This document shows positions 1 to 64,000 of a DNA stretch of 64,000 nt, piece by piece. Source of the stretch: Candidatus Omnitrophota bacterium (GTDB lineage: Bacteria > Omnitrophota > Omnitrophia > Omnitrophales > Aquincolibacteriaceae). Both the position numbers and the translations under genes were made by a program. Each line of letters begins with the position of its first letter. Positions within the stretch are counted from its first letter, which is position 1. The stretch spans positions 28,150 to 92,149 of the forward strand of contig JAUYMS010000042.1 in the NCBI GenBank assembly GCA_030698625.1, in the 5' to 3' direction. The notes beneath the pieces were generated by a model. The model searched no databases. It was not told the DNA's origin and saw only the letters and a list, made by a program, of their open reading frames with translations.

Positions 1-3000
1 AGATGGACGGAATCTCAGCGCCGGTTCCCTGGATCAGGGCATCAAAGGCTTTCTTGTCCGTGGACAATCGCATGATACCGGACGTATTCATGACCGGTAT
101 TCCCCGTGACTCCAGCTCCGCCAAGACAGATGCTGGCGCCAGGCCTCCGGTTGCGACGGCATCAATGGGAAGAGGCCTTCTGAAGTGACCGAGCACCAAC
201 CGCCCGTCCTTATCCACAAAAACGGCATAGGATGCGTAAACAGCGTCTGAGTTATCACGCCCGCGGTAAAGGCCGCGAACGGGCGGTATGATGACAAAGT
301 TGGCCTTATCCGTTTTATCCTTTGCCGCCCAGTAAGTGGCGAGTTCAAAGCCCGGAAACCCATTCGGGAACATTGCAACATTGGGCCCCTCAGGATTCGG
401 GAGATCCTCCCAATCGACCTCCTCGACCGCCATGGCCGCATTGTGGCTCGGCAACCCGCCCTCAAAAAGATCTCCGTAGCCCGTTTCTCTAAATTTTGCA
501 ATATCAGAAGCGGCCGTCGCCTGTAATAAGATGGCGGGATCGATCCCCAACTGATTAAACAACTTGTCCTCCAACTCGGCGTAAACTTCTTCTTCGGAGA
601 CGCGCAGCTCGGATCGTCTCGTCGACTGGATGGCTTCCCACAATGCGGTTAGTGCCCCGCCTTCGGCTTCCAACCTGTAATAAATTTCCGGATCGGTGAC
701 ACGATAGACACCGCTTCCAAGCGCCCCGTGTTCATGACGATGCGCCAGCCTCTTATCTAGCCAGTCCGGCCTCAGATCGAGGGCGTTGATCAACTGGAGC
801 CCGGGTGCATTAAAAACAAACGGACTTTGAGGATGTTTGTCGGTGAGATTCCCCAGGTCACGGACAGGTTCAGTTATGTAATAGGTGCCTGGCCGCGCCA
901 GGACTGAAAGCGTATTTCTCAATGCTAAGTACGAATCGATCAATCGTTCCCATATCGGTTCGTCGTTTAGGTCCGCTGCAGATGTGCGGTCCTTATTCTC
1001 ATAGGTGACATTCCGCTTGTAGACGGCATCGGCGCTCCTACCCTCGAGACCGAGCCGCTTCAGCACACCGTCAACACCGTCATAAGCCGATTGAAGCTCA
1101 TCAACATTGAACACATTGGCGTGGAGCACCTCTAGGTGAAGCTGTCCGGGTTGAAGGTCGCCGGGTTCGATCCCCATCAGCTTGATTCCCTTCCCCTGCT
1201 CAAGAGACTTTGTGAACGCGCCGAAGTACATCGGCGTCTGCCTGAAAACAATATGTTCATCGCCGTCGAAGGCGATGAGATGGATATCCCATGCCTTCAA
1301 TTGTTCCCTGACCTGATCCTCGCCATACCGATCTGCGAGTTCTGCCTTGAGCTCGGTGAAAAACATTTTGACTATGTCCCACGCTTCCACGGGATTCCCG
1401 CCGACACCGACTTCGGCCAGAATGACCGTTGTGTCACCAGCATCAAGTTTTTCACGGGCAAGTTGCCGCATAGCAGAGTGAATCAGCTCCGCCTGTAGAA
1501 CGTCTTCATCATTTTCCACAAATCCGATCGTCTGAATAAAACCCGTGGGAGACTCCAAGACATCTCGAGCAAGAGCCGTCAGGTAAGCATCGGTATTGGC
1601 AATACCAATCGTCTCACTCATCTCAGAGCCAATCCCTTCAAAGGTGCCACGCAAATTCGTAATCTGTTCATCCGTGGCAACGGGCACGCCCTCAAGGGCA
1701 GCTAAAGTCTGCCCGAACCGCTTCACGCGGCGCCCGACATGCAGTTCAATGGCGGCATCACTGCGCAGTTCGGAGCGGTCGGCGTCTTTAGCAATCTCGC
1801 GGGCTTTCTCCTCGACCATCGCCTCTAATTCGCCGACAAGGTTGTACTCGAGATAAGCGTTCATCACCGAAGTTCCGGCCTCATCGGCCACCCTTGAGAG
1901 GCGATCGGTTTCTTCGCTGCCCAAGATATTTCTCATGCTGCTATGAAATCGATGCTCACCCTTTGCGATATCCCCAAAGTAGTCTACGTGCTTATTTTCC
2001 AGTTGGGGGTATTCAAGCCGAATGGCATCCAACGCCTCCCGGCGTGCATAAAGGGCCAGGCGCCGCAGGCGCTCGTATTCCACAGTGCCCACAGCGGACA
2101 GGATGTATCCGTTCCCTTCAGGAACAATGTGCTTGCCCACATCGCGAATGACATGCCAGATGGGCATTCCCTTTCTATTTGTACCCGGCTGAAAAACTCC
2201 GTAAAGGAAGCTGTCAAGAAAGAAAGAGACGTGCTCGCTAGTCTCGGCCCACGCGGGGCGCTCTTCATGGATTTTATTAGGGATTGAGCCCGAAAAAATT
2301 GCTGCCGAAACGATTCTTTCCGAGTCCGTTTGAAATTCCGATTGGAGCCGCTGCCGCGTGCGGAACATTTCTGCTCCTGACAAGGCGACATCGTCGAGGA
2401 GCACGACATTCTTGCCCGTGCGTGCAAGTGCCCGAATACCGTCTTCGTCTTCCGGCCTTTCCAAATACAAGAACTCCGGGACATCTTCCGGATGAAATCT
2501 CTGCCACATCAACCGCAGTAAGCGTGCGGCCCAGGGGCCGCTTCCCGGAATGACAATAATCCGGTGCAAGTCTCTCTCGTCTTCGCGGATGCGGTTCATG
2601 AGATTATAGGCAGCGTCTTTCAGGGAGCGCCGCTCGCCGAGAGAGTCATTAATGATATCCCGCATATGAGAGGCCTTTTCCAACGGGTGCTTAATAACAG
2701 CGAGTTTAACCTGGCGGCCGAAGGCTTCAGCTTCGTGAAATTTTGCGATGCGATTACCCGGTTTCAGTACTGTTGCGGTACCCGCTCCGGCGGCAAGCCG
2801 CGCGGCTTCAAATAGGTTCATGCCCCGGCGTTCGGCGTAAATAAAAGCGACCTTGACTGCATCACCTGCGCCGACATCGGAAACGGTCGTGACCGGAGGA
2901 TGCTTGGCGTGATACGTGATTATCTCCTTTTCATTGAACGGGCTGCGACTCGTTGCCAAAATGCCGTCGGCCCCCAAGCTGATAACCACTTTGTTGATAC

Positions 3001-6000
3001 CGCTCCGGATTAGATCCTTCGCATACTCGGCGATCCTGACATAATCGCCTTCGAGCTCACTCACCGGCACACCCAAGTAATCCGCAAGCTCCCTGAGATT
3101 AATACCCAGAAAATGGGGGCGAGCTTCAATGCCGTGCCGGAGGGCCTCCCCCCGCGTGTCGAGATAGGTTAGGATGCCCAGTTTCTTGGCCTCGCGAATC
3201 TTGTCGGCGTAGAACGTTGCCGGTAATCCCGGCGGGAGACTGCCGGAGAAGACCACGTAATCGCCCTCCCTCAGGTGCATGAAGATAGAATCGCTAAGAC
3301 TCTCCTGCTCGGCATCCGTCATATCGGGGCCGCGCGGAGTGACATTCAACTGGTTCCGGTTGCCGGCATGCACATTCATGGCAATGCGCGAATCGCCTTC
3401 GATCGGAGTCATGAGCGCCGTGCCGATATTGTCTTCCAGTTCGGCCTTACCGATCTGAATCGTTCCGGCCGCGCCTCCGAAAGTGCCGGTCGTAATCGGC
3501 GAGATGTCAAAGGCGATAAGGCCTCGCGAAGCGTTAAAACCCTTGCCTCCCGCATACATATTATAAGAATCCGGTACAATGATGCCGTCGGTGCCGTTGG
3601 CCCCGTCTGGGGGAAACTTTTCGAAATCAAAAGATACGTCGAGAATGCCGTTGGCCATCACCGTGACAACGCGCGGCAATCCATCAACGGGGTCAATGCG
3701 CCCTAATGCACGATGATCTCTCGTCGGCTCATACTGCTCAGCATGCTCCTCAGGCGTCTGCCCCACGAACAATTCGAATGTGACGCGGCTCAGATGCTCA
3801 AGCTCGGCAGAACTCAAGCGCTCCGCAGCTTCGTGATAAAGCAGCGGCATTTCCGTAACACGGCCGCTCGTAATGACACCGTTAATGACTGCGCGCATTC
3901 TCCCAACAGGCGCATCGCTTGCCAGCGCATCCCTGAACTGCTGAATCTCGGGACTTTCATCTTGATAAAGATCTGCGCGGCCCGTGATCAGCGCGGCAAC
4001 CCGCCCGATCCCGGCCTTTTCAAAGTCGGTAATCACGTAGTGCGCACCTGCATCTTGCAATTGTTTACGAGAATGCAAGCCGGTTGCGAGCGCAACGGGA
4101 ACGATGCCGGCTTCAAGCGAGGCCGCCTGGCCGCTCAGCGAATCATCCACATAAACAACCTGTTCCGCGGACAAACCCCCTCGGATCTCGCGCAGAAGAT
4201 CCCCTTTCGATCGATTTTTCTCCTTGGCACTTTGAACCTCATCGATGTATTGATCGATACCGAACAAACGGGCCTGACGCATGACCGTGGGTGTGAGGTT
4301 GCTGGTAACCACGATGATCGCGATCTCCGAAGTAGCCTCCTCGGATCTGATGAAATCCAGCAGGGCAATCGACCCCGGAGTCATCCGGTTGTCGCGGGTC
4401 CGGTCTGTCGGCGCAACATAGAGCCTCGCTCGGGCGCTCTCCAAGAGCTGCCCGGCCTTTTCAGTGAGCGTCTCCCCGGGCAGGGCTGCCAGGAATTCCG
4501 AATTCCCGAGTGTTCTTTCCGCCATTTCCAGTAATATTTCTGTATGCTTATCATCCGTGCGGTCGCCGTGCCACAACTCCTGCACGATCTGAATATGCAG
4601 AGCTTCGGCCGCCCCATCCAATGTCCCGTTCGATAGAACAGGCGCCAAGATTTCGGCCAAACGATTCTCGAACCATGAGATCGAATTGTCCCAATCGAGC
4701 ACAAGCGCTTTGACATCACGCGGGGCCACGGCATCGGGCTTCGCCCATAGGGCATCGCCGGTTCTAAGTTCGGAGCGGGCATTCACGATTTCAACGTTTC
4801 CGAAGTAAAGAAGTGCGTCATACCGGAGGTCGGCAGAGGCTCTTGCCGCCTCTTTGACAAATTCTTGCTCGGCATCTAAGAAGCGCGAGCCCCCGAGATA
4901 GCTTATGAAAATTCCGTTTGCTGGCGCGAGCGACAGAATCTCCGCATCCTCGGCATTTCTCAGATTGGCATAAACGGGTTTGATCCAGCTCCTGAGAACC
5001 TCATCCGCCGCATACCGAAGATCCAAGGGTATGCCCGATTCCAATTTGGGTAATAACTCGCTTCGAAAAGAAAACGGGGCCGTTGAACCCGGCGAGGAAT
5101 CCCGATGCCAAGTTTCACCGATTTTCCCATTTTGGATGATGCGAGGGTCATCATAGGTGACCGCATCATCAAAACCCTGGGGATCATCGTAGGAGAAATC
5201 AAAACGTCCGTTCTCGGCAAGGGCAAGGTTCACAATCTCCCTGTCGGCGGCTTCAATCTTCACATCCCAGCTTTTCAACCAGCTTTCGAATCCTTCAAGG
5301 CGTTCCTTATTAGCATCATGAAATTCCTTAAGCGCGTAGTAGATATCCATCGCCAGAGAATAGGGTTCTTCCCCGCTTGAAATACCCACATTTTTAAAGC
5401 GAAGCGTATAATCCTGCCTCGCCTCTTTCCGAACGATAAGTTTGCGAACATATTCCTGAATAGCTGCGTCCTTGTAACGGAAAAATTGGGTGCTCTCCCG
5501 CGAGTAATTCGGGATGGCAGCTAATGCCGAAAAAATCTCCGCCCCTAACCGGAACAATTCATCTTTGTTGCTCTGCAAACCAAATGAAAGGTAATCTCTA
5601 AAACTTTGCCGGTCCTTTAACTTCACGCGGGCATTCATCAAGGACTCAAAATAGTGCCACATCCGGTCTTTGATGGCTTCCGCCCCGATAGCTTGGTAGA
5701 TGCGGTCAATACTCGTTACCGTTTCGCTGTCCAGTTGTCCAAAGACGGCGGCGACAAACCCCTGTTTCAAATCAGCGTCTGCTGCCGCGCCCGTGGTCAA
5801 CGCATTGACAGACTCGAGAATTCTGTTTTCATCCAATGCACGCAGTTCCGAACGGTCGGGCTGAATTAACAGAAGGGCTTGATTGCGCTTATCAAAAAGC
5901 ACCACGGGCGATTCTTTGGACCGCCAAACATTTTGGAAAATCGCCACGGGCAATTGATCCGGATCTTTGACACGCAGCACCAGAAGGACTTCCCGGTTCT

Positions 6001-9000
6001 GTTCGTCAAGTCCGTCGAAAATGGGATATCGTTTTTTCTCATGAGTCAGAAATCCCTTGTCGATAAGCCCCCGGATTTTATGACCCGCAATGACGGGTTC
6101 ATTGACGGCTGTGCGTAAAAGATTGCTGACATCGCGAAAAGCCGAAAGGTTGCCGCCGTGGGCGGATTCCCACATGGTTTTAGGATCCATTCTTTCCGTA
6201 GTTCTGAGCACAAGATCCCCCGTTACCGGAGCCCGAATACCGGCAAGGACGTGCTGGGCCGGTATTTTTGTAGTCCGGCGGAGGTTCAGCTTGTAGGCAA
6301 TCGCATTATCGGCACTCAAAACGAGCGGGCTTTTTTTGCTTTGCCGCGTATCCTGCACGGCATGGATGAAGCTTCGTTCAAGACTAAGATCGAACCAACC
6401 CCCGAGTCCCGAAACGACCGAATTTCTGATCACTCCCCGGGAACGGGGGTCCAGATTCGCGTTCAAAACAACGGCATTTTCCAAACGGAGGTTCCCATCA
6501 AAGAGCGTCCCGGTTTCCGGTTCGGGTACATCCCAGAACTGCCGCGCCAGGCGCCCCTCGGCAGAATCCTCAAGTAAGACAAGCATATTATGCCGAAAGA
6601 CTCCTTCCGAAAGATCCTCTTCCGTCGCGACATTGCCGAAATCCCACCAAAGGGCATGACTTCCCACGTCAATGACCCGCATGAGCGGCTGAGCGGAATC
6701 ACGATGCTGTTTCCAAAAGAGATTGATCATTTTATTACTGACCTCATCCGCGGCAATTCCCTGCCGCCTTATAAATTGCCGGAAGGTTCTTAAAGAAGAA
6801 AAGCCGGCGGCATTCCGCTCTTTTTGCTTGAGAAGGAAATCAAGTCTCGTAAGCGGCACCCACCAATCCTGATCGGTATTTGCAGAATTCTGATCTTGTT
6901 TTTTGGGATCCGTTTCATTCAGTTCCCGCTTATAACTCTCCATGAGTCCGTCCCAAAATTCCAGACTTGCCGTAAATGACCCGAGACTCTTGCCGATAGC
7001 GTCGACCTCGCTGTGCCTGGCAACAAACTCCCTGCCGCTTTCGGCGCTCTTCGGCTTCTCCATGATTCGCGTGGCATGCCATGCATCCCCTTCTTTTCCT
7101 AACGCGATCAATCCGTATTTATCGACCAATTCTTCAATATCGAAGTCCCCGACCAGCGAAAGGATTTCCAGCGGCAATTCGGCGGCTTGACTTAGTGTCT
7201 CGTGCGAGACTGTGGGGACAAAGACCTGATCTCCCCAAAAAACAAGGAGCCTTCCGCCGCGATTGCGTGCGAATATGGAGGTTTGGAAGATAACGGATTC
7301 TAAAAGGGTTAGCGGCATCGTCTCATCACCCGATATCACATGCCGCGGCATTGCAATCTTGCTCTTGGAACCGCCTTCGGCGCCGGTAATCGGCCAGATC
7401 CGGCTGCCGAATCCCGCCGTATGGTACATCGCGATAACCGGCTCTCGTTTTCGTGTCCGGCGAATAGACTCTAAAAGCTGTTCCCAGGTTTTCCCGGTTT
7501 GCGCCTCACTTATTTGCTGCGCACTTTGATAAGCGACCAGGGAACCCAGTCCGTTCCCTGCCGGTTTCGAAACTCCATAGCTTTCCACAACCGAAAAGAC
7601 TTCTGTGTTTTCGCCAATCACTTTACCTTTAGTGCTTTGCAGTCTTTCCTCCCAAAACCGTTGTTCGGCGGCATTCGAAGAAACAACGATCACGATGTCC
7701 GGGCCTTCGGATTTCGCAATGCTGTCATACATGGCTTGAATATTGTTTGACGCAATCGCCTCCTCGGCGGCGCTGATGCCGCCGTCAGTGCGCAGTTCGG
7801 AGCGCGAAAAATCCATGATTCGAAGATCTTCATCATTGACATAAATTGTGGCATCGAACATTTCCGCTAAAGTCGTTGCTCCACTCAATTCATAATACGG
7901 CAAACGGCCTATCGCATTGTCTTCCTCATCTAAGTCCGCCACCGCAAAATCACGATGTCGCAGGGGATCGTCCCAGCCCAAGGCGCGATGGATATAACTC
8001 TCTCTAAGGCCCAAACCATATGACGACGAAGATTCGTAACCAAATGCATAGTAATTTGCCTCGCCTAACCATCTCGTTAAGTATTCTCCTACCCCCGGAA
8101 GCAAGGACCAGAGGTCTAGCATCAGAATGCCAACAATCATCGCAATCCCATCTCTTTTCGGGTGCTTCTTTACCACGTGCAGCTCGCCCAAGTAGACAAG
8201 GACCCTGTTATTTGCATTTTGATCAAGCAGCCGTTTGATCCTTTTTGCGGTGTAGTAATCGCGCAGGGTCCTCCGCACGAAGCCGCCCTTACTTTTCTCA
8301 TCGATCGGCTCAATCGAAATCCCTTTTTCATAAACAGCCTTGAGCATCTCCAGAAAGGAACCCAGGTCGAATAACCGGGAATCGAGCGTCAATACTACCC
8401 CCAATTCATCCAATGCGGTCTTGTCAGGGTAATTATTTCCATCCTTGGACTGAAATTTCGCAGGAATGATGTTTCGGAGCTCCTCGATGATATCGTAATT
8501 CCCGGCCAGATAATCTCTAACATCTTGGATCCCCGATGCCGCCCATTTTTGCAGCAGCAGATCGAATGCCGGTTTCATCGCAGGAGCTGCCTCAATAGCG
8601 AAATGAGTGAAGGGGCTGGCCTTGATAAGATTGCCGATGAGTTCCCGGTATAGGAATAGGGTCTTCGCACGGTGCATGTCACCAAAGGCAATAACTCTTG
8701 TGCCGGATTCCACCGCAGACTGAAAGACATCCGAAACCGGCCGGCCGTATTTCCTGGCCGAGGCAGCAATCTCCTCTTTAGGCGGCACAACGGCAGTGCG
8801 CAGCTCGGAGCGTGACTTCATGCCGGAGTGTAAAGAACGCGCGAGTTTTCGGACGCCGCTGCGTTTGTCGGGACTGCGTGCAATCTCCCCAAGGAAGGCG
8901 TGTGCCTTGTCGCGGAAGGGATGATCTTCGGGAATTTCGGCAAGGAGCCGCAGCTTCGTCTTATTATTGAACCAAGTGCGGTGCTCCCGGATCGTTTCCA

Positions 9001-12000
9001 AATAACGGTCAAAGGCAGCCTCTATTCTTTCAAAAACCGGATGCTCAAGCTGTGATGTGGCACCTATTCCGCTATAATCGTAATTATAATCGCGGGCCGC
9101 TTGCAATATTTGACCTAGCTTCCAGCGATGAACGCCGGTCGGATACACATTAATCCGCCATTCGAGCAAGCCCATCCAGAGGTTCGTGATCGCACCGCCT
9201 ATGCGCCTGAGCAGGATATGGAGAAGGACGGCGGCGATCGGCAGACCCGCTGCTAATATAAAGAAGACATCCTCCGGTCTCAACTCGGAGCGCGCGGGGT
9301 TGATGCGCCATAAAGTCTTCGAATCCCAGTCAAAATTGTAGAAGTCGCCCGGTTTAATCTTCGGTTGTTTGCCTTTCGCCACCAACGAGATTATAGGAAT
9401 GCCCTTGCCGCCGCGCGTGTTCCGGCCCCACTTGTCGGCGTCATCCTGAGTGCTGTGCATCACCATGACCCCGTCGATAAGCTTAGCGAGACCGATTCTG
9501 CGTTTTAGATTTTGATCTAACCGATCGACCAGAACGTATATCTTCGGAGAGCGTATGGATCGCGGTAAATAGGACTTGAGCCAGCCTTCCGTGAGAAGAT
9601 CCATGTCCTTAACACTGACGACCAGAATCTTATCCTGCACGTAGTTGACATGCTGCGGGTGCCGGCTATCGGGTAAGACCGCGTAAGGTTCCCAGCTTGC
9701 CTCAAAAGGCATTTCATCAAAGAAGGTCTCCGGCCCTTCATAGTTGAACTCAACGGTCAGCAGGTTCTCAATCGTGTCGACTTCATCGGTGACAAGGGGT
9801 CTCTGAGTGAGGGTCAGCAAATAAGGGAATGCGGACTCGTAATCAATTCCCACGCGAGGACTAATACTATGAATCCAGGCCATGGGTTCTTCGGTTCTGC
9901 CTTGGACAAAATCCAAATCGCTTACTTGTGACTTCTCAGGTGTGAAGAGCCTCACTTTATTGATTCCATCCTTCTGCCTCTGCCAAGCCCTGACAACCCG
10001 GTTGAACTCTGCGAGGCTATTGACGACCTTGTGTTCTTCAATCGGCTCGGACCGGAGTTCGGAGCGCACCCACCGGCGAAGCTGCCCCACGTTTTGCCCA
10101 TAATCCACATTGGCTGCCGCGCCGTTCGGAATGAGCTCGCGGGAAGGACCCGGGAGAGAAAAGCGATCGAGCACGTTCGCGGCTTCACCAGTGTCTTCAC
10201 CCATATATTCCTGCACGCCTTCTTCAGCAAGCGGCAAAATGCGGCTGAAGTGGTTCCCGCCTTTTTTCCTGACATGCAGTAACTGTCTCGCCATATCGAG
10301 CGCTTCGTCGCTGAGCACTGCCTTGAGCGCTTCGCCGGCGCGGCCCCCGAATAGGGGCGCCATGCGCCGGGCAGAATCAACCGCCATGCGATCATAGAGG
10401 CCCAGTTTTTCTGATTTATTTCGCCCCGGCTTATTCCACTCAAGGATCATCGCCCGCAACATTTCAATGGCCTCTTCCGAGGGCTTGAGCCCTGTCACCT
10501 GCCGGAGCCGCACCATGCTGCCGATATTCTTGATGATTCGTTCCTCCACCTCGTCAACATCCACACGTTTAGACATCTGCCGTACCGTGAGTTCGCCTTC
10601 TTCTAAGGCAGTTAGCACGTCTTTGGGAATTTCGATCTGAAGCGTTCCTGTTTGGCGATTTAAGTAAAGGGTCATGCGGTTGATGGCGAGATAGCCGTTG
10701 CTGTCATCCTGCAGCCAATCGCGAAGCGAATCACGACTGCGCCAGGCTGAAGCCGCATCCACTTTCAGCCCGAAGTCTCTCGCGATCTTCGCCGCCACAC
10801 GGCCATGCTCAAGCATGGAAATATTCTGCGGCCGCCCCCCTTTCTGAGCGTACACGGAAATGTCCAGGTCATGAATGGTGTACCAAAGGCCGGTAAGACC
10901 CGCGAGCTGCAGGAGCACGTTAATGGCTGTCCCGCCCCAGAACTCCATGGCGAGTGTGCCGTTTTCGGTATCCCAATTCGAGGGTGAGGATTCATACGAT
11001 TCCAGAAATTCGCGCATTTCGCGAATGATCGGCGAGCGTGCTTCTGCGACAGCTAGAGGAATATCGAGAATAACGAAGTCGCTGTCTGCAGCCGGCTTAA
11101 GCGACCCTTCCGGGAGCCGTGACTTCGGACGGAGCCCGGCCGGAAGGCTGTCCGGTTGAGAATAACGCGCTACGAGCTGGCGCGTGCGTTCCGTTTCAAC
11201 ACCCAGGTATTTCTGGGCAGTCTGCTGGGCTTGAGAAAGCAGGGCGTTGCGATACTTGTGCCCCCGGGGTTTAAGCTTGAGGGATGTTCGAGCCAGTTCC
11301 AACACATCGTGCCCCAAGGCAAGATCAAGCGCCTTCGAAGTACTGCCGGGTGTAATCGCCGCGATTCGTTTCGTCGCGTTGAGCACCGAGTCGGTGTACA
11401 GGGCCTGTTCGGTCACGCGCCCGGCCCCGGCGGGCATTGCCATAAAACGGGCAATGTTCGTTTTAAGTTCGGTGCGGGCACTCTGAGCAAGGTTTAATCC
11501 CGCGACACGATTTAGCCGAACGGCGGAGCCGATATTGACCACGATCTTATCACGCAGGGTATCCGCCTCGGTGATATCCGAGCTGTCTGTGAAAGTGATC
11601 TCACCGCGATCGAGGGCTTCCCGTGCCCGCGCGGGCATGTTGATGACGAACTCATCAGTCTTGCGGTCGTAACGAATCAATGTCTCATTCAGCTGCAAAT
11701 CCCCCGTGCGTGTTTCCCGCCTCTTCCGTTTAAATCCCTCCTGATCTTCAAAAACAGGCGTTCCGTCGACTTGAACACCAAGGTCATCACCGACCCGCCT
11801 AACCAGGTTTGCGATATCGTCGTTTGAGACATCACGCAGCTCCCCTTCATCGTCCAGATAAAAGAAAATATCGAGGTCATTGACCGTGAACCACATCCCC
11901 GAGACATCCGCCAACTGCAGAAGCACATTCGAAGCCAACCCGCCCCATAATTCGAAAGTGAGCGGCGCCCCGTCATAGCTCTCGAGAGATTCACGCAAGT

Positions 12001-15000
12001 AGCGCAGAAACGGCGCCCTCTGCTCGCCGTCCTCACGCGGCATCCGCCATTCGACATACTCCTCCCGCAGTGCGGAACGCACCTGCTTCGGCGTGCCGCG
12101 AAGGGTTGCCTTCCTGATGAATTCCAGTTCGTAAGAAAGCGGTAGTCCGTTTTTGTCGCGGTATTCAGGGTCGCGAACCCGGATCGAAAGGCCGTCGTCA
12201 GTCACTTCGAGTGTCGGCGCCATCGACTTCGTGCCCTCGAAGAGTTCCTGGAACTCAAATACTTTCGGAGTGCCGTCGGCCTCACCGAGCCGAGACCATT
12301 CGGTCTTGAGATTTCCCGACGGATCAACGTTGATCGCGTAGGTGTCCTGCCTGTCGCGGATCGCGATCTGTCCGATACGCGGCAGGAGTTCTTCGGGGGT
12401 CACTTGAACCCAATTGTCACGGTACACTTCCACTTCGAGGGTGCGCCCTTCGGCTTCAAGGACCCGGGCCATGGCGCTCAGCATATTGGGGTTTACCGTC
12501 CAATTGATTCTCAACTGATTGCGATTCAGATCCAGCGCCCGCTGGCCCGCCCATGTCAGGATGGCTGTCGCAATCCCTTCGCCCTGGTATTTAGGCTTTA
12601 GGTACATGTTGAAGACTTCCACGGCATCACTCCCGTCAAGTTCACCTTGCAGTTCCAGGAGGATGACGCCGTAGCTATCGCCCGCGCGGGGCTCATCCAC
12701 CCGTTTGCCGTGATACCAAACTTCATAGAAACCCCGTGAGGCTCCCGGTGGACGGATAAGATGTGCCGGGCCATGAGCAGTCTCCATCGTCACCCAAACA
12801 ACTTCATTGCTTCCGTTTCGCCGTTCCGTAATGCTTCCGTCCGCATAAGTATCCGTAACAGCGACATCGGTTTCGATTGAAGCGACGCGCGCCCCGAATT
12901 CCTCACTGTCGTTTTCTGCCAACCGGAGAGTGTAAAAGCCGAAAGAAGTTCCGGCTTCGTCCAAGGCACCGTAGTCGGTATGGTCCTTCGCCGCAAACCC
13001 TTCCCTCTCGAAGATACGGATGGTCACTTCATAAAGTTTTTTTGCACCGTCCTTCTCCATAAAACTTTCGTTCCATACGATCACACGCGCATGAGGGACA
13101 TTCGAAAGCAGACGCGGCGAAGCCGCGGCAAGACGCCTGATCGCAACACCGCCGATATCGGGGTCGGCGAGATTGGAGTAGCTATAGAACTTAGACGGCC
13201 GTTTCGCACGCAGCATCAGCCGCGGCAGATTCCACTCCACGAGATCAAAGCGCATACCGGGGAAGGCAAGCTCGCCGTCTGCTGTCACAACATTGTCATG
13301 TACCTTAGCTTCAGCTTCGATGCCGAGCATGCGCGACAGCACGCGCGTATTGGCGACTTCAAGAGGGTTGACGCCCAGGAAATGAAACCGCTTCTGCCCC
13401 GTAGCCAGCCAGATGAGCCAGGCATTAATTCCCGTTCCGGGACCGACGATCAGGGTTTCGAGATCCCGCAGGGTCTCTGCGGGCACATCCTTATAGAGAG
13501 CCAGCGCCTGCTGATAAAGTTGTCTATAGTACTTCGGGTCAGCAACCGTGTACCCTCCCGGCGCGTAGACGAGCGGGAAAACAGGGATGACAATCTTGTG
13601 AAACTCTTCATCAATGCCGGTCAGTTCGTCGAGAAACTCCGGTATTTCACGCGGAGTAAACAGCTGGTCCGTGCGGACAAGGTATCCGTCCCGCGAGGCC
13701 TTTGCGATGCTGAATTGATTGCTGTTCTGTTTGGGAAGCAGTTCCGCGGCGCGCTCGGCTTTTGTTTCGCGCAAGTAATTCTGCAATATGGTTTGATCAA
13801 CATCCCATTGGTGCTTGAATGCCAGCCACTTCTCGCGAGCGCCTGAGGCGCCCGGCAACGGCACATCGAAATGAACCGCGCTCAGGTCAAAGTAATCACC
13901 GCCGCCTGTTGCCGGAAAGATACCGATCACGCGGCCTTCGCGAACGACAATATCGAATTCAGCGGCATCACTCAGTTCGGCACGAAGAATGGAATGCCCT
14001 TTCGGCAGCCCGGTTTCGGCAAAGACTTCCGTTTCTTCCGGTACCTTGAGTGTCAGGATTTCGGCCTCGACCCCGTCGACGTCTACTGTGCGGCGGCCGG
14101 TAATGCGGTCCCCCAGCGCCTCGAGCTCGCCGAGTTCCAGCGCCCCCAGAACCTCCATTGCGGAATAGGTCAATTCCGCAGCACGCAGCTCCGAGCGGCC
14201 GGCCTGTGCCTGCGCGTCTTCTTTCCTCTCTCTGTTTTCGCGGCCCTGCTCGATCATCACGTCAATCCAGGCCTCAACCGAGCGGCCAATACGAGCCTCG
14301 GCCGTAACATCGCCGGACCAAGCGCGTGCACGCAGAAAATAATCGAGATCCCACACGCCTCCCGAATCCTGGCCGTTCACTTCAATGACATGGGGATGAA
14401 AGATGCCGTCTTCGCGCGTCACAATAATGTCGACGCCCATAAAATCCGTCGCGTGCCAGCCCTCACGAAGTAAATTGTCCTCGCGCATCGCCTGTTCGAT
14501 AACCGGATAGGCCTTTAAGGCCTGTGCCTCGGCTGCGGCGCGGATTTGCGCGGCCTCGCCGGCCGTGATCCCGAGCAGATCCGCCAACGCTTCCAGCGTT
14601 ATGGCTTCGGCCCCCAAGCTGATATTCACGGGGCCGCCTTCACGGTCCAGGCGCACCACGATATCGGTGATCACGGGATTTCCGTTCGGGTCGCGCGTGA
14701 CAAAGACACGGAGATTCCAGTCTTTGACGGTGCCGTCCTGCCGGACCAGCGGGGGCGTCTTTCTTTCCTGCAGGACAATGCCCTCGTTTGCCAACAGCAG
14801 GGCCAGACCGTGCCCGCTTATGAGGTCAAGATTCTCCGCGTTGAAAAACCGCACATCCTCTCCGGCCCGGCCGCCGGCCGGCTTGAGGACCGCCTCAGGA
14901 TGTTTGAGCAGGAATTCGGACAGGAGAAGTTTGACCCATTCGAACAGATCGTCATCCGTACGTTCCAGAAAATGCACGGTCGCTTCGGGCCCTTCGGAGG

Positions 15001-18000
15001 CACTTAGACGGCGCCGGGCCACGGCAGGGATGGAGCGATCGCCTAGAAAAACCGAAACCGTGTCCGGAACGGACACCCCCGCTTCACGCAGAAGCAGAGC
15101 CGCAATATCCTTGTCCTCATAGTGACGGAAGAGGCCGTCTTCCCCGGTTCGAACGTCCAACGAACGGATCGTGTCATCCTCATCCTGAGAAAAATCAGCC
15201 ACATGGTCAAGCGCCACGGGTTCCTCGAAGGCGACGATTGTGGGCCGTCCGTTCTGAAACGTAAAAGCATAATCACGGGCCAGCGGATAATTCGCCGCAC
15301 CGACCGGCTCGACCCCAACCGTGCCGGGCGCCACAAGCATATAAAAATTCGCATCCGGGCGCAGCACAGCCCGTTCCAGGAGAGCCAGGTGGTCCTCGGA
15401 TAAAGCGCCGTAAAGTCCGACGTTAATTTTGTCCGCTGACGCCGGCCCGGCATCGCGGTGTTGAATCAGAAACCCCATGGCCGACAGCGCCCCGGAGGCT
15501 GCACCGCGAACCTTTTCCGATTCATGGGCAAGCAGGGCGGCGGCCAATTGGGACTGAGTGCGGCGCGTATCCTGGTCCACACGTCCGAGCACTTTGGCCG
15601 CTGCGGCCGCGATATCGTCGTTCTCGTCTTCAAGGGCGGCACGAAGCGCCGGAATCGCTCTCTGCCGCAGATTTTCGAGATCCTGTAAATTTTCATGCGC
15701 GTCGCGAAGAAGCGCATAGGCCCCAAGGATATCTTTTTCGTCGCTGTTGAGATTGTTCTCGCCCGCGACGGCACGATAGGCCTCGGCCGCGCTCGCGCGG
15801 ACACGGGCAAATTCGTCATCCTTGATGAGCGCCACGAGTTCAGGCAGGGCGTCACGGCCTGCGGTGCCGAGCGCGGTGAGTGCGTCCGCCGCGATCACCC
15901 GCCGCGAAGGCGTCTCTTCCCGCAGCATCACGATCAATGCGGGAAGCGCGGCCCGGCCAAGGGACACAAGACTTTCCATCTCGCTCGCCAAGGCGTAACG
16001 AAATCCGAGCGCAATACTCCGGTAACCCTCACCAAATTCCCGATCCAAATCTCCGGCAGAAAGCAGAACATCGGCGGCGGCTCCGCGCACCGCGAGGGCC
16101 TCGTCTCCCCGCATGACGGTGTTGAGATAACTGCGCAGGCCCGGTACGGAAGCGCTGATATTGCCCAGGACTTGCACAGCTCGCAGCCGAACGCGGTGGT
16201 CTTTGCTGCGAAGCAGGCGTTTGAGACCCGGGGCCGCGGCCTCGCCGTAAGTCGGCAGCACCTCAGCCGCCTGTTCCTGAACGCGCGCGTCATTAGATCT
16301 AAGCGCCCCCGTCCACATTTCCATTTCGTCAGCACGCAGCTCCGAGCGCCCGGCCGGCACGACAAGGGCTTCGGCCTGGCGGATATATTCGAGCACGGCC
16401 GTGATGTCGTCGTCTGAGCGATCGCCGGCTTCCGTGTTGCCCTCGGGGTAACGAGTGACGAGCTGCATATCCCGCACCCTCTCCGTAACTCTGAGATAGG
16501 CGGCTTCGTTGATTTCTATTTGATCAAAATGCTTCAAATCACGAATCGTCTGCGCCAGCTCAGTAGGCCCGTAAGTCGGATCGAGAATAGCTCCACGAAG
16601 CTCCTGCAGGATCGTGGCGAGATCGGAGAACTCGTAAATGCCGGCCTGAACCGTAAAAGCAACCATCGCGTTGTCCAGCTTGGCCTTGTCGTCCGCAGTG
16701 ACCGACAGCGGCAGTTCCGCCTTCGATTCGATGACAAAAACCAGCTGCGAGTCAGCGGCAAGACGAACCACGGCTTCGGGAACAGTGCTCTCATCGTCGA
16801 TCGCGTCTCTCGCACCTTCGAGCGCTTCACCCACAATACGGATAATCTCTTCGTCATCAAGCCCGGCGATCTCTGTCAACTTCCGGTACGCCAGGCTCAA
16901 CGCCCGATCAAACTCGAAAAGGGCTTGTGGGTGTTCCAGCTCGGCGCGAAGCCAGGGGTGATTCTGCGAGAGAGCAAACGCGGTCCGCATATGTGCCGGC
17001 TCATCCGCCCGCAGTTCCGAGCGGAGTCTAGTAATCTCTTCCTTGAGTACCCGCATGAATACGGCAGACCCGGGCGCGCCCAATTCAAGGACGGCCGCAA
17101 ATTGATCCGCTTGCAGATCCATCTCCATATACTGCAATTCATCGTCGAGGACACGAACCAGTTCGAGCGAACCCTGGGGCCCGTAAATCTCTTGGCCGCT
17201 GCGTACTATAGCGCGCGCGGCTTCGGCAGGATCAAAGGGCTGACCGGATCGCGTCAACTCTTCAAATGCCAGCGCAATGAATCCGCGTTCGATCTCTCCC
17301 CGGGAATAGCCGCCGGAGTCAATGACGTAGGGGTCTCCGGTTTCGTCCTCGCGCATAATGTTTGAAAAATTCTTGAGCGCTTCGCGCAGACCGGGAAAGT
17401 CTCTCTTTACTTTTAGGAGGGCCGCCACGGCCTCTTCCCAACGCCCCCGTCGGAGCAGTGAGAAAAGGGTGTGGCCGTGAATCACTTGTGAAGACATCAC
17501 TCCGTAAGTTGTTTCCCTGCCCGGCAGATCTGCCCGCACAAAAACCCCAGCGCGGGGAGCCTTTCCCTGGCGTCCCAAATCGAAGGCAACCTCTGCCTGG
17601 TCGTCGATAAAGGCACCCGCATAGACACCCAGTTCATACAGGGTGCCGTCGACATCGACGGAGAGCGTAATAAAATCGCGCATGCTGCCCGCAGTCTGTT
17701 TAACAATTACGACTTTAACATCCTGCACTGACTGCGCCACCGGGATCTGAAGCTCGGGATAAACTGCCTGCAATGATTCCAAAATGAATTTTCGGCTGCT
17801 CAAAGCCTTTGCCAAGTGACTGACCATCCGCTCGCGGTACTGCTCGGGATGCCTGAATCGGAAGCCCTGCATTCCCGTCACCGTTACCCTGCCCTTGTCC
17901 AGTTGAGCCGCGCCCAATTCCCGCACGGCTCTAAGTTCCGAGCGCACGCGGCCGCCTAGGACAAGCTTTGTTCCGTTGAAGTTGGCAACGGGTTTTACGA

Positions 18001-20074
18001 TCTGAATGGTCTTTGTGGTAACCGGAATGGCCAGCCTGCCGCCGATGGCTTCCAGTAACGGTCCGCGCATATCGTAAAACTGCCCGTCAGCATGCATCTC
18101 AACCTCAAGTCCTGTTTTCGACGAGCGCGCCGCCATCTCAATCAAATATTGAATCGAATCCGTCAGGGAGAGCTCCACCTGCTCGGCAAGCACGCGTGTG
18201 ATTGCCTGTGACTTCCTGACCTCCTGATAGATCCCCACGAGCGCCTTCAGATGCAGAAGCCTGAGCTCCTGCGCCTCTGCCTCGCCTAGGCCCCCAAGTC
18301 TCGCTTCAAACTGCGCATGATCGAGCAACGCGGCTTCAGCCACGCTCATATTGAGCGATGCCGCTAACCTGGATGTGAGCGCGGTAATAAAACGCCCGTC
18401 TCCGGCTGCGGCACGCATATACAAAGCACTTTTGATTTTGGAGTTTTGCAGAGAGGGTGTTTCGATGGGGGTCATGAGCGCATTCACATAGTTTTCGCCC
18501 TCCTGCTCCTGCACTGCTGAAATCCTGGGCGACACCCGCGCATAGGCGATCCCCGCTTCACGAAATTGGCGCGCAAGCCCTTCGGCATGAAAACCGCCGG
18601 TGATCATGACGGCCTTCACTTCGCCGGCTTGCCGCATGGCATCGAGCGCTCGATTCATCATGATTTCATCGCGCTTAAAGGTGCCTTCGTAGAAACGTAT
18701 TGCCAGATCAAAGGCCGCGTCCAATTCTTTGAGGCTCGTAATAGCGAAACGCGTCTTCGAGTTTTTAAGTTTGTCAAGACGGCCCGCATAGGCCGAAGGA
18801 CGCAGGCGCAAAGCATTGGTTTTTACGCGCCGGAATTCGTCCGCCGTCAGTTCCAGCGTGAACAAATTACGGAGAAGGAGATAATCCTGATAATGCTCGG
18901 CCAAGACTTTTTCTGACTCTTCCTTCGCGAGTTTCTCGAGCACCAACTGCGTCAAATGTTTCGTTTCACTGAACAGATCGTAGACATCCATTTCATGCCG
19001 CAAGGTGAAAGTCGCCAAGGCATCGGCGAACTGGGGATACTCCCTGAAGCGAAATCCCGAGGTTCCCATGGCCTGATAGAATCGTTCCAGGAACAGTCTG
19101 GGATTTTCAGATGCTTCATGGGCCCAGCTCAATTCCCCCGTGACCGATACCTCAAACTTCTCAAAGGCCGGCGCAAATTCCGCGCCCGCCTTATGCGAGC
19201 GAAGCCGTATGAGAAATTTTTCCTTTTCCTCTCTCGTCGCCGTGACATCGGCACTTCCCTCAAGCTCCCGCAACTTGAAGAAGCGGATCAGATGCGGCCA
19301 CTCACGCTGATTGCTGACATCCCGGAAATCAATATCGAGGTGCCTTTCCGCGGCCTTCCCCAGGGCATTCAAGTGCCGCAGCAACTCTGAGCGAGAATCC
19401 TGATACAACATCCACTCTTTGAGAAAGGCTCTGAGCTCGGGGTTGAAATAATGGGAACCCAGCACGTCCATCGCCCCCTTCACCTGCGCCAGAAATGCCT
19501 CGTTCGTGTCTTTCTTTTCCAGGACGCGCCGGTAGTTCAGAAGGTTCTCATAATAGACACGTTCGTCTTCAACACCGTGGGCCGTTGCCGCACCGCCGGC
19601 CTTCATCAAATAGAGTTCGGCGCCGCCAACCTCGGCCTGCGCGGCCAGGCGGTCTGCGATCTTGTAATTTAATCGGTCGTCGGCGAAGAAACGCATCGAA
19701 TCCCGATCGAGCGGGCCGCTTGCACCTTCCAGGAAAAGAAGGTTCATCTCGTGGTTCTTAGAAAGATAGCTGAGGATCTCCTGGATATTCTTTTGGGCCT
19801 CGTAACTGGAATGCGCATCCTGAATATGCACGATGGTCGGGAAGTCGACAGCACGGAGGCTTTTTTCTGGAAGATAAGTTTCTTCAATGTGGCCCAAAGA
19901 TTCCGGAATACTGAGCTGCTCGACGAAGGCAAGGTTCTGCACTTCCTTTAATGCAGGCGCGGGCGTCGGACTCACCTCGACCATAAACGGAGCCGGCGCA
20001 GACCACGCCACCGTGGTTAGGGCAAAATTAGCCGCCACAATGAGCGCTATCGTTTTTAGAAACCTGCTTCGCAT
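1..20074 (-). CDS. giant multidomain protein A (signal peptide plus enzyme-domain mosaic); N-terminus at 20074, C-terminus beyond window start; at least 6691 codons in window
   Basis: Minus-strand ATG at 20072-20074 preceded by GAAAGGAAG RBS; hand translation gives MRSRFLKTIALIVAANFALTTVAWSAP..., a signal peptide paralogous to the gene B N-terminus. The frame (codon high ends = 1 mod 3) was verified in-frame by explicit codon-by-codon translation at 12 RSELR sites and several domain motifs between nt 602 and 20074. None of the listed minus-strand ORFs in 1-20 kb uses this frame (all end at 0 or 2 mod 3), so it never closes and was dropped from the track only because no stop lies inside the window. 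In-frame motif matches: PRTase-like GKNVVLLDDVALSGAEM (about 2380-2410); PfkB signatures GGKGFNASRGL (3518-3550) and DVGAGDAVKVAF (2846-2880); HAD motifs ALVLDWDNSI (4679-4708) and VVYVDDS (4139-4160); GNAT motif YQGEGIATAIL (about 12550-12590); HEAT-like GRAALPALIVMLREETPSRR (15900-15958); N-domain ITGGFHAEGL (18575-18598). Confidence 0.8.
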   Translation of the reverse strand, partial: MRSRFLKTIALIVAANFALTTVAWSAPAPFMVEVSPTPAPALKEVQNLAFVEQLSIPESLGHIEETYLPEKSLRAVDFPTIVHIQDAHSSYEAQKNIQEILSYLSKNHEMNLLFLEGASGPLDRDSMRFFADDRLNYKIADRLAAQAEVGGAELYLMKAGGAATAHGVEDERVYYENLLNYRRVLEKKDTNEAFLAQVKGAMDVLGSHYFNPELRAFLKEWMLYQDSRSELLRHLNALGKAAERHLDIDFRDVSNQREWPHLIRFFKLRELEGSADVTATREEKEKFLIRLRSHKAGAEFAPAFEKFEVSVTGELSWAHEASENPRLFLERFYQAMGTSGFRFREYPQFADALATFTLRHEMDVYDLFSETKHLTQLVLEKLAKEESEKVLAEHYQDYLLLRNLFTLELTADEFRRVKTNALRLRPSAYAGRLDKLKNSKTRFAITSLKELDAAFDLAIRFYEGTFKRDEIMMNRALDAMRQAGEVKAVMITGGFHAEGLARQFREAGIAYARVSPRISAVQEQEGENYVNALMTPIETPSLQNSKIKSALYMRAAAGDGRFITALTSRLAASLNMSVAEAALLDHAQFEARLGGLGEAEAQELRLLHLKALVGIYQEVRKSQAITRVLAEQVELSLTDSIQYLIEMAARSSKTGLEVEMHADGQFYDMRGPLLEAIGGRLAIPVTTKTIQIVKPVANFNGTKLVLGGRVRSELRAVRELGAAQLDKGRVTVTGMQGFRFRHPEQYRERMVSHLAKALSSRKFILESLQAVYPELQIPVAQSVQDVKVVIVKQTAGSMRDFITLSVDVDGTLYELGVYAGAFIDDQAEVAFDLGRQGKAPRAGVFVRADLPGRETTYGVMSSQVIHGHTLFSLLRRGRWEEAVAALLKVKRDFPGLREALKNFSNIMREDETGDPYVIDSGGYSRGEIERGFIALAFEELTRSGQPFDPAEAARAIVRSGQEIYGPQGSLELVRVLDDELQYMEMDLQADQFAAVLELGAPGSAVFMRVLKEEITRLRSELRADEPAHMRTAFALSQNHPWLRAELEHPQALFEFDRALSLAYRKLTEIAGLDDEEIIRIVGEALEGARDAIDDESTVPEAVVRLAADSQLVFVIESKAELPLSVTADDKAKLDNAMVAFTVQAGIYEFSDLATILQELRGAILDPTYGPTELAQTIRDLKHFDQIEINEAAYLRVTERVRDMQLVTRYPEGNTEAGDRSDDDITAVLEYIRQAEALVVPAGRSELRADEMEMWTGALRSNDARVQEQAAEVLPTYGEAAAPGLKRLLRSKDHRVRLRAVQVLGNISASVPGLRSYLNTVMRGDEALAVRGAAADVLLSAGDLDREFGEGYRSIALGFRYALASEMESLVSLGRAALPALIVMLREETPSRRVIAADALTALGTAGRDALPELVALIKDDEFARVRASAAEAYRAVAGENNLNSDEKDILGAYALLRDAHENLQDLENLRQRAIPALRAALEDENDDIAAAAAKVLGRVDQDTRRTQSQLAAALLAHESEKVRGAASGALSAMGFLIQHRDAGPASADKINVGLYGALSEDHLALLERAVLRPDANFYMLVAPGTVGVEPVGAANYPLARDYAFTFQNGRPTIVAFEEPVALDHVADFSQDEDDTIRSLDVRTGEDGLFRHYEDKDIAALLLREAGVSVPDTVSVFLGDRSIPAVARRRLSASEGPEATVHFLERTDDDLFEWVKLLLSEFLLKHPEAVLKPAGGRAGEDVRFFNAENLDLISGHGLALLLANEGIVLQERKTPPLVRQDGTVKDWNLRVFVTRDPNGNPVITDIVVRLDREGGPVNISLGAEAITLEALADLLGITAGEAAQIRAAAEAQALKAYPVIEQAMREDNLLREGWHATDFMGVDIIVTREDGIFHPHVIEVNGQDSGGVWDLDYFLRARAWSGDVTAEARIGRSVEAWIDVMIEQGRENRERKEDAQAQAGRSELRAAELTYSAMEVLGALELGELEALGDRITGRRTVDVDGVEAEILTLKVPEETEVFAETGLPKGHSILRAELSDAAEFDIVVREGRVIGIFPATGGGDYFDLSAVHFDVPLPGASGAREKWLAFKHQWDVDQTILQNYLRETKAERAAELLPKQNSNQFSIAKASRDGYLVRTDQLFTPREIPEFLDELTGIDEEFHKIVIPVFPLVYAPGGYTVADPKYYRQLYQQALALYKDVPAETLRDLETLIVGPGTGINAWLIWLATGQKRFHFLGVNPLEVANTRVLSRMLGIEAEAKVHDNVVTADGELAFPGMRFDLVEWNLPRLMLRAKRPSKFYSYSNLADPDIGGVAIRRLAAASPRLLSNVPHARVIVWNESFMEKDGAKKLYEVTIRIFEREGFAAKDHTDYGALDEAGTSFGFYTLRLAENDSEEFGARVASIETDVAVTDTYADGSITERRNGSNEVVWVTMETAHGPAHLIRPPGASRGFYEVWYHGKRVDEPRAGDSYGVILLELQGELDGSDAVEVFNMYLKPKYQGEGIATAILTWAGQRALDLNRNQLRINWTVNPNMLSAMARVLEAEGRTLEVEVYRDNWVQVTPEELLPRIGQIAIRDRQDTYAINVDPSGNLKTEWSRLGEADGTPKVFEFQELFEGTKSMAPTLEVTDDGLSIRVRDPEYRDKNGLPLSYELEFIRKATLRGTPKQVRSALREEYVEWRMPREDGEQRAPFLRYLRESLESYDGAPLTFELWGGLASNVLLQLADVSGMWFTVNDLDIFFYLDDEGELRDVSNDDIANLVRRVGDDLGVQVDGTPVFEDQEGFKRKRRETRTGDLQLNETLIRYDRKTDEFVINMPARAREALDRGEITFTDSSDITEADTLRDKIVVNIGSAVRLNRVAGLNLAQSARTELKTNIARFMAMPAGAGRVTEQALYTDSVLNATKRIAAITPGSTSKALDLALGHDVLELARTSLKLKPRGHKYRNALLSQAQQTAQKYLGVETERTRQLVARYSQPDSLPAGLRPKSRLPEGSLKPAADSDFVILDIPLAVAEARSPIIREMREFLESYESSPSNWDTENGTLAMEFWGGTAINVLLQLAGLTGLWYTIHDLDISVYAQKGGRPQNISMLEHGRVAAKIARDFGLKVDAASAWRSRDSLRDWLQDDSNGYLAINRMTLYLNRQTGTLQIEIPKDVLTALEEGELTVRQMSKRVDVDEVEERIIKNIGSMVRLRQVTGLKPSEEAIEMLRAMILEWNKPGRNKSEKLGLYDRMAVDSARRMAPLFGGRAGEALKAVLSDEALDMARQLLHVRKKGGNHFSRILPLAEEGVQEYMGEDTGEAANVLDRFSLPGPSRELIPNGAAANVDYGQNVGQLRRWVRSELRSEPIEEHKVVNSLAEFNRVVRAWQRQKDGINKVRLFTPEKSQVSDLDFVQGRTEEPMAWIHSISPRVGIDYESAFPYLLTLTQRPLVTDEVDTIENLLTVEFNYEGPETFFDEMPFEASWEPYAVLPDSRHPQHVNYVQDKILVVSVKDMDLLTEGWLKSYLPRSIRSPKIYVLVDRLDQNLKRRIGLAKLIDGVMVMHSTQDDADKWGRNTRGGKGIPIISLVAKGKQPKIKPGDFYNFDWDSKTLWRINPARSELRPEDVFFILAAGLPIAAVLLHILLRRIGGAITNLWMGLLEWRINVYPTGVHRWKLGQILQAARDYNYDYSGIGATSQLEHPVFERIEAAFDRYLETIREHRTWFNNKTKLRLLAEIPEDHPFRDKAHAFLGEIARSPDKRSGVRKLARSLHSGMKSRSELRTAVVPPKEEIAASARKYGRPVSDVFQSAVESGTRVIAFGDMHRAKTLFLYRELIGNLIKASPFTHFAIEAAPAMKPAFDLLLQKWAASGIQDVRDYLAGNYDIIEELRNIIPAKFQSKDGNNYPDKTALDELGVVLTLDSRLFDLGSFLEMLKAVYEKGISIEPIDEKSKGGFVRRTLRDYYTAKRIKRLLDQNANNRVLVYLGELHVVKKHPKRDGIAMIVGILMLDLWSLLPGVGEYLTRWLGEANYYAFGYESSSSYGLGLRESYIHRALGWDDPLRHRDFAVADLDEEDNAIGRLPYYELSGATTLAEMFDATIYVNDEDLRIMDFSRSELRTDGGISAAEEAIASNNIQAMYDSIAKSEGPDIVIVVSSNAAEQRFWEERLQSTKGKVIGENTEVFSVVESYGVSKPAGNGLGSLVAYQSAQQISEAQTGKTWEQLLESIRRTRKREPVIAMYHTAGFGSRIWPITGAEGGSKSKIAMPRHVISGDETMPLTLLESVIFQTSIFARNRGGRLLVFWGDQVFVPTVSHETLSQAAELPLEILSLVGDFDIEELVDKYGLIALGKEGDAWHATRIMEKPKSAESGREFVARHSEVDAIGKSLGSFTASLEFWDGLMESYKRELNETDPKKQDQNSANTDQDWWVPLTRLDFLLKQKERNAAGFSSLRTFRQFIRRQGIAADEVSNKMINLFWKQHRDSAQPLMRVIDVGSHALWWDFGNVATEEDLSEGVFRHNMLVLLEDSAEGRLARQFWDVPEPETGTLFDGNLRLENAVVLNANLDPRSRGVIRNSVVSGLGGWFDLSLERSFIHAVQDTRQSKKSPLVLSADNAIAYKLNLRRTTKIPAQHVLAGIRAPVTGDLVLRTTERMDPKTMWESAHGGNLSAFRDVSNLLRTAVNEPVIAGHKIRGLIDKGFLTHEKKRYPIFDGLDEQNREVLLVLRVKDPDQLPVAIFQNVWRSKESPVVLFDKRNQALLLIQPDRSELRALDENRILESVNALTTGAAADADLKQGFVAAVFGQLDSETVTSIDRIYQAIGAEAIKDRMWHYFESLMNARVKLKDRQSFRDYLSFGLQSNKDELFRLGAEIFSALAAIPNYSRESTQFFRYKDAAIQEYVRKLIVRKEARQDYTLRFKNVGISSGEEPYSLAMDIYYALKEFHDANKERLEGFESWLKSWDVKIEAADREIVNLALAENGRFDFSYDDPQGFDDAVTYDDPRIIQNGKIGETWHRDSSPGSTAPFSFRSELLPKLESGIPLDLRYAADEVLRSWIKPVYANLRNAEDAEILSLAPANGIFISYLGGSRFLDAEQEFVKEAARASADLRYDALLYFGNVEIVNARSELRTGDALWAKPDAVAPRDVKALVLDWDNSISWFENRLAEILAPVLSNGTLDGAAEALHIQIVQELWHGDRTDDKHTEILLEMAERTLGNSEFLAALPGETLTEKAGQLLESARARLYVAPTDRTRDNRMTPGSIALLDFIRSEEATSEIAIIVVTSNLTPTVMRQARLFGIDQYIDEVQSAKEKNRSKGDLLREIRGGLSAEQVVYVDDSLSGQAASLEAGIVPVALATGLHSRKQLQDAGAHYVITDFEKAGIGRVAALITGRADLYQDESPEIQQFRDALASDAPVGRMRAVINGVITSGRVTEMPLLYHEAAERLSSAELEHLSRVTFELFVGQTPEEHAEQYEPTRDHRALGRIDPVDGLPRVVTVMANGILDVSFDFEKFPPDGANGTDGIIVPDSYNMYAGGKGFNASRGLIAFDISPITTGTFGGAAGTIQIGKAELEDNIGTALMTPIEGDSRIAMNVHAGNRNQLNVTPRGPDMTDAEQESLSDSIFMHLREGDYVVFSGSLPPGLPATFYADKIREAKKLGILTYLDTRGEALRHGIEARPHFLGINLRELADYLGVPVSELEGDYVRIAEYAKDLIRSGINKVVISLGADGILATSRSPFNEKEIITYHAKHPPVTTVSDVGAGDAVKVAFIYAERRGMNLFEAARLAAGAGTATVLKPGNRIAKFHEAEAFGRQVKLAVIKHPLEKASHMRDIINDSLGERRSLKDAAYNLMNRIREDERDLHRIIVIPGSGPWAARLLRLMWQRFHPEDVPEFLYLERPEDEDGIRALARTGKNVVLLDDVALSGAEMFRTRQRLQSEFQTDSERIVSAAIFSGSIPNKIHEERPAWAETSEHVSFFLDSFLYGVFQPGTNRKGMPIWHVIRDVGKHIVPEGNGYILSAVGTVEYERLRRLALYARREALDAIRLEYPQLENKHVDYFGDIAKGEHRFHSSMRNILGSEETDRLSRVADEAGTSVMNAYLEYNLVGELEAMVEEKAREIAKDADRSELRSDAAIELHVGRRVKRFGQTLAALEGVPVATDEQITNLRGTFEGIGSEMSETIGIANTDAYLTALARDVLESPTGFIQTIGFVENDEDVLQAELIHSAMRQLAREKLDAGDTTVILAEVGVGGNPVEAWDIVKMFFTELKAELADRYGEDQVREQLKAWDIHLIAFDGDEHIVFRQTPMYFGAFTKSLEQGKGIKLMGIEPGDLQPGQLHLEVLHANVFNVDELQSAYDGVDGVLKRLGLEGRSADAVYKRNVTYENKDRTSAADLNDEPIWERLIDSYLALRNTLSVLARPGTYYITEPVRDLGNLTDKHPQSPFVFNAPGLQLINALDLRPDWLDKRLAHRHEHGALGSGVYRVTDPEIYYRLEAEGGALTALWEAIQSTRRSELRVSEEEVYAELEDKLFNQLGIDPAILLQATAASDIAKFRETGYGDLFEGGLPSHNAAMAVEEVDWEDLPNPEGPNVAMFPNGFPGFELATYWAAKDKTDKANFVIIPPVRGLYRGRDNSDAVYASYAVFVDKDGRLVLGHFRRPLPIDAVATGGLAPASVLAELESRGIPVMNTSGIMRLSTDKKAFDALIQGTGAEIPSI
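9213..9272 (-). other. internal hydrophobic TM-like segment of giant protein A (VFFILAAGLPIAAVLLHILL), immediately C-terminal to an RSELR linker
   Basis: Explicit in-frame translation of 9181-9300 gives NPARSELRPEDVFFILAAGLPIAAVLLHILLRRIGGAITNL: a 20-residue apolar stretch followed by RR. Confidence 0.5.
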
Positions 20075-20375
20075 TCGCTTCCTTTCTTTTCCCTTTTCAT
20101 AATGAGATAGAATCTCCACGTAGGGCGGACGACGCACATAGAGTTGTCTATGCACGCTCCTCCCGTGGGGAGCTATATCACGCTATAACACGCTATTTTT
20201 CTACCTCGTAAAGATTACCTGATGAGGGTGGGAGCTTCAAAGGCAGGAGTGAATTATTTTTAGGGATGACGCTAACCTAAGCCTTTGTTATAGCTAGACT
20301 TAGATCAAGCGCCTCAGGCAGTCGCCAACTATTTAATGGGGATAAAACGGAGGGTGGGAAATTTGAGAAAATGGC

Positions 20376-20448
20376 TGGACCGGAGGGGGATCGAACCCCT
20401 GACCTCCACAATGCCATTGTGGCGCTCTCCCAGCTGAGCTACCGGCCC
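20376..20448 (-). tRNA. tRNA-Ala(GGC)
   Basis: 73-nt cloverleaf on the minus strand: GGGCCGGTAGCTCAGCTGGGAGAGCGCCACAATGGCATTGTGGAGGTCAGGGGTTCGATCCCCCTCCGGTCCA. Anticodon loop ATGGCAT gives GGC. G3:U70 alanine identity pair present; T-loop TTCGATC. Confidence 0.9.
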
Positions 20449-20502
20449 GAGTAATGAAGGGAGCGCTATAATAATTCAATTTTTCGAGAGGGGCAAGGAA
20501 AC

Positions 20503-20540
20503 AAAAAAGGCCGGTCCTGTTACGGACTGGCCTTTTTTGT
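20503..20540 (-). terminator. rho-independent terminator hairpin (bidirectional A/T tracts) downstream of the small secreted protein gene
   Basis: AAGGCCGGTCC-tgttac-GGACTGGCC stem-loop (one mismatch) followed by TTTTTTGT on the plus strand and preceded by AAAAAA, so it can act on either strand. Confidence 0.6.
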
Positions 20541-20560
20541 ACTTGGAGATTACGACTAAA

Positions 20561-20914
20561 CTAAAACAGAGTTTCGGGGTCGACCGGCATGCCGTCCTGA
20601 TGGCCCGGTATTAACGCGGCTACGAGATCCCACGCACCGCTGCCGAAACGGACGACCATGCGAAACAGTCCGTCAACGGTTCCCGCGAGGTGACGAATCA
20701 CGGGGCGTCCGGTGCCTTCATGATATTCCTGAATGGTCATCGGAACTTCGGCGACCGCACCCACGACGTTCTTGATGCCCCGCACGAGAGTGGTCTGCAT
20801 CTGGTCGAGATACATGTTGCTTCCGCCATGTTCGCCGCCGTGCTCCCCGGCTAGTGCCGGTGTCGCTACAAACGCCAAACTGAGTATTAACAATAACACG
20901 CTGATTTTCTTCAT
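20561..20914 (-). CDS. small secreted protein, His/Gly-rich N-region (GEHGGEHGG); resembles exosortase-associated small protein families (TIGR04073-like RGxxNxxxGxxEVP motif)
   Basis: 117 aa; signal peptide MKKISVLLLILSLAFVATPALA, then RGIKNVVGAVAEVP. Followed by a strong terminator. Confidence 0.5.
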   Translation of the reverse strand: MKKISVLLLILSLAFVATPALAGEHGGEHGGSNMYLDQMQTTLVRGIKNVVGAVAEVPMTIQEYHEGTGRPVIRHLAGTVDGLFRMVVRFGSGAWDLVAALIPGHQDGMPVDPETLF

Positions 20915-21036
20915 AGAATTTCCTCCCTTTTGATTAATAAGACCATGCGTCCTATTTCTGATGCCGGGTATAAGTATCGGCCTTTCAAGTTAAACATAAA
21001 GCGGCATTTTGGCGCCCAAACCATAATCTTAAAGTT

Positions 21037-21300
21037 TTGATTTCGGCGGCCGATGGTCTTTATACACAGCAGTTTCGGCAACGCAGCACTTTAGGACTGG
21101 AGAACCCGTTGAAACCTTTGTATACCTGTTCCAGCTGCCAATGGGCGGGCAATGAAGCGGCCTTCGTGACGCGGATTCTGTCCATTATGTACCGGCCCAA
21201 GCACGAGAATATCCAGGCCTTTAAACAGATCAAATGCCCTAAATGTCATAATCTTGTGACGATTATCTTCGAGACCCTGGACGGGTCGGTGGCGAAATAA
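21037..21300 (+). CDS. small zinc-ribbon protein (CxxC...CxxC); likely true start at TTG 21109 with a GGAG RBS
   Basis: Two Cys pairs (CSSC, CPKC) about 35 aa apart. Convergent with the gabT-like gene; GGAG lies 7 nt before TTG at 21109. Confidence 0.4.
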   Translation: MISAADGLYTQQFRQRSTLGLENPLKPLYTCSSCQWAGNEAAFVTRILSIMYRPKHENIQAFKQIKCPKCHNLVTIIFETLDGSVAK

Positions 21301-22617
21301 TTAGGCGAGACATTCCTCGACGATCTGCACTGCAATATCCACCTGCTTCTTCGTAATCACCAGCGGCGGCGAAAACCTAATCCCCGTTTCCCCGCAGCCC
21401 AACAACAATAATCCCTTCATGAAGGCACCTTCAATAATTTTGTCACGGTATTTCGGAACGGGTTCCTTCGTCGTGCGGTCCTTGACGAGTTCGATGCCCA
21501 CCATGAGCCCTTTGCCGCGGACATCTCCTATCACCGGATACTTCCGGGCCAGCGTCTGAAGCTTCTTGAATAGATACGCGCCGACGACCTGAACATTTTT
21601 GAGCATGCCGTTCTCGAGAAGATTCATGGTCTCAATGGCGGCCGCACAAGCCACCGGATTGCCGCCGAAGGTATTCGCGTGAGCTCCCGGTTCCCAGTCC
21701 ATAATGTCGGCACGCGCGATCACGGCGCCGAGCGGCAGGCCTGAGGCAATGCCTTTTGCCATGGTGATGATATCCGGCTGAACGTTCCAGTGTTCGATCG
21801 CAAACATCTTTCCCGTACGCCCCATACCTGCCTGGACTTCATCGCAAATCAGAAGAATGCCGTGCCGTTTGGCAAGGGCCGCTAACCGCTCGTGATAATC
21901 GGGCGGCGGAACAACGTACCCGCCCTCCCCCTGAATCGGTTCGACAATGATGGCAGCGACTTCTTCGGGCGGAACAGTCTTTTTAAAAAGCGTGTGCTCA
22001 ATGTAATCGACACAATCGATTTTACATTCGGGATAAGTCAGATTATAAGGGCAGCGATAGCAATACCCGTAGCCGACATGAGTCACACCCGGAACCAGCG
22101 GCCCGAATTTTTCTTTCTGAATGGCCTTGCTGGCCGTCAGGGAAAGCGACCCCATCGTGCGGCCGTGAAAAGCCCCGAAGAAGGAGATCACTCTCTGCCG
22201 CTTTGTTTTGTAGCGTGCGAGTTTGAAGGCCGCCTCAACCGACTCGGTTCCTGAATTGGTAAAAAAGACGCGCTTCTTCCCCTTAATGGGGGCGGCCTTG
22301 GCAAGCTTCTCGGCAAGCGTGACCTGGGGTTCGTAGTAGAAATCCGTCCCCGACATATGCAGTAACGTAGCGGCCTGTTTCTGAACCGCTTTGGTCACTT
22401 GCGGGTGACAATGCCCCGCGGCCGTAACGGCAATCCCGGCAGTAAAATCGAGGAAGATGTTTCCGTCAACATCCTCCATCCAGGCGCCTTTGCCGCGTTT
22501 GGCCACAAAAGGATAGGAGCGCGTCATGGAAGGAGAGAGAATGGCTTCGTCGCGTTTGATCAACTTCCGCGCTTTAGGCCCGGGGAGAGGTTTTTTAATG
22601 CGAATTCGGTCCATCAT
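21301..22617 (-). CDS. class III PLP-dependent aminotransferase (4-aminobutyrate/acetylornithine aminotransferase family)
   Basis: 438 aa; DEVQAGMGRTGKMFA PLP-lysine motif; whole-length class-III aminotransferase architecture. Confidence 0.85.
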   Translation of the reverse strand: MMDRIRIKKPLPGPKARKLIKRDEAILSPSMTRSYPFVAKRGKGAWMEDVDGNIFLDFTAGIAVTAAGHCHPQVTKAVQKQAATLLHMSGTDFYYEPQVTLAEKLAKAAPIKGKKRVFFTNSGTESVEAAFKLARYKTKRQRVISFFGAFHGRTMGSLSLTASKAIQKEKFGPLVPGVTHVGYGYCYRCPYNLTYPECKIDCVDYIEHTLFKKTVPPEEVAAIIVEPIQGEGGYVVPPPDYHERLAALAKRHGILLICDEVQAGMGRTGKMFAIEHWNVQPDIITMAKGIASGLPLGAVIARADIMDWEPGAHANTFGGNPVACAAAIETMNLLENGMLKNVQVVGAYLFKKLQTLARKYPVIGDVRGKGLMVGIELVKDRTTKEPVPKYRDKIIEGAFMKGLLLLGCGETGIRFSPPLVITKKQVDIAVQIVEECLA

Positions 22618-22621
22618 ATAT

Positions 22622-24109
22622 TTAATCGGTGTCTATCTGCGCTTTCTGTAGCTTGCCGCTGAAATCAATATAGACGCTTTTCCACTCGCTGAAAATATCC
22701 AAAGCCGTTTTTCCTGCCTCACGGTGTCCGTTGCCGGTGTTTTTAACACCCCCGAAAGGCAAATGAACTTCTGCCCCGATCGTCGGCCCGTTCACATAAG
22801 TAATACCCGCCTCAATATCCCGCACAGCCTTCATGGCGTTTGCGATATCATTGGAGTAAATGGAGGACGAAAGACCGTAGGCGGATTTATTGACTTCGGT
22901 CACCGCTTCGTCGAGGCTCTTAACTTTCATGAGGCTGACAACCGGCCCGAAGATTTCCTCACGAATAATCCGCATTTCGGAATGGGCATGAGTAAAGACG
23001 GTCGGCACATAGAAGAACCCGTTTTTAAGGCCCGGCCCTTTTGCGATACGCCCGCCGCATTCCAGCTTGGCCCCCTCACCGACTCCGATCTTGACGTATT
23101 CGTGCACCCGGTTCCGCTGCGCTTCATTGATGAGCGGCCCCATCTGTACGTTGCTGCGAAGGCCGTTGCCGACGCGGATCTTTTTAGCCTGCCGCACAAA
23201 GGATTTCACAAACGAAGCGTAGATTTTATGATGGAGATAAATTCTGCTCGTAGCGGTGCACCGCTGGCCTGTCGTGCCGAAAGCGCCCCACAGCGCGCCT
23301 TCCAAGGCCAGGTCCAGGTCGGCGTCCCCCATCACGATTTGAGCATTCTTGCCGCCCATTTCGAGGGAACAGCGCTTCAGCATGCGGCCGCAGTTACTCG
23401 CAACTTCGCGCCCCACTTCACAGGAACCCGTAAACGAGACAACGCGCACTTCCGGATGACGGACGAGAGCCTGACCGGCTGCCGGCCCGCCGTGAATCAG
23501 GTTGACGACGCCCGTGGGAAGACCCGCCTGCTCCAGAATTTCCACGAAGCGAACGGCGCTCGCCGGAGTGTCTTCGGCGGGTTTGAACACAACGGTATTC
23601 CCGCAAATAAGGGCCGGGAAAATCTTCCAGGTGGGAATTGCGATCGGAAAATTCCAGGGCGTAATCATGCCGCAGACGCCGATCGGCATACGCAGGGTCA
23701 TGGCAAGTTTGTTTTTAAGCTCACTGGTCGTCGTCTCACCCAGCAACCGGCGGCCCTCGCCGGCGACATAGGCGGCCATGTCGACGCCCTCCTGCACATC
23801 GCCGCGCGTTTCCTTGAGAACCTTCCCCATCTCGCGGGTCATGAGACGCGCGAGTTCCTCTTTGTGTTTGAGCAGAAGCTCGCCGGTCTTGGCGATAATT
23901 GAGGCGCGTTTCGGAGCCGGCGTCAAACGCCAGCCGTCGTACGCTTTGGCTGCGGCATGGACGGCTTTATCGACCTCCACTGTTGTCGAAAGCGGGAATA
24001 CCCCGATCACATCCCGGAAGTCGGCAGGATTGCGGTTTTCGAACTTACCCTTGCCCTCTGCCTGACTCCACTTTCCTGCAATGAAATTACTATAAACCTT
24101 ACGACTCAT
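22622..24109 (-). CDS. NAD(P)-dependent aldehyde dehydrogenase family protein, possibly succinate-semialdehyde dehydrogenase given the aminotransferase neighbour
   Basis: 495 aa; EMGGKNA (ELGGKSP-type) and catalytic Cys motif GQRCTA. A 4-nt gap to the upstream aminotransferase gene suggests an operon. Confidence 0.85.
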
Positions 24110-24861
24110 TTTTTCCCTACCCAGTTTTCGAAGACCGACATTACACCATAATCTGTCAGATCGAGTTTTAGAGGCGTGATAGAAATGAACCCTTCGCTAA
24201 CGGCCTCCTCGTCACTTTTGCCGTCCTTATCAAAAACTTCAATTTCGCCGGCAAGGGAGTAGACACGTTTTCTGTCATGACGCTCATGAGTCACGAATTC
24301 CTCAACGAACCTGGAGGCGGCCTGTTTTGTTATCTTGATCCCCTTAATCTTCCGCTTCGGCAGCGGCGGCACGTTGATATTCACGAGGATATCACCCGGG
24401 AAAACCCTGTCGATATAGGCCTGGATGACGCGGTTCGTAATGGCCACACTGCCCTCAAAGTCTCGTGACTCCTTGCTGCACAAGGATACGGCAATTGCCG
24501 GGATTCGGTTAATCACTCCTTCGCGGGCTGCCGAAATTGTTCCGGAGTAATAAACACTTACGCCCGTGTTGGCACCCTGATTAATTCCGGAAACGATAAG
24601 ATCGGGATGGAAGTCCTCGAGCTCGGAAACGGCGAACTTAATGCAATCGACGGGTGTCCCGTGAACCCTGAAATGCAGAATTCCGTCTTCTTCAAACTCC
24701 TCGATTCGAAGTTTCTGACCGAGTGAAATGGAATGGCTGGAAGCGGAGCGCTCACTGGCAGGCGCCACTACAATGGCGACAATGCCCTCCGGGACATTCT
24801 TGACCAAGGCTCGAATCCCGTCGGCTTGAATGCCGTCATCATTTGTGTAGATAATGTTCAT
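24106..24861 (-). CDS. surE: 5'/3'-nucleotidase SurE
   Basis: MNIIYTNDDGIQADGIRAL N-terminal SurE signature. Start moved to the internal in-frame ATG at 24861; the ORF-track start at 24966 would overlap the ydjC-like gene. Confidence 0.8.
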   Translation of the reverse strand: MNIIYTNDDGIQADGIRALVKNVPEGIVAIVVAPASERSASSHSISLGQKLRIEEFEEDGILHFRVHGTPVDCIKFAVSELEDFHPDLIVSGINQGANTGVSVYYSGTISAAREGVINRIPAIAVSLCSKESRDFEGSVAITNRVIQAYIDRVFPGDILVNINVPPLPKRKIKGIKITKQAASRFVEEFVTHERHDRKRVYSLAGEIEVFDKDGKSDEEAVSEGFISITPLKLDLTDYGVMSVFENWVGKK

Positions 24862-24868
24862 AGCCAGC

Positions 24869-25648
24869 CTAATTATAACACAACCCGTAATGGCTGAGGC
24901 GAATCTGCCGGGTCTTAACGATCCGGAGGATTCGCGGATGCACAAATGCGGCCAATTCCCGTTCACGCCCTACGGTAAATGAACTAATCGCTCTGAGGCC
25001 GGCATCCGAGCGGCCGGGATGGCACATGATTTCGCTTATGCCTTCCGGAAGATTCTCCAAGAGCCCTTCCAAAGACGACAATCGCCAATGCCCCGAGGGC
25101 AGTAAATACCCAAAAAGATAATCGGGATACCTTACGCCCGACTGCGAGAGGCGCCCGGCAAAAAACGGCTGCAGCAAAAGCCGCGAACGGCGCACCGGTA
25201 ACTTAAAATGGGCGGCAACCCCCCGCAGTGCCTCAAAAAAGAAAGGGTGATCGTGCACCTGATGATGGGTGTCTAAATGTGTCGGCAGGCGCCCGAAAAT
25301 CTTCTGAAAACTGCGGACCTGGCTGCAATACTCTTTGTGCACATGCGCGGCCGTCGGCACACGCCGCGCCTTGTCGGCATAAATCCTCTTAAAATGCCCC
25401 GTACCGTCGAGCAGGCTGCGCACGCCTGCGGGTTTGGATACGGGCGTTCCGCGCGTAATATTGAGATGAAGCCCTATACCCAGGCCCTTATACTTCTTTA
25501 GTTTTCGAATATTCTCCGCTCGTACGGGAAAATTAACCAGGAAGGTTGTGCTGGAAACGATTCCCCGGTCGACCCCTTCCAAAATGCCGCGAGTGACGCC
25601 GTCGGTCTGATTACAATCGTCGGCGTTGACGATCAAAGTGCAGCTCAC
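24869..25648 (-). CDS. ChbG/YdjC-family carbohydrate deacetylase-like protein
   Basis: N-terminal LIVNADDCNQTDGVTRGI matches the YdjC LIVNADDFG motif; 259 aa. Confidence 0.6.
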   Translation of the reverse strand: MSCTLIVNADDCNQTDGVTRGILEGVDRGIVSSTTFLVNFPVRAENIRKLKKYKGLGIGLHLNITRGTPVSKPAGVRSLLDGTGHFKRIYADKARRVPTAAHVHKEYCSQVRSFQKIFGRLPTHLDTHHQVHDHPFFFEALRGVAAHFKLPVRRSRLLLQPFFAGRLSQSGVRYPDYLFGYLLPSGHWRLSSLEGLLENLPEGISEIMCHPGRSDAGLRAISSFTVGRERELAAFVHPRILRIVKTRQIRLSHYGLCYN

Positions 25649-26043
25649 GGAAAAATCAGGAGGACAGTCGCGACGGCGTGGTCACGCTCGTGTGAAAGGG
25701 AAAGTTCTGTGCGGTATTGTTTGGGGAGGCCAAAAAGCTTTTCTGCCCTGCGTGTAAGGTAGATATAAGGTTTGCCGGTGCTCCGGTTTCTAACTTCAAT
25801 ATCCTTCAGAGAAAACTTGACCCGTCCCGGAAGCTGCGCCGCCTTAATAAAGGCCTCTTTGGCGGCAAACCGGGCGGCATAATGCTGTTCCTTAGCGCGC
25901 TTCGGTTCACAATAGGCGCGTTCCTTTGCCGTAAACACGCGGCGGGTAAATGCGTGCGACTGCCGGCGAATCATCTCTTTGATTCGTTCCACACTCACGA
26001 TATCAACACCCTGCCGAAGCTGCACGGCCAGCCTATCTGTCAC
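25645..26043 (-). CDS. acpS: holo-[acyl-carrier-protein] synthase (4'-phosphopantetheinyl transferase)
   Basis: 132 aa; GVDIVSVERI ... FTAKERAYC pattern of AcpS. 4-nt overlap with the upstream gene. Confidence 0.75.
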   Translation of the reverse strand: MTDRLAVQLRQGVDIVSVERIKEMIRRQSHAFTRRVFTAKERAYCEPKRAKEQHYAARFAAKEAFIKAAQLPGRVKFSLKDIEVRNRSTGKPYIYLTRRAEKLFGLPKQYRTELSLSHERDHAVATVLLIFP

Positions 26044-26333
26044 GTTCGGATGACGAAGACGACGATTCCAATGATGATGAGTATTGAAAGGATGTAGAAA
26101 TTATTGAAGCGCCAGAAATCACCGATGCGGGAGAACAACGTCTGGGATTTTGAAGAGCGCTTCTTGGGGGATGCTTCCTGCCGCAGCACCAGGACCTCTT
26201 CTTTGCGGAAACGAATGTAAGTGCCGCCGATTTTATAAGCCGTAAGACGCCCTGACTTGATGTACTTCTCAACTACCTCGTTCTGAATCGCAAGGTAGGA
26301 CTTAACTTCCTCCAGGGTGAGCATGTTGTTCAT
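26040..26333 (-). CDS. small excisionase/MerR-type HTH DNA-binding protein with C-terminal hydrophobic tail
   Basis: LTLEEVKSYLAIQNEVVEKYIKSGRLTAYKIGGTYIRFRKEEV HTH. Paralogous to the C-terminal HTH of the adjacent bactofilin. Confidence 0.5.
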   Translation of the reverse strand: MNNMLTLEEVKSYLAIQNEVVEKYIKSGRLTAYKIGGTYIRFRKEEVLVLRQEASPKKRSSKSQTLFSRIGDFWRFNNFYILSILIIIGIVVFVIRT

Positions 26334-26395
26334 ACGCGTACCTCTGCCTAATGATATTTAAGTATAGCACAAGTGCGAGAGGCACGGGGGGCAGG

Positions 26396-26926
26396 CTACT
26401 TGGTATTCTCTTCCTGAATCCACCGGTCTACAGCTGTCTTCGCAAAAACCCAATTCCCATTCTCGCTTTGAGCGGGGATCTTATTATTATTGGCCCACTC
26501 TTCAACGACTTTAGACTCCACTTCCAGATACTGGGCAACGTCCTTTAAGGTCATCGTAACGTCATTTTGGGGTCCGCCGGAAGTCGCATAAAGCATCGCA
26601 AGCTGCCCTTCAATCACCGCACCCTCGGTCACACTGAGCCGAGGCGTAGTGATATTCCCCTTCACAACAGCCGGGGCAATGACCGAAACGGTATCCGTAG
26701 CCGTGATATTCCCGGTTACTTTACCGGCGACAATGATCCGGTCTCCGGTAATATTCGCCTTCACCCTGGCATTTTCACCGATGGTAAGGCTGCCGCGGGC
26801 ATCTAACCTGCCTTCAAAGCTACCGTTAATTCGAAGATTTACGGGATCCTTGAACGCGATGGTCCCCTGCATACTCGCGTCGACATCAAGTATCTTTTCT
26901 TCGAGATCCTCTTTTTTCCTGGCCAT
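26396..26926 (-). CDS. bactofilin (DUF583) domain protein fused to a C-terminal excisionase-type HTH
   Basis: Repetitive beta-helical bactofilin core (GDRIIVAGKVTGNITATDTVSVIAPAVVKGNITT...), then LKDVAQYLEVESKVVEEWANNNKIPA HTH. Confidence 0.7.
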   Translation of the reverse strand: MARKKEDLEEKILDVDASMQGTIAFKDPVNLRINGSFEGRLDARGSLTIGENARVKANITGDRIIVAGKVTGNITATDTVSVIAPAVVKGNITTPRLSVTEGAVIEGQLAMLYATSGGPQNDVTMTLKDVAQYLEVESKVVEEWANNNKIPAQSENGNWVFAKTAVDRWIQEENTK

Positions 26927-27071
26927 AGATGAATTCTCCTTTATAGGGTGGCGATTCGAGTTAAACTAACATAAGCAGCCGAAGGGGTAAAGCCCAAAAA
27001 TGGCCCTTCTCTCTTCAGAAAACGCTTGCTTAAGACGATTGAAATTCAGTGGATAGCAGATTAGGATCTAG

Positions 27072-28517
27072 GTGATGATTCGGTCCATTTTTCTAGTGGC
27101 GACAACGGCTTTCTGGCTGGTCATGATGACACTGCTCATCCAACGAGAATTCTTCGCCTTTGCCCCGCTCATCTCCGCCTATGAAGTCATGCCCCTCCAA
27201 AGCGGAAACCTGCGCAAGGAGTATCACGGGGTCTACCTGGGCCAGCGGCTTATCGGGTTTAGCTTGAATGCCCTGGAAAAGCTGGATGAGGAGGCCTACG
27301 AACTCCGTCATAATCTCTACTTAACCTTCCTTTTTCTGGGAAAAGAGCGGGAAATGCAAGTCAAGGGGAAGTCCTTCCTCAACCAAAGGCTTGAGCTCAA
27401 AGGCTTTGATATCACGATCAGGAGCGGGGATTATTGGACCCGCATGCAGGGCGAGCGGAAAGCCGAAAGCATCATCATGGTGATCGAAGGAAAGGAGCAG
27501 GAGGCTACCCGGACATCCGTCCCGGTGAGCGGGCCGGTGTTCTTCTCCGAGGCCCTCAATGTTTTATGGACCCCAGAAAACCTGAAGCCGGGCAAAACGG
27601 GCCGGCTGCAGGTCTGGAACCCGCTTATGATGGGCTTTGAGACCATTCAGTTCCGCGTGGGCAAGAAAACAACCCTATCCCACCAGGGCGAGGAAAAAGA
27701 GGTTTTTATCGTCCTCATGGAGAAGGACGGCCTGGAAACCAAAACATGGTGTACGCCGGAGGGCGTCGTCCTCAAGCAGGAAAGCCCGACAGGACTCACC
27801 CTGATCAAAGAGGAGCCCTGGAAGATCTTCGACACGATTCGGGAAAACCGCCACGCCCTGGCCGATCTGCCGAACCTGTATTCCATTCCGTCTAATGAGT
27901 TGATTGAAGACCCTGCGGCCTTGGGGGTTTTGAAGGTAAATATCAAATTCCAGAAAACCGAAAGAATCATCATCGTCACAAAACCTGTCCTGGCTAAAAT
28001 AACTTCGGCTGACTGGCCCGTTCCCGATGTCCCCGAGGATGCACTTCCCTTTTTGAAACCCACAGACATGGTCCAGTCCGACGACAAGGAACTCGCCGAG
28101 AAAGCACGCGAAGTCGTCGCGGGAGAAACCTCTGCGCTTGCGGCGAGCATCAAACTCATGGAGTGGGTGCATGACTATGTCTCCCCCACTCCGACGGTCG
28201 GCTTGCCGTCGGCAAAACAGGTTTACGCAATTCGTAAAGGGGATTGTAATGAATACACCGTCCTTTACACAGCGATGGCGCGCTCACTCGGTATCCCGGC
28301 AAAGATGGTTGCAGGCCTCGTTTACCAACAGGGACGTTTCTATTACCATGTCTGGCCCATGGTGTATGTCGGGCAGTGGGTCAGCTTGGATCCGACCTTT
28401 AACCAGGCCCCGGTCGACGTTACCCATATCCCGCTCGTCATCGGCGGGCTCAGGGAACAGCTCAACCTCGTGGGAAAAATAGGGCAGATTGATCTAATCA
28501 TCTTAGAGGCAAAATAG
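27072..28517 (+). CDS. membrane-anchored transglutaminase-like (Cys-protease fold) protein
   Basis: N-terminal TM helix; C-terminal RKGDCNEYTVLYTAMARSLGIPAKMVAGLVY...HVWPMVYVGQWVSLDPT transglutaminase-like core with the catalytic Cys in GDCNEY. Confidence 0.7.
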   Translation: MMIRSIFLVATTAFWLVMMTLLIQREFFAFAPLISAYEVMPLQSGNLRKEYHGVYLGQRLIGFSLNALEKLDEEAYELRHNLYLTFLFLGKEREMQVKGKSFLNQRLELKGFDITIRSGDYWTRMQGERKAESIIMVIEGKEQEATRTSVPVSGPVFFSEALNVLWTPENLKPGKTGRLQVWNPLMMGFETIQFRVGKKTTLSHQGEEKEVFIVLMEKDGLETKTWCTPEGVVLKQESPTGLTLIKEEPWKIFDTIRENRHALADLPNLYSIPSNELIEDPAALGVLKVNIKFQKTERIIIVTKPVLAKITSADWPVPDVPEDALPFLKPTDMVQSDDKELAEKAREVVAGETSALAASIKLMEWVHDYVSPTPTVGLPSAKQVYAIRKGDCNEYTVLYTAMARSLGIPAKMVAGLVYQQGRFYYHVWPMVYVGQWVSLDPTFNQAPVDVTHIPLVIGGLREQLNLVGKIGQIDLIILEAK

Positions 28518-28541
28518 CACGGCGACTTACGGAGGACTTCT

Positions 28542-29294
28542 ATGGCCGCAATGGTAGAGTTTATAGGGATCAAGAAATGCTACGGCAATAAGGTTGCCGT
28601 CAAGGGATTGGATCTCGAAATCAACATGGGTGAGATTTTTGCGCTTGTCGGCCCGAACGGCGCGGGGAAAACCTCCAGTCTCAAGATGCTCGTCGGGCTT
28701 CTCAAACCCACGGGAGGGCAAATCCGCATCGGCGGATACGATTTCGCCGCTGAGCGTGTTAAAGCAAAAGGCCTCGTGAGCTTCGTTCCCGACACGCCCT
28801 ATGTCTACGAAAAACTAACACCGTGGGAACTGCTCCGTTTCGTAGGCAAACTCTATTCGATGCATCCGAAAGTGATCGAAGAAGAAGGGACCATGCTCTT
28901 GGAGTTCTTTTCTCTGTCTCATGTGCAGGATGTCCTCATCGAGGAATTCTCGCACGGCATGCGCCAAAAGGCCGTACTCGCCTCCGCGCTCGTCCACCAA
29001 CCCAAGGTATTCATCCTGGATGAACCGATGGTGGGCCTTGACCCCATGAGCATTAAAAGTTTCAAAGACTTCATACGCAGAAAAGCGGCCGAAGGCATGA
29101 CGATCATCCTGTCCACTCACGCCCTGTATCTCGCCGAGGAACTTGCGGATCGTATCGGAATTATCCACGAGGGCGAGTTGATTGCGCTTGGATCGATCAA
29201 GGACTTGCAGAAGAAATATCAGTCGCGGGAAAATCTGGAAAACATGTTCATCAAACTTGTCGAAACCGAAGAGATTCGTTCCCAAAAGGAATAG
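28542..29294 (+). CDS. ABC transporter ATP-binding protein
   Basis: Walker A GPNGAGKTS; Walker B ILDEP; 250 aa; 24-nt gap after the transglutaminase-like gene. Confidence 0.9.
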   Translation: MAAMVEFIGIKKCYGNKVAVKGLDLEINMGEIFALVGPNGAGKTSSLKMLVGLLKPTGGQIRIGGYDFAAERVKAKGLVSFVPDTPYVYEKLTPWELLRFVGKLYSMHPKVIEEEGTMLLEFFSLSHVQDVLIEEFSHGMRQKAVLASALVHQPKVFILDEPMVGLDPMSIKSFKDFIRRKAAEGMTIILSTHALYLAEELADRIGIIHEGELIALGSIKDLQKKYQSRENLENMFIKLVETEEIRSQKE

Positions 29295-29296
29295 GC

Positions 29297-30952
29297 ATGG
29301 ACCACCTGGGTACGCTCGCCGGGCTGAAAGTCACCTTAATCACGAATGCTTTTCGCAGCCTCAAGAAGCGTTCGCGCTTTGAGTTCATGGTCCTCGCGGT
29401 CTTTTTTGTTGCCGCGGCCGCGGGCCTCTATTTCTTTTTTCACTTCAGCTTTCGCTTTTTTAGAGCGCAGGAACCCTTCGGCCCGATCCTCATCGACGAA
29501 ACTTTTTACCTTTTCACGTTCTCTCTTTTCGTCATGCTGCTTATTTCTTCGTCGGTTTCTTCCTACACGTCTCTATTCCGCTCGCGCGAGATTCCGCTTC
29601 TGGCATCGACACCCGTGGAGTGGAACGAAATCTACTTCCTGAAACTGGCCGAGTCCTTGTGGTACAGTTCTTGGGCCTTTCTCTTTGTTGCCCTTCCCTT
29701 TGTGACGGCCTACGGAATCCATAAGGGGGCCGGTCTTTTCTTTCCCGTCCTGTGTTTTGCCTTCTTCATACCCTTTGTCGTACTTACCGGAAGTCTCGGC
29801 ACCCTTTTATCCACGCTCATTATCTGGTTTTTGCCCAACCGCAGGCGCCGCAGGCTGGCGCTTGCACTCGCCGTCACTTTTATTGTCTTCCTCTTTGTTC
29901 GAGCTCAACCGAGCCTGATCAAAGAACAGGGTTCGATTGCGGGGATCATGTCGGGCTATCTCCCGCATCTGTCCTTCGCAAAAAATCCGGCGCTCCCCTC
30001 ATGCTGGGCATCGCGAGGTATTCTCTCACTGGCCACGGCAGAATCCCGCGCCCTCATGGGCTGGCAGGACGGACTGTTCTATTTTTCCCTGCTCCTCTCC
30101 AATGCCCTGTTTTTTCTCATCCCTTCTTACTCGGTCGCGACACAGCTCTACTCTAAAATCTATCTCCGGTTTCAGGACCACGGCTCAGGCGAAACAGCCC
30201 GCCGCATAAAGCTGCGGAAGGGTTTCGAGCGCGCTATCGACGGCTTGAAATGGCCTCCCCGCCCCGTCATGGCCTTTCTCGAAAAGGATCTTAAGACCTT
30301 CGCACGGGATCCGGCCGAGTGGTCTCAGCTGATCATTTTCTTCGGGCTGCTGCTCCTCTATTTCATGAACCTGCGTAATTTGGAATTTCATGTGCTCCAA
30401 ACCTTTTGGAAAAATGTGGTTTTTGTTCTGAACACGATCGGGACTTACATTGTCTTATCGAGTTTCAACATGAGATTTGTCTTCCCGATGATCTCCCTTG
30501 AGGGAAGCCGCTTCTGGATCATCGATTTGTCTCCGGTACGATTCTCGGATCTTCTGCTGGAAAAACTGGCGCTCGGCATCACCATCTCGACCCTGCTCAC
30601 ACTGCCGCTCATTTTTCTTTCGGGTTGGATGCTCAAAATCCCCATGAGCCGCATCCTCTTCACAGCAGGGTTGGGGTTCTTCGTCTGCTTTGCGCTGACG
30701 GGAATGTCGGTGGGATTCGGCGCTATCTTTCCGAATTTTAAATCCGATAATCCGAATGAGATTATTTCGGGGTTCGGCGGGTCGTTGCTTCTCGTCGTGC
30801 ATCTCACGTATCTGGCGGTGATCGGCCTATTCCTCATGCTGACAAGCGATCCGCATGCCCTCATTTTTGTGACCGTTGCGATGGGCAGCATTCTGGCAGG
30901 GGTTTATCCGATCAAACTCGGCCGGGCCGCGCTGAAGAAGATGGAGTTCTGA
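29297..30952 (+). CDS. polytopic ABC exporter permease-like membrane protein
   Basis: 551 aa with at least 10 hydrophobic helices; starts 3 nt after the ATPase gene. Confidence 0.6.
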   Translation: MDHLGTLAGLKVTLITNAFRSLKKRSRFEFMVLAVFFVAAAAGLYFFFHFSFRFFRAQEPFGPILIDETFYLFTFSLFVMLLISSSVSSYTSLFRSREIPLLASTPVEWNEIYFLKLAESLWYSSWAFLFVALPFVTAYGIHKGAGLFFPVLCFAFFIPFVVLTGSLGTLLSTLIIWFLPNRRRRRLALALAVTFIVFLFVRAQPSLIKEQGSIAGIMSGYLPHLSFAKNPALPSCWASRGILSLATAESRALMGWQDGLFYFSLLLSNALFFLIPSYSVATQLYSKIYLRFQDHGSGETARRIKLRKGFERAIDGLKWPPRPVMAFLEKDLKTFARDPAEWSQLIIFFGLLLLYFMNLRNLEFHVLQTFWKNVVFVLNTIGTYIVLSSFNMRFVFPMISLEGSRFWIIDLSPVRFSDLLLEKLALGITISTLLTLPLIFLSGWMLKIPMSRILFTAGLGFFVCFALTGMSVGFGAIFPNFKSDNPNEIISGFGGSLLLVVHLTYLAVIGLFLMLTSDPHALIFVTVAMGSILAGVYPIKLGRAALKKMEF

Positions 30953-30955
30953 AAC

Positions 30956-32635
30956 CTATTGCTTCTGAATCCGCCTGAGCATTCCGAAGCTTCCCCACTC
31001 GTCGTTCACGCGTGCGTAGTTGTTATTAATATAATCCGTAAGCTGCAGGTAGTGCACCAGCGCGTTTATCGGGAAGACGCTCACATCGCGGTGAGTCACG
31101 ATCCAATCGGGCGGATGCTCGACAATGGCCGCCCGGACTCGCGGCGCCTGAACATCGAGTTCCGGCACGCCGGGAAGGTTAAAGTGGAAGGTCATACCGC
31201 GAAAACTGTCGCGTCCGGTCAGCGGATAAATAAGCTGCATTGTAGAAAGCACGAGCACGGTTTGATCTCCAGGGACGTGCTTTTTGATTGCGCTGACAAT
31301 CCCGTCAAGCGGCTCTCCCCACTCCTGATTGCACAACCACCCGGCCAGCGGCTCTGACTTCAGCACGTAGTTTGAGATGATCGGATAATTCCGAATCTCT
31401 TTACTCACCCAATCTTTATGTTCGGTCACCTTTGCCAGCGTTTCAGGATCGGCAGAACCGGGATACCCTTCCAGGATCAGTGTCGACTTCCCCACATTGT
31501 CGTGAAAAATATCCGTCGCGATATACCGGGCAAAGGGAATGATCTGAACCCCCGTGATAATCACAAGCGCTCCGAACATGGTGCGAAAAATGAGGGCTCG
31601 AATACCCGGCATGGCCGCAACGGAAAGACGGTAAAAGAGGATAAAGCCCAAAACGTTGGGAAGAATGATGAGCGGACTCAGGGAGTTCGTGCGGTGGGTG
31701 AACATTGCGCACATCACAGCACCGAGAAAAAGCACGATCCATTGAGACATTTTCAGCAGATGAGTCCAAACCCCTGCGAGCACGACAACCGCGACCAGCC
31801 AATAGTGCCGCTCGGCCCAATCCGGCAGTGACGCCCAGAGAGCGGAGCTTCGTTCCGCAATCACGGCGCCCCGCATAAAAGGCAGAATGTTATAGTTGAG
31901 AAAACCGTTTACGTCCCCAATGAAAATCCAACTCACCAGCAGCATCAGCACGGCTCCCGTGACAAAGCCCTTGATCCCTGAAAACCGCTCGGCAGAACTG
32001 ATCAGGACAAGAATGAACGTGAGCCCGTAAATAGCGCCGATATTAAACTTAGTCATAAAAGCGGCCACGGCAATCAGACCGCACAGAAGACCGCTGCCGA
32101 ATGCGGTTGTAGCTCCCTGAAGGGGCATCCGCGAAGACAGCACCAAAACCCCCAGCAGTCCCCAGACAAACGCATCGTGCGTGTAATTCGGAAAGGGGTA
32201 GGCCCAGTGAAAGCTCACCATGGCAAGTGCGGTAAGCACGAGCGTGACAACTAAAGGGGTGTGCTTCCGCAGAATAAAGAAAGTGAGAATCGTATTGAGC
32301 GAGCTTGTCAACAGCAGATGCGCCAGAATCGCCGTCTTACCGAAACCAAAGACCGTCATAAAAAAGGCCATGGTGTACGGAAAGAAGGGACCGTTGTGAT
32401 ACAAGAAATCCACGTAAATCTTCTGGCCGCGCAGGATTCGCCAGGCCATGTCGAGAAACCCGCCGTGGTCATTCGGGTCGAAGAAGACATGCATGTAGGT
32501 GAATTTCATGTAGACGGCGTTAACCGCAAGAAAAAGGGCCAGTCCGCCGTAGGCAATCCAGGTGCGCACAGACGGGCTGTGGTCCGCAGAATGGGAGCCG
32601 ATCTGATTAGTCGCTAACGAAAAAAAGGGTCTCAT
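30956..32635 (-). CDS. polytopic membrane protein, GT-C-fold glycosyltransferase-like (ArnT/PMT-like)
   Basis: 559 aa, at least 12 TM helices. N-terminal region with conserved acidic loop (FFDPNDHGGFLDMAWRIL) is typical of GT-C lipid-linked sugar transferases. Confidence 0.45.
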   Translation of the reverse strand: MRPFFSLATNQIGSHSADHSPSVRTWIAYGGLALFLAVNAVYMKFTYMHVFFDPNDHGGFLDMAWRILRGQKIYVDFLYHNGPFFPYTMAFFMTVFGFGKTAILAHLLLTSSLNTILTFFILRKHTPLVVTLVLTALAMVSFHWAYPFPNYTHDAFVWGLLGVLVLSSRMPLQGATTAFGSGLLCGLIAVAAFMTKFNIGAIYGLTFILVLISSAERFSGIKGFVTGAVLMLLVSWIFIGDVNGFLNYNILPFMRGAVIAERSSALWASLPDWAERHYWLVAVVVLAGVWTHLLKMSQWIVLFLGAVMCAMFTHRTNSLSPLIILPNVLGFILFYRLSVAAMPGIRALIFRTMFGALVIITGVQIIPFARYIATDIFHDNVGKSTLILEGYPGSADPETLAKVTEHKDWVSKEIRNYPIISNYVLKSEPLAGWLCNQEWGEPLDGIVSAIKKHVPGDQTVLVLSTMQLIYPLTGRDSFRGMTFHFNLPGVPELDVQAPRVRAAIVEHPPDWIVTHRDVSVFPINALVHYLQLTDYINNNYARVNDEWGSFGMLRRIQKQ

Positions 32636-32667
32636 GGCCGTTCAGCATATAATATAATCAGCTAATT

Positions 32668-33393
32668 TCAAGAACCGTTTTGCCGGCGGCAGAGGTTAAT
32701 CTTTTTTTTGGATTTGCTTCCTGTCTTTCTCGCGATCCAAATGATATGGTGCCCGCCTTTACCGCTGGAATGCGCCCGCACACGAACCTCGTCTACCGTA
32801 AATCCGACCTTGTTCATACGGGCAGTAAACGCTGCATCCGGGCCGGCCGACCATGTGGCAAGCACGCCTTTCGGACGCAAGGCAGCAAAGATTGCATAGA
32901 GCCCCTTCAAACTATAGAACCAGTCATTATCCGTCCGAGTCACCGCGCCGGGACCATTGTCAACATCAAGCATGATGGCATTGTAGCGCGCCGGCCCTGC
33001 CTGAATCATTTCAGCCGCATCGGCTTCACGAATGCTCACGCGTTTGTCGCTCAGCGGACGGCCCGCCAAACCTGCGAGCGGCCCCCGGTTCCATCTCACC
33101 ACAGCCGGCACGAGCTCCGCCACCACAACCTGCGCTTTGACCGGGAGTCGGTCGAGCGCTGCTCTGAGGGTGAAACCCATGCCCAGCCCTCCAATCAGAA
33201 CGCGCGGCTTTTCTTGATTTTCAATTCTTTTGCAGGCAAGCTCAGCCAGCGCTTCTTCAGACCCGTGAGCCCGACTGCTCATGAGCTCCGCATTCCCCAC
33301 GGTGATAGAGTAATCCTCATCATGCTTGTAGAGGCAAATCTCTTTTCCTCCGTCGGGTGTTGCTGCCTTGCTGATTAAAATCCGGGGAATCAT
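32668..33393 (-). CDS. spermidine-synthase-family (PABS-like) Rossmann methyltransferase-fold protein
   Basis: VLIGGLGMGFTLRAAL glycine-rich loop and PABS-like core; 241 aa. Confidence 0.55.
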   Translation of the reverse strand: MIPRILISKAATPDGGKEICLYKHDEDYSITVGNAELMSSRAHGSEEALAELACKRIENQEKPRVLIGGLGMGFTLRAALDRLPVKAQVVVAELVPAVVRWNRGPLAGLAGRPLSDKRVSIREADAAEMIQAGPARYNAIMLDVDNGPGAVTRTDNDWFYSLKGLYAIFAALRPKGVLATWSAGPDAAFTARMNKVGFTVDEVRVRAHSSGKGGHHIIWIARKTGSKSKKKINLCRRQNGS

Positions 33394-33429
33394 CAGTTCC
33401 TCAATCCCTGTCTAGGGTAGAAAATAGGG

Positions 33430-34659
33430 TCAAATTTGTTCGTAGAATTGCTGAACGACCGCATCAGCACGAATGGAAGAAGGATCCCAACCCATTAAAG
33501 TAATGCCCTTGCCGCTGCGCGCCCGGCTGAGCGCCACATAAGCCTGCCCGGGTTCCCAAAGAGAACGCAGACTCACGTGCATGCGATCGAGCGTTGTGCC
33601 CTGCATCTTGTGAATGGTGCTGGCATAAGCCAAAGTCACGGGGAAATTAGTCGCGAAGGCGGCTTCCACTCCCTCATCATCCAGGACCGTAAATGTAAAA
33701 GGTTCCACATCAATAACCTTCTTCCCCACCCTGATGCACAACGCGTCTTCGAACAACTCTTCAATCGTGCCGACGGTTCCGTTCACGTACCGCTGTTTGG
33801 GATCATTCATCCGCATCATCACAAGCGCACTTTTCTTAAGTTCGAGGATCTCGGGAACCGGCGCATCCCGCTTAAGCCGTGTCACGTAAATGTCCCGTCC
33901 GCCGTACTCGGTGGGGTAACACCGCATGGGGTGTTTAATTTCACTTAGCCTTGCCCGGTTAAAGGCACTGGTTTCGGCGCGGCGGGGAAATACATGAGGC
34001 ACATCACTTTCAAGTTCTTCGTCCGTAATAAGCCGTTCCTGCAAAAAGGCCTCGACCCTTTCGGTCGTCTTGCCGAGCCGGACATCCCCAAGAATCTGCA
34101 AAAAGGCTACATCCGTTGTACGCTTCACTTCGATAAGAATGACCTTCTTGAACTTCGCCTGACGCCAGGCCTCGGACAAAAAACACCACTCCCGTTCCCG
34201 GCCGCGGCTGATCGGCGGGAGCTGGGCAAAATCCCCGACCGCAATGATCCGGATACCGCCCCACGGTAATTTGGACTTTCTTGCGGCCCTTGCGATTTTC
34301 TCCGCACAATCCAGGCTCTCACTCGAAAGCATCGAAACCTCATCAATGACAAGCGTCTTCGTTTCCGCAATCCGTCTCTTTAAACGCTTGTTTTTCAAGG
34401 CCTTCTGCACAACGAATTCAGGGCCGCCCTGCATAATTCCCAAACCGAAGAAACTGTGGAAGGTCCGGCCGCCGATCAAGATAGCGGCCGCACCGGTACT
34501 CGCCACGACCGGGATCTCCTCGCGGCTTCTCGTCAAATACTCGGCAATAAGAAAACTTTTGCCCGTGCCGGGGCCGCCGGTCAGGAAAACATTATCGCTG
34601 CCGTCCAGCATTTCGGTCAGTCCGGCTTGTTGGGAACGTGTCAATTTGACGGGTTTCAT
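33430..34659 (-). CDS. PIF1/RecD-like superfamily-1 DNA helicase
   Basis: Walker A GGPGTGKSFLI; RTFHSFFGL; C-terminal STIHKMQGTTLD motif typical of Pif1/RecD helicases. Confidence 0.7.
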   Translation of the reverse strand: MKPVKLTRSQQAGLTEMLDGSDNVFLTGGPGTGKSFLIAEYLTRSREEIPVVASTGAAAILIGGRTFHSFFGLGIMQGGPEFVVQKALKNKRLKRRIAETKTLVIDEVSMLSSESLDCAEKIARAARKSKLPWGGIRIIAVGDFAQLPPISRGREREWCFLSEAWRQAKFKKVILIEVKRTTDVAFLQILGDVRLGKTTERVEAFLQERLITDEELESDVPHVFPRRAETSAFNRARLSEIKHPMRCYPTEYGGRDIYVTRLKRDAPVPEILELKKSALVMMRMNDPKQRYVNGTVGTIEELFEDALCIRVGKKVIDVEPFTFTVLDDEGVEAAFATNFPVTLAYASTIHKMQGTTLDRMHVSLRSLWEPGQAYVALSRARSGKGITLMGWDPSSIRADAVVQQFYEQI

Positions 34660-34682
34660 TATAATGAGGGATGTCGAGCTTA

Positions 34683-35261
34683 TTAGGAGTTACGCGGAGG
34701 ATATTCTTTTAGTAGCGATTTTAATCTTACACTACAGTCGCTGCCATATTGAGTCGCTAGTTTCGCAAGAAGGCCTTGATCGATTTTCTCGCCTGACACT
34801 TTCAGCACGCCGATAATGTCCTGCGTATCTTTGGGAGAACCGGCGAAAATCTTCATTGCAATAAAATCTTCCCGGCTAACGATCTTCACTTGGCAATCCA
34901 TGAACCTTGCCTCCTGAACACGACGGAATGCTTCTTGCTCCATGCCGCGGATTCCGATCAGGAGGTCCACACGATTATGAAAATCATCTTGAATGTTGAT
35001 GACCGCGGTAATCGGATCCTCAGAATCGCCTCTGCGGTGGTCAAACCTTAAGCCCCGGGCACTCAGATCTCTGCCGAGATCAAGGGCTTCCTGGGTGGTC
35101 TGAACCGAAATCACGGCATCCGCATCCAGACTGGCTCGAACCATACCATAAAAGGAGGCCGCAAAGGCTCCGATAATCGCATAGTCGATATGCCGCTTAT
35201 TCAACACGGAAATCACATCGAGGAGAAGTAAAGCCGACTGACCGGAAGCCGTCGTTCTCAT
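34683..35261 (-). CDS. nucleotidyltransferase-fold (Pol-beta-like) protein
   Basis: GAFAASFYGMVRASLDADAV fits the GS-x(9-13)-DxD NTase motif. Start set to the in-frame ATG at 35261 (MRTTASG...); the longer track ORF has an unconserved N-extension. Confidence 0.45.
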   Translation of the reverse strand: MRTTASGQSALLLLDVISVLNKRHIDYAIIGAFAASFYGMVRASLDADAVISVQTTQEALDLGRDLSARGLRFDHRRGDSEDPITAVINIQDDFHNRVDLLIGIRGMEQEAFRRVQEARFMDCQVKIVSREDFIAMKIFAGSPKDTQDIIGVLKVSGEKIDQGLLAKLATQYGSDCSVRLKSLLKEYPPRNS

Positions 35262-35538
35262 GCTTTTGACTTTTTTTCTTTTCCCGCTATTGAGAATTGG
35301 ATCACAAGCTGCGAATGACGATAAAATGCCAACAACCTCTCTTCCGGAGAAAGGGAGCAATTCAGTTTGATAAGGTCGTCGTAATCTTGTTGAAGAACGC
35401 GCGATTTCATAACAAAAATATACCACACTCCGGCTCAAAAAGGATCAAATGAATAGCGTTCCAAAGTAGTTTCAATTGGGACCAATTATACCAGTGGCTC
35501 AGGGCAGTTGAAACACTCAAAGAAGCCCGTTCAGCTAT

Positions 35539-35950
35539 CTAAGAACAACGCGTCAATGTGTTCTGATCGGTATGTTCGAATGACCTGCCGTAAATTTCCA
35601 GCATAGTGGTTTCGGCATAAGCCATTTGATTGCCCTCTACCGAAATTTTATGCGTAAACCCGGCCGTTCGCGGTTGACGCATCCCACATCCAGTAACCTG
35701 TTTCATTATGAAAAACTTTTTGATTTGATTTTTTGCTGACAACCTGATGATAGCGAAGCACCGACAAAGCCTGCTCCTCGGCGTTTTTTACATCACCGAT
35801 GGCTTCGAAAAGAATGGTCTCGTAATAGGGATTTTCTTCTTTCCCCTCCGGTTCAGGAGCCACGTCCATCCCTTTATCACCCTTCCAAGTCCCAACCAAA
35901 CACGCCAGAGGACCATAAGCAATTCCATTTATCACGGTTGTTTGACTCAT
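35539..35950 (-). pseudogene. nitrobindin/THAP4-like (DUF1794) heme-binding beta-barrel gene, split by a frameshift near 35650-35665
   Basis: ORF 35648..35950 carries LVGTWKGDKG and YHQVV...ETGYW signatures, then stops after GRVYA. The adjacent frame (ORF 35539..35742) continues with beta-strand-like sequence. Combined length of about 165 aa matches family size. The break lies in a GGGTTT run. Confidence 0.45.
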
Positions 35951-36318
35951 ATTTCACCCTTTCTTTATGAAAAAAGCGCCCCACCGATGCAACTCACCCC
36001 GAGCACAACTCTAATGAGTATCATATACGTAAAATACCGGGGATCATCGCGGCGTAAGACTCTTCCTCTCCCGGTGCCGCCCCAGGTTTCGCCCCGCTTC
36101 CCCTCCTGCAGGTTATCATAGAACCTTTGAGTGGGATACGCGAAATCAACGTCTGGCGTCCCCAACCATTTTCAATTTGAACTATTCAGAAACCTTTGAT
36201 CGGAACAAATCGTACCATTGGCTCCGTGAAATGGAAATGCTAAAGGAAGCGTGCTTGTGCCCTCTGCGTTAGCCGAGTTTTGTAATAGATTAATGACACA
36301 AAAAAAAGATATTTTATT

Positions 36319-36612
36319 TTAACTTTTAATTTTCCCCAATTTGATTTTTTCTAATCCGATAGGAAATTGCTCATGCCAGGCAATCATACCTCTTTTAAGG
36401 CTTGCCACATTCAGCACACCGTCCTTCTTGAGTAGAACTGAGGCTTGCCCAGATCGTTTGCCAGAGCGGCAGATTGTCACGATTGGCTTATTTCTCGGAA
36501 TTTCTTTGATCCTAGCTATTAATTGATCCAGCGGAATATTGAGCGCATCCTTGGTGATCATCGTCTTGTCTGCGGCGTGAGCTACGAAGGAAAAGTCTAC
36601 CCCGGCGAGCAT
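36319..36612 (-). CDS. rhodanese-domain protein, apparently N-terminally truncated
   Basis: C-terminal half of a rhodanese fold with active-site loop TICRSGKRSGQAS; the N-terminal half of the domain is not present. Confidence 0.5.
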   Translation of the reverse strand: MLAGVDFSFVAHAADKTMITKDALNIPLDQLIARIKEIPRNKPIVTICRSGKRSGQASVLLKKDGVLNVASLKRGMIAWHEQFPIGLEKIKLGKIKS

Positions 36613-37425
36613 GAAGCTTTTCTTTCAGAAGAAGTTTACAATCAAGCGCAAGTATTGTTGAAGCTAAATAAGCGCGAGCGCGGCGTTTCAAAGAACAAAA
36701 AATTTGATGGCATTCTGAGCCGTCTGTTTCGATGTGCTTGTTGTCACGCCAGCATGTGTCATGGTTACGCCAAAAAGAAGAACAACGCCTACCGCTATTA
36801 CACATGCCTCACCGCGCTCAAAAGAAACAGGAAAGACTGCCCTATCAAAAGCGTAAGTGCCTCAGTGATTGAAAATAAATGTCTGGATATTCTGCGGTAT
36901 ATTTCAAGCGATGAGCGGCTTGAAAAAGAACGGTGGAAAGCTTTGAATCTCGAAGAGCAAATCACCGCTTTGCGCTCGCTTGTGCGGCAGATCAATTATG
37001 ATGGCCAAAAAGGAAAACTGTATATCGAATTGACCCATGACTCGCACAAGCATGAATTCGACCTCCCGTTGGCAGCACTGAAAAGCCGCTTGAGAACCAC
37101 AGGCGAGCCAAACCTTGAACAGGAACCTCCCATTAGAAGGCAGCTCTTGCTCGCTCATCAGATCCAGCAAATGCTCGACAAAGGCCAAGCCAAAGACTTG
37201 AACCAACTGGCAGGATGGCTCGGCGTGAGCAAAACCCGCCTCGACCAAATCACAAATCTGCTCTATCTCTGCCCCAAGATCCAAGAAGAAATCATTAATG
37301 GCGACCGCCTGCAAATCGAGCGAATCGGAGAAAGAACGATTCGTCCCCTCTCTGTTGAAATCGACTGGCAGCAGCAGATCAGCGCTTGGAAAAAACTGCT
37401 TTCAAGCGAAACCCTCTCCGCGTAA
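36523..37425 (+). pseudogene. C-terminal fragment of a large serine recombinase (recombinase and zinc beta-ribbon domains only; catalytic resolvase domain missing)
   Basis: YRYYTC...RKDCP zinc-ribbon motif and coiled-coil region typical of large serine recombinases. No N-terminal catalytic Ser domain. Lower GC than surroundings. About 330 bp from tRNA-Glu. Confidence 0.6.
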
Positions 37426-37752
37426 ACCAGAGATAGACGCTCCACAAAAACCAATCATCCGATCATAAGCTGGTTGTGGGCTGATTTTTGGATCAGACAT
37501 CTCTGAGATTTGCGCCATAAGGGATCAAAACCAGTTCGCAAAAATAATGTTCACTTTAGAGAGGAATCGGAGATTGCACACGAGAAATGGCCTTGTCTGG
37601 AGATGTGGTTTTGAAACCAGAACGACTTGGCAAAAGGCTGAAACTCACGCTTGCCCTAAGCCTTTGAAACGTCGCGAGATGAAGAAGGCCTTGGCTCGTT
37701 TTGCGAACCAAGGCCTTAAAATCTATCTCTGTCGCGCAGAGATAGACATGAT

Positions 37753-37830
37753 TGGCGTCCCCAAGGGGATTTGAACCCCTGTTACTAGAATGAAAATCTA
37801 GTGTCCTAGACCTAGCTAGACGATGGGGAC
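37753..37830 (-). tRNA. tRNA-Glu(TTC) with encoded CCA
   Basis: GTCCCCATCGTCTAGCTAGGTCTAGGACACTAGATTTTCATTCTAGTAACAGGGGTTCAAATCCCCTTGGGGACGCCA; anticodon loop TTTTCAT. Confidence 0.9.
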
Positions 37831-37858
37831 CTGACAACCGAGGGGAGATTATACAGAA

Positions 37859-40800
37859 TTACGCGGCTGTGCGCAATTCTTCCTGTGCGGCAAGATAAGT
37901 CGAAATGGCGGCCATGACGAAGCCGAATGCGTCGGGGGCCAGCTGTGAGGGGTCCAGAATATCGGGCGACTCGGCTAATTGTCTGTGCAGGGAAACGGCC
38001 GCGGTCGTAATGTATGCGGCCAACACCTCTGCGCGCAGTAAAGCATCCGCGGAATATCGAAAACGCGTCAGGCCGCGCCTCCAATGCGGAAAATCATTTC
38101 GGTCGAGCACGCCGTGGCGCTCACCGGTGCCGAAACGGCGCTTCGGAACCGAAACCAATTTCCTGTTCGTCACCGTCGCCACGACTTCAAACTGCCCGTC
38201 GTGTAAAGCAAGTCCCAACCGCTTGGCTTCGTCCAAAATACCTTTTTGGACCCTTTGGGCCTGATCCTCAGTGATGCCTTCAATGTTCAGACGAAGCGCA
38301 CCGGCCGTGTTATAAACAACGGCGAGCACCGGGACAAAGCTCGTGTAATTCTCAGGCGCTTGCGGCAACTGCACATGCACCGCATTCCCCTTCTCGGGCG
38401 TAAATGCTGTCGTTGGTTTGAAACCCAGTTGTTCGGAGATCAAGTCAGAAAATGCCTGCAAATCTTCGGATGTAATTCCTGCGGTCTCGATACCAAGAAT
38501 CAGTTCTACCAAACGGTCCTCGAACCATGCGCGGGCGGCTGTTTGACGTGCCGTAATTCGCCGGCCGTCTTTATCAACGACGGCAACGCGCTCCGGCAGC
38601 CGCACAGCGATACCGGCTTCGGAGAACACAGACCCGAGCCTCGCGGCGACTTCCACAGCGGTTTCTCGGCCCGCCGGATCGAAGCCCGGAACTCCGTCAA
38701 AACGAGTATTTCGGTACCGGCGTCTTACATCGAGGCCGAATTCGTGAGTGGTTGAAATCTCCGAAGGCGCCGCTGCACGTAGTTCCGAGCGGTCAGGTTC
38801 AACAGCAACATCGGGACGGGACGAATCCAAAACACGTTTGCTTTCATTAATAAAATTGCTTATTTCAGGCGACAAATGTGCCCGTTTCGTAAGAAAACCG
38901 TCCGGTCCGGTCATGCCGGCGACAAGCTGGTAAACCGGCAAATAAAACGGCGTCCGGTCACTCCAGTCATGTTTGGCTTGTGCCGCCTGAACGGTCAGGC
39001 TGTCCCATCGTGACCCGTTCCTTTTTTTGATCGCCACGGCCCGGGTGACCGCTTGGAGCAAGGCGTCACCCGTATAGTCGTAAAACAGAAAAGCATCACC
39101 CTTGTCCGTCTCCTCGTCGTAATCATTGAGCGTCGCCGCCAAGCCGCCAACGCCTCGGCCGATGACTAGGGCTCCTCCGGCCAGGGCCTCCATCTGAGTA
39201 ATTCCGCCCGGCTCATAGCGCGAAGGCATGAGGAAGAAATCACTGCCCGTCATGACTTCCCAAGCCGCTTGAATCGGCACAAATGTGAACTGCCCGTAGA
39301 TGCGGCCCGGATACCGGCGCGTTAATTCCGGCAGAATTTGATACAAGGCGTCGGCCGTAGCATCGCCCTGCTTTATGATCGTTCCGCTGGCGTCGCGTTG
39401 ACTCAATGCCGCCGGTCCTGCAATGAAAATTTGAATGCGTTCATCTTTTTTAAGTATCTTTTCCAGCACGGTTTCTCCGCTTTCATCCGTTTCAGTCAGA
39501 AGCGGCAGGCCCTTTTGATCGGAGAGTCTTCCCACCATGGACAGCAGGATCGCGTCGTCACGTTCCTCGAGCCCGTATTTTTTTTGAACGCGGCGTTTCG
39601 TTTCGGCCTTGGCTGCCGGTAAATCACGAAGATACGCCTCGTTACTGAAGTCCTCCGGCGCCCTTCCTGAAAGACCCCAGAGAATCCGCCGAAAAGCGGG
39701 TTGATCGATACCGTTACTGATGCCAAAAAGGCGGTCTGAATATTCGCGAAGGTTCTTGTCGAGCCCCTCCCCGCCTTCCGGTGTCAGCATCTGCTCGGCA
39801 TAAAGTTTACTCATCGTCGTCAGGGCTTGCGTAACCTGGGCAAACGTCGAGGCCACAAGATTCATGTGGTCCGGGTCATTCGGATCCTTAACCAGATCAT
39901 AGGTCATGCGCTGCCGTCCCTGTTCTTCGTATTCATTGGGAAGGTTCAAGAACGGCCACAAATCGATATCACCTTCGTTGGTATAAATGCGTTTCTGAAA
40001 ATGAGGGGGGTAATTATGAATCGTGAACATCGTTTCGGCTTGTTGCAAATAGGGGTCTCTATTGTAGCGGGGTCCCCTGCGGAAAAACAAGGGGATGAGA
40101 CTTGCCATCCAGTCGTGCGCTGAAATGACGTGCGCATCCACGCCGATGCTGCGGTCCTTGAGAATTTCAAGGCTGCCCCGGGAAAGAAAGATCGTGCGTT
40201 TAAGCTCTTCGGAGTGTGACACCTGCGGGTAAAGCTCGTCGCCCAAACGGCGGTGACGCAGAAATAAATAACGGACGCCCCCGTCATTGGCCTCATAGAC
40301 CTTGGCCTTAATGATCCTGGCGAAAGTTCGGACCTTGTCATCCGTAATGCCCGTGATATGGGTGCCTGACCGATAGGTCGGACCGAAAGGGATTGTTACC
40401 TCGCCGACAGGGTCGGGGGCCAGTCGAATGACTTCATCATGGATTCGAAATCCGTCGCGCAATACAGTCTCGGCACTTTCGTGGTGTTTCGGAAGTTCTT
40501 TTTCATACAAAGTTGTGATGACGGTCACGGAAATGCCGCTTCGCACCAACGCGCGGCTCAGCCCTTCCATCACCTTGGCGAGGCCGCCGGCAATCGCGTG
40601 GGACGCCTCAGGAGAAACAAAAACTACCTCACCGACACCGAGCGTTTCTACGGCAAGATAGGCTGGAAGCTTGCGATCCCGTTCGGTCTCGGAATCCGTC
40701 GCAAGGTCTGTACGCAAACGGGCATGATGCTCAAAAAGGCGAACGAGAAGAGCTTCATCATCCTGCACCGCCTCAAAAACTAATTTACCCGTCCCCCGCA

Positions 40801-43800
40801 CCTTGTCGTCGCGGACCAAGCGGTGCATGGTACTGATGTAATCGTCATAATCAGAAATACTACCGCGTATCACGCCGCGGAGACGATTCTTTTCCGCTTC
40901 TCGGTCCGCATCGGCCACCTTATTGCCTTCTCCGAAAGGTACCACAGGCCCATCAATCACCAGTTCCGCGTCGTCTTCCCGGCCGTTGCCTTGCCATAGA
41001 ACGGTTCCGGTTTGGAAATCCTCGACATAAACCGTCAGACCAAATAGACCCGCGCGCCCGGGCCGGACTTCCCCGGTCAATGTGTACGTGCCGTCGCCAT
41101 TGTCGGTGATATTCTCCGGTGTCACTTCATCATCGGTCCAGCGGTAAGCCGGATCACTATAGGAGCCCCAATGCACGAAGAAGTTCAGGTTCGCAAAGTC
41201 TTCGGGCCGGTCGAGGCGGAAATCAATTTCAAGAACACCGCGGTCTTCTTCGCGATTTACGCGAGGTTTGGAAAGAAACTTAACGGACGGGCCTTCACCG
41301 GCCCGCAATTCCGAGCGCTCAGAATCGTTGACGTTCTCGCGGCTCAGTCGCTGTCCTACGTCTTCGGCCAAGCGGCCGAGGAACTCCCGATTCTTGGGGT
41401 CATAAACCCATGCCTCCAAAGCCTCGACACTGCGTTGAAATTTCTGCGGATCCCCTTCTTTTTTGGCTTCTTTGACGCCGTGCCAAAGGTTGCCGACCCC
41501 GAGCCCGAGAGCATCTAAACTATCTAACAATCCAAAATCATCAATGAGATCAATCACTTTTTCGAACTCCTCGACTGACCGAGCATACAGAATACCTGCT
41601 TTCCAGAGATGCGGGTCTTCGTCCGGCTTTATGTAGAAGGGTATCTGACTGGCCAGTAAGGTTGCATGAGTGAACAAAAGCCGCAAGCGCCAAAAGACGG
41701 GGTGCTCTTCAAAAGGAAACGGGTTGCTCTCCGGGTCTGCCAGAAATCGCGCAAAGTCCTCTCTGAATTCCTCCATAATGCCGATCCACTTTTTTGTGGC
41801 CATCTCTTCGTTATCTTCCTCGGAATCAAAGTATTCCTGCAGCGTTGCCGGCTGAGCCGCGTCTTCATCAACGTGAATCTCATAGTGATATCTCTTATAA
41901 TGCGTCACCACCAAATCATAGCCGCCGTAGAGATTGTGCATGAGCTTCGCAAAGTCGTAGAGCGGGTCATTGCCTTCGGGAATGTTTTTGGGGTCTACGA
42001 GTTTAAATTCGCCTAAATCGCCCCGTCCGATAAAGTCAAAAGGATCGGCGAGGATATTTCCGAAATGCAGGTCTCCGTGCTGCTGCGACAGATACGGCGG
42101 CAGAAATATTTGAGGGAAAAGCGGCGTTATCAGACGCAGGACTTCAAGCATAACAGGCAAATTCGGACTAAGCGTGGGTTCCCGGTTCATGAGCGCTAAC
42201 TTAATATAGGGTGCGGCAAACAGGCGGTCGATCTTCTCCGACTTCGCCCGGGCCTCGGCGAAGCGATTATCGAGTTTGTCCCGAAAATGATAGCGGTCGA
42301 GAAAATCCGGAGGTGTCACGCTCTGTCGCCGCAAATAAAAATCGGGCATGAGCCGCTCATAGGTTTCCAAAGCCATCTGGAACGGTGATTTGATCGACGG
42401 GGCAAACCGGCTGAGTGACCGCAGCAACGCCATGTCGCCCAACTCTAAGGCGTCGGTGCCGGCCCGCGGCACATAGTTGACATCAAGTAACCTGGTGAGA
42501 TTCATGGACGGCATGCCTTGAAAGAAAATGTCTTCCATGAGGACAACGGTTGCTTCCGGACTGTCTTCAATGTTGTAAATACTCGGATACCACTTTGCCC
42601 GCGGATCGCCGCTTTCGTAGAGTTCCGCGATCAATCGCGCTTCGGCCAACAGCTTTCCCCCGTCCTCGCGGGGATCGGCCCGCTTTTCGATGAGGGTTCT
42701 AAAACCTTCTGCATCGTCGGGCTCGATGATACGTGTGACCGTACTGTAGGAACCTCCGTGCAACTTCTGTCTTGCGGGAAGTTCCAATTCATAGTCCGGT
42801 TCTTGCGGAATCCAAATCTGACGGACCCGGCGGGCTCCGGTGTTCATCTTTTCCATGGCCCCTGTGCTTAGCATATACATCACACCATAAGCGCCCGGAT
42901 GGTCGCCGGCACGAGCTATCTCCACATAAGGGCTGTCATACACAGTGACATCGCGCGTAAATAGAATACCTTTAGAATCCATAGCTCCGTCCACTATGAG
43001 CGTATCGACCGCACGCCGCATGCGATAGGCGATTTCGGGACCGTGAGATCTCAGGTCTTTGACAATGGCCTGAGTGATGCGGTCACGCTCGGATGCAGCA
43101 AAGATCTCGGGCGGAGTCCCTTCCCAGCCGTCAATAGAATCAGGGGCCGCTACGACCGCCCAGCGAATCCCCTGCGATTCAAGGTCATGTGCAATTTCCC
43201 AAAACTTGAGATCGTCCTTCGCATAAAAAGCCTGTTCCAGCGCTTCAAATTGCGCCATGAGCGCTTCGTCGGACTCCAAAAACCGAAGCTCCGACCGGCC
43301 CCGATGACCTTCGACGAAGCGGTTAAAACCGGCAGATGCCGACAAGAGATTTGCGACCAGGGTTTCCTGGTCCGTATCGCGAGCGGCCTGCTTGGCGCTC
43401 CTATTCAAGTGCACCATGGCAGTCCCTTGATCAAAGGTAAAATCTGCTGCCTGCGCAATTTTTGAGAATACCGGATGCGCGGACAGAGCGGTCATCATGC
43501 GATGAGCGGCGCGCGCTGTTTTCAAACCATAGTGCCCCGTCAAAACGGGAGCGGCCCACTCGAGAAGCCCTTTGAACAACAGGGCCTCTTGCCTGGTCTC
43601 AAACGGATACTTTCCTTCAAAATAACCTTTAAGGTCCGCGTGCCTGCCGGACATGACTTCGCGGTACAAATCCCCATGATCGTAACCGGCACCATTCGGA
43701 CTGACAATCGCATAGCCGGCACCGGCATCTTCCAAAGCCGCGCGCAAGCCTTCGGTATGAAACCCTCCGGCGACGATAACCAGCACGGCACGCGATCTGT

Positions 43801-45337
43801 CTGTGCCCTTCTGCCGGGTTGCGGCGACCGATTCCAGGGCATGAGTAAGCATGAATTCATCACGAAGCCACGCGCTGTCATAAAATTCGTGTGCCCGGCT
43901 CCAGAGTCGTGCACGTCCCAGCTTGTCGCGCTTCTCGGATTCAACCCATAAATCTTTCACGGCCGCCGAACGGCTCCGTATCTCGTTCCATTCATCCCTT
44001 GTCAATTCCCGCCTGAGCAGCTTCTCCACGAGGTCAAGATCCCCGCGCTTTCGCACAAAACCCTTATCTCTTTCCGTTTGAGCAAAGCGATCAATCAGCA
44101 CGGCCTCCAGGCGCTCGACTTCCTGCATAAGATCCACCGCATTAATCTCAGACCGGTAAACGAAAACCCTGAAGGTTAGGAAAAACTGTGAGAAACGGCC
44201 GAGATCCAGCCCGCGCTGTTTCGCCAAAAGATACACGCGTTCGAGCAGCATTCGCGGATAGAAGGAACCGAGCGCCGCTTTGTCTTTAGAGTCCCCGTGC
44301 TCCGCCTGCAGATAGCCATGCCGCACTCCGAACCGCCGCAGCTCTTCAAAGAGTTCATCATCATTGCGATCCGTAGAGTTGGTCCATAACTCGTCCAAGA
44401 GTGTCTGCCACTCGCGGCTTGCGCGCCGGCCGTCCAGAAAGGTCTCCGTTTCCTGAAGGGCGAGCATTCGAATCAGGTTAGGAAACCGCAGTTGTTCAAT
44501 GGGATTCTCGAGATCAACGTTTAACGTTTTACGGACTTGGCCGCGAATATAATCCAGATAGGCTAGCCAGTTTGGTTCACCCAAGGAGCGGCCGGGACCG
44601 AACTTCCCCTGTTTGCGCCGGGCCCGCTCTTTGAGAAAATCTCTTAAGGCCATGCTGTCGAGTTTGGAGCGTTCCGTCTCGAGCTCCGCGTTTAACCACA
44701 GCAAAGATTTTTCGATAGCATCGCCGGCTCGTTCGAGTGCCCGATAGGCCGACAGGTTCTTGCGGTATAGCTCCGGCTTCTCAACTCCGAATACGGGGAT
44801 ATCGGTGCCGCCCTCTACTTTGGCATCGCGATAGCGCCGCCAAGCAAACAGTTCCGCACCGGTAAGCTCGCCTTGATTCAAAAGCTCCTGAACCACGCGC
44901 TCACCCGCTTCGGGGTACTCCGGGAAAAAGTCAAAATACTCAGGATGAAGCTCCCCGCTAGCCCCTTCAACGGCAACCTGCAGGGAAGCCCCTGTTGCTT
45001 TCGCATTCTGAGCGAGATGTTTCAATATATAGAAGATGTTTTGCTGGGCCTCGGGATTGGCATGCATATCACGGATATGGACTACGAAGGGCAGTTGCTC
45101 CTGCTCGGAGCCCACGACATTTTGGACATACCCTATTTCTCCGGGAAGGGCACCGAGTATATCGAGGAAGGGGGACTCCGGATGGAGTCCGGACATCATA
45201 CGCGCCTCAAGGTCGCTCGGCGGCATGAGCGCCGGCAGCGTAGGCGCAGACCATGCCACCGTTGTCACAAACATATTAAATGCGACAACTAAAGCGGATA
45301 GTCTCAGGACTCCTGACTTTCTAAATTCGAAAACCAT
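37859..45337 (-). CDS. giant multidomain protein B (2492 aa): signal peptide, Tiki/TraB-like N-domain, APH-like kinase domain, CBM-like module, GT5 glycogen-synthase-like domain, uncharacterised C-terminal region
   Basis: Intact ORF in the track. N-terminus MVFEFRKSGVLRLSALVVAFNMFVTTVAWSAP shares the TTVAWSAP signal-peptide end with gene A. Three in-frame RSELR sites at 38777-38791, 41303-41317 and 43283-43297. Flanked by tRNA-Lys upstream and tRNA-Glu 28 nt downstream. Confidence 0.85.
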   Translation of the reverse strand: MVFEFRKSGVLRLSALVVAFNMFVTTVAWSAPTLPALMPPSDLEARMMSGLHPESPFLDILGALPGEIGYVQNVVGSEQEQLPFVVHIRDMHANPEAQQNIFYILKHLAQNAKATGASLQVAVEGASGELHPEYFDFFPEYPEAGERVVQELLNQGELTGAELFAWRRYRDAKVEGGTDIPVFGVEKPELYRKNLSAYRALERAGDAIEKSLLWLNAELETERSKLDSMALRDFLKERARRKQGKFGPGRSLGEPNWLAYLDYIRGQVRKTLNVDLENPIEQLRFPNLIRMLALQETETFLDGRRASREWQTLLDELWTNSTDRNDDELFEELRRFGVRHGYLQAEHGDSKDKAALGSFYPRMLLERVYLLAKQRGLDLGRFSQFFLTFRVFVYRSEINAVDLMQEVERLEAVLIDRFAQTERDKGFVRKRGDLDLVEKLLRRELTRDEWNEIRSRSAAVKDLWVESEKRDKLGRARLWSRAHEFYDSAWLRDEFMLTHALESVAATRQKGTDRSRAVLVIVAGGFHTEGLRAALEDAGAGYAIVSPNGAGYDHGDLYREVMSGRHADLKGYFEGKYPFETRQEALLFKGLLEWAAPVLTGHYGLKTARAAHRMMTALSAHPVFSKIAQAADFTFDQGTAMVHLNRSAKQAARDTDQETLVANLLSASAGFNRFVEGHRGRSELRFLESDEALMAQFEALEQAFYAKDDLKFWEIAHDLESQGIRWAVVAAPDSIDGWEGTPPEIFAASERDRITQAIVKDLRSHGPEIAYRMRRAVDTLIVDGAMDSKGILFTRDVTVYDSPYVEIARAGDHPGAYGVMYMLSTGAMEKMNTGARRVRQIWIPQEPDYELELPARQKLHGGSYSTVTRIIEPDDAEGFRTLIEKRADPREDGGKLLAEARLIAELYESGDPRAKWYPSIYNIEDSPEATVVLMEDIFFQGMPSMNLTRLLDVNYVPRAGTDALELGDMALLRSLSRFAPSIKSPFQMALETYERLMPDFYLRRQSVTPPDFLDRYHFRDKLDNRFAEARAKSEKIDRLFAAPYIKLALMNREPTLSPNLPVMLEVLRLITPLFPQIFLPPYLSQQHGDLHFGNILADPFDFIGRGDLGEFKLVDPKNIPEGNDPLYDFAKLMHNLYGGYDLVVTHYKRYHYEIHVDEDAAQPATLQEYFDSEEDNEEMATKKWIGIMEEFREDFARFLADPESNPFPFEEHPVFWRLRLLFTHATLLASQIPFYIKPDEDPHLWKAGILYARSVEEFEKVIDLIDDFGLLDSLDALGLGVGNLWHGVKEAKKEGDPQKFQRSVEALEAWVYDPKNREFLGRLAEDVGQRLSRENVNDSERSELRAGEGPSVKFLSKPRVNREEDRGVLEIDFRLDRPEDFANLNFFVHWGSYSDPAYRWTDDEVTPENITDNGDGTYTLTGEVRPGRAGLFGLTVYVEDFQTGTVLWQGNGREDDAELVIDGPVVPFGEGNKVADADREAEKNRLRGVIRGSISDYDDYISTMHRLVRDDKVRGTGKLVFEAVQDDEALLVRLFEHHARLRTDLATDSETERDRKLPAYLAVETLGVGEVVFVSPEASHAIAGGLAKVMEGLSRALVRSGISVTVITTLYEKELPKHHESAETVLRDGFRIHDEVIRLAPDPVGEVTIPFGPTYRSGTHITGITDDKVRTFARIIKAKVYEANDGGVRYLFLRHRRLGDELYPQVSHSEELKRTIFLSRGSLEILKDRSIGVDAHVISAHDWMASLIPLFFRRGPRYNRDPYLQQAETMFTIHNYPPHFQKRIYTNEGDIDLWPFLNLPNEYEEQGRQRMTYDLVKDPNDPDHMNLVASTFAQVTQALTTMSKLYAEQMLTPEGGEGLDKNLREYSDRLFGISNGIDQPAFRRILWGLSGRAPEDFSNEAYLRDLPAAKAETKRRVQKKYGLEERDDAILLSMVGRLSDQKGLPLLTETDESGETVLEKILKKDERIQIFIAGPAALSQRDASGTIIKQGDATADALYQILPELTRRYPGRIYGQFTFVPIQAAWEVMTGSDFFLMPSRYEPGGITQMEALAGGALVIGRGVGGLAATLNDYDEETDKGDAFLFYDYTGDALLQAVTRAVAIKKRNGSRWDSLTVQAAQAKHDWSDRTPFYLPVYQLVAGMTGPDGFLTKRAHLSPEISNFINESKRVLDSSRPDVAVEPDRSELRAAAPSEISTTHEFGLDVRRRYRNTRFDGVPGFDPAGRETAVEVAARLGSVFSEAGIAVRLPERVAVVDKDGRRITARQTAARAWFEDRLVELILGIETAGITSEDLQAFSDLISEQLGFKPTTAFTPEKGNAVHVQLPQAPENYTSFVPVLAVVYNTAGALRLNIEGITEDQAQRVQKGILDEAKRLGLALHDGQFEVVATVTNRKLVSVPKRRFGTGERHGVLDRNDFPHWRRGLTRFRYSADALLRAEVLAAYITTAAVSLHRQLAESPDILDPSQLAPDAFGFVMAAISTYLAAQEELRTAA
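39150..40650 (-). other. GT5 glycogen/starch-synthase-like glycosyltransferase domain within protein B
   Basis: N-terminal SPEASHAIAGGLAKVMEGLSRAL (K-x-G-G-L motif) and C-terminal SRYEPGGITQMEALAGG (E-P-x-G-x-x-Q-x-E-A) of GT-B retaining synthases; motif DNA at about 40567-40620 and 39185-39235. Confidence 0.55.
40990..41290 (-). other. beta-sandwich carbohydrate-binding-module-like region (CBM25/CBM53-like) preceding the GT5 domain of protein B
   Basis: FANLNFFVHWGSYSDPAYRW...GTYTLTGEVRPGRAGLFGLTVYVEDFQTGTVLWQGNG begins directly after ERSELRAGEG. The arrangement resembles the starch-binding-domain plus GT5 layout of starch synthase III. Confidence 0.3.
41890..43240 (-). other. APH/choline-kinase-like phosphotransferase domain within protein B
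   Basis: HGGSYSTV ... QQHGDLHFGNIL (HGDxxxxN catalytic loop) ... GNDPLYDFAKL. Paralogous to the domain in protein C. Confidence 0.6.
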
Positions 45338-45524
45338 ACTGGGTATAATCCATCCCTTTTTTTATTTAGACAAAATCGATAAAAGATACCCGCCGTTTCG
45401 GGGTGTGTCAAATAAGATGAGCACGCGTATAACATAGTGCTATACGGTGCTAGTTCAGTATGGAAAGAACTTAAAGCTGTGGGTCAATGCTCACTTGGGG
45501 GGAACTTATCGGAGAAAAAAAACG

Positions 45525-45597
45525 TGAGCCCGGATGGATTCGAACCATCGACAACCGCCTTAAAAGGGCGATGCTCTGCCAACTGAGCTACGGGCTC
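45525..45597 (-). tRNA. tRNA-Lys(TTT)
   Basis: GAGCCCGTAGCTCAGTTGGCAGAGCATCGCCCTTTTAAGGCGGTTGTCGATGGTTCGAATCCATCCGGGCTCA; anticodon loop CTTTTAA; 5 nt from the frr stop. Confidence 0.9.
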
Positions 45598-45602
45598 AAC
45601 AC

Positions 45603-46175
45603 CTAGATCGAATGGATTTCTGTTTCCTTCTGTTTCAGGGCCGAGTCCACCTCGCCGATGAACTTATCGGTGATTTTCTGAATGTCTTTCTGTGCGACAT
45701 GCGACAAATCTTCCGGCAGCGACTTGTCTTTCTCGAGCTTCCGGACCTGCTCAATCGCTTCATGCCGCGAATTCCGCACCGAGACACGCCCCTCTTCGGC
45801 CGCTTTCCTGACGACCTTGCCCAATTCGTCACGCCGCTCTTCGGTAAGCGCCGGCAGCTGAATGCGCAGCACTTTACCGTCATTGATCGGCGTCAGGCCG
45901 AGATCCGCCATCAGAATGGCGCGCTCAATCTCGGGAATGACTCCGGGGTCCCACGGCGTAATTGCGATCGTCTTCGGATCAGGCGTGGAGATATTTGACA
46001 TATTCTTAAGCGGGGTCGGTGTATCATAATAGTTCACCTGAATCCCCTCAACCAGCGCAATTGAGGCACGGCCCGTACGGATATTCTGAAACTCCTTTTT
46101 GGTGACCTCAAGCGCCTTCGCCATCTTTTTTTCCATCTCACTGACTACTTTTTTGACATCCATCGTTTCTACCAT
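45603..46175 (-). CDS. frr: ribosome recycling factor
   Basis: 190 aa with full-length RRF architecture; position in the rpsB-tsf-pyrH-frr cluster. Confidence 0.9.
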   Translation of the reverse strand: MVETMDVKKVVSEMEKKMAKALEVTKKEFQNIRTGRASIALVEGIQVNYYDTPTPLKNMSNISTPDPKTIAITPWDPGVIPEIERAILMADLGLTPINDGKVLRIQLPALTEERRDELGKVVRKAAEEGRVSVRNSRHEAIEQVRKLEKDKSLPEDLSHVAQKDIQKITDKFIGEVDSALKQKETEIHSI

Positions 46176-46195
46176 AATACCCTCCGAATTGAAAA

Positions 46196-46930
46196 TTAAT
46201 GAACCCGGGTTCCGATATTTTCCCCTGTGACCACCCGCCGGATATTACCGTGCTTCGTTAAATTAAAGACAATCAACGGGAGTTTGTTATCCATGCAAAG
46301 CGATATGGCTGTGGAATCCATCACCTTCAGCCGTTTGCGGAGCACGTCAATGTAATGAAGACTTTTGAATTTCTTGGCGTTCTTGTTTTTAACGGGATCG
46401 CTCGTGTAAACCCCGTCGACTTTTGTCGCCTTGAGGATCACGTCTGCTCCGATTTCAATCGCACGAAGCGTCGCCGCGGTATCCGTCGTAAAATACGGAT
46501 TGCCTGTTCCTCCCGCAAAAATAATGACACGGCGCTTCTCGAGATGGCGTATCGCGCGGCGGCGGATGTAGGGCTCCGCGAGCTCCTGTACGTCAATGGC
46601 GGACTGTACCCTGGTCGGGACACCGATTTTTTCGAGTGCATCCTGAAGAACCATCGAATTGATAATCGTCGCCAGCATACCGATATAGTCGGCCGTCGAG
46701 CGGTCCATGCCCGCCTGCGATGCCTGCAGCCCGCGAAAGATGTTCCCCGCCCCGATGACGCAGGCGACATCTATCTTCAGATCAAAAATCTCTTTGATTT
46801 GCTCGGCAATGGAGGTCGCAACTTCGGGGTCTACCCCGTAGCCGAGTTTCCCCTGCAGGGCTTCCCCTGAAAGTTTTAGCAGAATGCGCTTGTAGACGGG
46901 TTTTTTACGCTGCGGCTTTTGCTTGGCCAT
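46196..46930 (-). CDS. pyrH: UMP kinase
   Basis: [12 protein letters not shown] ... [11 protein letters not shown] motifs; 244 aa. Confidence 0.9.
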
Positions 46931-46941
46931 GAGGGAAGGCG

Positions 46942-47544
46942 TTAATTACTGCCGCCGACTTCAAAACGGATGAAGCGGCGGATTATGATGTTCTCGCCGA
47001 TCTTGGCGATGGTTTCGGTCAGATATTCCTGAACCGTCCGGGAATCGTCTTTCACAAACTTCTGGTTCAGAAGGCAGATATCCTCGAAACGCTTGGAGAG
47101 TTTCCCCTGGATAATCTTCTCCCGCACATTCTCGGGCTTTCCGGCGACTTCCGCCTCAAAAGCCTCTTTCTCTTTATTCAACTCATCTGTGGGAATATTG
47201 TCCTGGCTCACATAAAGCGGATGCGCCGCGGCAATGTGCATGGCAATATCGCGAATAAAGCCCTGAAAAAGTTCGTTCTTTGCCGCAAAGTCAGTTTCAC
47301 AATTAATCTCCACAAGGACGCCAAGCTTACCGCCGCCGTGAATATAAGTCGTAATCTGTCCCTCTTTGGCCTCTCGGGTCGACTTCTTTTTCGCGATATC
47401 GAGCCCCTTCTTACGGATAACGCTCTGGGCCTCCTTGAGGTCTCCCTTGGCTTCGGTCAGGGCCTTCTTGCACTCCATCATGCCCGCGCCGGTCAACTCG
47501 CGCAACTTAACAAGATTCTGCTTTTCGCTATTTTCCGTACTCAT
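46942..47544 (-). CDS. tsf: translation elongation factor Ts
   Basis: [31 protein letters not shown]-Ts UBA-like N-terminus. Start placed at the ATG at 47544; the longer track ORF is a wrong-frame read-through of the rpsB 3' end. Confidence 0.9.
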
Positions 47545-47566
47545 ACTCACGGTTTGAATTCCTCTT

Positions 47567-48484
47567 TTAAGTACTCGTTTTGCTGGGCTCTTTTTTGGCG
47601 GGTCTCGCTTTAGGGGCCTCGGGTGTCTCGGATACCGCAGACGGAGCTTGAACGGCCGCCGCAGTCGCAACCTTTTCTGCCGCTTCGATTTTCTTGGCTT
47701 CGTCGTCAGCAGCCTTTGCCGCCGCTTCCTCAGCCGCTACTATTGCGGCTTCGGCTTCCTCTTTAGCGCGCTCGGCTTCTTCCTCAGCGACAATCTTTTT
47801 ATACTCCATACGCCCGTCACGAATCGCTTCGGCAAGCGTGTCGCAAAACAGCTTCACGGCGCGAATCGCGTCATCGTTGCCGGGGATGGGATGATCCACC
47901 AAATCCGGATCGGAATTGCTGTCTAAGATGGCAATAACGGGGATGCCGAGTTTGTGAGCCTCACGAATAGCGATATCTTCTTTAATCGAGTCGACCACAA
48001 AAATAGCAGCGGGCAATCGCCTCATGTTGCGTATGCCCATTAAGTTTTTGTTCAACTTCTCGCGCTGCTTGCGAAGCCTCCCGCCCTCCTTTTTTGTAAT
48101 AAATCGAAAACCGCCCTCTTCCTCCATCTTATCGATACTTTCGAGCTTTCCGAGGGACTTACGGATGGTATCGAAGTTCGTAAGCATGCCGCCGAGCCAG
48201 CGTTCATTGACATAAGGCATCTCGCAGCCATTGGCCGCTTCGCGGATCGAGTCCTGCGCCTGCTTCTTGGTACCCACGAACAGAACTTCCTTACCTTCGC
48301 TTCCAAATTTCTTCATTAAAACCAGGACATTTTGAAGGCAAGACAGAGTGATTTCGAGGTTGATGATATGAATGCCGTTACGCGCCCCGAAGATATACTT
48401 TTGCATCTTGGGATTCCAGCGGTGGGTCTGATGCCCGAAATGGACACCTGCTTCAAGAAACTGCTTAATGGTAACTTTTGACAA
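47567..48484 (-). CDS. rpsB: 30S ribosomal protein S2 with a roughly 70-aa Ala/Glu/Lys-rich C-terminal extension
   Basis: MSKVTIKQFLEAGVHFGHQTHRWNPKM S2 N-terminus; tail EEAERAKEEAEAAIVAAEEAAAKAADDEAKKIEAAEK... Confidence 0.9.
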   Translation of the reverse strand: MSKVTIKQFLEAGVHFGHQTHRWNPKMQKYIFGARNGIHIINLEITLSCLQNVLVLMKKFGSEGKEVLFVGTKKQAQDSIREAANGCEMPYVNERWLGGMLTNFDTIRKSLGKLESIDKMEEEGGFRFITKKEGGRLRKQREKLNKNLMGIRNMRRLPAAIFVVDSIKEDIAIREAHKLGIPVIAILDSNSDPDLVDHPIPGNDDAIRAVKLFCDTLAEAIRDGRMEYKKIVAEEEAERAKEEAEAAIVAAEEAAAKAADDEAKKIEAAEKVATAAAVQAPSAVSETPEAPKARPAKKEPSKTST

Positions 48485-48637
48485 AATTATCCTTTCTTCT
48501 CCTTTTAAACGCGATAGAGTTTTTTATGTGATTACGCGCAAAAGAGCTAACTCGTTGAGTATTAGCGGCTTAAGAACAGCTCAGGGCCATGCTGAATTGG
48601 CTAGATATTATAGCAAAATCCGTAAGACCCACAAGCA

Positions 48638-49051
48638 CTATTTGGGGGGTTCTTCGAGGGGTTGGCGGGAGGTAAAACCCTTGCCGATTTCATGCCAAAA
48701 GCCGATTTCTTTCTCTCCGAGCTTCCAACAGAGGTAGACGACCTGGCCGGCATGGTTACTGTAAAAGTCGACCAGGCCCGCATCAATGTCCTTGAGAAAG
48801 CAGCCGAGGGCATGCACCTGATCCAGTACCTCATAGAAGATATTCACCTCTTCCTGATAGGCTGAAAGCTTCTGATTAACTGCCGGACTGGGCTCCTTCT
48901 CATCCTGCTCGGATACGATCTCCAACAGATCCACCTCCACCTCAAGCCGGGAGATCTTCTCCCTGAGGGCCTGCAGCTTACGGATAAGCTGCGAGAGGAC
49001 GGGCAGTGTTCCGTTGGCTTCTTCTAAAGTGAATAGTCTAACCTGGTCCAT
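48638..49051 (-). CDS. DUF2203-family protein
   Basis: 137 aa; RLFTLEEANGTLPVL N-terminus and coiled-coil centre as in the DUF2203 family. Confidence 0.45.
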   Translation of the reverse strand: MDQVRLFTLEEANGTLPVLSQLIRKLQALREKISRLEVEVDLLEIVSEQDEKEPSPAVNQKLSAYQEEVNIFYEVLDQVHALGCFLKDIDAGLVDFYSNHAGQVVYLCWKLGEKEIGFWHEIGKGFTSRQPLEEPPK

Positions 49052-49058
49052 AGTCTCC

Positions 49059-49517
49059 TTAGCGACTGACGATTTTCTCGGGCTGCCCTGTAGGGTAATG
49101 CAGCTTTATAGCTCTCTCTATATCGCGGGGCAGCGCGAGCACCGCACAAACCTTCGCTATACCGGCCGTCTCCTTGAGTTCATTGTCTGCCCACACATGG
49201 AAGGGCCCCGGAACGGCGATCGTCAAGACGTCGTCACGAATCTCCACGGGCAAAATCCCCAACTTCCTCGCCATCGTCGCAGGAACCTTAGCCAAGGCTT
49301 CCGGATTGATATGAGTCCTCTCCAGATCCACAAAGCGCATGCGGTTTTGTCTGGCCAAACTGCGGTAAAGCAATCCCCACGAGATGAAGCCCTTCCTTAC
49401 CAGAATCATCCCAGTCAACTCGCGGGTGTGACTCTGCTCATCGAGGGCCTCTTCCAACTGGACCCAGTTGATGAGTTTTTCACGAACTAGAATCTCTCCG
49501 ATACGCCATTGCATCAA
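49059..49517 (-). CDS. stand-alone T2SSE_N/MshEN-domain protein (candidate c-di-GMP receptor)
   Basis: Two copies of the MshEN-type motif (RIGEILVREKLINWVQLEEALDEQ ... GMILVRKGFISWGLL); 152 aa. Confidence 0.55.
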   Translation of the reverse strand: MMQWRIGEILVREKLINWVQLEEALDEQSHTRELTGMILVRKGFISWGLLYRSLARQNRMRFVDLERTHINPEALAKVPATMARKLGILPVEIRDDVLTIAVPGPFHVWADNELKETAGIAKVCAVLALPRDIERAIKLHYPTGQPEKIVSR

Positions 49518-49524
49518 TACGGAC

Positions 49525-50412
49525 TCACTTAGGCCTTGCCGCTCCCAGGTTGCGGTAAATCTCCGTCGTGGCTTGCGACTTGTTTAGGGTATAAAAATGA
49601 ATCCCCGGAGCCCCTTCTTTGAGAAGTTTTTCACATTGCTTCGAGGCATGCTCAATTCCGTAAGACTGCACCGAATCCTGGTCATCGCCATACCGCCCTA
49701 TGGCATCCCTCATCGCGGGAGGGATCTTGGCCCCGCACATTTCCGCAAACTTCTTAATCTGCGGCCCATGCGTCACCGGCATGATTCCCGGAACAATCGG
49801 CAGGTCGATTCCGGCCTCGCGCACTCGGTCCACAAAAGAAAAATAATCATCGTTATCGAAAAAGAGCTGAGTAATGATAACGTCCGCACCCTGCCCCACC
49901 TTAATCTTCAAATGTTCCAAATCCTTTTTTTTGTCGCGGCATTCTACGTGGCATTCCGGATAACCGGCAACGGCCAGGGAAAAAGAATCAGAAAACGTAG
50001 GGTGCTTGCGGATAAACTCCACCAACTCACTGGCATAGCGGAACCCTCCGGGAACCGGCTTAAATTCCGTTTCGCCTTTCGGCGGGTCGCCGCGCAAGGC
50101 CACGATATTCTCAATCCCTTGCTCCCAAAGCGCGCCGAGCACCCCTTCGATTTCGTCCCGGGTCTGCCCGACGCAGGTCAGATGCGCCGCGGCTTCGATG
50201 CCGATTTCCTCCTTAATCACAGAAACTATGCGGATGGTATTGTCACGCGTCGTGCCCATGGCACCATAGGTCACCGAGACAAAGGACGGAAACAGGCCCT
50301 TGAGAAGGTGGACTGTTTCGAAGAGCTTCTTCTCCCCCTCATCCGTCTTTGGCGGAAAAAACTCGAAAGAAAAGGTCTGTTCCTGCTGGCGGTAAATATC
50401 GGATATCTTCAT
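49525..50412 (-). CDS. metF: 5,10-methylenetetrahydrofolate reductase
   Basis: FSFEFFPPKT ... VSVTYGAMGTTRD MetF signatures; 295 aa. Confidence 0.9.
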   Translation of the reverse strand: MKISDIYRQQEQTFSFEFFPPKTDEGEKKLFETVHLLKGLFPSFVSVTYGAMGTTRDNTIRIVSVIKEEIGIEAAAHLTCVGQTRDEIEGVLGALWEQGIENIVALRGDPPKGETEFKPVPGGFRYASELVEFIRKHPTFSDSFSLAVAGYPECHVECRDKKKDLEHLKIKVGQGADVIITQLFFDNDDYFSFVDRVREAGIDLPIVPGIMPVTHGPQIKKFAEMCGAKIPPAMRDAIGRYGDDQDSVQSYGIEHASKQCEKLLKEGAPGIHFYTLNKSQATTEIYRNLGAARPK

Positions 50413-50458
50413 AAGTTAGAGGGATAATAGCGAACTACGGTATCAGTGACAAGCAACT

Positions 50459-51430
50459 TTAGAACCAGCTGACTCTCTTTTGCGCGGCCGGAATCTTCTT
50501 ATCATCCTCGTGCAGGCTTTCATTCATTTCCATCGGATGGGCTTGATGGACTCCCATCTGGGGGGCAAAAACAATGGAATCGGAGGAATTTACCGTTATC
50601 TGGCGCACTTCGCTCAGCATATCCTGCTTAAAGTCAATCATTGCCGGCTCCTCGCCGTCATCTTCAACGATCCCCTCGAGAACCGTGCGGCGATCCTGAA
50701 ACGGCGGATGCGTATTCATAAAGACGACGAACCGGCTCACGTCGTCCATTTCAATCTGTGTTAACCGTTCCACAAAGGCCTTGAAACCTCTGGGGTCGTA
50801 ACCGGCCGCGACAAGGTATTCAACGGCCTTTTCATCGGCGTGAATCTCGGCGTCCTTTCCAAACTGTCGGCCAATATAGGGAGCCGCCTTGCCGGTGTAT
50901 TTTACGGCGTAATAAGCGGCCGTTCCGTAGGTTCCGATACTGTTGCGGGCCAGTTCGGTACCTTTAGACAAAGCGTCGTAGGCCTTCTTCATCTTGTCAT
51001 GCTTGGGAATATGCGAGTACTCGTAGTAGGAAATATGCCCAATTTCATGGGCTATAATACCGGCCAGCTCCGACTCGGAGCGGACAAAGTTAACCATGCC
51101 CCGCGTCATGTAGATATAGCCTCCGGGGCCGCCGAATATGTTCACATCATCACTATCGAGAAGAATTACGTGATAGGGCAGGTGGGGTCGCGTAGAAACA
51201 GCAGCGATGCTCGACGCAATCGCATTGAGATAAGTTTCAAACTTCGGGCTATCGTAGATCTGGTATTCCTCTAAGACCCGCCTGTGATTTTGCTCCCCAG
51301 CTCTAATCTCGACCAAATCATCTAACGTTAGCGGAAGTTCTTGGCTTATAACACCCTTGCGATCAATGCGCGAGCAACCGGCAGCAACAACTATCATAGC
51401 TATCAGCACTGCGTAGGCCATTCGTGCCAT
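50459..51430 (-). CDS. M48-family zinc metallopeptidase lipoprotein (YcaL/BepA-like)
   Basis: HEIGH zinc motif and downstream EIHADEKAV / GYDPRG motifs; lipoprotein signal MARMAYAVLIAMIVVAAGCS. Start placed at the ATG at 51430, preceded by GAGGAG 8 nt upstream. Confidence 0.8.
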   Translation of the reverse strand: MARMAYAVLIAMIVVAAGCSRIDRKGVISQELPLTLDDLVEIRAGEQNHRRVLEEYQIYDSPKFETYLNAIASSIAAVSTRPHLPYHVILLDSDDVNIFGGPGGYIYMTRGMVNFVRSESELAGIIAHEIGHISYYEYSHIPKHDKMKKAYDALSKGTELARNSIGTYGTAAYYAVKYTGKAAPYIGRQFGKDAEIHADEKAVEYLVAAGYDPRGFKAFVERLTQIEMDDVSRFVVFMNTHPPFQDRRTVLEGIVEDDGEEPAMIDFKQDMLSEVRQITVNSSDSIVFAPQMGVHQAHPMEMNESLHEDDKKIPAAQKRVSWF

Positions 51431-51504
51431 GAGGCACTCCTCGTTCATTAATCTACTTCTTCCTATAATAGAATATACCTCGTCAGCGATCGATTTACAA
51501 TTTT

Positions 51505-51777
51505 CTAGAGGAGCGTAAAAGCGAGCATCCCCATGAGGATCATGAGGATAATAAGGATAAGCCTTCCGTCCTTGATCCATTTCGCAAGCTTTCCGATCGG
51601 CCCGGAATCATCAAAAACCCGTTCGCCGCAATAGAGGCAGGAAAAGCTATTTTCCTTAATCGGCTGGCCGCAATGACGGCATGAAATATCGGCAAGAGGC
51701 CGGGATTCTTCGGCTTCCCATTTCTTGCGAAGGCTCTCGGGTTCTTCTTCCTCTTCTTCGTTAGGCATAAATCTCAA
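51505..51777 (-). CDS. small zinc-ribbon protein with acidic N-terminus and C-terminal TM helix, translationally coupled to giant gene C
   Basis: CRHCG...CLYCG zinc ribbon; C-terminal LILIILMILMGMLAFTLL. ATG overlaps the gene C stop by 17 nt. Confidence 0.5.
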   Translation of the reverse strand: MRFMPNEEEEEEPESLRKKWEAEESRPLADISCRHCGQPIKENSFSCLYCGERVFDDSGPIGKLAKWIKDGRLILIILMILMGMLAFTLL

Positions 51778-54700
51778 CGGCCTTTTGTGAGCGGAGTTCT
51801 TCGACGTATTCCGCTAGGTTGATGATAAAGGCTCCCCGGCTTGAAGAGACGCCCGGTAGGATCATCGGCAATTGCCGGATCAGAATTTCGCGCTGTTTTA
51901 TGGGATCGCTGACGCCGCGAATGAGTTCGGCCGCCTTTAATATTTCGGGGATCATAAGCGCCGCAGCCTGACGGTCGGTTTCGTGCACCTCATCCGGATT
52001 CAAAACAAAATTCGCCGAGCCGATGATATCGCTCAGGTATTGCACGTCATCGGCCAGGAACGCCGCTACCGCATAATCATGGGCCTTGATATAGGAATTC
52101 ATCGCCTCCGCGACGGAGCCCTCGTAAGAGACAACCTCGATGAGCTTATCAAGACGTGAAAGGAGACCGCCGCTACGGCGCAGTGCCATGGTCTTGACCA
52201 TGCCGAGCCCGATTTCCGCATTACGATTCGTCAGCCTGCGGCGAATTTCCGCATAAAGCGCGGGGTTGGCCATCACGGCCACGAAGGGCTCGCTGCTCTG
52301 CGACTGGGCATGAAACTCATCAAGCGCCTCCAAAAAGACATAAAGTGCGCGCGGGGAATCCAGTAAGGCCTGCATCCAATCCGGATCTAAAATGACACGG
52401 CCGGTCCCGGATTCGGCAAGGCCGGGATGATCAGCCTGAACGCGTTCAGGATAATTCACGGCTGCCATGTACTTACCGCCGGCTTTTTCAATCGCACTTT
52501 CGACACGCTCCGGAAAAATTCCGGCCGTAACAGCAAACACCTTTTTGCCGAGCACCTGACTGAGCAGATCCCGAGCGCCTTCGGGCCCGAGGGTCTGAAC
52601 CAGAAGACGCGACATCAGAAATTCGCGAAACTTCTTCAGGGTGATAAGCGCCTCCGGTGAAACCGTTACGACAGGCGAACGCCTGGGCCCCTCCGCGCGC
52701 AATTCCGATCTGTCTGTATCATGAACGGATAATTTGGGAATAATGGCACGAACAGCATCAACCAACGGTGTCGGGACACGAGAGTTGATCATGTGAGCGT
52801 TTCTCGGCTTTCCGATGCCCGGGGAATCGGCCTTCACTTGAGCCATGCCGATCTTATCCGTCTCCTTGGCGCGGTTGGGATAGATTTCATAGTAAACTTC
52901 GGCAATGAGACGTGCCCACTCATACTTGGTCAGCGATTCCGCTCCGTTAATCTGATGGATACCGGTCTTGTTCCCTTGAATAATGTCTAGGGTCAGACTG
53001 GCCACATCCCGCACCGAGGTCGGATGGCGCACCTGTTCGTTATCCAACACGAGAGATGCGCTCTCATCATCCGAATCCAGGAAATCGACGACTTGTTTAA
53101 TGAAATTTTTCTGGATGGCGGCTTCACCGTAACCGATACCCAGCCTCACGACCGCGCCCTTGGGATGCTCGAGCACAAGCTTCTCTCCGGCAGCCTTCGT
53201 TTCCCCATAATAATTGAGCGGCCGGGGTTCGGCGTCTGCGCCATACGGAGCGTTGCCTCCTTCGAAGACATAATTGCTGGACAGATAAATGAGCGGGCCG
53301 TCGAAATATCTGCGGACAGTCTCAACGGCCGTCACATTGAGCGCATAGGCCTTGGCGCGATCGGCTTCCGCCCCCTCGGCGGTAGGTTCTCCGGCCGCAT
53401 AGACAATCACGTCGGGCCGGAATTCAGCGATGAATCGCCGCACGGCCGCCTCATCCTTCACATCGAGCGCCGCGAAAACGTCACCCACGCGGCTGTATGC
53501 GGTGCCGCTCACATTCGCGTAAACTTTGCGCGCGGCCTTGTCTATTTCGCTGCCGACAAAACTCGAGGCGCCAATAACGGCTACGCGCTTGGTTCTTAAT
53601 TCGGAGCGGTCGGCCAGATAGGTCTCTAACTCTTCAATCGCCTGACTGAAACTCGTTTCGTCAAAGCGGGTTGTTTCAATCTTTGACCAGATGTCACGGA
53701 GCTCCGGAGTGGAGTCCAGAATGCCCATCTCGAAAAAGCGGTGAACGACCTCATACACCGCCTGAACCGCCTGCTCGTAGATCACGCTCATCTTCCACTC
53801 CCTCTCGTCGCCCACGACGTGATACGGCAACAGTCCCGCCAGCAAAGTGGCATGGGTGAAAAGTAACCTATCCTTCCAAAAGCCGTTCACTTCAAAAGGA
53901 AAGAGTTCATCTTTGACGGTATCGTCGCGCATGAAAACACGAAAAGCGGCAGAAAACTCTTTGATGTTGCTGAGCATATTGGCGGTGTTCGCATCACTGA
54001 GATCATGATATTCCGACAATACGGCGGCGCCCCCTTCGGTTCCGGGCAGCTCAATCTCAAAATGGTAGGCGTGGGAATGATTCAAGGCCAGGTCATAACG
54101 GCCCTCTTGGTTATGAAGGAGTTTGGCAAAATCGTAGAGCGGGTCATTCCCTTCGGCCATCCATTTGGGATCCACAAACTTCATACGGGAGATTTCTCCG
54201 GTAATCGCATAGTGGAAGCGATCGATCAGGATGTTCCCGAAGTGGAGATCGCCCATCTGTTCCGACAGATAAGGCGGGACAAATCGCATGGGATGAAGCG
54301 AGGACAGGAGCTCCAACACCCTCTTCGTGGTCGGAAGGTTGGGGCGATACTGCTTCTGCAAAGGAGACGTCATGCCGTTGTACCGATTGACCTTTCGCTT
54401 CCGGATCTCGAGATAAGGGGCCGCCAGAAGACGCCGGGCCACTTCCGAATCACGAGCGGCTTCCGCCCACCGTTCATCCAGTTTCTCAAAGTGCTTTTGA
54501 TCGACAAAATCTTCGGGAGTATCCGCCACTTTTTTAAGATAGAGATCGGGCAACAAGTTCCGATAAATATCCACGGCCATCTCAAAGGGCGTTCGATTTG
54601 CCAAACTGAGTTCCGGGCTCAGCACACTGTGTTCGATGACTCGGGTCAGATTCGGCCACGGGATGTCCTCCATCTCGACGACAGTATCCTCTCCATCGTC

Positions 54701-57700
54701 ATGGATCCTGAGGAGCTTGGGGAACCATTCGCCGCGCTTATCACCCTCACTCTGCAGTCGCCGGATAAACTCGGCTTCGCGGCGCAGCTTGCCTTTGTCT
54801 TTGGCCGTATTCGCTCTTTTTTCAATAAGCACACGGCCATCCGGATAGAATTTTCTTTCCACGGTACTGTAGGACCCACCGTGCAGGCGTTCTGATCTCA
54901 CGCCTAAACCTGCTATTCGGGCAATATTCGGAATTCCATAGCGAGACGTGCGGCCAAACCGCGATCCCAGCGGGTAGTAATCCCCCATCATAAAATAAAT
55001 CTCCGGCACCACATTTCGCCTAACGGGCACGCTAACGACCTCCACTTCCGCCTTTTTGTCCGAGGCCACTTCCCGCATGAAGACCAAACCGCCGCCGCCC
55101 GTTGCCGCGGCAACGATGGACGCGTCAACCACCTGCTGCGCTTCTCGAACCACCTGCTTGGACGCAAAATGAATTTCGGCCGTGAGATAGTGGAATAATT
55201 TCTCATGCTCCTCGTAATTCCATACCTTTGTATCGCCGGCTGCTTTTTGCCACTTTTCCGGGGAGTCTTCCGCCGGTATCAGCGCCCAGCGAAATCCGTC
55301 GCGCTCAGCCTGACGCGTCAGAGCCTTGAATTTCTGCTGATCGCCCGAATTCAGCGCCGCAAATAATGTTTCGTCAGTCACCTCTACTTCGCGCAGCTCG
55401 GAGCGGTCAGTGCCGGCAATCGCGGCGGCTTTTCTCGGCAATACGAAGGCATGTCCGTCTTCATCATAGCGCCTTCCCAGGTAGCCAAAAAGCCGGCCAA
55501 AAAAGTCTCGATCACTGTCTGTGAATTCAACCGCCATCTCGTTATAGACAGAATCCGGATCGACAAACAAAGCGAATTTAGGCGAAAAATCCTGGGCAAT
55601 CGCAAACTCATTGTCGGCAACGTGGCGCAGAGCTGCCGCTGAACGGCTAAACAGCCCATGAAGCCTTTGCATCTCAGGCTCAGAGAGCGCAATGCGGCCA
55701 TACCACTCTTCGAGCAGCGCGCGCGCCGCTTCGTCACCGGCTTGTCCGGCCCTACTCTCCAGGAACATTGCGATGAACATGGCAATGTGGTCCAAAATGA
55801 CGGCCCGTGAAATTTTCTTGTAGGCTGGCAGCTCTTCAGCCGAAATGTCACTGACATCCGGGACAAGAATCGTATGGATCAGTGTGACAAAATCATCTGC
55901 CTGAATGCCCCGCACCGCCGAACCCGCCACGTATCTAAGATCATCGCCGCCTAGTTGCGTGCGCAGGATGCCAATATTTTCCGTTATGAATCCGATGTCC
56001 TGCCCTTTTCGGCCGAAGAGGGCCGCGATATCACCGAAGTCACCGTTGCTTAACACCCGGGTAAATCCCTCGGAAGGTTTATGGACATCCGCCAAGTTAT
56101 TAACCTCGAGCCCTGCAATCTCGGGCCGTCCTTTAAAGAGAAGCCCGAACCGCGGTTCTGCGATGTCAAGCATGTCGTCAACCAGTTCCAATTTACCTTG
56201 AAAGATCCACTCCGTCTCTCGGGTGGAAATGCCTTGAACATCAGCCCACTGGTCGAAGGCCGTGCGCATAAGGGCCGAGAGCAAGCGCTTAGTCTTGTAG
56301 CCGCTCTCGGTCGCGACCAGTTCCTGCCGCAGTCCCTCGGCCTTGTCCAATGCCGCCGCTATCTGTGCCTCACTGCCCCCCAAGCTCTTGATTAACGTTT
56401 CAATCACGGTCTTAAAATGCGGGCCTTTTCTGTAATCCTCGCGCTTAAGGCCGGTCGCTTCGGCAACCACAAAAAGTCCCGTGAATAGAGAGCGGATAAG
56501 GATAAGCGCATCTTGTGGAATTGTGATCGGAACTAAGTCGCCTGTGTCTTTAAGAAGACCCGCGGGACTCACATTACGCGTAAATCCGGACTTAACATGC
56601 GTTGCCATGTCCACATACTTGATCGTCAGATGCGACTTCAATACCGCCGCAATATTGAGAGCCAACATCTCACTCAAGTCACTTAGGTAATTGTCTCGCG
56701 CCTTATCGAGATCGGGATCAATTTCATCGACAAGATAATTTTGCATACCCCCCACCATAATGTCTGAAAGCGAACGGGTGTCATCGACGATGACACGCAC
56801 CGAAGCATATAAAGGTTCCAGTTTTTCGCTCACGCCCAAACGCGAGAGATCTTCCCGGCTCAAAATCTCTTCGGCGGCGATGGTAATGGCCGATAGATAA
56901 GCGCCGTTTTCGAGAAGGAGTTTGTCGTGACGAACGGCCGCTTCTTCCTCAAGGCTCGAACCTCCTATGGCCACATTCGAGTGTTGATAAGACGTGAGAA
57001 AGACACCGCTTTTCCCTTCTAAGCGCGGATCTTGAACCACGCTGACTCCGGTTCCGTCGACCTGCTCGTGCCCCGCGTCGGCAAGCACCAACTGCGGAGC
57101 CGCTGTACCGGCTATCACATCCGCAAGAGGCGCGGTATGCATCGTATATTTTCCGCCAATCCCTTTGTACTGTAGGGCAATGACTTCAAACGCTAATTTG
57201 TGCCCAAGCTGACGCGCGAAATTAAAAAGCGCAATCATGTAAAGAGCGCGGTAAACCTCATCGTACATTTCCAAACCGGGAATAAGGCGGTCTCCGAACT
57301 CCGTCTTACTGACCCCAGCTACGCCCGACCTCGTCTGTTCTTTAATCTCGGCAAGCGCCGCATCTGCCGCCTGACCCATTTCCTCCCCGATAAAGGCCTC
57401 ATAATCCTGCGCCGTCGCAAGAATTTTCATCTTCCCGTCGTTGACGATCATCTTGATTTTATTCTTCGGCATTAAGACGGTCCCCTGCCGAGTCGGTTTG
57501 ACGGCCGTCTGAAGCAGCGGCAAATGCACATAGGCATTCTCGCTGTCTCTAACCCACTCCAGCCCGACGGAAGCCATCTCCTCTTCGGTGAGTTCAGTAC
57601 CATCCTCCCTATGAATAGCGCCGACAAAGGGAATAACCATGTCTGCAGCCAGATCGAAGTTACCTTGGCCATCGTATCGCGCGAACTTTTTTGATTTTAC

Positions 57701-60700
57701 GCGCAGAAGGCGTGCCTCTTTCAACACTTGGGGAATTCCGGCAAACGACCCGCGCACAAGCCGTTCGCTTGGGTTTGGATTTTGCGTATCCACATTGAGA
57801 CCTGACATAAAAATCCGGCCTCCCAACCGCTTCATCACGGGGAAATCCAGTAACTTGTCCAGCCCCAAGGCAAATTCTGCCAAGGTTCCTATGGAAAAGG
57901 GGTACGGGTGAACGATCTTTGTTTGCCCTTTCTGCTCCGCGACGTGCCAGCGGAATCGGCCTACCCACTGTTCAACGACATCACGATCGATCGTGATGTC
58001 GTGCACATTGTCGGCGGACGCCGTCGCCCTCAGCTCAGAACGATCCTTCTCATCCTCGAAAGATCGGAGGAAATCGTCAGCCGCTTCCGTATCGAGAAGG
58101 CGCTCTACCAACACATCCACAGGGACATCGTCACTGTAGTAAAGTTGGATGGCTTCAAATAAAAAGCTCCATCCTAAGCGGGCGCGAGTCGCTTTGCTCT
58201 CCCGGGCATGAACGGGGTTTTCAGGATCCAGTTCGCGCGCTTGCTCGTGCTGGAGAATCGCCAATCGGTAATACCGGTGGGCGTCCCACCAGTCCAAGAC
58301 CTCTGCCGCGGCATCCCCGCCTAAACGATAAGCATTCCCGAGCGCCGCATGGGCGGAGGTTTTCTGCGCTGTTGCGATGCGGTCGTCGGCCGTATAGGTA
58401 AGCGCCGCTTCCTGCTTTTTGATGGCCCGCTCATAGAGATCTTCGGCCTTACGAAGATTACCCAATTCCACTTCGACGTTCGCCTGCCTCAGGTAGTTGG
58501 TGCCTTGAGCGCTTAGGATTTTGGCCATCACACCGGCGTACTTGGATCTTTGCTCAGGCTCGCCTGGTTTGTTTATTCCGATACCGGTCTGCTCGGTGAT
58601 GTCGTCCAATGCTTTTCGAGCTCGAGTTCTCTTTTTTCCCTTCTTGGGTGCCTCTGCGCTTTTTAGGGCGAACTTTTCCGCCTTGCCAAGGTGGCCCATG
58701 GCCTTTCTGAGGATTTTAAGCCGTTGACGCGGATCGTGTTGCAATTCATACGAAACATCAATGGCTGTAGAGACATCCACGGCTGTCTGAAACCACTCGT
58801 CGGCCCTTTCGATATTGAGGCCGGCTTTTCCGCCTTCGGTAGTCGGGCCCAACAAGTAGCGATGTTCGGCCGGGTCCGGGCCGGCCGGCGCCGCGTCCTC
58901 CTGCTTGGTCGATAGCATGTACTGCCTGAGGAACCGCTTCACGACCCGCTCGTCACGGCCGTTTCCGAGATGCCGGTTCAGCATGTGTACGACAAACTTC
59001 TTGGTTTGTTCCAACCCCGCACCGTTTTCACCACCGGCCGCTTTGTAGACATGCGCCACCAGGGCTTCAAAGAGAGTCGAGTGATAATCTTCGCCCTCGG
59101 TCACCAACTGGGAGTGGACATCTGCAAGCGCGGCCATCATCACACTCGCCAAAAGGCGGTTGGAGGCGATAATGCCGTGCAGATGCCGGAAGACATCGTA
59201 CTGTTTCCACTCATCGGGCACATCATCGGCTCGCCACATATCGACTAAAAGCGATAGAACAACCATATCCAATATCGAGTCACCCCAGGTCGCGTACCGT
59301 TCGTCGATAATAAAAGGGAACTTATGCGGAGTCGCGCTGGTGGCATACTCCCGCTGTCCCTTAGACGCCGTTGTAATGGCCATGAGCTGGTCAGGTGAGA
59401 GGCGGTTGCCTTCAAAAAGGATCTCTCCCAGTTTCGCGCGTGCTTTCGGATGAGCATCCAGCAAGGTGCCTACGGCAAGTAGCTGCCTACGGCGCATGGG
59501 CGGGCCGGTATGCGGTTCAAAGATCGGTTCCATCGAGGTTCCCTCCGGCTCATAATCCAGGCCGTCAAACGACGGGTGCAGCAACGCTTTAATGGCGCTC
59601 TCATGGCCTTCCGTGTACAGGGCCCCGATCATAAGAAACATGAGATATTTACGCGTGTCACGCGTCGCATAAAAGGCGTTCGGATCAAAATCTCCGGCCC
59701 CCTTCGCCAGCTCCGTGAAAGAGTTATAAAGTTTGTGATGACCTAACCACAGTTCCCGCACTGAAGGGTCGGCCGCGTTAATAAAGTCGTGCAGACTTTT
59801 TTCATGAATGCCTGGATAACGGCCCATCGCATATTGAATGAGGGCGTGTTTGTATACAAAATTACCCAGGAAGTAGAAGAACCCGGCCTGCTTCGCTAAC
59901 TTTCCTTCGGTTGAAACGCGCATAAGCGCCGCTGCGCCTTTTTCCCATGCCGCACGCTGCTCGTCACTTTCAGAGGCGATGTGCTGCGCATAGGCCCCGT
60001 CAACGCGTGCAAAGTCACGCTTCGTGGGATCCGTCGTTCCGCGCGGCCCCTTACGGTAAACATAGGCGCGGCGTCTGCGGCGGTCGGTTGCCGTTCTTAT
60101 CTTTTCAAAACCCATGTAATTAAGCCAGGCAAACTGTTTATTGTCATCGATCTCGCGGACCGGGATATCCGTGATAAGGACCCCTCCCTCGCGGAGGGCA
60201 TTATGGGCCGTCGCGTAAAACGTGCTGAAGCTCGCGACGCGGTTTTGCTGCACTCCGAGCATGAGGCCGCTTCTTTTAACCTCCATGCCGTCCATATAAA
60301 TCAGATCCAATTCATCCTTGTATTCCAACAGGGCATCGGCCAAAGCAAAGGGGTTGTACGAACTCCCCAGCGGATCAACTGCCGGAATGCTGTCAATCGT
60401 CATACCCCGCTTTCTGAAATCTAAATTGAGAGCCGCGGACTCTTCACGATCCCCCACATGAACGGCTTTCTTCCCCTCCACACCCCCCGGGAAATATTCT
60501 CTGACGGCAATGTGGAGAAGTTCGTGTCCGGGCCGCAAATTTGCCTCTCTGGCGGATTTTAGTTTTGCCTGCATGCGATGATTTATGACATGCTTGAGAA
60601 AATCCTGGGTCATCTCACTGTCGCTTGGTGTCCCTTTACGAAACGCCAGCAGAAGCTGTCCGGGCAGATTTCCTATCACTTTAATTTGCTCAAAACCCAT

Positions 60701-63700
60701 GTAGCGCAGCCACGCCGACTGTTTGCCCTCGGCCGCCCCGCCTTCAGGCACCGTCACAAAAAGGACTCCGTCATCTTTGATCAAGTCGCGAAGGGCCCCA
60801 TACCGGACCGAAAATGCGGTCGTCCCGTTCCTCTCATCTCCCGGCATCATCCCGCCCTCCCGCACCGCTTCTCCGTCAAAATACACAAAGTCATATTGTT
60901 CACTTTCTTCAAGCACCATATTGGAACGGCCCAGGAGTTCGTCATAGAGCGCTTCTCCCATCCGAGACTCCCCTTCGGAATCGAGACGTGTGATCTCATC
61001 CATCTCGGCACCCCGAGCTTTAAGTGCCGCCTGAAGCTGATCGGCACCTTTGACCGAACCGATTTCAAGACCGCGCTTTCCTTTGAGGTCGTCGCCATAA
61101 TAAGCGTCAAACGCTAAGTAGAAATTGAGAAGTTCCGGTCTTTTTACCGTCGCCATCCCCTTCCCCATTTTTTCTGTCCGGAGCCTCAGGACATCCGTAT
61201 TCTTTGCCTCCGTCCTGAGTTCAGAGCGCTGGGAAAAGGAGGCTTGGAAGTGGTCTGCCGCTTCGCGCGCAACCCGAAGCACGGCCTCAGGCGCCGGGTG
61301 ATGGCCTTCCCCTTCGAGCATAACCAGCGGCGACCCCGTCTCACTTGCGAATTGCGTCATGAGGTCGCGGTCGGTCTGATGTGTAATCCAATCTTTGTCG
61401 CCAAAAAACAGGAGTGTGGGGTGTTCTTTTGCTTTCAGCCGGCTGAAGTCGTCGATGGAAAAACCGTACTTGTTCAACTCAACCATGAGCCGAAGATGCC
61501 GTCTTAAGCGGCCGCTAATATCAGCGCCCCCGGGTTCCATCCCAAGCACATTCCCGGCATAGGCATCCATATGCCAGATATTCCGCGAAGAAGTAAAGGT
61601 GGCTCGGGCAGGAGCATTGATCGTCGCTGTTGCCCGCACATTTTTCGCCACGAAGTCTGAATTCGCCAGAGCGCGCAATGCCGCATAACCCCCAAAGCTG
61701 TATCCGAACATCGCAATATTTTGGGCTTCGATCTCCGGACGCCCCTGCAGAAAACCAATGGCGGCTTCCACGAAGCGCACCAGGTGCTCGGGGCCCTCGA
61801 GCGGCGTGTCGTGATCGCCGTGTCCGGGAAAACTCAGTCTAAACACCGCAAAGCCGCGATCTATCATTTCCATTTCGATCGGGTCTAACTCCGCCTGCTC
61901 ATGGGTATGCGTTAAACCATGGAGCAGGATCACAACGGGAACCTTTTGCCCCGGATCTCGATGCGGAGGGAGAAAGAGATAACCGGGATAACTCGGGTGG
62001 GTAATCTCTTCGATCTCAGGCGGCACTCGGCCTGCCTCTTCATATTCGGCCACGCGGCCCTTTTTATAGATCCCGCGATGGGCGCCCTCGACTTCGTGAC
62101 TCCGCCCAATTTTCTGCGTCGTGTAACTCTGTGCGTTATAGAGAAGCCTTCGCTGCTGGGCGATGTCGCCTGCCTCATGCGCCAACCGAGCCTCGTCGAG
62201 CAGGATTTCCCGCAAGGCCGGAATCCATTGTGTGAAAAAAGCAAGCCGTGCGGTCCGTTCGATGATACGCTCAGTGGTCTCCTCACCGATTCGCGAAGCA
62301 ATCATCGCGGCACGGACCTCCCCCTTATTAGTGAGAAACCACTTCCTCCACTGATACCAAGGGTTGAAACGAGTGCCGGGCGGAAGCTCAGAGCGCTCGG
62401 CTCGCAATTCGGAGCGTTCCTTTTTCGGATCCCACCGGAACTTCCATTTCTGATCCAGTCGAATATCGGGAAAGTCCTCAAGAACTGTTCCCTGCAAATC
62501 ATCATATTGCCAAAGTCCGTCACGAACTTTTTGCAGGCCCATATTTTCAAATTCACGGGGAATGCGTGTCTCAGCGGGTACATGGAGCTCGAGCACTTCG
62601 GCCCCGTTGGCTTTGGCCAGCCGCATCGCAAGGATCAGGAATGTGCGCGTAAGTCCGATATACCTGTCCTCACCGCGAGCTGTCAGGTCAACATCGTTGG
62701 TCGATACCGCTGCCTTTTCCCCGCGAAGCTCCAGGCTCAAGGAGCCCACCGACACTTCCGCGTCGCTCTTAGACGTTCTCGCATTGCCCTCGATGCGGAC
62801 AGAGACGTGATTTTCGGCACGAGTCCTTTCCCAGCGAAAATAGATATTTCTAAAGGAGTTCGACAAAGGCAGCCTAAAGCGGCCGAGTCGCGGGGATTCG
62901 TTGCCGCGCATGACCGTATCAAAAGTCGTGGTCTCGCGCGAGGCCGCCAGGGCCCTTTTACGAAGATAGTTCTCGCTAATCTCCACAACCGCTCTTCGAA
63001 TGTCATGAATGCGCTGTTCTTTCGGTTGGCCTTCGTACAGGGATGCGTACACGTGCAAGGTGTAAAGAATGTTGGGGATTGCCGTTTGTGTCCATGCCGG
63101 CAGCCAGTCCTGCCAGAATTCCTCCAACTGACTCTGCAGCGCGGCAGGGGGAGTCGGAACCACGCGTTTCGGAAAACCTTTGGCCGACATCAAGCGTTTG
63201 AACTCAACAAAGAACTCCTCAATCAGACCCGCTCGCAGTAGAAGATAGACAATTTCCTCCTGAATCCTGTACGGAAGGATCATACTCCCGGAATCGGTTC
63301 GCTGTGCGTGGTGCAGCATACGGCGTGCCCTGCGGTAAAAGTGCTCGGCCTTTTTGGAGTGCCCCATACTGTCATAGGCCACGCCCCAGACCTCGAGTTT
63401 GTGAGCCGCATTCCCGAAATTCTCACGGGTCAAAAGATCCGCATGGTTCGCGTAGTCTTCCGCGCCACGCCGAACCTTCTGTATGGCGGCTTCCAACCCG
63501 TCAGCATAAGCCACAATGCCCGGTTCCTCAGCCAACACCCGCCGGGCATCCTCTTCAGCCGTAACCTGATCTTCTATGACCAGAGGGCTAAGAACCGCGT
63601 CTATCTGCTTATCCGTAATCCCCTCAAAGAGAACACTCTTGTCTTTGAAATCCTCCTTGGCTACCTCGGCACGGATGCGGTCGTGACGGACCTGTGCCGT

Positions 63701-64000
63701 ATAACCTTCCTCATGCAGGTCGTGAAAGAGGTCAATGACATATTGCGCCCGGTTCAGGTAAAGCGCCACGATAACCTGGTGGAGCTCATTGTCGGGCTCA
63801 AGATAGTCGAGCAGCTTTTTGGAGATATAGATTGCCCGGCGTCTGAGTGACAAACGGCTGGGTTCGGCAAATTTGGTTTCGAGATCGGAAAAATAGAAAT
63901 AGGTGTGCATGTCCTTACCGATGACCGTCGTCGTGCTCTCAAATGTCTCAATCCGCGCCTGCATCTGGCGATCACCGGCCGCCCGGGCGATCTGCTTCCA
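51761..64000 (-). CDS. giant multidomain protein C (at least 4079 codons; N-terminus outside window): TPR-like regions, alpha/beta-hydrolase, methyltransferase-like repeats, RNase III-like signature, APH-like kinase, RmlD-like reductase
   Basis: Track ORF 51761..63964 (4067 aa). The frame upstream of the listed ATG stays open to nt 64000 (WKQIARAAGDRQ-M...), so the listed start is internal. Seven in-frame RSELR copies at 52697-52711, 53594-53608, 55391-55405, 58028-58042, 61214-61228 and a tandem pair at 62384-62416. Confidence 0.85.
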   Translation of the reverse strand, partial: WKQIARAAGDRQMQARIETFESTTTVIGKDMHTYFYFSDLETKFAEPSRLSLRRRAIYISKKLLDYLEPDNELHQVIVALYLNRAQYVIDLFHDLHEEGYTAQVRHDRIRAEVAKEDFKDKSVLFEGITDKQIDAVLSPLVIEDQVTAEEDARRVLAEEPGIVAYADGLEAAIQKVRRGAEDYANHADLLTRENFGNAAHKLEVWGVAYDSMGHSKKAEHFYRRARRMLHHAQRTDSGSMILPYRIQEEIVYLLLRAGLIEEFFVEFKRLMSAKGFPKRVVPTPPAALQSQLEEFWQDWLPAWTQTAIPNILYTLHVYASLYEGQPKEQRIHDIRRAVVEISENYLRKRALAASRETTTFDTVMRGNESPRLGRFRLPLSNSFRNIYFRWERTRAENHVSVRIEGNARTSKSDAEVSVGSLSLELRGEKAAVSTNDVDLTARGEDRYIGLTRTFLILAMRLAKANGAEVLELHVPAETRIPREFENMGLQKVRDGLWQYDDLQGTVLEDFPDIRLDQKWKFRWDPKKERSELRAERSELPPGTRFNPWYQWRKWFLTNKGEVRAAMIASRIGEETTERIIERTARLAFFTQWIPALREILLDEARLAHEAGDIAQQRRLLYNAQSYTTQKIGRSHEVEGAHRGIYKKGRVAEYEEAGRVPPEIEEITHPSYPGYLFLPPHRDPGQKVPVVILLHGLTHTHEQAELDPIEMEMIDRGFAVFRLSFPGHGDHDTPLEGPEHLVRFVEAAIGFLQGRPEIEAQNIAMFGYSFGGYAALRALANSDFVAKNVRATATINAPARATFTSSRNIWHMDAYAGNVLGMEPGGADISGRLRRHLRLMVELNKYGFSIDDFSRLKAKEHPTLLFFGDKDWITHQTDRDLMTQFASETGSPLVMLEGEGHHPAPEAVLRVAREAADHFQASFSQRSELRTEAKNTDVLRLRTEKMGKGMATVKRPELLNFYLAFDAYYGDDLKGKRGLEIGSVKGADQLQAALKARGAEMDEITRLDSEGESRMGEALYDELLGRSNMVLEESEQYDFVYFDGEAVREGGMMPGDERNGTTAFSVRYGALRDLIKDDGVLFVTVPEGGAAEGKQSAWLRYMGFEQIKVIGNLPGQLLLAFRKGTPSDSEMTQDFLKHVINHRMQAKLKSAREANLRPGHELLHIAVREYFPGGVEGKKAVHVGDREESAALNLDFRKRGMTIDSIPAVDPLGSSYNPFALADALLEYKDELDLIYMDGMEVKRSGLMLGVQQNRVASFSTFYATAHNALREGGVLITDIPVREIDDNKQFAWLNYMGFEKIRTATDRRRRRAYVYRKGPRGTTDPTKRDFARVDGAYAQHIASESDEQRAAWEKGAAALMRVSTEGKLAKQAGFFYFLGNFVYKHALIQYAMGRYPGIHEKSLHDFINAADPSVRELWLGHHKLYNSFTELAKGAGDFDPNAFYATRDTRKYLMFLMIGALYTEGHESAIKALLHPSFDGLDYEPEGTSMEPIFEPHTGPPMRRRQLLAVGTLLDAHPKARAKLGEILFEGNRLSPDQLMAITTASKGQREYATSATPHKFPFIIDERYATWGDSILDMVVLSLLVDMWRADDVPDEWKQYDVFRHLHGIIASNRLLASVMMAALADVHSQLVTEGEDYHSTLFEALVAHVYKAAGGENGAGLEQTKKFVVHMLNRHLGNGRDERVVKRFLRQYMLSTKQEDAAPAGPDPAEHRYLLGPTTEGGKAGLNIERADEWFQTAVDVSTAIDVSYELQHDPRQRLKILRKAMGHLGKAEKFALKSAEAPKKGKKRTRARKALDDITEQTGIGINKPGEPEQRSKYAGVMAKILSAQGTNYLRQANVEVELGNLRKAEDLYERAIKKQEAALTYTADDRIATAQKTSAHAALGNAYRLGGDAAAEVLDWWDAHRYYRLAILQHEQARELDPENPVHARESKATRARLGWSFLFEAIQLYYSDDVPVDVLVERLLDTEAADDFLRSFEDEKDRSELRATASADNVHDITIDRDVVEQWVGRFRWHVAEQKGQTKIVHPYPFSIGTLAEFALGLDKLLDFPVMKRLGGRIFMSGLNVDTQNPNPSERLVRGSFAGIPQVLKEARLLRVKSKKFARYDGQGNFDLAADMVIPFVGAIHREDGTELTEEEMASVGLEWVRDSENAYVHLPLLQTAVKPTRQGTVLMPKNKIKMIVNDGKMKILATAQDYEAFIGEEMGQAADAALAEIKEQTRSGVAGVSKTEFGDRLIPGLEMYDEVYRALYMIALFNFARQLGHKLAFEVIALQYKGIGGKYTMHTAPLADVIAGTAAPQLVLADAGHEQVDGTGVSVVQDPRLEGKSGVFLTSYQHSNVAIGGSSLEEEAAVRHDKLLLENGAYLSAITIAAEEILSREDLSRLGVSEKLEPLYASVRVIVDDTRSLSDIMVGGMQNYLVDEIDPDLDKARDNYLSDLSEMLALNIAAVLKSHLTIKYVDMATHVKSGFTRNVSPAGLLKDTGDLVPITIPQDALILIRSLFTGLFVVAEATGLKREDYRKGPHFKTVIETLIKSLGGSEAQIAAALDKAEGLRQELVATESGYKTKRLLSALMRTAFDQWADVQGISTRETEWIFQGKLELVDDMLDIAEPRFGLLFKGRPEIAGLEVNNLADVHKPSEGFTRVLSNGDFGDIAALFGRKGQDIGFITENIGILRTQLGGDDLRYVAGSAVRGIQADDFVTLIHTILVPDVSDISAEELPAYKKISRAVILDHIAMFIAMFLESRAGQAGDEAARALLEEWYGRIALSEPEMQRLHGLFSRSAAALRHVADNEFAIAQDFSPKFALFVDPDSVYNEMAVEFTDSDRDFFGRLFGYLGRRYDEDGHAFVLPRKAAAIAGTDRSELREVEVTDETLFAALNSGDQQKFKALTRQAERDGFRWALIPAEDSPEKWQKAAGDTKVWNYEEHEKLFHYLTAEIHFASKQVVREAQQVVDASIVAAATGGGGLVFMREVASDKKAEVEVVSVPVRRNVVPEIYFMMGDYYPLGSRFGRTSRYGIPNIARIAGLGVRSERLHGGSYSTVERKFYPDGRVLIEKRANTAKDKGKLRREAEFIRRLQSEGDKRGEWFPKLLRIHDDGEDTVVEMEDIPWPNLTRVIEHSVLSPELSLANRTPFEMAVDIYRNLLPDLYLKKVADTPEDFVDQKHFEKLDERWAEAARDSEVARRLLAAPYLEIRKRKVNRYNGMTSPLQKQYRPNLPTTKRVLELLSSLHPMRFVPPYLSEQMGDLHFGNILIDRFHYAITGEISRMKFVDPKWMAEGNDPLYDFAKLLHNQEGRYDLALNHSHAYHFEIELPGTEGGAAVLSEYHDLSDANTANMLSNIKEFSAAFRVFMRDDTVKDELFPFEVNGFWKDRLLFTHATLLAGLLPYHVVGDEREWKMSVIYEQAVQAVYEVVHRFFEMGILDSTPELRDIWSKIETTRFDETSFSQAIEELETYLADRSELRTKRVAVIGASSFVGSEIDKAARKVYANVSGTAYSRVGDVFAALDVKDEAAVRRFIAEFRPDVIVYAAGEPTAEGAEADRAKAYALNVTAVETVRRYFDGPLIYLSSNYVFEGGNAPYGADAEPRPLNYYGETKAAGEKLVLEHPKGAVVRLGIGYGEAAIQKNFIKQVVDFLDSDDESASLVLDNEQVRHPTSVRDVASLTLDIIQGNKTGIHQINGAESLTKYEWARLIAEVYYEIYPNRAKETDKIGMAQVKADSPGIGKPRNAHMINSRVPTPLVDAVRAIIPKLSVHDTDRSELRAEGPRRSPVVTVSPEALITLKKFREFLMSRLLVQTLGPEGARDLLSQVLGKKVFAVTAGIFPERVESAIEKAGGKYMAAVNYPERVQADHPGLAESGTGRVILDPDWMQALLDSPRALYVFLEALDEFHAQSQSSEPFVAVMANPALYAEIRRRLTNRNAEIGLGMVKTMALRRSGGLLSRLDKLIEVVSYEGSVAEAMNSYIKAHDYAVAAFLADDVQYLSDIIGSANFVLNPDEVHETDRQAAALMIPEILKAAELIRGVSDPIKQREILIRQLPMILPGVSSSRGAFIINLAEYVEELRSQKAVEIYA
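52950..53590 (-). other. RmlD-like (dTDP-4-dehydrorhamnose reductase / extended SDR) NAD(P)-binding domain within protein C
   Basis: KRVAVIGASSFVGSE glycine-rich loop ... PLIYLSSNYVFEGGNAPYGADAEPRPLNYYGETKAAGE (YxxxK catalytic dyad); the domain begins 3 residues after an RSELR. Confidence 0.6.
53950..55380 (-). other. APH/choline-kinase-like phosphotransferase domain within protein C (paralog of the protein B domain)
   Basis: HGGSYSTV ... EQMGDLHFGNIL ... GNDPLYDFAKL; catalytic-loop codons at about 54231-54262. Confidence 0.6.
58990..59300 (-). other. RNase III-like signature region within protein C
   Basis: ERYATWGDSILDMVVLSLL (compare ERLEFLGDSIL), SNRLLASV (compare NTLAELA), and STLFEALVAHVY (compare DTVEALIGGVF). 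The D-to-E spacing of 71 residues matches RNase III D45-E117. The position equivalent to D114 is Thr. Confidence 0.35.
61250..61960 (-). other. alpha/beta-hydrolase fold domain within protein C
   Basis: VVILLHGLTHTHEQ ... GYSFGG nucleophile elbow (DNA 61691-61711) ... later acid and His (GEGHHP). Confidence 0.7.
62384..62416 (-). repeat. tandem RSELR-A-ERSEL peptide motif (two adjacent copies of the linker motif) in protein C
   Basis: KERSELRAERSELPPG encoded by CGC TCC GAA TTG CGA GCC GAG CGC TCT GAG CTT; the two copies use different codons. Confidence 0.7.

Follow-up and report, generated by a model that had tools for sequence, protein, structure and literature searches.

A genuine single giant gene fills the leftmost 20 kb of the window (by which we mean the whole stretch of 64,000 nucleotides analyzed here). 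It belongs to the chromosome of an uncultured Omnitrophota bacterium, and its product is a non-repetitive mosaic, at least 6,691 aa in length. This gene, referred to here as gene A (1..20074), lies on the minus strand, as do all of the features described below; its 5′ end is complete and its 3′ end is cut by the edge of the window, with at least 6,691 codons visible (nt 2..20074 in frame). Translation of the reverse complement from the ATG at 20074..20072 down to nt 2 gives 6,691 codons and 0 stops, as an earlier note on this DNA had claimed, whereas the other two minus-strand frames across 1..20074 contain 209 and 342 stops. The same note had placed the 3′ end of the gene past the left edge of the window, in keeping with a frame that is still open at nt 2, and it was also right about the absence of the gene from the list of open reading frames: the list requires a stop codon, and the 3′ end of gene A is outside the window. 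Its reading of the start at 20074 stands as well; the Shine-Dalgarno-like sequence GAAAGGAAG (20078..20086, by direct sequence reading) is found 3 nt upstream of the ATG, the N-terminus is MRSRFLKTIALIVAANFALTTVAWSAP, with the predicted signal peptide that had been reported, and an in-frame stop precedes the ATG at 20185..20183.

Codon usage in frame 0 of gene A correlates with that of 18 ordinary neighboring genes (r = 0.88), and the correlation is 0.76-0.86 for each 3-kb block, while that of the off-frames is ~0; given that every block resembles the neighbors, gene A is coding throughout in one frame. An open frame of this length arising by chance at 54% GC is effectively impossible. No tandem or long DNA repeats were found in the gene and no internal repeats in its product, and promoter and terminator scans upstream of it returned background levels only. 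Several other identities were considered and rejected: a repetitive adhesin, as there are no repeats; a non-ribosomal peptide or polyketide synthase (NRPS/PKS), as no such domains are present; a pseudogene or frameshifted gene, as the frame is single and clean; and an artefact of stop-codon reassignment, as there is no in-frame stop of any kind under the standard code.

The RpsB encoded in the window is 100% identical to MDP3920987.1, a protein of a metagenome-assembled genome recorded as “Candidatus Omnitrophota bacterium”; a scan of GTDB representatives with RpsB gave cross-phylum matches only, at ~55% identity. Gene A is large but not exceptional, because genes of such length are common in the Omnitrophota: open reading frames >20 kb are found in most of their genomes (PMC10066038), and proteins of at least 10,000 aa in 94% of the complete ones, with records of 85,804-147,155 aa (bioRxiv 10.1101/2023.11.21.568195; 10.64898/2026.06.07.730766). 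There is thus no support for calling it extraordinary or ranking it among the largest genes of bacteria. The lower bound of 6,691 aa also falls within the ordinary length range of the family defined by the N-terminal domain of gene A (578-7,376 aa in the best 150 of 10,246 clusters).

The product begins with a signal-peptide-like N-terminus (aa 1-27; 19994..20074) made up of three basic residues, a hydrophobic core and then A-W-S|A-P. Both the signal-peptide and the transmembrane calls for gene A come from hydropathy and motif inspection; aa 5-23 form a Kyte-Doolittle hydrophobic segment, and the AF2 model of the N-terminus has a helix at 2-24 and then a disordered linker at 22-47. The motif NT[VI]AWS[AL]P is common to gene A, gene C (see below), P0001, P0002 and P0025.

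This N-terminus is followed by a “head” domain of ~490 aa (aa ~50-540; 18455..19927), whose fold is probably that of the TIKI/erythromycin-esterase/ChaN/TraB-like hydrolases and which includes a helical insertion of ~350 aa. No significant match to the head was obtained from Pfam and PDB sequence models (profile against PDB sequences), nor from Foldseek against the PDB. Its structure resembles known members of the TIKI/Ere/ChaN/TraB group in having a parallel β-sheet core with flanking helices, and H88, E116, R468 and H496 do not vary among 20 aligned sequences. The spacings of the two pairs, 28 residues for H88-E116 and 28 for R468-H496, mirror those described for Bcr135 (H85/E113) and RRSP (H3902/E3930 and R4001/H4030; PMC6254334). 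The head differs from TIKI, Ere, ChaN and TraB-PrgY in the helical insertion, which separates the two halves of the core, in its first acidic residue, D86, which is not invariant, and in being always N-terminal on very long exported proteins (in the best 150 of the 10,246 clusters, the position was without exception N-terminal). The named homologs belong to Omnitrophota/Omnitrophica and Auribacterota. With the D-x-H...E...R...H pattern kept on a probable TIKI/Ere-type fold, the head is most likely an active hydrolase, a putative esterase or peptidase; that it processes or matures the long polypeptide is a guess.

Downstream of the head the recognizable modules are scattered. HEAT repeats (aa 1257-1533; 15476..16306) are detected by Pfam HEAT_2 at 9.7e-19, as well as by HEAT and HEAT_EZ, and an ATP-grasp module of the YheC/D-like type (aa 1788-1904; 14363..14713) by PF14398 (E 1.1e-6, 28.5 bits, cut-off 26.8). 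A weak acetyltransferase-like stretch of the GNAT type (aa 2470-2529; 12488..12667) scores below threshold (Acetyltransf_7 3.4e-4, 21.4 bits, cut-off 27), as does a nucleotidyltransferase-like stretch (aa 4262-4346; 7037..7291; Pfam NTP_transferase E 1.2e-3, 18.9 bits, cut-off 21.2), and a CheR-type SAM-binding stretch (aa 4861-4920; 5315..5494) is borderline (PF01739 4.1e-6, 26.8 bits, cut-off 27). Two internal hydrophobic segments are candidate transmembrane helices: VFFILAAGLPIAAVLLHIL at aa 3603-3621 (9212..9268), with a Kyte-Doolittle 19-residue mean of 2.55 and charged flanks, and a weaker one at aa 3977-3995 (8090..8146), with a mean of 2.05. Phmmer searches in 600-aa chunks of the product returned only two shared modules, and aa 4124-4558 are similar to residues 1342-1779 of P0261.

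A HAD-type hydrolase module (aa 5121-5325; 4100..4714) exceeds the cut-offs of both Pfam Hydrolase (29.3 bits) and HAD_2 (29.5 bits), and it is followed by a full-length module of the PfkB family of hexose(-phosphate) kinases (aa 5469-5791; 2702..3670; Pfam PfkB 4.9e-26). The latter matches PF00294 at 92.2 bits (cut-off 25.8) and positions 1-304 of the 305 in TIGR03168 (E 1.5e-53), retains both PfkB signature motifs intact (GGKGFN and DVGAGD) and matches the fructose-1-phosphate kinase 2abq in the PDB (3.5e-27), with a score of 181.7 that is below the NCBIfam 1-PFK cut-off of 216.4. The last 900 aa in the window (aa 5792-6691; 2..2701) are devoid of recognizable domains: Pfam gave no match, and a word-indexed protein search yielded no homologs at E <= 1e-5, nor any fragments from the same sample. 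An ATP-grasp domain starting at the edge of the window was dropped as a candidate, Pfam having found nothing in the last 200 aa. Altogether ~80% of the gene A product is without annotation.

Two further large genes share the window. Gene C (37859..45337; 2,492 aa) is the paralog of gene A; it shares the signal peptide and the head, after which Pfam places starch-synthase-like domains of the GT5 and GT1 types; residues 2-516 of A align with 7-547 of C at 27.5% identity over 559 aa (blastp, E 2e-42). The N-terminal paralogy had earlier been assigned to gene B, a second giant (51761..64000), but blastp found no similarity between its listed 4,067-aa ORF (51761..63964) and gene A. Gene B has its stop inside the window and its 5′ end past the right edge; no stop interrupts the frame as far as nt 64000, giving at least 4,079 codons here, and the listed ORF is truncated at that right edge. 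In the Logan contig SRR13727534_12411 its product reaches at least 5,478 residues and is still running off the end of the contig. Gene B carries alpha/beta-hydrolase and RmlD domains, and its residues 2854-3452 are 35% identical to 681-1313 of gene C.

The three large proteins have 0 cysteines in 13,262 aa, compared to 1.08% in 22 neighboring ORFs (P ~1e-63), and the content of Trp, Met and His is normal. Gene A is free of cysteine along its entire visible length, and in the head family the mean is 0.09-0.17%, with 40 of 136 representatives having none at all. The absence of cysteine from A, B and C, together with the low mean in the family, points to export, and the exclusion is a feature apparently new to the literature. 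An exported topology is in tension with the enzyme content, because PfkB, ATP-grasp, GNAT and SAM-methyltransferase domains need ATP, acetyl-CoA or SAM, which are not expected outside the cytoplasm; the same problem of export versus cofactor supply has been noted in published studies of Omnitrophota long proteins. We consider that the family-wide cysteine exclusion and the conserved TIKI-like head speak for a location outside the cytoplasm, even though the enzymes are of cytoplasmic type.

The reading we favor, and hold to be likely, is that gene A is a genuine Omnitrophota gene for an exported multi-enzyme mosaic protein. Its product would be exported through the Sec pathway by the predicted signal peptide, as the basic-hydrophobic-AxS character of the N-terminus suggests, would remain extracytoplasmic, with the two hydrophobic segments as a possible tether, and at the cell surface or host interface may provide a scaffold for a series of enzymes that handle sugars and nucleotides. 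Such a scaffold role has already been proposed for the “Archaeovorin” or “multi-enzyme” long proteins of Omnitrophota. That the frame is instead a chimera of several genes or strains is extremely improbable. The Logan assembly is interrupted at window position 17746, after the first 776 codons of gene A; look-ups of neighboring genes retrieved only Logan contigs ending there, and no second assembly covering 1..17745 was found (by scanning genome and metagenome contigs with the last 500 aa and by the homolog search with the last 900 aa). Independent Logan contigs match the window perfectly across 14,872 and 16,618 bp, those 776 codons among them. A single frame free of stops over 6,691 codons would rarely survive a chance join, the codon usage is uniform from block to block, there are no repeats to attract a mis-join, cysteine is absent over the entire visible length, and family members with the same head and 5-7.4 kaa in length occur in many other assemblies.

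The remaining alternatives concern where the enzymes act. The product could be a membrane-anchored cytoplasmic metabolon, with the N-terminal helix an uncleaved anchor and the modules mostly in the cytoplasm with access to their cofactors; intact PfkB signatures and the presence of ATP-grasp, HAD and GNAT/CheR-like modules would suit it, and published work suspects errors in some of the “extracellular” assignments of domains like these. We regard this as unlikely, since the basic residues ahead of the hydrophobic core predict an N-in, C-out orientation by the positive-inside rule, the core is followed by an A-x-S site, and the complete and specific exclusion of cysteine in gene A and across the family would be left unexplained, neighboring cytoplasmic proteins having 1.08%. 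A secreted polyprotein or effector carrier in the manner of MARTX toxins, its chain passed onto or into the cell of a host or prey and cut into enzymes by the TIKI-type head or another protease, would combine the signal peptide with the cysteine exclusion, as proteins that traverse membranes in an unfolded state typically do, and place cytoplasm-type enzymes where ATP and SAM are available, in that cell; the head fold is common to the effector proteases RRSP and HopBA1, and Omnitrophota have been viewed as episymbionts or predators. Against such a carrier, which seems to us a very slim prospect, the visible 6,691 aa lack a translocation module, RTX repeats, a C-terminal secretion signal and an autoprocessing cysteine protease. 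Nor do they show a pattern of linkers or cleavage sites, and with its two hydrophobic segments the chain would seem to stay in the membrane of the producer. Extended to the family as a whole, a related proposal is that the >10,000 head clusters represent an undescribed class of their own, made up of “polyproteins” that are exported by Sec and free of cysteine, and whose TIKI-type head would mature or release ATP- and SAM-dependent enzymes acting on or inside a host; we find this decidedly doubtful.

Compared to known systems, gene A corresponds to the long Omnitrophota proteins published as “multi-enzyme/Archaeovorin-like” and is one more example of a documented kind. Like the “multi-enzyme metabolic cluster” proteins (class 1 of Nielsen and Lui, 2026), it is encoded in an Omnitrophota genome, tiles HEAT, ATP-grasp, GNAT, NTP_transferase, CheR, HAD and PfkB, none dominant and each single except HEAT, and carries signal-peptide or transmembrane candidates, the hydropathy segments at aa 5-23, 3603-3621 and 3977-3995. 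Among published Omnitrophota long proteins HEAT is the commonest domain, and 94% have a signal peptide or transmembrane segments. The mostly unannotated, poorly conserved sequence also fits, as do the HAD, GNAT, methyltransferase and sugar-phosphate enzymes, while the GT5 and GT1 of that repertoire are in the paralog C and not in A. Archaeovorin-type proteins (West-Roberts et al., 2023) have divergent SecA DEAD/preprotein-binding domains and numerous transmembrane regions, whereas no SecA-family match was found in any chunk of the visible 6,691 aa at E <= 0.05, and the transmembrane density of 2-3 per 6.7 kaa is lower than the ~1 per 450-900 aa of published long proteins. Of the Archaeovorin domain content, HEAT is clear, HAD present and methyltransferase borderline; glycosyltransferase and NUDIX are absent from the visible part, which likewise lacks SecA-DEAD, C39, S8 and dockerin domains. 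The long-protein catalogs start at 10,000 aa (Nielsen and Lui, 2026, bioRxiv 10.64898/2026.06.07.730766) and 30,000 aa (West-Roberts et al., 2023, bioRxiv 10.1101/2023.11.21.568195), and the 6,691 aa visible for gene A are a lower bound; neither study mentions a TIKI-like head or cysteine exclusion. The likeness to MARTX toxins, very long secreted chains of unrelated enzyme modules of which one, RRSP, has a TIKI fold, is a functional analogy only: they rely on type I secretion and carry glycine-rich repeats as well as a cysteine protease domain, whereas gene A has a predicted Sec signal peptide and no cysteine, and Pfam gave no match to RTX-type repeats, a type I secretion signal or a cysteine protease domain in the visible 6,691 aa.

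Lists of open reading frames that require a stop codon hide the largest genes, and this window truncates two of them, A at its left end and B at its right. If the “polyprotein” reading were true, Omnitrophota would export pieces of metabolism, beyond adhesins or lytic enzymes. The family-wide cysteine exclusion, and the TIKI-like head present on thousands of long exported proteins, bear on where the long proteins of Omnitrophota act, and both are testable.

The earlier note had proposed a stop-free minus-strand frame of at least 6691 codons from an ATG at 20074, and translation of the reverse complement of 1..20074 bears this out: from the ATG at 20074..20072 the frame of this giant gene, gene A, runs through 6,691 codons with 0 stops, while the remaining two minus-strand frames hold 209 and 342. 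The closest in-frame stop upstream is at 20185..20183, and the ATG is preceded at 3 nt by GAAAGGAAG. The gene is missing from the ORF listing because, as the note had supposed, ORFs that run off the source sequence are left out. Codon frequencies in frame 0 match those of 18 ordinary neighbouring genes (r = 0.88; 0.76-0.86 per 3-kb block; about 0 in the two off-frames), the GC pattern at the three codon positions is constant along the gene, and neither tandem nor long DNA repeats were found in it, nor internal protein repeats in its product. Given the lack of stops, the uniform coding statistics and the lack of repeats, gene A is confirmed as one continuous coding frame, with its 5' end complete and its 3' end cut by the window.

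Gene A is surrounded by ordinary chromosomal genes, among them rpsB-tsf-pyrH-frr, SurE, holo-ACP synthase, an aldehyde dehydrogenase, an aminotransferase and an ABC transporter. The RpsB encoded here is 100% identical to NCBI MDP3920987.1 ("MAG: Candidatus Omnitrophota bacterium"); the next-best matches have 60-70% identity, several being named Omnitrophota or Omnitrophica. Run SRR13727534, assembled independently (Logan), yields two contigs that agree with the window at every base, across 14,872 bp and 16,618 bp. The first of them, SRR13727534_55225, breaks off at 17746, after 776 codons of gene A; the window has no repeat at this short-read break, for which coverage or strain variation may be responsible. 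No independent sequence covering 1..17745 was found, nor any extending gene A past the left window edge, and its length is a lower bound. Directly upstream (20561-20914, minus strand), a small gene encodes a cysteine-free product of 117 aa that carries a signal peptide and resembles the exosortase-system-associated family TIGR04073, though at E 2.7e-11 its 43.4 bits fall short of the cut-off (50). At 26396-26926 (minus strand), a 176-aa ORF joins a bactofilin domain to a C-terminal HTH_17 DNA-binding domain, an unusual fusion. The cluster at 33430-37425, situated between gene C (a paralogue of gene A) and the housekeeping genes, resembles the remnant of a mobile element; its members are a PIF1-like helicase (33430-34659), a DUF6036/DUF2204 nucleotidyltransferase (34683-35438) and, on the plus strand, an ORF whose sole domain is a recombinase zinc ribbon (36523-37425).

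The gene A protein opens with a signal-peptide-like stretch (aa 1-27: three basic residues, a hydrophobic core and A-W-S|A-P), followed by a conserved head domain (aa ~50-540), HEAT repeats (aa 1257-1533; Pfam 9.7e-19), a YheC/D-type ATP-grasp domain just over the Pfam cut-off (aa 1788-1904), a weakly matching GNAT-like stretch (aa 2470-2529), hydrophobic segments at aa 3603-3621 and 3977-3995, a weakly matching nucleotidyltransferase-like stretch (aa 4262-4346), a borderline CheR-type SAM-binding stretch (aa 4861-4920) and a HAD hydrolase over the Pfam cut-off (aa 5121-5325). Next comes a full-length PfkB hexose kinase (aa 5469-5791) with both signature motifs intact, matching Pfam (4.9e-26), TIGR03168 (1.5e-53 across positions 1-304 of 305) and PDB fructose-1-phosphate kinase 2abq (3.5e-27). 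The last 900 aa (5792-6691) have no Pfam match, and a word-index-limited search of 5.8 billion proteins returned no homologues at E <= 1e-5. About four-fifths of the chain is without annotation, and inspection revealed no low-complexity linkers.

Of the whole chain, the N-terminal ~540 aa alone matched other proteins when homologues were first sought: 36 proteins of 963-2,616 aa, at identities up to 44%, whose named members are Omnitrophota/Omnitrophica and Auribacterota, and which all differ in the enzyme domains that follow downstream. The head is also common to genes A and C (27.5% identity, E 2e-42). Residues H88, Q94, E116, G117, G167, E169, Y462, R468, G493, G494 and H496 are invariant in an alignment of 20 sequences, and the profile built from it retrieved 10,246 cluster representatives among 1.84 billion at E <= 1e-3; in the best 150 of these, 578 to 7,376 aa long, the head lies at the extreme N-terminus. 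The motif NT[VI]AWS[AL]P at the signal-peptide end is kept in genes A (19994-20074) and C (45250-45337), both on the minus strand, and in the related proteins P0001, P0002 and P0025; more distant relatives have a Trp near its position (GWSAT, LWALP, AWGQ). Such a motif could signal sorting or processing.

Five proteins, RRSP, PMT, HopBA1, Bcr135 and ChaN, are assigned to the TIKI superfamily, with the catalytic His-Glu pair at H85/E113 in Bcr135 and at H3902/E3930 in RRSP, where R4001 is in addition a conserved Arg and H4030 a second His (PMC6254334). In the head, H88 and E116 are spaced by the same 28 residues as both pairs, R468 and H496 by 28 compared with 29 in RRSP, and D86-x-H88 is comparable to RRSP E3900-x-H3902. 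An AlphaFold2 model of the head has a mean pLDDT of 83. Since neither Foldseek with the head nor its profile against PDB sequences gave a significant match, and Pfam offered weak ChaN and DUF5694 hints only, we consider a TIKI fold probable and infer hydrolase as the predicted activity.

The second giant gene, gene B (51761..64000, minus strand), is cut by the other end of the window: listed as a 4,067-aa ORF (51761..63964), it continues in an open frame up to nt 64000, which makes 4,079 codons; on an independent Logan contig its product reaches 5,478 residues, again running off the contig end. It encodes alpha/beta-hydrolase and RmlD-like domains. A ~600-aa module of unassigned function is common to C (37859..45337, minus strand; aa 681-1313) and the listed ORF of B (aa 2854-3452; 35% identity, E 1e-96), and the large genes of the locus are thus mosaics of common modules.

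None of the 13,262 residues of A (6,691 aa), C (2,492 aa) and visible B (4,079 aa) is a cysteine, the probability of which is about 1e-63 at the 1.08% (73 in 6,731 aa) of 22 ordinary ORFs in the window. TGT and TGC codons are absent from the frame of gene A, whereas its off-frames hold 248 and 329; Trp, Met and His occur at normal frequencies. Cysteine averages 0.17% across the first 36 head homologues and 0.088% across 136 further representatives (366,898 aa), 40 of which, including the 7,376-aa member, have none. A limited check of the literature on Omnitrophota giant proteins found no mention of cysteine content. Specific avoidance of cysteine is typical of proteins that work outside the cytoplasm or cross membranes unfolded, and we read its exclusion here as support for export.

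The best-supported reading is that gene A would encode a Sec-exported mosaic protein, possibly membrane-tethered, in which a hydrolase head, a scaffold of HEAT repeats and enzyme modules for handling sugars and nucleotides may act at the cell surface or a host interface, in agreement with published proposals for Omnitrophota long proteins. This reading is hardest to square with the dependence of several modules on ATP, SAM or acetyl-CoA, a difficulty also met in the published studies (bioRxiv 10.1101/2023.11.21.568195; 10.64898/2026.06.07.730766). Were the protein instead a metabolon anchored in the cytoplasm by its N-terminus, these cofactor needs would be satisfied, but this alternative fits neither the charge distribution nor the cysteine exclusion, and we think it unlikely. 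Delivery to a host as a MARTX-like secreted polyprotein is attractive, if distinctly improbable. That gene A is an assembly chimera is very unlikely in view of its single clean frame, its even codon usage and the family members of 5-7 kaa that exist elsewhere.

The exceptional size claimed for gene A did not hold up: predicted Omnitrophota proteins as long as 85,804 aa and 147,155 aa have been described, and among complete genomes 94% encode at least one protein of at least 10,000 aa (bioRxiv 10.1101/2023.11.21.568195; 10.64898/2026.06.07.730766). Genes A and C match well the "multi-enzyme metabolic" class of Omnitrophota long proteins, in which HEAT, HAD, GNAT, methyltransferase and starch synthase/GT1 are frequent Pfam families (C carries GT5 and GT1 domains). 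Gene A therefore belongs to an already known type and is not exceptional. What merits systematic follow-up, as suggested by sequence statistics and one structural model, is the cysteine-free composition, the TIKI-like head by which a very large family is defined at the N-terminus, and gene B, the other giant truncated by the window.

Follow-up and report, generated by a model that had tools for sequence, protein, structure and literature searches.

A boundary pentapeptide in giant Omnitrophota proteins as a candidate polyprotein cleavage site

Giant proteins of one uncultured Omnitrophota bacterium, and of hundreds of its relatives, carry a short peptide that marks the boundaries between their enzyme-sized modules. 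In the window, by which we mean the whole 64,000-nucleotide stretch of DNA analyzed here, this peptide is RSELR, one version of a punctuation motif, R-[S/A]-E-(L/V/M/I/A/T)-R, that recurs throughout the family and stands between modules that fold independently. The motif is restricted to giant proteins and its variants are lineage-specific. On balance, we think it probable that a site-specific endopeptidase recognizes the motif, cuts behind its last Arg and so frees the modules from a polyprotein. The motif would then be the first concrete candidate for the cut sites that turn the giants into working enzymes.

The window encodes three such proteins. Their genes are cellular and chromosomal, and rpsB-tsf-pyrH-frr are among the flanking genes.

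2–20077, minus strand: giant gene A, at least 6692 aa from the ATG at 20077 (stop-free frame 2–20182); C-terminus beyond the left window edge
17945–20077, minus strand: gene A head module, N-terminal hydrophobic segment plus TIKI/ChaN-like domain, ending at the first RSELR
37862–45337, minus strand: giant gene B, 2492 aa (NCBI MDP3920983.1, annotated 'glycogen/starch synthase')
43298–45337, minus strand: gene B head module, aa 1–680
51764–63964, minus strand: giant gene C, 4067 aa, with six RSELR and one RSELP

Gene A opens with a signal-like N-terminus and the head module, after which RSELR punctuates a series of at least 12 modules; Pfam matches are to HEAT, ATP-grasp, GNAT, CheR-like, HAD and PfkB. 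The order in gene B is head, module X, a GT5+GT1 module and a tail. Gene C has no head module; its domains include an alpha/beta-hydrolase (aa 676–897) and RmlD (aa 3460–3691).

A six-frame search of the whole window returned 21 exact RSELR pentapeptides, all in one minus-strand frame (12 in gene A, three in gene B and six in gene C), whereas shuffles of the three giant proteins gave 0.04 on average. The repeat had been reported, with coordinates, in a first-pass annotation of the sequence, and the search recovered it as described except at the proposed tandem pair 62384–62416. There, the first member is RSELR but the second is RSELP (62381–62395), so the earlier list amounts to 21 exact copies and one near copy.

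602–616, minus strand: RSELR, gene A
1763–1777, minus strand: RSELR, gene A
4763–4777, minus strand: RSELR, gene A, about 16 aa ahead of HAD; closes a P0043/L002-homologous block
5840–5854, minus strand: RSELR, gene A, position kept in L002_g3, L003_g3 and P0043
7790–7804, minus strand: RSELR, gene A, start of a homology block common to P0043, P0042 and L002
8798–8812, minus strand: RSELR, gene A
9278–9292, minus strand: RSELR, gene A (A3631), followed by Pro
10052–10066, minus strand: RSELR, gene A
14183–14197, minus strand: RSELR, gene A
16334–16348, minus strand: RSELR, gene A; HEAT repeats begin about 9 aa later
17009–17023, minus strand: RSELR, gene A
17930–17944, minus strand: RSELR, gene A, first site past the head
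38777–38791, minus strand: RSELR, gene B aa 2183, GT module/tail boundary, where both adjoining homology blocks break
41303–41317, minus strand: RSELR, gene B aa 1341, module X/GT module boundary
43283–43297, minus strand: RSELR, gene B aa 681, first site past the head, preceded by a disordered tether
52697–52711, minus strand: RSELR, gene C aa 3752, directly past the RmlD module C-terminus, in a predicted disordered linker
53594–53608, minus strand: RSELR, gene C aa 3453, 2 aa before the aligned start Met of free-standing RmlD proteins
55391–55405, minus strand: RSELR, gene C aa 2854, start of a module paralogous to gene B 681–1341
58028–58042, minus strand: RSELR, gene C aa 1975
61214–61228, minus strand: RSELR, gene C aa 913, 16 aa past the alpha/beta-hydrolase domain end
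62402–62416, minus strand: RSELR, gene C aa 517
62381–62395, minus strand: RSELP, gene C aa 524, degenerate copy two residues past the aa 517 copy

Only four one-mismatch copies were found in the three giants (RSELL twice, RSALR and RSELP), and no R[SA]ExR variant other than RSELR. Within the window the motif is confined to the giant genes: the 20 genes of ordinary size, 6517 aa in total, contain no R[SA]ExR.

The same holds on a larger scale. A set of 150 related head-bearing giant proteins contains 696 matches to R-[SA]-E-x-R, compared with 26 expected from shuffles and 11–35 for scrambled or charge-swapped control patterns; about a fifth of the copies (151 of 696) have Ala at position 2. 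By contrast, ORFs shorter than 1000 aa in 82 loci (six-frame, 407 kaa) contain seven matches, at or below the approximately 24 implied by shuffles. The motif recurs in orthologues sharing just 25–45% identity, and site conservation between orthologues is incomplete, the RmlD junction of P0151 lacking the motif. Lineages differ in the preferred variant (RSELR, RSEVR, RAEVR or RSEAR), other lineages use a second motif, [AG]xSLG, that is mutually exclusive with R[SA]ExR, and in some head-bearing giants the punctuation motif is not recognizable. The lineage-specific variants and the mutual exclusivity fit co-evolution with a recognizing enzyme.

The position of the motif was assessed using 1060 BLASTP blocks between giants. 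Of the block starts, 20% are no more than 5 aa away from a motif, compared with 2.7% for random positions, and sharp peaks fall at exactly the first Arg (113 blocks) and exactly the last Arg (75 blocks) of the motif, so that blocks both begin and finish on it. The paralogous modules B681–1341 and C2854–3453 are both delimited by motifs, and among relatives the same modules are found at other positions and in other proteins. Segments between motifs have a median length of 252 aa (interquartile range 141–473), and no motif was found within a Pfam envelope. In gene C, two successive motifs enclose a single RmlD enzyme at exactly its full length: when free-standing RmlD proteins (287–297 aa) are aligned to it, their start Met lies 2 aa past RSELR and their ends fall 0–8 aa ahead of the next RSELR. 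The Cof-type HAD of P0131 is likewise one motif-to-motif segment. The earlier suggestion that the motif sits just before domain starts was borne out wherever it was testable: RmlD begins 2–3 aa past the motif, the Pfam envelope of the gene A HAD starts at 5157, about 16 aa after the motif at 5136–5140, and a hydrophobic segment begins 3 aa past the motif at A3631.

The flanks of the 21 RSELR copies are non-homologous. Ahead of the motif, position −1 holds D or G in 10 copies; behind it, +1 holds A, T or S in 17, and +2/+3 are frequently acidic. Motif flanks are linker-like in composition: compared with random positions, hydrophobics are scarcer and P/S/T/G/Q commoner (p=1e-27 to 1e-53). In structure models, the C3752 site falls within a stretch of pLDDT <50 and the B681 site is preceded by about 30 disordered residues, mostly of pLDDT <50; the C3453 site is modeled at a helix end, not in a loop. 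At +1 of the motif, small residues account for 47% (background 26%), Pro for 2% (background 4.7%; 8–13% just upstream) and L/F/Y/W for 6% (background 18.5%, p=2e-19), the last being extreme among all flanking positions. Judged by residue preferences, this +1 profile resembles a protease subsite pattern.

The first-pass annotation had left the role of the motif among linker, cleavage site and docking motif. The common core of these readings, a boundary peptide signal restricted to giant genes, is strongly supported, and cleavage is the best supported of the three, given the +1 profile, the enzyme-sized segments, the shuffled module order and the lineage-specific variants. The main competitor is a short linear motif that stays uncleaved, a docking or recognition tag in each linker of an intact giant, read by a partner, for instance a chaperone, a scaffold or a factor for translocation or assembly. 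An exposed, strictly conserved boundary motif with lineage-specific variants fits a binding site too. We nevertheless regard this explanation as unlikely, though a serious one: it does not predict Pro and bulky-residue depletion with small-residue enrichment specifically at +1, does not explain segments that match full-length stand-alone enzymes, native termini included, and leaves the free shuffling of module order unaccounted for. For such a tag, no reader domain is known.

The codons bear on the remaining alternatives. The 21 copies are encoded by 18 distinct 15-mers in which every codon varies synonymously; changes include first codon positions (CGN/AGR, CTN/TTR), and the amino acids are never altered. 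Constraint therefore acts on the peptide, in agreement with the earlier claim of selection on the peptide rather than the DNA. Some nucleotide conservation is present (CGY TCN GAR). At the first Arg, 78% of copies use CGY, compared with 38–44% elsewhere, which hints at an extra constraint beyond the peptide level. The Ser codon is TCN in 115 of 118 copies, a pattern that purifying selection can produce where Ser and Ala interchange. Such bias, together with placement exactly between folding units, is what would be expected if the nascent peptide, possibly with its codons, paused or instructed the ribosome at module boundaries and so allowed folding, membrane targeting or a protease-free, 2A-like chain break. 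This seems distinctly improbable, as R-S-E-x-R resembles no known bacterial arrest or skipping peptide, such peptides usually require a longer conserved upstream context whereas the flanks here are unrelated, and most synonymous positions vary freely. Still less probable is post-translational modification, for example of Ser or an Arg, in place of cleavage. The invariant charged pattern in an exposed linker would suit it, but the Ser/Ala interchange at position 2 shows that a hydroxyl is not required and argues against Ser modification; there is also no reason for modification exactly at module boundaries, and no consistently associated modifying enzyme was found. Finally, a 15-bp recombination or insertion core left by module shuffling and translated incidentally would coincide with module junctions and homology breakpoints, as the motif does, and short matches may indeed help recombination, yet this leaves the conservation unexplained and is close to refuted by the synonymous diversity, by persistence across lineages that differ in codon use and whose heads are 25–45% identical, and by the lack of detectable palindrome covariation at the motif.

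Returning to cleavage, we infer not only that the motif is cut but also where and by which enzyme. Each giant would be a polyprotein diced into separate enzymes. The motif, in exposed linkers, would probably be recognized in an extended conformation, and the cut would fall between R5 and the small +1 residue. Counting against this reading are the head-bearing giants without a recognizable motif, the incomplete conservation of sites between orthologues, the helix-end placement of C3453 and the CGY bias at the first Arg. The best candidate for the endopeptidase is the head module conserved at the N-termini of genes A and B, a previously uncharacterized domain. The two heads align over A 38–552 and B 7–547 (BLASTP, 27.5% identity, E=1e-41), and that of gene A is included in head alignments A1 and A2. 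The gene B model shows an N-terminal helix, an alpha/beta core interrupted by a large helical insertion, and a disordered tail leading up to the first RSELR; this tail would tether the putative cutter to that site. In giants without a head, gene C among them, cutting would occur in trans.

The modeled fold and the conserved residues (D90-x-H92, E124 and H527 in gene B) place the head among TIKI/TraB/ChaN/erythromycin-esterase-type proteins, with the 2His/2acid catalytic signature kept, and no sequence-profile match links it to the Pfam/NCBIfam families of the TIKI superfamily. The core resembles ChaN, TraB, Ere-like proteins, HopBA1 and RRSP, and the ordered acid-x-His, Glu and His at strand ends correspond to the TIKI 2His/2Glu catalytic residues. 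The head departs from the superfamily in having Asp, not Glu, as the first acid and a core split by about 320 residues of helical insertion; it also carries an N-terminal hydrophobic segment and thousands of fused cargo residues. RRSP, a MARTX effector with a TIKI fold, is a site-specific endopeptidase (PMC6254334). Esterases and haem binders belong to the TIKI superfamily as well, which counts against the protease reading. Comparison of heads from RSExR users and [AG]xSLG users did not cleanly separate specificity-determining residues, contrary to a simple model in which the head reads the motif. The link to the adjacent M48 peptidase suggested earlier found no support: M48 was not seen beside any related giant gene at the loci covered, which carry heads of the gene B type and not orthologues of gene C. 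The TIKI-like domain emerged as the candidate instead.

Several known systems offer parallels. MARTX toxins of Vibrio and relatives are likewise very large and carry several effector or enzyme modules that are unrelated to one another and vary in order. Unstructured linkers join the modules, and a protease domain in the same polypeptide cuts these linkers at a short site to release them. Their minimal site, after Leu, contrasts with the strict pentapeptide here; the Omnitrophota modules are housekeeping-type metabolic and signaling enzymes, and the candidate protease has another fold and an N-terminal position. Two MARTX features, the C80 cysteine protease domain and RTX repeats, were not detected in genes A, B and C. 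Viral polyproteins cut by 3C, NIa (TEV-like) or NS3 proteases parallel the proposed processing of the giants in having a strictly conserved junction motif of 5–7 residues with a small residue past the cut, a protease in the same polypeptide, co-evolving lineage-specific site variants and enzyme-sized products. The giants, however, are cellular and chromosomal, many per genome and not fixed in module order, and their protease candidate lacks the chymotrypsin-like fold. In proprotein-convertase polyproteins (prohormones, nematode polyprotein allergens), units are split by a basic R-x-[KR]-R motif and cut after Arg. A basic motif between units and a proposed cut after Arg are shared with our proteins, but the obligatory central Glu and the R-x-x-x-R spacing do not fit the furin/kexin consensus.

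Published giants of the same phylum include those of West-Roberts et al. 2023 (bioRxiv 10.1101/2023.11.21.568195) and the 'multi-enzyme metabolic cluster' class (bioRxiv 10.64898/2026.06.07.730766). In these papers, post-translational cleavage is already suspected, C39 and S8 peptidase domains are proposed, and the cleavage points are stated to be unknown; term searches of them returned no passage on a junction motif or the head domain. An S8 domain was not detected in the giants of the window. At 2.5 to more than 6.7 kaa they are smaller than the published giants (10 kaa and above), and they share with them starch synthase PF08323, GT1, GNAT, HAD, methyltransferase and HEAT.

The window (G+C 53.7%) carries three giant genes, referred to here as A, B and C, all on the minus strand:

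Gene A: stop-free 2..20182, ATG at 20077, minus strand, C-terminus outside the window edge
Gene B: 37862..45337, minus strand, 2492 aa
Gene C: 51764..63964, minus strand, 4067 aa

That all three share one reading frame we take as coincidence (1 in 9). A six-frame search of the window returned 21 exact RSELR pentapeptides, each where the first-pass annotation had placed it and every one in the coding frame of gene A (12 copies), gene B (3) or gene C (6); shuffled sequences give a chance level of 0.04 copies. A supposed tandem pair in gene C proved half right: its first member is RSELR, but the second reads RSELP. Only four one-mismatch copies of RSELR were detected in genes A–C, and a search of the same genes for other R[SA]ExR variants found none. 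The 21 copies are encoded by 18 different 15-mers, in which Arg is CGN or AGR and Leu is CTN or TTR with no change of amino acid, as expected if constraint acts on the peptide and not on the DNA, the view taken in the first-pass annotation. Its claim that the motif is limited to the giant genes also held: neither RSELR nor R[SA]ExR occurs in the 20 ordinary window genes between the giants (6517 aa), among them rpsB, tsf, pyrH, frr and the genes for MTHFR, an M48 peptidase and an aminotransferase. The counts relative to shuffled sequences, the purely synonymous variation and the restriction to giants together indicate that RSELR is real, far above chance and under peptide-level constraint. This constraint is confined to a short stretch. 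The idea that aligned flanks might yield a longer consensus was not borne out, as the flanks of the 21 copies are mutually unrelated and show preferences only at −1 (D or G in about half), +1, the residue after the last Arg (A, T or S in 17 of 21), and +2/+3 (acidic). Only one window copy adjoins a hydrophobic segment.

Exact RSELR is also present in giant ORFs of relatives whose proteins are only 31–44% identical, including L002_g3 (8 copies) and L003_g3 (4 copies) from two related loci; one of these RSELR-bearing relatives is labeled Candidatus Omnitrophota. In the best 150 proteins that bear the N-terminal module of genes A and B, hereafter the head, the broader form R-[SA]-E-x-R occurs 696 times in 432 kaa compared with 26 times in shuffles and 11–35 times for control patterns. 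Positions R1, E3 and R5 are invariant, position 2 is Ser or Ala, and aliphatic residues predominate at position 4. Copies lie within the chain and number up to 26 per protein, with each protein favoring one or two variants (RSELR, RSEVR, RSEMR, RSEAR, RAEVR or RSETR). The enrichment check suggested in the first-pass annotation gave a clear difference: long ORFs (at least 1000 aa) of 82 related loci hold 149 copies in 243 kaa, whereas shorter six-frame ORFs hold 7 in 407 kaa, several of them in fragments of giants truncated at contig ends.

In other lineages, which are without R[SA]ExR, we identified a second motif, [AG]-x-S-L-G, in the forms GASLG, AASLG, ASSLG and AQSLG. It has small residues at positions 1 and 3, reaches 17 copies per protein in unrelated contexts, and is mutually exclusive with R[SA]ExR among head-bearing giant proteins. 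Its users are:

Related loci: L017, L018, L021, L025, L029, L030, L032, L038, L048, L049, L053, L063
Related giant proteins: P0108, P0115, P0120, P0138, P0150

A minority of head-bearing giants carry neither motif, and a search of these for a third punctuation motif revealed nothing convincing.

Genes A, B and C are tiled by unrelated enzyme domains (Pfam), and homology among the giant proteins is modular, with motifs as borders. For example, residues 681–1313 of gene B align with residues 2854–3452 of gene C (35% identity), and motifs are located at B681, B1341, C2854 and C3453. Residues 4127–5140 of gene A align with L002_g3 750–1790, with a motif at each end and at a conserved internal position. 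Two further alignments start or end on a motif, namely those of gene B 1341–2188 with L002_g3 1970–2794 and of the gene B tail (2183–2482) with L002_g3 4265–4571. Of the starts of 1060 alignment blocks from 152 proteins, 20% are no more than 5 aa away from a motif, compared with 2.7% at random, and sharp peaks fall exactly at the first Arg (113 blocks) and the last Arg (75 blocks). Module order is not conserved, since two modules deep within gene A directly follow the head in the related giants P0043 and P0042. Measured from one motif to the next, segments are about as long as ordinary proteins (median 252 aa, interquartile range 141–473). Thus, in a very large family of Omnitrophota giants, the shuffled, enzyme-sized modules are set off from one another by a strict punctuation motif whose form is tuned to the lineage. 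The motif explains how modules can move between giants, and it provides a rule for dividing any giant protein into modules, of use in annotation and in structure prediction.

One motif-to-motif segment of gene C (C3453–C3752) corresponds to a full-length RmlD. The start Met of free-standing dTDP-4-dehydrorhamnose reductases (287–297 aa) aligns two residues past RSELR (RSELR/TKRVAVIGAS in gene C and MKVLVTGAN in the free-standing enzyme), and the C-termini of free-standing RmlD proteins fall 0–8 residues ahead of the next RSELR. The closest relative of this module, in the giant protein P0151 (54% identical), has an RAELR further upstream and no motif at the junction equivalent to the gene C RSELR, indicating that individual sites are gained and lost. 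The first-pass annotation had assigned the copies to domain boundaries, and the six giants scanned (A, B, C, P0131, P0037 and P0043) indeed have no motif inside a Pfam envelope. Junction modeling with AlphaFold agreed with a linker position at one site and not at the other: C3752 lies in a stretch with pLDDT below 50, but C3453 is at a helix end, not in a loop, two residues ahead of the first Rossmann strand. The first site of gene B is preceded by about 30 mostly disordered residues in the model of its head. At 636 sites, hydrophobic residues make up 26.9% of the flanks compared with 32.9% at random positions of the same proteins, and P/S/T/G/Q are above the level at those random positions.

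Among all flanking positions, +1 is extreme. Small residues account for 47% (background 26%) and L/F/Y/W for 6% (background 18.5%, p=2e-19); Pro drops to 2%, compared with a background of 4.7% and with 8–13% just upstream. The avoidance of Pro and bulky residues at +1, together with an N-terminus matching the native RmlD start, is what one would expect if the scissile bond lay between R5 and +1. A site-specific endopeptidase would then cut at this bond and release the modules from a polyprotein. Judging from a motif at module boundaries, we consider an endopeptidase site of this kind the most likely function of the motif and, on balance, a probable one. We prefer this reading because of the +1 pattern, the native RmlD N-terminus, the enzyme-sized modules, their free order, the lineage variants and the exclusive second motif. 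The exposure and conservation of the motif would also fit an uncleaved docking or recognition motif, a reading that we regard as unlikely, as it leaves unexplained both the +1 pattern and the coincidence with native enzyme termini.

Codon usage within the motif bears on the other alternatives. For the first Arg, the codon is CGC in 16 of the 21 window copies; among 163 copies from the related loci L002–L082, CGY accounts for 78% (background 38–44%). The last Arg codon is near background. This CGY bias is synonymous and could point to a co-translational signal; the flanks, however, are not conserved and we know of no arrest peptide resembling R-S-E-x-R, which makes such a signal improbable. For Ser, every window copy uses TCN, as do 115 of 118 copies from other loci, although AGY makes up 34% of the background; this pattern may follow from Ser/Ala interchange. 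Since Ala also occurs at position 2, the Ser hydroxyl is not required there, and modification of this Ser is a very improbable role for the motif. A DNA-level repeat or recombination core is hardly credible, being contradicted by codon variation within the motif, which is grounds for rejecting it as a conserved unit, and by a lack of covariation of the kind a palindrome would show. A DNA palindrome or hairpin was rejected (third bases of codons 1 and 3 without covariation, Fisher p=0.09).

The endopeptidase-site reading has its closest functional analogs in MARTX toxins and viral polyproteins. In MARTX toxins, which are giant bacterial proteins, an internal protease cuts inter-module linkers and frees effector modules, and viral polyproteins combine strict junction motifs with a protease in the same chain. 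Genes A–C resemble both in having several functional modules per ORF and a short junction motif in accessible linkers. However, they belong to neither class: they are chromosomal, have housekeeping-gene neighbors and a candidate protease of a different fold, and Pfam searches (E up to 0.01) found no C80 cysteine protease domain or RTX/GD-rich repeats in them. The motif also differs from furin/kexin sites, as the R-x-[KR]-R or dibasic consensus is unmet and the central Glu of R-[SA]-E-x-R is invariant. LPXTG, PEP-CTERM, Tat RR and lipobox signals are single, terminal and beside a hydrophobic segment, whereas the motif is internal and repeated.

Giant genes typify Omnitrophota as well as other ultra-small symbionts and predators. 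An explicit question in the field is whether the encoded proteins work as single megadalton chains or as cut pieces, and the motif makes this a matter of experiment by predicting exact new N-termini. A cut after Arg would be invisible to standard trypsin-based proteomics, and this may be why it has gone unnoticed. Genes A–C fit the Omnitrophota 'multi-enzyme metabolic cluster' in their Omnitrophota origin and in having many metabolic Pfam domains per polypeptide. To judge from the relevant passages of a 2026 preprint (bioRxiv 10.64898/2026.06.07.730766), their domain content matches its module 1/2, with a size under its 10-kaa cut-off. In passages of West-Roberts et al. 2023 (bioRxiv 10.1101/2023.11.21.568195), cleavage by C39 or S8 domains is suspected and the cleavage points are called unknown. 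Term-matched passages of these two preprints and of Seymour et al. 2023 do not contain the junction motif. Among the full-text matches listed for RSELR there were only software names such as varSelRF, and among the 15 best matches listed for Omnitrophota polyproteins or cleavage sites there was no Omnitrophota paper.

We next consider the head as a candidate protease. Genes A and B share this module of about 650 aa, which follows a signal-like hydrophobic segment (17945–20077 in gene A and 43298–45337 in gene B, minus strand); gene C is without it. A word-indexed homolog search with the head returned 2 proteins; exhaustive HMM search and a metagenome scan gave the larger set. The profile search detected 8683 clusters at 50% identity among 1.84 billion representatives, 3703 of them with E <1e-30, and 424 head matches were confirmed among candidate stretches of the metagenome scan. 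Near-invariant signatures are HIQDAH..NPEAQ, AVEGA and TGGFH(T/S)EG. The model of the gene B head, based on 35 homologs (pLDDT 83.8, pTM 0.82), has a parallel alpha/beta core with a helical insertion of some 320 residues, preceded by an N-terminal helix and followed by a disordered tail.

Core strands of the gene B head (parallel alpha/beta)
84–90
118–123
182–185
517–524
542–547

Structural likeness of the head
ChaN: 8.5
Ere-like protein 2rad: 8.2
TraB family protein: 8.0
HopBA1: 7.8
RRSP (Ras/Rap1-specific endopeptidase): 7.5
2qgm: 7.3
EreC: 6.5

The head shares its parallel-sheet alpha/beta core with the TIKI/TraB/ChaN/erythromycin-esterase (Ere) superfamily, to which we take the structural matches beyond RRSP, Bcr135 and Ere to belong, and which also includes esterases and haem binders. 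RRSP, Bcr135 and Ere are themselves members, and RRSP has the catalytic '2His/2Glu' set E3900/H3902/E3930/H4030 common to TIKI enzymes (PMC6254334). In the head model, D90-x-H92, E124 and H527 are positioned at or just past the C-termini of strands 84–90, 118–123 and 517–524, and match the RRSP residues in order and spacing, although the first acid is Asp in the head and Glu in RRSP and TIKI enzymes. These four residues are conserved in at least 85% of 113 heads of both motif classes. Sequence profiles (Pfam, E up to 10; NCBIfam, E up to 1) assigned the head to no family and gave no match to the TIKI/TraB/ChaN families, a PDB sequence-profile search gave chance-level matches only, and Foldseek with the head model against PDB gave no significant match. 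Comparison of heads from RSExR and [AG]xSLG users identified no specificity-determining residues at strict thresholds and only diffuse differences.

No classical protease domain was listed in Pfam searches of the three window giants and twelve relatives (for nine of the relatives, among the 25 most frequent of 48 families). Coupled with the TIKI-type catalytic signature, this makes the head a plausible same-chain protease. Based on the structural model, the head is a candidate enzyme that might cut the motif, an assignment we regard as tentative, possible rather than probable. As with viral polyproteins, the protease would be part of the chain it cuts, and head-less gene C would be cut in trans. 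The mechanism proposed for Omnitrophota giants, polyprotein processing of a known kind with a cut behind the last Arg and perhaps with the TIKI-like head as the enzyme, is well motivated but unproven. The unannotated head family of 8683 clusters may represent a new clade of site-specific TIKI-type endopeptidases and, if enzyme and pentapeptide site were confirmed, a new orthogonal protease/tag pair might follow.

The first-pass annotation had linked the motif to the adjacent M48 peptidase. We dropped this enzyme as the lead while keeping it as a possible candidate, since its adjacency to gene C was the sole support and no M48 was found in the related loci analyzed, which contain gene B-type heads and not gene C orthologs. 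The M48 peptidase gene itself (50459–51580, minus strand) shares its strand with gene C, from which it is separated by 183 bp on the downstream side, and the two may be co-transcribed.

The N-termini of genes A and B (20077 and 45337) resemble Sec signals, with a positive start, about 18 hydrophobic residues and 'TTVAWS/AP'. The cargo of genes A–C is of cytoplasmic type, comprising glycogen synthase and enzymes dependent on ATP, NAD(P)H or PEP (PfkB, ATP-grasp, RmlD), and giants of relatives carry PTS EI/HPr and response regulators. A Sec-like signal despite such cargo suggests that the giants may be MARTX-like effector trains. Much of an Omnitrophota enzyme repertoire could be encoded as signal-bearing polyproteins, each led by its own TIKI-fold endopeptidase cutting R-S-E-x-R or, in other lineages, [AG]xSLG, that are exported or injected into host or prey cells and cut there. 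We consider this speculative and unlikely; if true, it would represent a previously unrecognized phylum-wide system of delivery and processing.

Several observations concern individual genes and loci. In the related locus L004, two giant ORFs in the same frame are separated by a single stop codon (9845–9847), and a 2330-aa giant that is intact in L003 (2679–9668) is split into two overlapping frames in L002 (5505–5626); both could be assembly errors, pseudogenization or recoding. In the window, the region 33430–37425 between the housekeeping genes and gene B encodes a PIF1-like helicase, a DUF6036/DUF2204 nucleotidyltransferase and an ORF with only a recombinase zinc-ribbon domain, and may be a mobile-element remnant. 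A 176-aa protein (26396–26926, minus strand) has a bactofilin domain fused to a C-terminal HTH_17 DNA-binding domain. Finally, gene B is identical to NCBI MDP3920983.1 from a 253-kb MAG contig, annotated as 'glycogen/starch synthase [Candidatus Omnitrophota bacterium]'. The name covers all 2492 aa, but the domain spans only about residues 1571–2103, and splitting the protein at the motif would improve its module-wise annotation.

Follow-up and report, generated by a model that had tools for sequence, protein, structure and literature searches.

How can enzymes that use cytoplasmic cofactors be encoded behind a secretion signal in a single giant gene, and does the product of such a gene act as one chain? 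Omnitrophota giants, at up to ~147,000 aa, count among the largest proteins yet predicted, and the question of single-chain action has been raised for them explicitly. The stretch of Omnitrophota DNA analysed here (64,000 nucleotides, the window) contains an example, protein A. Its minus-strand frame is open from position 20182 down to position 2. The start is an ATG at 20074 with GGAAAAGAAAGGAAG upstream, and the 6,691 aa inside the window contain no stop; the protein therefore continues past the window, as the initial annotation had proposed. A contig of the same locus, independently assembled in SRR13727534 (Logan), also ends inside A. Many distinct enzyme families tile the protein, none dominant by copy number: along the chain we find HEAT, ATP-grasp-like, GNAT-like, NTP-transferase-like, CheR, HAD, PfkB and PRT-fold domains (Table 1). 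Protein A is an Omnitrophota “multi-enzyme” giant protein that strings together 13 or more autonomous modules, each of one or several complete enzyme domains. The annotated mosaic of normally cytoplasmic enzymes behind a signal-peptide-like N-terminus is confirmed by Pfam and PDB matches and by hydropathy, and the annotated motif coordinates were correct to within 1-4 nt.

The N-terminus reads MRSRFLK, an apolar stretch and then VAWS/AP, with a Kyte-Doolittle mean of 1.78 and an unweighted Hessa sum of +2.17. These values suggest a signal-peptide-like rather than an anchor-like segment, in keeping with the signal peptide first proposed, and the AWSAP motif is kept in homologues. The N-domain that follows has an alpha/beta core interrupted by a ~310-aa helical insertion; residues H83, H88, E116, E169, R468, G493, G494 and H496 are invariant. 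It had been described as shared with a second giant, which holds for protein C (28% identity, same invariant residues); the domain is absent from protein B. The core fold is common to the TIKI/ChaN/erythromycin-esterase superfamily, from which the N-domain differs by the insertion splitting the core. Its invariant His...His, Glu, Glu, Arg, GGxH pattern resembles the H/E/R/GxxH signature reported for the wider TIKI/TraB-PrgY/ChaN/erythromycin-esterase group (Sanchez-Pulido & Ponting 2013). No sequence-profile match to the superfamily was found in Pfam, the family profile gave chance-level matches only against the PDB, and Foldseek returned no significant match with the N-domain. Among its structural neighbours are HopBA1 and the MARTX endopeptidase RRSP, both of them injected effectors.

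Exactly one convincing transmembrane (TM) helix is found in A, at the position previously annotated (9213-9272); its Hessa sum is the only negative one in proteins A, B and C. The helix is preceded by PED and followed by RR, which fits an N-out/C-in orientation. The initial annotation had proposed that, if the segment spans the membrane, the N-terminal part would lie in the periplasm and the sugar-phosphate enzymes in the cytoplasm. The flanking charges agree with this, but the proposed “periplasmic” half (aa 26-3600) also holds cofactor-dependent domains, namely ATP-grasp-like, GNAT-like and tandem nucleotidyltransferase-like units. A simple outside/inside split therefore leaves the paradox standing.

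Table 1 Features of the window; residue numbers refer to protein A
Feature	Residues (aa)	Window positions	Strand	Evidence or remark
Giant ORF A	at least 6,691 aa	2-20074	-	5′ end complete, 3′ end beyond window
Signal-peptide-like N-terminus, MRSRFLK...TTVAWS/AP	1-25	20000-20074	-	hydropathy and Hessa scan
N-terminal domain	48-537	18464-19933	-	TIKI/ChaN/erythromycin-esterase-like fold
RSELR junction 1	711-715	17930-17944	-	
RSELR junction 2	1018-1022	17009-17023	-	
RSELR junction 3	1243-1247	16334-16348	-	
HEAT repeats	1257-1500	15575-16306	-	Pfam HEAT_2 E 4.9e-15, also HEAT, HEAT_EZ
ATP-grasp-like region (weak)	1788-1904	14363-14713	-	ATPgrasp_YheCD E 4.9e-5, 23.1 bits vs cut-off 26.8
RSELR junction 4	1960-1964	14183-14197	-	
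GNAT-like motif-A region (sub-threshold)	2470-2529	12488-12667	-	Pfam, PDB
Tandem internal duplication in module 5	~2677-2975 and 3005-3308	10061-12094	-	BLASTP
RSELR junction 5	3337-3341	10052-10066	-	
RSELR junction 6	3595-3599	9278-9292	-	TM helix three residues later
TM helix VFFILAAGLPIAAVLLHILL	3603-3622	9209-9268	-	Kyte-Doolittle mean 2.55, Hessa -0.89
RSELR junction 7	3755-3759	8798-8812	-	
Module 8	3761-4092	7799-8794	-	by eye ChaN/TIKI-like (FGDMH...E...RD...GELH)
RSELR junction 8	4091-4095	7790-7804	-	
Sugar-nucleotidyltransferase-like region (weak)	4262-4346	7037-7291	-	NTP_transferase E 0.0011, 19 bits vs 21.2
RSELR junction 9	4741-4745	5840-5854	-	
CheR-type methyltransferase, N-terminal part of SAM-binding domain	4861-4920	5315-5494	-	Pfam CheR 28.5 bits vs 27
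RSELR junction 10	5100-5104	4763-4777	-	
HAD phosphatase domain	5121-5325	4100-4714	-	Pfam Hydrolase and HAD_2 above cut-offs
PfkB-family sugar(-phosphate) kinase	5469-5791	2702-3670	-	Pfam PfkB E 6e-25
PRT-fold domain, degenerate PRPP loop	5813-5977	2144-2638	-	family profile vs PDB
RSELR junction 11	6100-6104	1763-1777	-	
RSELR junction 12	6487-6491	602-616	-	
Sister giant protein C, 2,492 aa		37859-45337	-	same signal and N-domain; ends ...EELRTAA
RSELR sites of C		43283-43297, 41303-41317, 38777-38791	-	
Sister giant protein B, 4,067 aa		51761-63964	-	alpha/beta-hydrolase module; ends ...AVEIYA
RSELR sites of B		62402-62416, 61214-61228, 58028-58042, 55391-55405, 53594-53608, 52697-52711	-	
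RmlD/MAT2B-like reductase module of B, 294 aa		52712-53593	-	Pfam RmlD_sub_bind E 1e-39

The HEAT-like repeats, the HAD phosphatase and the PfkB/FruK-type kinase of the initial annotation all stand. Both HAD models exceed their cut-offs (Hydrolase 27.5 bits vs 26.4; HAD_2 26.1 vs 23.8), and the translation gives DWDNS as motif I and VDDS as motif IV. The kinase scores 88.6 bits with PF00294 (gathering score 25.8) and retains both family signatures, GGKGFN (aa 5509) and DVGAGDA (aa 5733). It matches the TIGR03168 hexose kinase model at E 1e-53 with 181.9 bits, under the curated cut-off of 216.4, and TIGR03828 with 172.8 bits, under the cut-off of 292; its best PDB match is the fructose-1-phosphate kinase 2abq (E 1e-27). 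The closest subfamily is 1-phosphofructokinase/hexose kinase.

Two other assignments were upheld in part. Searched by itself, the PRT region of A gave nothing beyond PRTase-CE at E 0.039, which is not significant. With a profile built from 10 homologous regions, PRPP synthetase 1u9y (5e-5) and HPRT 6igs (6e-4) were matched in the PDB, and ~55 of 60 among the matches listed are PRT-fold proteins. The fold of the proposed type-I PRTase is thus recovered at profile level; its PRPP loop is not canonical. The sequence DDVALSGAE departs from the canonical loop of the PROSITE pattern (an acidic pair, then x-x-[TSAD]-[TS]-G-x-[TS]), and DD is the only part of the loop that stays the same in all 10 members of the family. 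For the GNAT-like motif, motif A (QGEGIA) is the only recognisable part and the best three PDB matches are GNATs (E 0.14-0.86), but every Pfam GNAT model stays below its cut-off (Acetyltransf_7 20.7 bits vs 27; Acetyltransf_1 17.9 vs 20.7). The two copies in module 5 (29% identity, E 3e-49) both carry a WGG...DLDI motif, have no RSELR between them and no Pfam match; on inspection of the motif they may be read as nucleotidyltransferase-like. Module 8 is putatively ChaN/TIKI-like. Its comparison with the N-domain profile (hhalign) was not significant, and neither homologues nor Pfam matches were found. Its hydrophobic stretch at 3977-3995 (Hessa sum +3.08) is probably not a TM helix.

The modules of A are separated by a pentapeptide, RSELR, which occurs 21 times in the window against 0.038 expected, always in the giant proteins A, B and C. 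There is none in the other five frames or in the other genes of the window. All 21 sites lie outside Pfam domain envelopes, always between domains. Together with the 20-kb open frame these counts exclude chance. Codon usage at the sites varies synonymously (Arg is encoded in five ways, Ser in three and Leu in six), which places selection at the level of the peptide rather than of DNA or RNA. RSELR is an invariant five-residue punctuation between modules, the local version of a phylum-wide, lineage-specific R-x-E-x-R, and seems to be new to the literature.

The sister giants carry the same punctuation. Protein C includes a GT5+GT1 glycogen-synthase-like module. Protein B has the same architecture as A, although the hydropathy and Hessa scans and the N-domain comparison show that signal peptide, N-domain and TM helix are all absent. 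One module of B, held between two RSELR sites, is a single complete RmlD/MAT2B-like reductase: residue 3 of 2ydx_A pairs with the second residue after RSELR, and residue 2 of 2ggs_A with the third. By these alignments, the module begins about 1-2 residues past RSELR, at the position of a native N-terminus. The initial annotation had pictured A as one polypeptide tethering a metabolic module to the envelope; invariant junctions and module starts like those of free-standing proteins argue instead for a string of separable units. We note that the window also contains the housekeeping genes rpsB-tsf-pyrH-frr (45.6-48.5 kb) and, adjoining B in this window only, an M48 peptidase gene (50459-51580).

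We extended the analysis to 80 Omnitrophota ORFs that begin with the N-domain (169,778 aa). Those homologues that are named, and those loci that are titled, are Omnitrophota/Omnitrophica; the rest are titled ‘uncultured bacterium’. In this set R[SA]E[LIVM]R is found 176 times where 2.3 would be expected; 59 control patterns of permuted order reach 17 at most, with a median of 3. Its flanks are unconserved and rich in A/P/S/G. The junction motif is confined to long proteins: it is found 4 times in 260 kaa of ORFs of 150-600 aa, and 170 times in 165 kaa and 22 times in 17.7 kaa of giant ORFs. Other delimiters include RSEAR/RSETR, RAEAR, RPESR (12 times in L036), [AQ]SLG (L023, L058) and SLDNGG (13 times in P0021); they differ by lineage and are uniform inside one protein. 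The PRT-like domain of A recurs as a stand-alone delimited module flanked by RSEVR in L035, RSELR in P0018 and SLDNGG in P0021, so the delimiter is punctuation and not part of the domain. Some modules open immediately with a signal peptide or a TM segment of their own, as in L070 (RSELR-AWKIAAAVVALSLSSVFAALA/NDM) and at 3600-3622 of A. Of 33 full-length relatives, 31 share a conserved C-terminal tail that ends in [AS]-A, and B and C have it too.

A repeated, conserved sequence of the recognition type is thus present at the module junctions. Our best reading, to which we give an even chance, is that A is a polyprotein cut at RSELR; here we infer the cleavage, its compartment and the identity of the protease. 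Protein A would in effect be an operon at the protein level. A dedicated, putative endopeptidase would cut at the junctions it recognises, and each module so freed would go where its own N-terminus directs. Export would await module 1, made up of the signal peptide and the TIKI/ChaN/erythromycin-esterase-like hydrolase domain; module 7 would stay anchored by its N-terminal TM helix; and the enzymes that depend on ATP, SAM, acetyl-CoA or sugar phosphates (HAD-PfkB-PRT, ATP-grasp, GNAT-like and others) would remain cytoplasmic. Such cleavage would account both for cofactor-dependent enzymes “behind” a signal peptide and for B, which shares the architecture and lacks signal peptide and TM helix. 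For the broader proposal, that Omnitrophota giant genes are true bacterial polyproteins whose modules are freed at lineage-specific delimiters by co-evolving proteases and sorted by their own signals, we put the chance at a little under even. By analogy with viral polyproteins, delimiters that are lineage-specific and uniform within a protein count in favour of A being a polyprotein.

Several observations count against processing. No recurrent protease gene neighbouring the giant genes was found in the 80 loci, and some long modules (up to 1,372 aa) hold several domains with no delimiter between them. The N-domain is the only protease candidate, yet it is predicted to be non-cytoplasmic, is missing from B and also heads [AQ]SLG-delimited proteins; in the AF2 model the first junction was not docked onto it, with pLDDT <50 in that region. 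A motif 3-9 residues from the C-terminus, as in L021, L050, L065 and P0019, is odd for a pure inter-module cleavage site. Published topology predictions also take Omnitrophota giants as single membrane-threaded chains.

An unprocessed, membrane-threaded A, in essence the model of the initial annotation, is a reading that we regard as unlikely but deserving of weight. Residues 26-3600 would be exported by the signal peptide, the TM helix would stop transfer and the C-terminal sugar-phosphate enzymes would be cytoplasmic and envelope-tethered, with RSELR acting as a hinge or a short docking motif (bound, for example, by modules of the HEAT or TPR type) through which the chain folds up as a metabolon. 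The signal-like N-terminus and the single strong TM helix with compatible charge flanks suit this arrangement, and SP+TM ranks second among the predicted classes of Omnitrophota giants. HEAT repeats are the commonest domain in these giants and bind peptides in other systems, and a motif close to the C-terminus suits a docking tag better than a cleavage site. Yet the ATP-grasp-like, GNAT-like and nucleotidyltransferase-like modules (aa 1700-3340) would then sit outside the cell without their cofactors, and B has the same punctuation with neither signal peptide nor TM helix. A hinge has no need of an invariant, lineage-specific sequence, and the model leaves unexplained the complete signal peptides, with AXA sites, that internal modules carry right after the motif.

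Cofactors would be available if the giants were secreted multi-effectors like MARTX, delivered into host or prey and cut there, their enzymes redirecting the metabolism of the host with its own ATP, SAM, acetyl-CoA and sugar phosphates. We think this improbable. It would explain the cofactor-dependent enzymes behind a secretion signal; Omnitrophota are inferred to be episymbionts or predators, with giant-ORF peptides rising in attached cells; HopBA1 and RRSP are injected; and the [AS]-A tail could be a secretion signal. However, A, B and C have no Pfam matches to the CPD/C80 protease or RTX repeats, no type I secretion genes adjoin the giants in the window, and an N-terminal Sec-type signal with a C-terminal one is an atypical combination. 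The internal TM helix would impede release, and glycogen synthase, RmlD, 1-PFK and HAD resemble housekeeping sugar metabolism rather than toxins. It is very improbable indeed that the motif acts in translation or at the nucleic-acid level, through 2A-like ribosome skipping, recoding or a recombination/assembly scar, the products being separated without a protease or the repeat having no protein function. The motif is short, invariant and exactly at the junctions, as this would demand; but each of the five positions takes synonymous codons freely, which leaves no conserved element in RNA or DNA, and the independent assembly of the locus also speaks against this reading. Known stalling peptides of the 2A type are much longer than five residues with unconserved flanks, and bacteria have no known precedent.

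The RSELR junctions are concrete candidate cut sites, which makes the cutting of giants into separate enzymes testable. They can be searched directly in existing metaproteomes and mutated in heterologous constructs, and they show where giants can be split into modules before structures are predicted and functions annotated. If the polyprotein reading is true, the “largest bacterial proteins” never function as single chains, enzymes predicted to be extracellular are actually cytoplasmic, and published membrane topologies need revision, including those with glycolytic and nucleotide-sugar enzymes displayed extracellularly. A strategy so far typical of viruses would then be a general gene organisation in a bacterial phylum. 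Should cleavage be refuted, the motif remains a strongly selected, phylum-wide short linear motif in need of explanation.

Protein A is an already known kind of object. Omnitrophota SP+TM multi-enzyme giants have been described as “Archaeovorins” (West-Roberts et al. 2023, bioRxiv 10.1101/2023.11.21.568195) and as class 1, the “multi-enzyme metabolic cluster” SP+TM giants (Nielsen & Lui 2026, bioRxiv 10.64898/2026.06.07.730766). A belongs to the same phylum and uses the same vocabulary (HEAT_2, HAD_2, GNAT, methyltransferase, GT5/GT1 starch synthase, sugar kinases), likewise combines a signal peptide with sparse TM helices, and presents the same paradox of metabolic enzymes predicted to be extracellular. 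Signal peptide and/or TM helices occur in 94% of the Omnitrophota giant catalogue, and A fits by the hydropathy and Hessa scans. As far as the window shows them, A (at least 6.7 kaa) and its sisters (2.5 and 4.1 kaa) are shorter than the catalogue thresholds of 10 kaa, or 30 kaa for Archaeovorins; A, cut by the window edge, may be longer. Cleavage of these giants was already suspected, the cleavage points being explicitly stated as not known by West-Roberts 2023; the junction motifs, the TIKI-like N-terminal domain and the C-terminal Ala tail are absent from both papers.

MARTX toxins of Vibrio are likewise bacterial mosaics of several thousand residues made of separable enzyme modules, released by inter-module cleavage. 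A, B and C differ in having no CPD protease, glycine-rich repeats or adjacent type I secretion system, and they carry enzymes of sugar and nucleotide metabolism in place of cytotoxic effectors. MARTX toxins are cut after Leu at loosely defined sites, with no invariant pentapeptide. The eukaryotic fusions AROM, CAD and fatty-acid synthase also place several enzymes of related metabolism on one polypeptide; their domain order is fixed, a repeated junction peptide, a signal peptide and a TM helix are all absent, and the uncut protein is the working form. From viral polyproteins (flavivirus, picornavirus, potyvirus) A differs in being a cellular chromosomal gene among housekeeping genes, with metabolic enzymes as cargo and cleavage that is putative. 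Like them, it joins in one ORF many complete proteins with a short lineage-specific consensus at every junction. Flavivirus products, too, are distributed to the two sides of a membrane by signal and TM segments inside the polyprotein.

Giant protein A contains the pentapeptide RSELR 12 times, its sister giant B six times and sister giant C three times; the rest of the window has none in any frame. Composition predicts 0.038 occurrences against the 21 observed. Synonymous codon choices differ at every position over the 21 sites, thus the constraint acts on the peptide. The flanks are not conserved; the residue that follows is A, T or S at 17 of the 21 sites. All sites lie between Pfam domain envelopes, none within one, and the segments between them span 155-1,372 aa with a median near 600. 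In 80 related ORFs (169,778 aa) the pattern R[SA]E[LIVM]R was observed 176 times where 2.3 are expected; fifty-nine permuted-order patterns, used as the control, had a median of 3 matches and never exceeded 17. At the same loci the pattern is all but missing from ordinary-sized ORFs (4 matches in 260 kaa), and is frequent also in other ORFs longer than 2,000 aa with no copy of the N-terminal domain of A (the N-domain). This punctuation is phylum-wide.

Delimiters differ between lineages yet are uniform inside each protein (see table). One of them, SLDNGG, is reminiscent of double-glycine or LxGG protease sites. A phosphoribosyltransferase-like (PRT-like) domain is a stand-alone module between RSEVR in locus L035, between RSELR in protein P0018 and between SLDNGG in protein P0021; in A it is joined to the HAD and PfkB domains with no delimiter. 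Being bounded by three different delimiters, it argues that the delimiter is punctuation and no part of a domain. We found no reference to RSELR or its variants in two papers on giant genes (West-Roberts 2023, 10.1101/2023.11.21.568195; Nielsen & Lui 2026, 10.64898/2026.06.07.730766). Full-text searches for them matched nothing but the R package varSelRF, papers on PL7 alginate lyases and a single materials paper, all irrelevant here, and gave no result for Omnitrophota with polyprotein or for Omnitrophica with giant and cleavage site. The junction motif of these giants appears to be undescribed so far.

A purine-rich ribosome-binding region lies upstream of the ATG of A. No stop is met in its frame up to the window edge, thus A extends further, as the initial annotation had claimed. 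Ordinary housekeeping genes (rpsB-tsf-pyrH-frr, MTHFR, SurE, an aminotransferase and an aldehyde dehydrogenase) are interspersed with the giants. An assembly or frame artefact can be ruled out for A, given 20 kb of open frame, real domains along its whole length and the presence of the same locus in an independent assembly. The latter, a Logan contig of 24,148 bp (SRR13727534, L081) found via an aminotransferase look-up, contains this gene block, the aminotransferase being identical, and ends 776 aa into A; this break shows that short-read assemblies fragment giant genes of this type. Exact look-up gave no record of protein C.

We note several further genes in the window. One for an M48-family metallopeptidase is directly downstream of gene B; it is not recurrent beside giants in the 80 related loci, and any tie to processing is therefore weak. 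After a gene for a transglutaminase-like protein (cysteine-protease fold) come those for an ABC ATPase and an ABC_tran_2 protein, all in divergent orientation from the gene block proximal to A. The GC content is low (0.47-0.49 vs ~0.54 elsewhere) in a stretch between giant genes A and C, which holds a PIF1-like helicase, a DUF6036/DUF2204 nucleotidyltransferase, small ORFs and a recombinase zinc-ribbon fragment and looks like a mobile-element remnant.

Features of the giant proteins and their relatives. Positions are window coordinates unless given as residues (aa); L, related locus; P, related long protein.
Feature	Location	Strand	Remark
Giant ORF A	ATG 20074 to position 2	-	open frame, 6,691 residues, no stop
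Giant ORF B	51761-63964	-	4,067 aa; same strand as A
Giant ORF C	37859-45337	-	2,492 aa; same strand as A
Tandem duplication, module 5 of A	10061-12094	-	copies ~300 aa, 29% identity, E 3e-49
ATP-grasp	A aa 1788-1904		weak match
Sugar-nucleotidyltransferase	A aa 4262-4346		weak match
CheR-type methyltransferase fragment	A aa 4861-4920		weak match
Signal-peptide-like/TM starts	A 9209-9292; L070 aa 2417-2445; L009 aa 1771-1810; L046 aa 718-750, 1497-1530; L059 aa 1383-1415, 1522-1555		
C-terminal tail	B 51764-51823; C 37862-37921		
C-terminal tail, loci	L016, L019-L027, L029, L032, L033, L041, L050, L057, L059, L061-L063, L065, L067-L070, L073, L080		
C-terminal tail, proteins	P0003, P0005, P0018, P0019, P0023-P0025		
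Delimiter RSEAR/RSETR	L002, L050, L009		
Delimiter RAEAR	L025		
Delimiter RPESR/RPEAR	L036		RPESR 9 times, RPEAR 3 times (12 in all)
Delimiter [AQ]SLG	L023, L058		7 times in L023, 6 times in L058
Delimiter SLDNGG	P0021		13 times in 5,131 aa
Other lineage-specific delimiter	L033		other than RSELR
M48-family metallopeptidase	50459-51580	-	
Transglutaminase-like and ABC genes	27072-30952	+	transglutaminase-like protein at 27072-28517
Low-GC stretch	33430-37837		
Recombinase zinc-ribbon fragment	36523-37425	+	within the low-GC stretch
Minimal family member	L026 2117-4258	-	706 aa

The initial annotation described A as a giant mosaic of enzymes, an observation that we confirm; its interpretation holds in part. 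HEAT repeats (HEAT_2, E 4.9e-15, above the curated threshold), a HAD domain (Hydrolase and HAD_2, each just over the gathering score) and a PfkB domain (E 6e-25) were all recovered as proposed. The nearest subfamily of the last is 1-phosphofructokinase/hexose kinase (TIGR03168, E 1e-53, under its curated cut-off) and its best solved relative is the fructose-1-phosphate kinase 2abq (E 1e-27). The GNAT assignment is no more than sub-threshold: three Pfam models of this family and the top three matches in the PDB converge on one motif-A stretch, none of them significantly. For the phosphoribosyltransferase the fold stands and the canonical PRPP loop does not, being degenerate (DDVALSGAE). As a lone query this region found no match in the PDB or in a word-indexed protein search. 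An exhaustive HMMER search gave eight relatives; one is a protein of 217 aa and the remaining seven are parts of other long proteins. Ten such regions were combined in a profile that matched PRPP synthetase (5e-5) and HPRT (6e-4) in the PDB; about 55 of the 60 listed matches are PRT-fold proteins, which supports the fold assignment. Only the DD pair of the loop is invariant in the family and, with the loop degenerate, its sequence makes canonical phosphoribosyltransferase activity doubtful.

The bulk of the length of A has no Pfam match whatever. Each copy of the duplication in module 5 bears a WGG...(N/H)DLDI motif, which we read as a putative nucleotidyltransferase signature of the Pol-beta type; no delimiter separates the two. 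Module 8 was a candidate second TIKI-like domain: its hhalign comparison with the N-domain was not significant, and a search for homologues and Pfam matches found none. The AF2 model of the N-domain is confident (pLDDT 84.5, 19-sequence alignment) and has an alpha/beta core interrupted by a helical insertion of ~310 residues. Neither Foldseek against the PDB nor the family profile against PDB sequences gave anything significant for this domain. An AF2 model of A 48-740 was too low in confidence past residue 538 (pLDDT <50) to show if junction 1, the first RSELR site, docks on it.

Signal peptides and membrane segments of A, B and C were scored using the Kyte-Doolittle and Hessa biological hydrophobicity scales. 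The N-terminus of A (MRSRFLK, an apolar stretch, then VAWS/AP; Hessa sum +2.2) resembles a cleavable signal, in agreement with the signal peptide first proposed, and its AWSAP motif is kept among homologues. The proposed internal TM segment was also borne out. Residues 3603-3622 (window 9209-9268), preceded by PED and followed by RR, are the sole segment with negative insertion energy across the three proteins, and this only TM helix of A begins three residues past junction 6, the sixth RSELR site. Residues 3977-3995 are probably not a second helix despite a Kyte-Doolittle mean of 2.05, given the Hessa sum of +3.08, a central Asp and alignment with a region of the N-domain that forms a beta-strand. 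B has neither signal peptide nor TM helix; C has a signal peptide only.

Module starts are native-like. Two RSELR sites of B enclose 294 aa that make up an RmlD/MAT2B-type reductase at full length. In alignments, residue 3 of 2ydx_A pairs with the second residue past RSELR, and residue 2 of 2ggs_A, a free-standing archaeal RmlD, with the third. In relatives, a signal peptide or TM segment opens several modules right at the delimiter, as in L070 (RSELR-AWKIAAAVVALSLSSVFAALA/NDM), where the signal peptide after the junction has a textbook AXA site. The tabulated starts are 1-8 residues past the junction motif, with an AXA site in one. At least six such cases are seen where, by rough estimate, less than one is expected by chance. 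Because signal-peptide calls inside a protein are suppressed in published topology pipelines, these signals would be overlooked there. Full-length long proteins of the family end almost universally in an amphipathic helix and then [A/S]-A-COOH (..SSAA, ..ASA, ..KSA, ..RTAA, ..EIYA). The final residue is Ala in 31 of 33 C-termini, vs 12% of ordinary ORFs at the same loci. The tail is present in B despite the missing N-domain and absent from P0021, which also has no N-domain. The tail may serve in secretion, as a C-terminal signal, or else as a tag of the PDZ-binding or degron-like type.

The best fit, to which we give about an even chance, is that A is a polyprotein processed at its junctions, with the modules then sorted individually. 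We infer all three of the cleavage, its compartment and the protease. The N-terminal signal peptide would carry module 1 only, module 7 would be anchored in the membrane, and HAD-PfkB-PRT and the remaining enzymes would be cytoplasmic. This reading is favoured by a junction signal that is invariant at the peptide level, lineage-specific and confined to giant proteins, by the native-like module starts, some with their own export signals, by a sister giant that has no export signal at all and by cargo enzymes that require cytoplasmic cofactors. Two observations fit pure cleavage badly: the motif is just 3-9 residues from the C-terminus in some relatives, and no conserved adjacent protease was found in the 80 loci. 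Sequence clustering of neighbours there gave four recurrent families, which by inspection only we read as a UvrD-like helicase, a PilZ-like protein, a PlsC-like acyltransferase and a TPR protein, together with tandem N-domain paralogues.

The main rival, which we hold to be possible but rather unlikely, is the uncut, membrane-threaded chain of the initial annotation, with the motif as a docking or hinge element. Delivery to a host as a MARTX-like multi-effector seems improbable. A translational or nucleic-acid-level mechanism is very unlikely, and an origin of the RSELR repeat in DNA or RNA is rejected by the synonymous variation of its codons.

Every named homologue of the N-terminal 540 residues of A comes from Candidatus Omnitrophota, as does each of the 80 fetched loci that has an organism title. 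With one genome scanned per species, the count of N-domain loci is at least 571, and many genomes have several. We note that in L026, upstream of the main match, a minimal member comprises signal peptide, N-domain, one RSELR and a lone module of ~170 aa, ending in a ...YLKSA tail. A longer paralogue sits next to it in tandem, an arrangement of N-domain paralogues seen in 5 of the 80 loci.

Omnitrophota giants described in the two giant-gene papers are rich in HEAT, GT5/GT1, HAD_2, GNAT, methyltransferases and sugar-metabolic enzymes. [quoted passage not shown] A thus belongs to a known kind and a "tethered metabolic module" has precedent. The papers met a paradox in glycolytic enzymes predicted to be extracellular; junction cleavage with sorting of each module would resolve this paradox of localisation. 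They also suspected proteolytic processing and stated the cleavage points as unknown; the junction motif makes the question of whether, and where, these giants are cut directly testable.

Follow-up and report, generated by a model that had tools for sequence, protein, structure and literature searches.

The B gene and its surroundings

The window, that is, the whole stretch of 64,000 nucleotides that was analysed, carries three giant genes on its minus strand. The one considered here encodes protein B, whose sequence is identical to an NCBI protein entered as "glycogen/starch synthase" from a Candidatus Omnitrophota MAG. The genes and sites of the locus are the following:

37859 to 45337, minus strand: uninterrupted ORF of giant protein B, with an ATG start and 2,492 aa plus stop
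45383 to 45411, minus strand: promoter-like site, TTGACA-17-TATCTT, upstream of the B ORF
45524 to 45597, minus strand: tRNA-Lys (UUU), upstream of B
37753 to 37830, minus strand: tRNA-Glu (UUC), downstream of B
2 to 20074, minus strand: sister giant of at least 6,691 aa that continues beyond the left end of the window, with a signal peptide and an N-domain of the B type and 12 RSELR
51761 to 63964, minus strand: third giant of 4,067 aa that has six RSELR and another copy of the kinase cassette but lacks both signal peptide and N-domain

Besides the ORF itself, all the motifs quoted in a preliminary description of this DNA were located in the B translation: HIRDMH starts at aa 87, VAGGFHTEGL at 522, HGGSYSTV at 860, HGDLHFGNIL at 1087, GNDPLYDFAKL at 1122, AGGLAKVMEGL at 1583 and SRYEPGGITQMEALAGG at 2039. 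The two tRNA genes said to bracket B were also found, by ARAGORN, on the same strand as B. The order frr, tRNA-Lys and N-domain giant is the same in locus L025, and the giant is nearby in L007 and L016. The promoter-like site agrees with the consensus at 10 of 12 positions, a consensus match alone that gives no indication of function. HEAT, PfkB and HAD domains are present in the sister giant 2 to 20074, and a Kyte-Doolittle scan showed internal transmembrane hairpins in sister giants.

Domain composition of B

Read from the N-terminus to the C-terminus, B is composed of the following parts, all encoded on the minus strand:

45245 to 45337, aa 1-31: signal-peptide-like N-terminus, MVFEFRKSGVLR plus the hydrophobic LSALVVAFNMFVTTVAWSA
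43448 to 45229, aa ~37-630: family-defining N-domain (head), with a TIKI/ChaN/TraB-fold core
43283 to 43297, aa 681-685: first RSELR mark, at the end of a linker of ~50 residues modelled with low confidence
41318 to 43282, aa 686-1340: cassette 1, a small alpha/beta region plus a divergent phosphotransferase of the APH/fructosamine-kinase type
41618 to 42775, aa ~855-1240: kinase core within cassette 1
41303 to 41317, aa 1341-1345: second RSELR mark, in a segment with pLDDT <50 (second model)
40952 to 41284, aa ~1352-1462: beta-sandwich opening cassette 2
38918 to 40630, aa ~1570-2140: GT5 glycogen/starch-synthase-like GT-B domain
38777 to 38791, aa 2183-2187: third RSELR mark
37862 to 38773, aa 2189-2492: family-wide C-terminal domain (tail) of orphan fold, ending in ...RTAA-COOH

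The signal peptide of the preliminary description is borne out as a signal-peptide-like N-terminus, a call that rests on hydropathy and on inspection by eye: in a Kyte-Doolittle scan, aa 9-31 form the sole hydrophobic segment of B, and its N-side carries positive charges. The end of this segment, TTVAWSAP, is common to B, the giant 2 to 20074 and their relatives.

The head has an alpha/beta core fold with a parallel sheet, divided by a helical insertion of ~370 aa, and the likeness to Tiki and TraB that had been proposed agrees with its fold and with a set of residues (D90-x-H92, E124, R492 and H527, the last in GGFH) that is essentially invariant in 84 homologues. Judged by sequence only, the order and spacing of this set are those expected for TIKI catalytic residues. 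B itself did not match PF04187, PF01963 or PF05139; among 26 head relatives, weak matches were obtained to PF04187 in five (best E 0.0016) and to PF01963 in one (E 0.066). Neither single-sequence nor profile searches of PDB sequences returned anything significant for the head, including any solved TIKI member; its structural neighbours include the toxin and effector domains RRSP, HopBA1 and PMT. The alpha/beta core is the same as that of the TIKI superfamily (Tiki, TraB/PrgY, ChaN, erythromycin esterases, RRSP and HopBA1), and the site of RRSP and Bcr135, with its acidic-x-His, Glu and His, is matched by B in order and spacing; the B head, however, has Asp in place of the first Glu, and its core is divided by the helical insertion. 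The TIKI fold also covers esterases and haem binders, and a His-Glu pair forms the catalytic residues of the Ere enzymes. A 2His/2Glu site is common to active TIKI enzymes; RRSP acts as a sequence-specific endopeptidase (PMC6254334). This N-domain had been described as common to B and a protein "A", which holds if A is the giant 2 to 20074 but not if it is 51761 to 63964, where the domain is absent.

For cassette 1, an APH/choline-kinase-fold phosphotransferase had been proposed, and a divergent APH/fructosamine-kinase-type fold outside the Pfam thresholds is supported by the catalytic set: in a 39-sequence alignment, K885 (beta3), E899 (alphaC), H1087-G-D1089, N1094 and the metal-binding D1115 are invariant or conserved in at least 90%. 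No Pfam family reaches its threshold for the B kinase; the gathering score of PF01636 is not attained, and B gives no match to it at E <= 0.1. This model scores 12-13 bits at the catalytic loop of close relatives and 26.6 bits against a cutoff of 23.2 in the remote relative P0084. The H-G-D-x-x-x-x-N loop, the metal Asp, the beta3 Lys, the alphaC Glu and GN[DE]PLYDFAKL are shared with APH, choline kinase and fructosamine-3-kinase, to which B adds an N-terminal extension of ~170 aa and a long helical C-terminal extension. A structural match to 3f7w came from a model of low confidence, with pLDDT 64 overall and <50 at the catalytic loop. Kinases were not retrieved by Foldseek with the kinase plus sandwich model, probably since its confidence is low in that region, and among PDB sequences the kinase had no significant match, whether searched as a single sequence or as a profile.

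Cassette 2 opens with a "CBM" that is a real beta-sandwich, whereas its starch binding is putative. Three tryptophans, in HWG (1390), YRW (1400) and VLWQG (1448), are kept in both B and P0002; P0003 has two of the three. The CBM21 matches are weak and come from a model of low confidence. Of the starch-binding-like sandwich proposed earlier the fold stands, but the domain is not demonstrably CBM53, CBM25 or CBM21 and not securely starch-binding. An N-terminal beta-sandwich ahead of the catalytic domain is likewise found in starch synthase III (SSIII).

The Pfam check that had been suggested for the GT5 region gave PF08323 (aa 1571-1865; 113.8 bits against a cutoff of 22.7, E 1.3e-32) and PF00534 (aa 1925-2103; 34.3 bits against 26.4, E 2.2e-8), both above cutoff. 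TIGR02095 (glgA) covered positions 2-475 of its 477 at 222.9 bits, below its cutoff of 328.45, and E. coli GlgA (2qzs) matched at 1e-21. In the alignment, SRYEPGG (2039), RLSDQKG (1937) and AHDW (1740) of B correspond to E377, R300/K305 and H161 of the E. coli enzyme. Of the two GT5 hallmark motifs claimed for B, the catalytic Glu, Arg/Lys and HDW are present, but AGGLAKV is non-canonical: the lysine of K-x-G-G is replaced by Ile, as A-I-A-G-G-L-A-K-V in B and P0002 and as A-I-G-G-G-I in P0003. The corresponding Lys15 of E. coli GlgA (motif K-x-G-G-L) has a role in ADP-glucose binding. As far as the alignments go, it is thus confirmed that the GT5 of B belongs to a divergent subgroup rather than to orthodox GlgA and keeps the catalytic residues. 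With GlgA and the plant starch synthases (CAZy GT5), it shares the GT-B fold, both Pfam domains and the catalytic motifs, but it sits inside a predicted-exported chain of 2.5 kaa, and its score does not reach the cutoff of the glgA subfamily. From the signal peptide, export would be expected, yet the kinase and the GT5 both need nucleotide substrates, and it is difficult to see how enzymes that depend on ATP and NDP-sugars could work once exported.

The C-terminal region that had been reported as unmatched indeed gave no match in Pfam or PDB sequences, and a search of a large database with the tail alignment was also empty; its size, however, is 304 aa after the last RSELR and not ~400 aa. Tail homologues form the extreme C-termini of P0002, of P0007-P0011 and of several ORFs of the genomic loci, and a small residue followed by Ala ends most of the family members examined.

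RSELR marks at the borders of the cassettes

The RSELR copies between the parts of B, three in number (aa 681, 1341 and 2183), had been listed before, but their role as the main organising feature had been missed. In the three giants of the window, RSELR occurs 21 times in frame; composition predicts 0.038 copies, and none of 2,000 shuffles gave more than two. All the Pfam domains of these giants (8/8) lie wholly between marks, and the homology blocks shared by B, the other giant and P0002 begin and end at them; the second mark of B aligns with an RSELR at aa 1939 of P0002 and the third with an RAELR at aa 2758. The two marks covered by the AF2 models both fall in segments with pLDDT <50, and around mark 1 the value is <40 across aa 631-690. 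The excess of disorder-promoting residues in the linkers is modest (p about 0.02).

The pattern extends to the relatives. Per 1,000 aa, head-bearing ORFs contain 1.36 R[SA]ExR, against 0.32 in other ORFs of the same loci, and 33 of 43 related ORFs have their first copy 570-730 residues past the start of the N-domain match. In another clade, we found a second mark, GAR[LM]A, mutually exclusive with R[SA]ExR and present in 7-15 copies per protein; in P0036 (kinase match at 1271-1865 between the marks at 1255 and 1874) and in P0035, it lies on both sides of the homologous kinase cassette. In some head-bearing proteins, no recurrent mark was detected.

Two explanations at the nucleic acid level were ruled out. 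The mark is not a DNA-level repeat or recombination site: the 21 copies are written in many synonymous codons and stand between unrelated flanks, and since the codons vary, it is the amino acids rather than the DNA that are conserved. An internal Shine-Dalgarno or re-initiation site is excluded by codon use and by the absence of a following start codon; the first Arg codon is CGN in 20/21 copies and never AGG, and the marks therefore contain no AGGAG. A full-text literature search for RSELR as a motif returned nothing relevant.

An Omnitrophota family of modular long proteins

These comparisons show B to be of medium size within a family of long modular proteins that is almost confined to Omnitrophota and has more than 80 proteins of the same architecture. 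The order is fixed: signal peptide of Sec type, TIKI-like head of ~600 aa, variable enzyme cassettes and a tail of ~300 aa ending in Ala. A genome scan with a 9-sequence alignment as the query recovered 46 loci, nearly all in Omnitrophota MAGs, and the head is shared by 32 proteins with differing enzymes of cytoplasmic type. Both in the second giant and in P0034, an RmlD-like reductase adjoins the kinase cassette, remote kinase relatives are fused to sugar-1-phosphate-type nucleotidyltransferases, and GT5 cassettes in relatives adjoin PEP-utilising or histidine-kinase domains instead.

B shares its phylum, the predicted signal peptide and the tiling of unrelated metabolic enzyme domains, GT5 included, with the published Archaeovorins and multi-enzyme cluster proteins. 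According to the accessible text of the two studies, GT5 starch-synthase domains are among the commonest in these long proteins (10.1101/2023.11.21.568195; 10.64898/2026.06.07.730766), and sugar kinases, phosphoglucomutase, PPDK, response regulators and HEAT repeats also occur (West-Roberts et al., 2023; Nielsen and Lui, 2026). With its 2,492 aa, and a sister ORF of at least 6,691 aa, B is far under the size thresholds given there, at least 10 kaa (Nielsen and Lui, 2026; 10.64898/2026.06.07.730766) and at least 30 kaa (West-Roberts et al., 2023; 10.1101/2023.11.21.568195). The kinase/GT5 fusion had been called unusual. It is, on the contrary, ordinary for Omnitrophota: the cassettes are interchangeable family-wide, and GT5 plus kinase within giant proteins is already described in the two preprints, so that the fusion is not new. 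The TIKI-headed family with a strict pentapeptide at the borders, on the other hand, appears undescribed in both: in the text of the two preprints that we searched, nothing was found on a head of TIKI type, on a tail kept across the family or on pentapeptides at the borders.

Discussion

The giant genes of Omnitrophota are puzzling, and the two studies that catalogued their domains cannot tell whether a product works as one chain or as many. Taken as a whole, the evidence is best explained, we tentatively propose, if B is a member of a modular family in which the marks are processing sites and B a polyprotein, a reading to which we give nearly as much credence as doubt. The marks would be recognised by a factor peculiar to the lineage, most probably a protease that processes the chain and thereby separates the head, the kinase, the sandwich-GT5 synthase and the tail of B. 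Because RRSP and Tiki are sequence-specific endopeptidases of the same fold, the TIKI-like head would be the best candidate for the protease that cuts the marks. Once released, the GT5 cassette may elongate alpha-1,4-glucan from NDP-glucose, probably with altered donor binding since the K-x-G-G lysine is missing, while the sandwich would hold the glucan and the kinase would use a small molecule, probably a sugar, as its phosphate acceptor.

The simple version in cis is broken by the 4,067-aa giant, which has marks without a head, and by some family members. Within 10 kb of the 46 loci, no protease or secretion gene proved to be conserved, and the search brought out nothing but generic ABC ATPases and the local synteny of ribosomal genes; an M48 peptidase gene adjoining the 4,067-aa giant was considered as the linked protease and rejected, as it is not conserved beside relatives. 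A search of the literature on processing of the Velamenicoccus giant protein brought up only viral polyprotein papers. In principle, though not by homology, B as predicted resembles the MARTX toxins and viral polyproteins: unrelated enzyme cassettes follow one another in one long exported chain, the unstructured linkers between them bear a short recognition sequence, and a conserved hydrolase-like domain belongs to the same chain. The cargo of B, however, consists of metabolic enzymes and not toxins, its processing is inferred, and neither B nor the neighbouring genes contain a cysteine protease domain, RTX repeats or type I secretion components (Pfam, NCBIfam).

A somewhat unlikely alternative, still to be taken seriously, is that B remains intact as an envelope- or membrane-associated multi-enzyme scaffold, with the pentapeptides as hinges or as docking motifs, to be bound for example by a partner, by a chaperone or by the export machinery. 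The absence of a linked protease gene at the 46 loci and the modest enrichment of disorder in the linkers agree with this, and published work, as far as its accessible text goes, handles Omnitrophota giants as single membrane-anchored chains. A passive hinge, however, has no need of an invariant pentapeptide, and a purely structural role is contradicted by the exchange of R[SA]ExR for the unrelated GARLA at homologous borders; the swap points to specific recognition, with which docking is still compatible. Substrate channelling is unlikely because the cassettes are functionally unrelated across the family. That B is an assembly or annotation artefact in which sequencing errors fused several genes, or that it is a pseudogene in decay, is hardly credible, even though the source is a metagenome-assembled genome and the domain combination is unusual: a single frame stays open over 7.5 kb, the more than 80 proteins of the same architecture come from independent assemblies, and marks and catalytic residues are kept while codons change synonymously.

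The preliminary description saw in B a secreted or envelope-tethered unit in which kinase, starch-binding module and GT5 build envelope alpha-glucan. The signal-peptide-like N-terminus, the direct, SSIII-like fusion of a sandwich with weak CBM21 matches to the GT5, the intact GT5 catalytic site and the nucleotidyltransferase fusions of remote kinase relatives are in its favour; we nevertheless find it very improbable, for the kinase cassette is mobile, as seen beside the RmlD-like reductase, the GT5 partners in relatives are PEP-utilising or histidine-kinase domains, B has no nucleotidyltransferase joining a sugar kinase to an NDP-sugar donor, and the sandwich is not a secure starch binder. 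To our knowledge, there are also no nucleotide donors outside the cytoplasm. The clash between export and the need for ATP and NDP-sugar would be relieved if B were an effector polyprotein that enters a host or prey cell: nucleotides are at hand there, and the freed cassettes would rewire carbon metabolism on the MARTX principle. The toxin and effector domains among the structural neighbours of the head fit such delivery, as does the view that Omnitrophota are host-dependent or predatory (PMC10066038); predator intron RNA has been reported inside archaeal cells, according to the accessible text of that study (PMC13153191). Against it, there are no translocation domain, RTX repeats or secretion-system genes in or near B, and the internal transmembrane hairpins of sister giants fit anchoring and not delivery; we rate this reading as improbable.

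A bolder form of the polyprotein reading, that the long proteins of Omnitrophota are true polyproteins with marks cut by the TIKI-fold head or by a partner in trans, freeing enzymes from an exported precursor, possibly in or on a host, seems unlikely to us at present. According to the accessible text of West-Roberts et al. (10.1101/2023.11.21.568195), the cleavage points of the giants are unknown and structure prediction is blocked thereby. If the bolder reading were true, the marks would be the first rule for parsing Omnitrophota giants of 10-150 kaa into functional units. Three families, the head, the tail and the kinase, have been defined here that gave no significant match in Pfam or PDB searches. 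The strict pentapeptide together with the hydrolase-like head and the tail offers a testable grammar, through cut points in silico, pairs of peptide and protease, and proteome termini, and the peptide VNDSERSELRAGEGP is a candidate substrate of the head.

Giant protein B and the RSELR marks

The gene of B is a single unbroken frame that opens with an ATG and codes for 2,492 aa; its product is 100% identical to the NCBI entry 'MAG: glycogen/starch synthase [Candidatus Omnitrophota bacterium]' from a 253-kb contig. All the motifs quoted in the preliminary description were found in B, in the order given there. The features relevant to the analysis, including two other giants in the window, are as follows:

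2..20074, (-): sister giant of at least 6,691 aa, running past the left end of the window
37753-37830, same strand as B: tRNA-Glu, downstream of B
37859..45337, (-): B
about 45 nt before the start of B: promoter-like site, by sequence resemblance
45524-45597, same strand as B: tRNA-Lys, upstream of B
51761..63964, (-): giant of 4,067 aa, without head or signal peptide

The sister giant shares with B the N-terminal domain of TIKI/ChaN/TraB fold (the head) and the same signal-peptide ending (TTVAWSAP), and carries HEAT, ATP-grasp(-like), CheR-like, HAD and PfkB domains. The headless giant contains an alpha/beta hydrolase, an RmlD-like reductase and a copy of the B kinase cassette (35% identity).

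The pentapeptide RSELR occurs in frame 21 times in these three giants (3 in B, 12 in the sister and 6 in the headless giant) and nowhere else in the window, against 0.038 copies expected from composition and at most 2 in 2,000 shuffles. As its codons vary freely and its flanks are unrelated, except that the mark is followed by a small residue and next by acidic ones, selection acts on the peptide. Homology blocks start and stop at the marks, both between B (681-1313) and the 4,067-aa giant (2854-3452) and between B (1341-2188) and P0002 (1939-2763), one of its two closest GT5-bearing relatives. Each of the eight Pfam domains of the three giants fits entirely between marks, and both marks inside AF2 models fall in low-confidence linkers. 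In the headless giant, the reductase is closely framed by marks at aa 3453 and 3752, and one junction bears a doubled mark, RSELRAERSELP. Two hydrophobic segments of the sister giant span aa ~3600-3629, beginning one residue past a mark, and aa ~3975-3996.

A family with a fixed head and exchangeable cassettes

The search with B returned 32 proteins of 1.4-4.3 kaa, most of which, where the N-terminus is complete, begin with a signal-peptide-like segment. The GT5 part is found in only two of them; what the rest have in common with B is just the first ~600 aa, which are followed by PEP-utilising domains, response regulators, HPr, UDP-glucose dehydrogenase, UGPase, PPDK, PEPCK, glutamate dehydrogenase, phosphoglucomutase or radical SAM enzymes. 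When one genome was scanned for each species, 46 head loci emerged; almost all lie in Omnitrophota MAGs, and a genome often has several. A few head-bearing records bear titles other than Omnitrophota: Candidatus Ruminimicrobiellum ovillum (locus L044, two head-bearing ORFs with no recognisable mark) and Planctomycetales (locus L040).

The relatives carry R[SA]ExR in 2-18 copies per protein, with a lineage-specific fourth residue, and the first copy is usually directly after the head. A separate clade (P0035, P0036, P0039 and P0051) has no R[SA]ExR; it bears instead an unrelated and strict pentapeptide, GAR[LM]A, in 7-15 copies per protein. Its first copy is likewise placed after the head, it frames the homologous kinase cassette in P0036 and P0035, and its last copy in P0036 is 8 residues from the C-terminus. 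The two motifs are mutually exclusive and their distribution follows the head-domain tree. The family is built of a fixed head, cassettes and a tail, punctuated in the linkers by lineage-specific marks at the peptide level.

The tail of B, its last 304 aa, has no match in Pfam or PDB, yet many relatives have a homologous segment at their very C-terminus. In most members examined, an amphipathic helix leads to a terminal small residue and Ala (TAA, AAA, SA, QA, KA); in B, the ending is at 37862..37873. It resembles a C-terminal signal recognised in secretion or by a tail-specific protease, or a degron.

The GT5 domain

GT5 identity was upheld by the Pfam search, in which aa 1571-2103 matched PF08323 (1.3e-32) and PF00534, each over threshold. 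B spans the NCBIfam glgA model end to end with 223 bits, below the 328-bit cutoff, and among solved structures it is closest to E. coli GlgA (1e-21). The two share the catalytic motifs, with SRYEPGG, RLSDQKG and AHDW of B aligning with those of E377, R300/K305 and H161, respectively; however, the hallmark motifs are not all intact, as the K-x-G-G lysine is replaced in B (A-I-A-G-G-L), and also in its two closest giant relatives. From the sub-cutoff score, the retained motifs and the lost lysine, we consider the domain divergent but probably active, with donor binding possibly altered.

The GT5 cassette of P0003, the other close GT5-bearing relative, has two tandem beta-sandwich copies (aa ~1540-1760) in place of one, an arrangement similar to the starch-binding module repeats in starch synthase III.

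Comparison with published giants

The preliminary description regarded a kinase joined to GT5 in a giant exported protein as unusual. Its observation was confirmed and its interpretation was supported in part; GT5 and sugar kinases are already reported in long Omnitrophota proteins. GT5 is reported to be the most prevalent glycosyltransferase domain of the Archaeovorins, in which glycosyltransferases rank second among domain classes and the cleavage points are stated to be unknown (West-Roberts et al., 2023, bioRxiv 10.1101/2023.11.21.568195); likewise, the 'multi-enzyme metabolic cluster' class has PF08323 in 153 long proteins, with sugar kinases alongside (Nielsen and Lui, 2026, bioRxiv 10.64898/2026.06.07.730766). 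B is smaller than these proteins. Searches through the text of both works turned up no linker motif, TIKI-like head or conserved tail, and the grammar around the fusion appears to be new. The weight of the finding lies in the punctuation marks and not in the kinase/GT5 fusion.

Possible reading of the marks

We infer that some specific factor recognises the marks, most simply a processing protease, which would cut B, as a polyprotein, into head, kinase, sandwich-GT5 synthase and tail. The head would be the obvious candidate, being the only universally conserved hydrolase-like part, with invariant active-site-type residues and endopeptidase precedents in its fold. Tiki is one such sequence-specific endopeptidase. 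Another is RRSP, also of the TIKI fold (PMC6254334). Any cutting must work in trans as well, because the headless giant bears the same marks. No conserved protease gene was found near the family giants at the 46 loci. A peptidase M48 gene (50459..51580, (-)) shares the strand of the 4,067-aa giant and is located 180 bp downstream of it; as no M48 homologue was found beside related giants across these loci, there is no support for linking it to the marks.

The N-terminus of B predicts export, and B has no further hydrophobic segment, whereas both its enzymes need nucleotides, a paradox that the literature also notes for larger giants. In some relatives a transmembrane helix directly follows the head, an arrangement that would keep the cassettes cytoplasmic.

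Chromosomal setting

B lies in ordinary chromosome, with rpsB, tsf, pyrH and frr upstream and MTHFR, aminotransferase, aldehyde dehydrogenase and SurE genes elsewhere in the window. The flanking tRNA genes reported for it were recovered on both sides. Another species has the same succession of frr, tRNA-Lys and head-bearing giant, so this position does not result from a recent insertion. Adjoining tRNA-Glu is a stretch of lower GC (~33400..37500; 0.47-0.49 vs about 0.54) with a PIF1-like helicase, a DUF2204/DUF6036 nucleotidyltransferase and a serine-recombinase zinc ribbon fragment, which resembles a relic of an element inserted at this tRNA gene. At 26396..26926 (-), a 176-aa protein joins a bactofilin domain to a C-terminal HTH_17 DNA-binding domain, and at 27072..30952 (+), what is apparently a single operon encodes a transglutaminase-like protein and then an ABC ATPase and a PF16949 'putative ATP-binding cassette' membrane protein.
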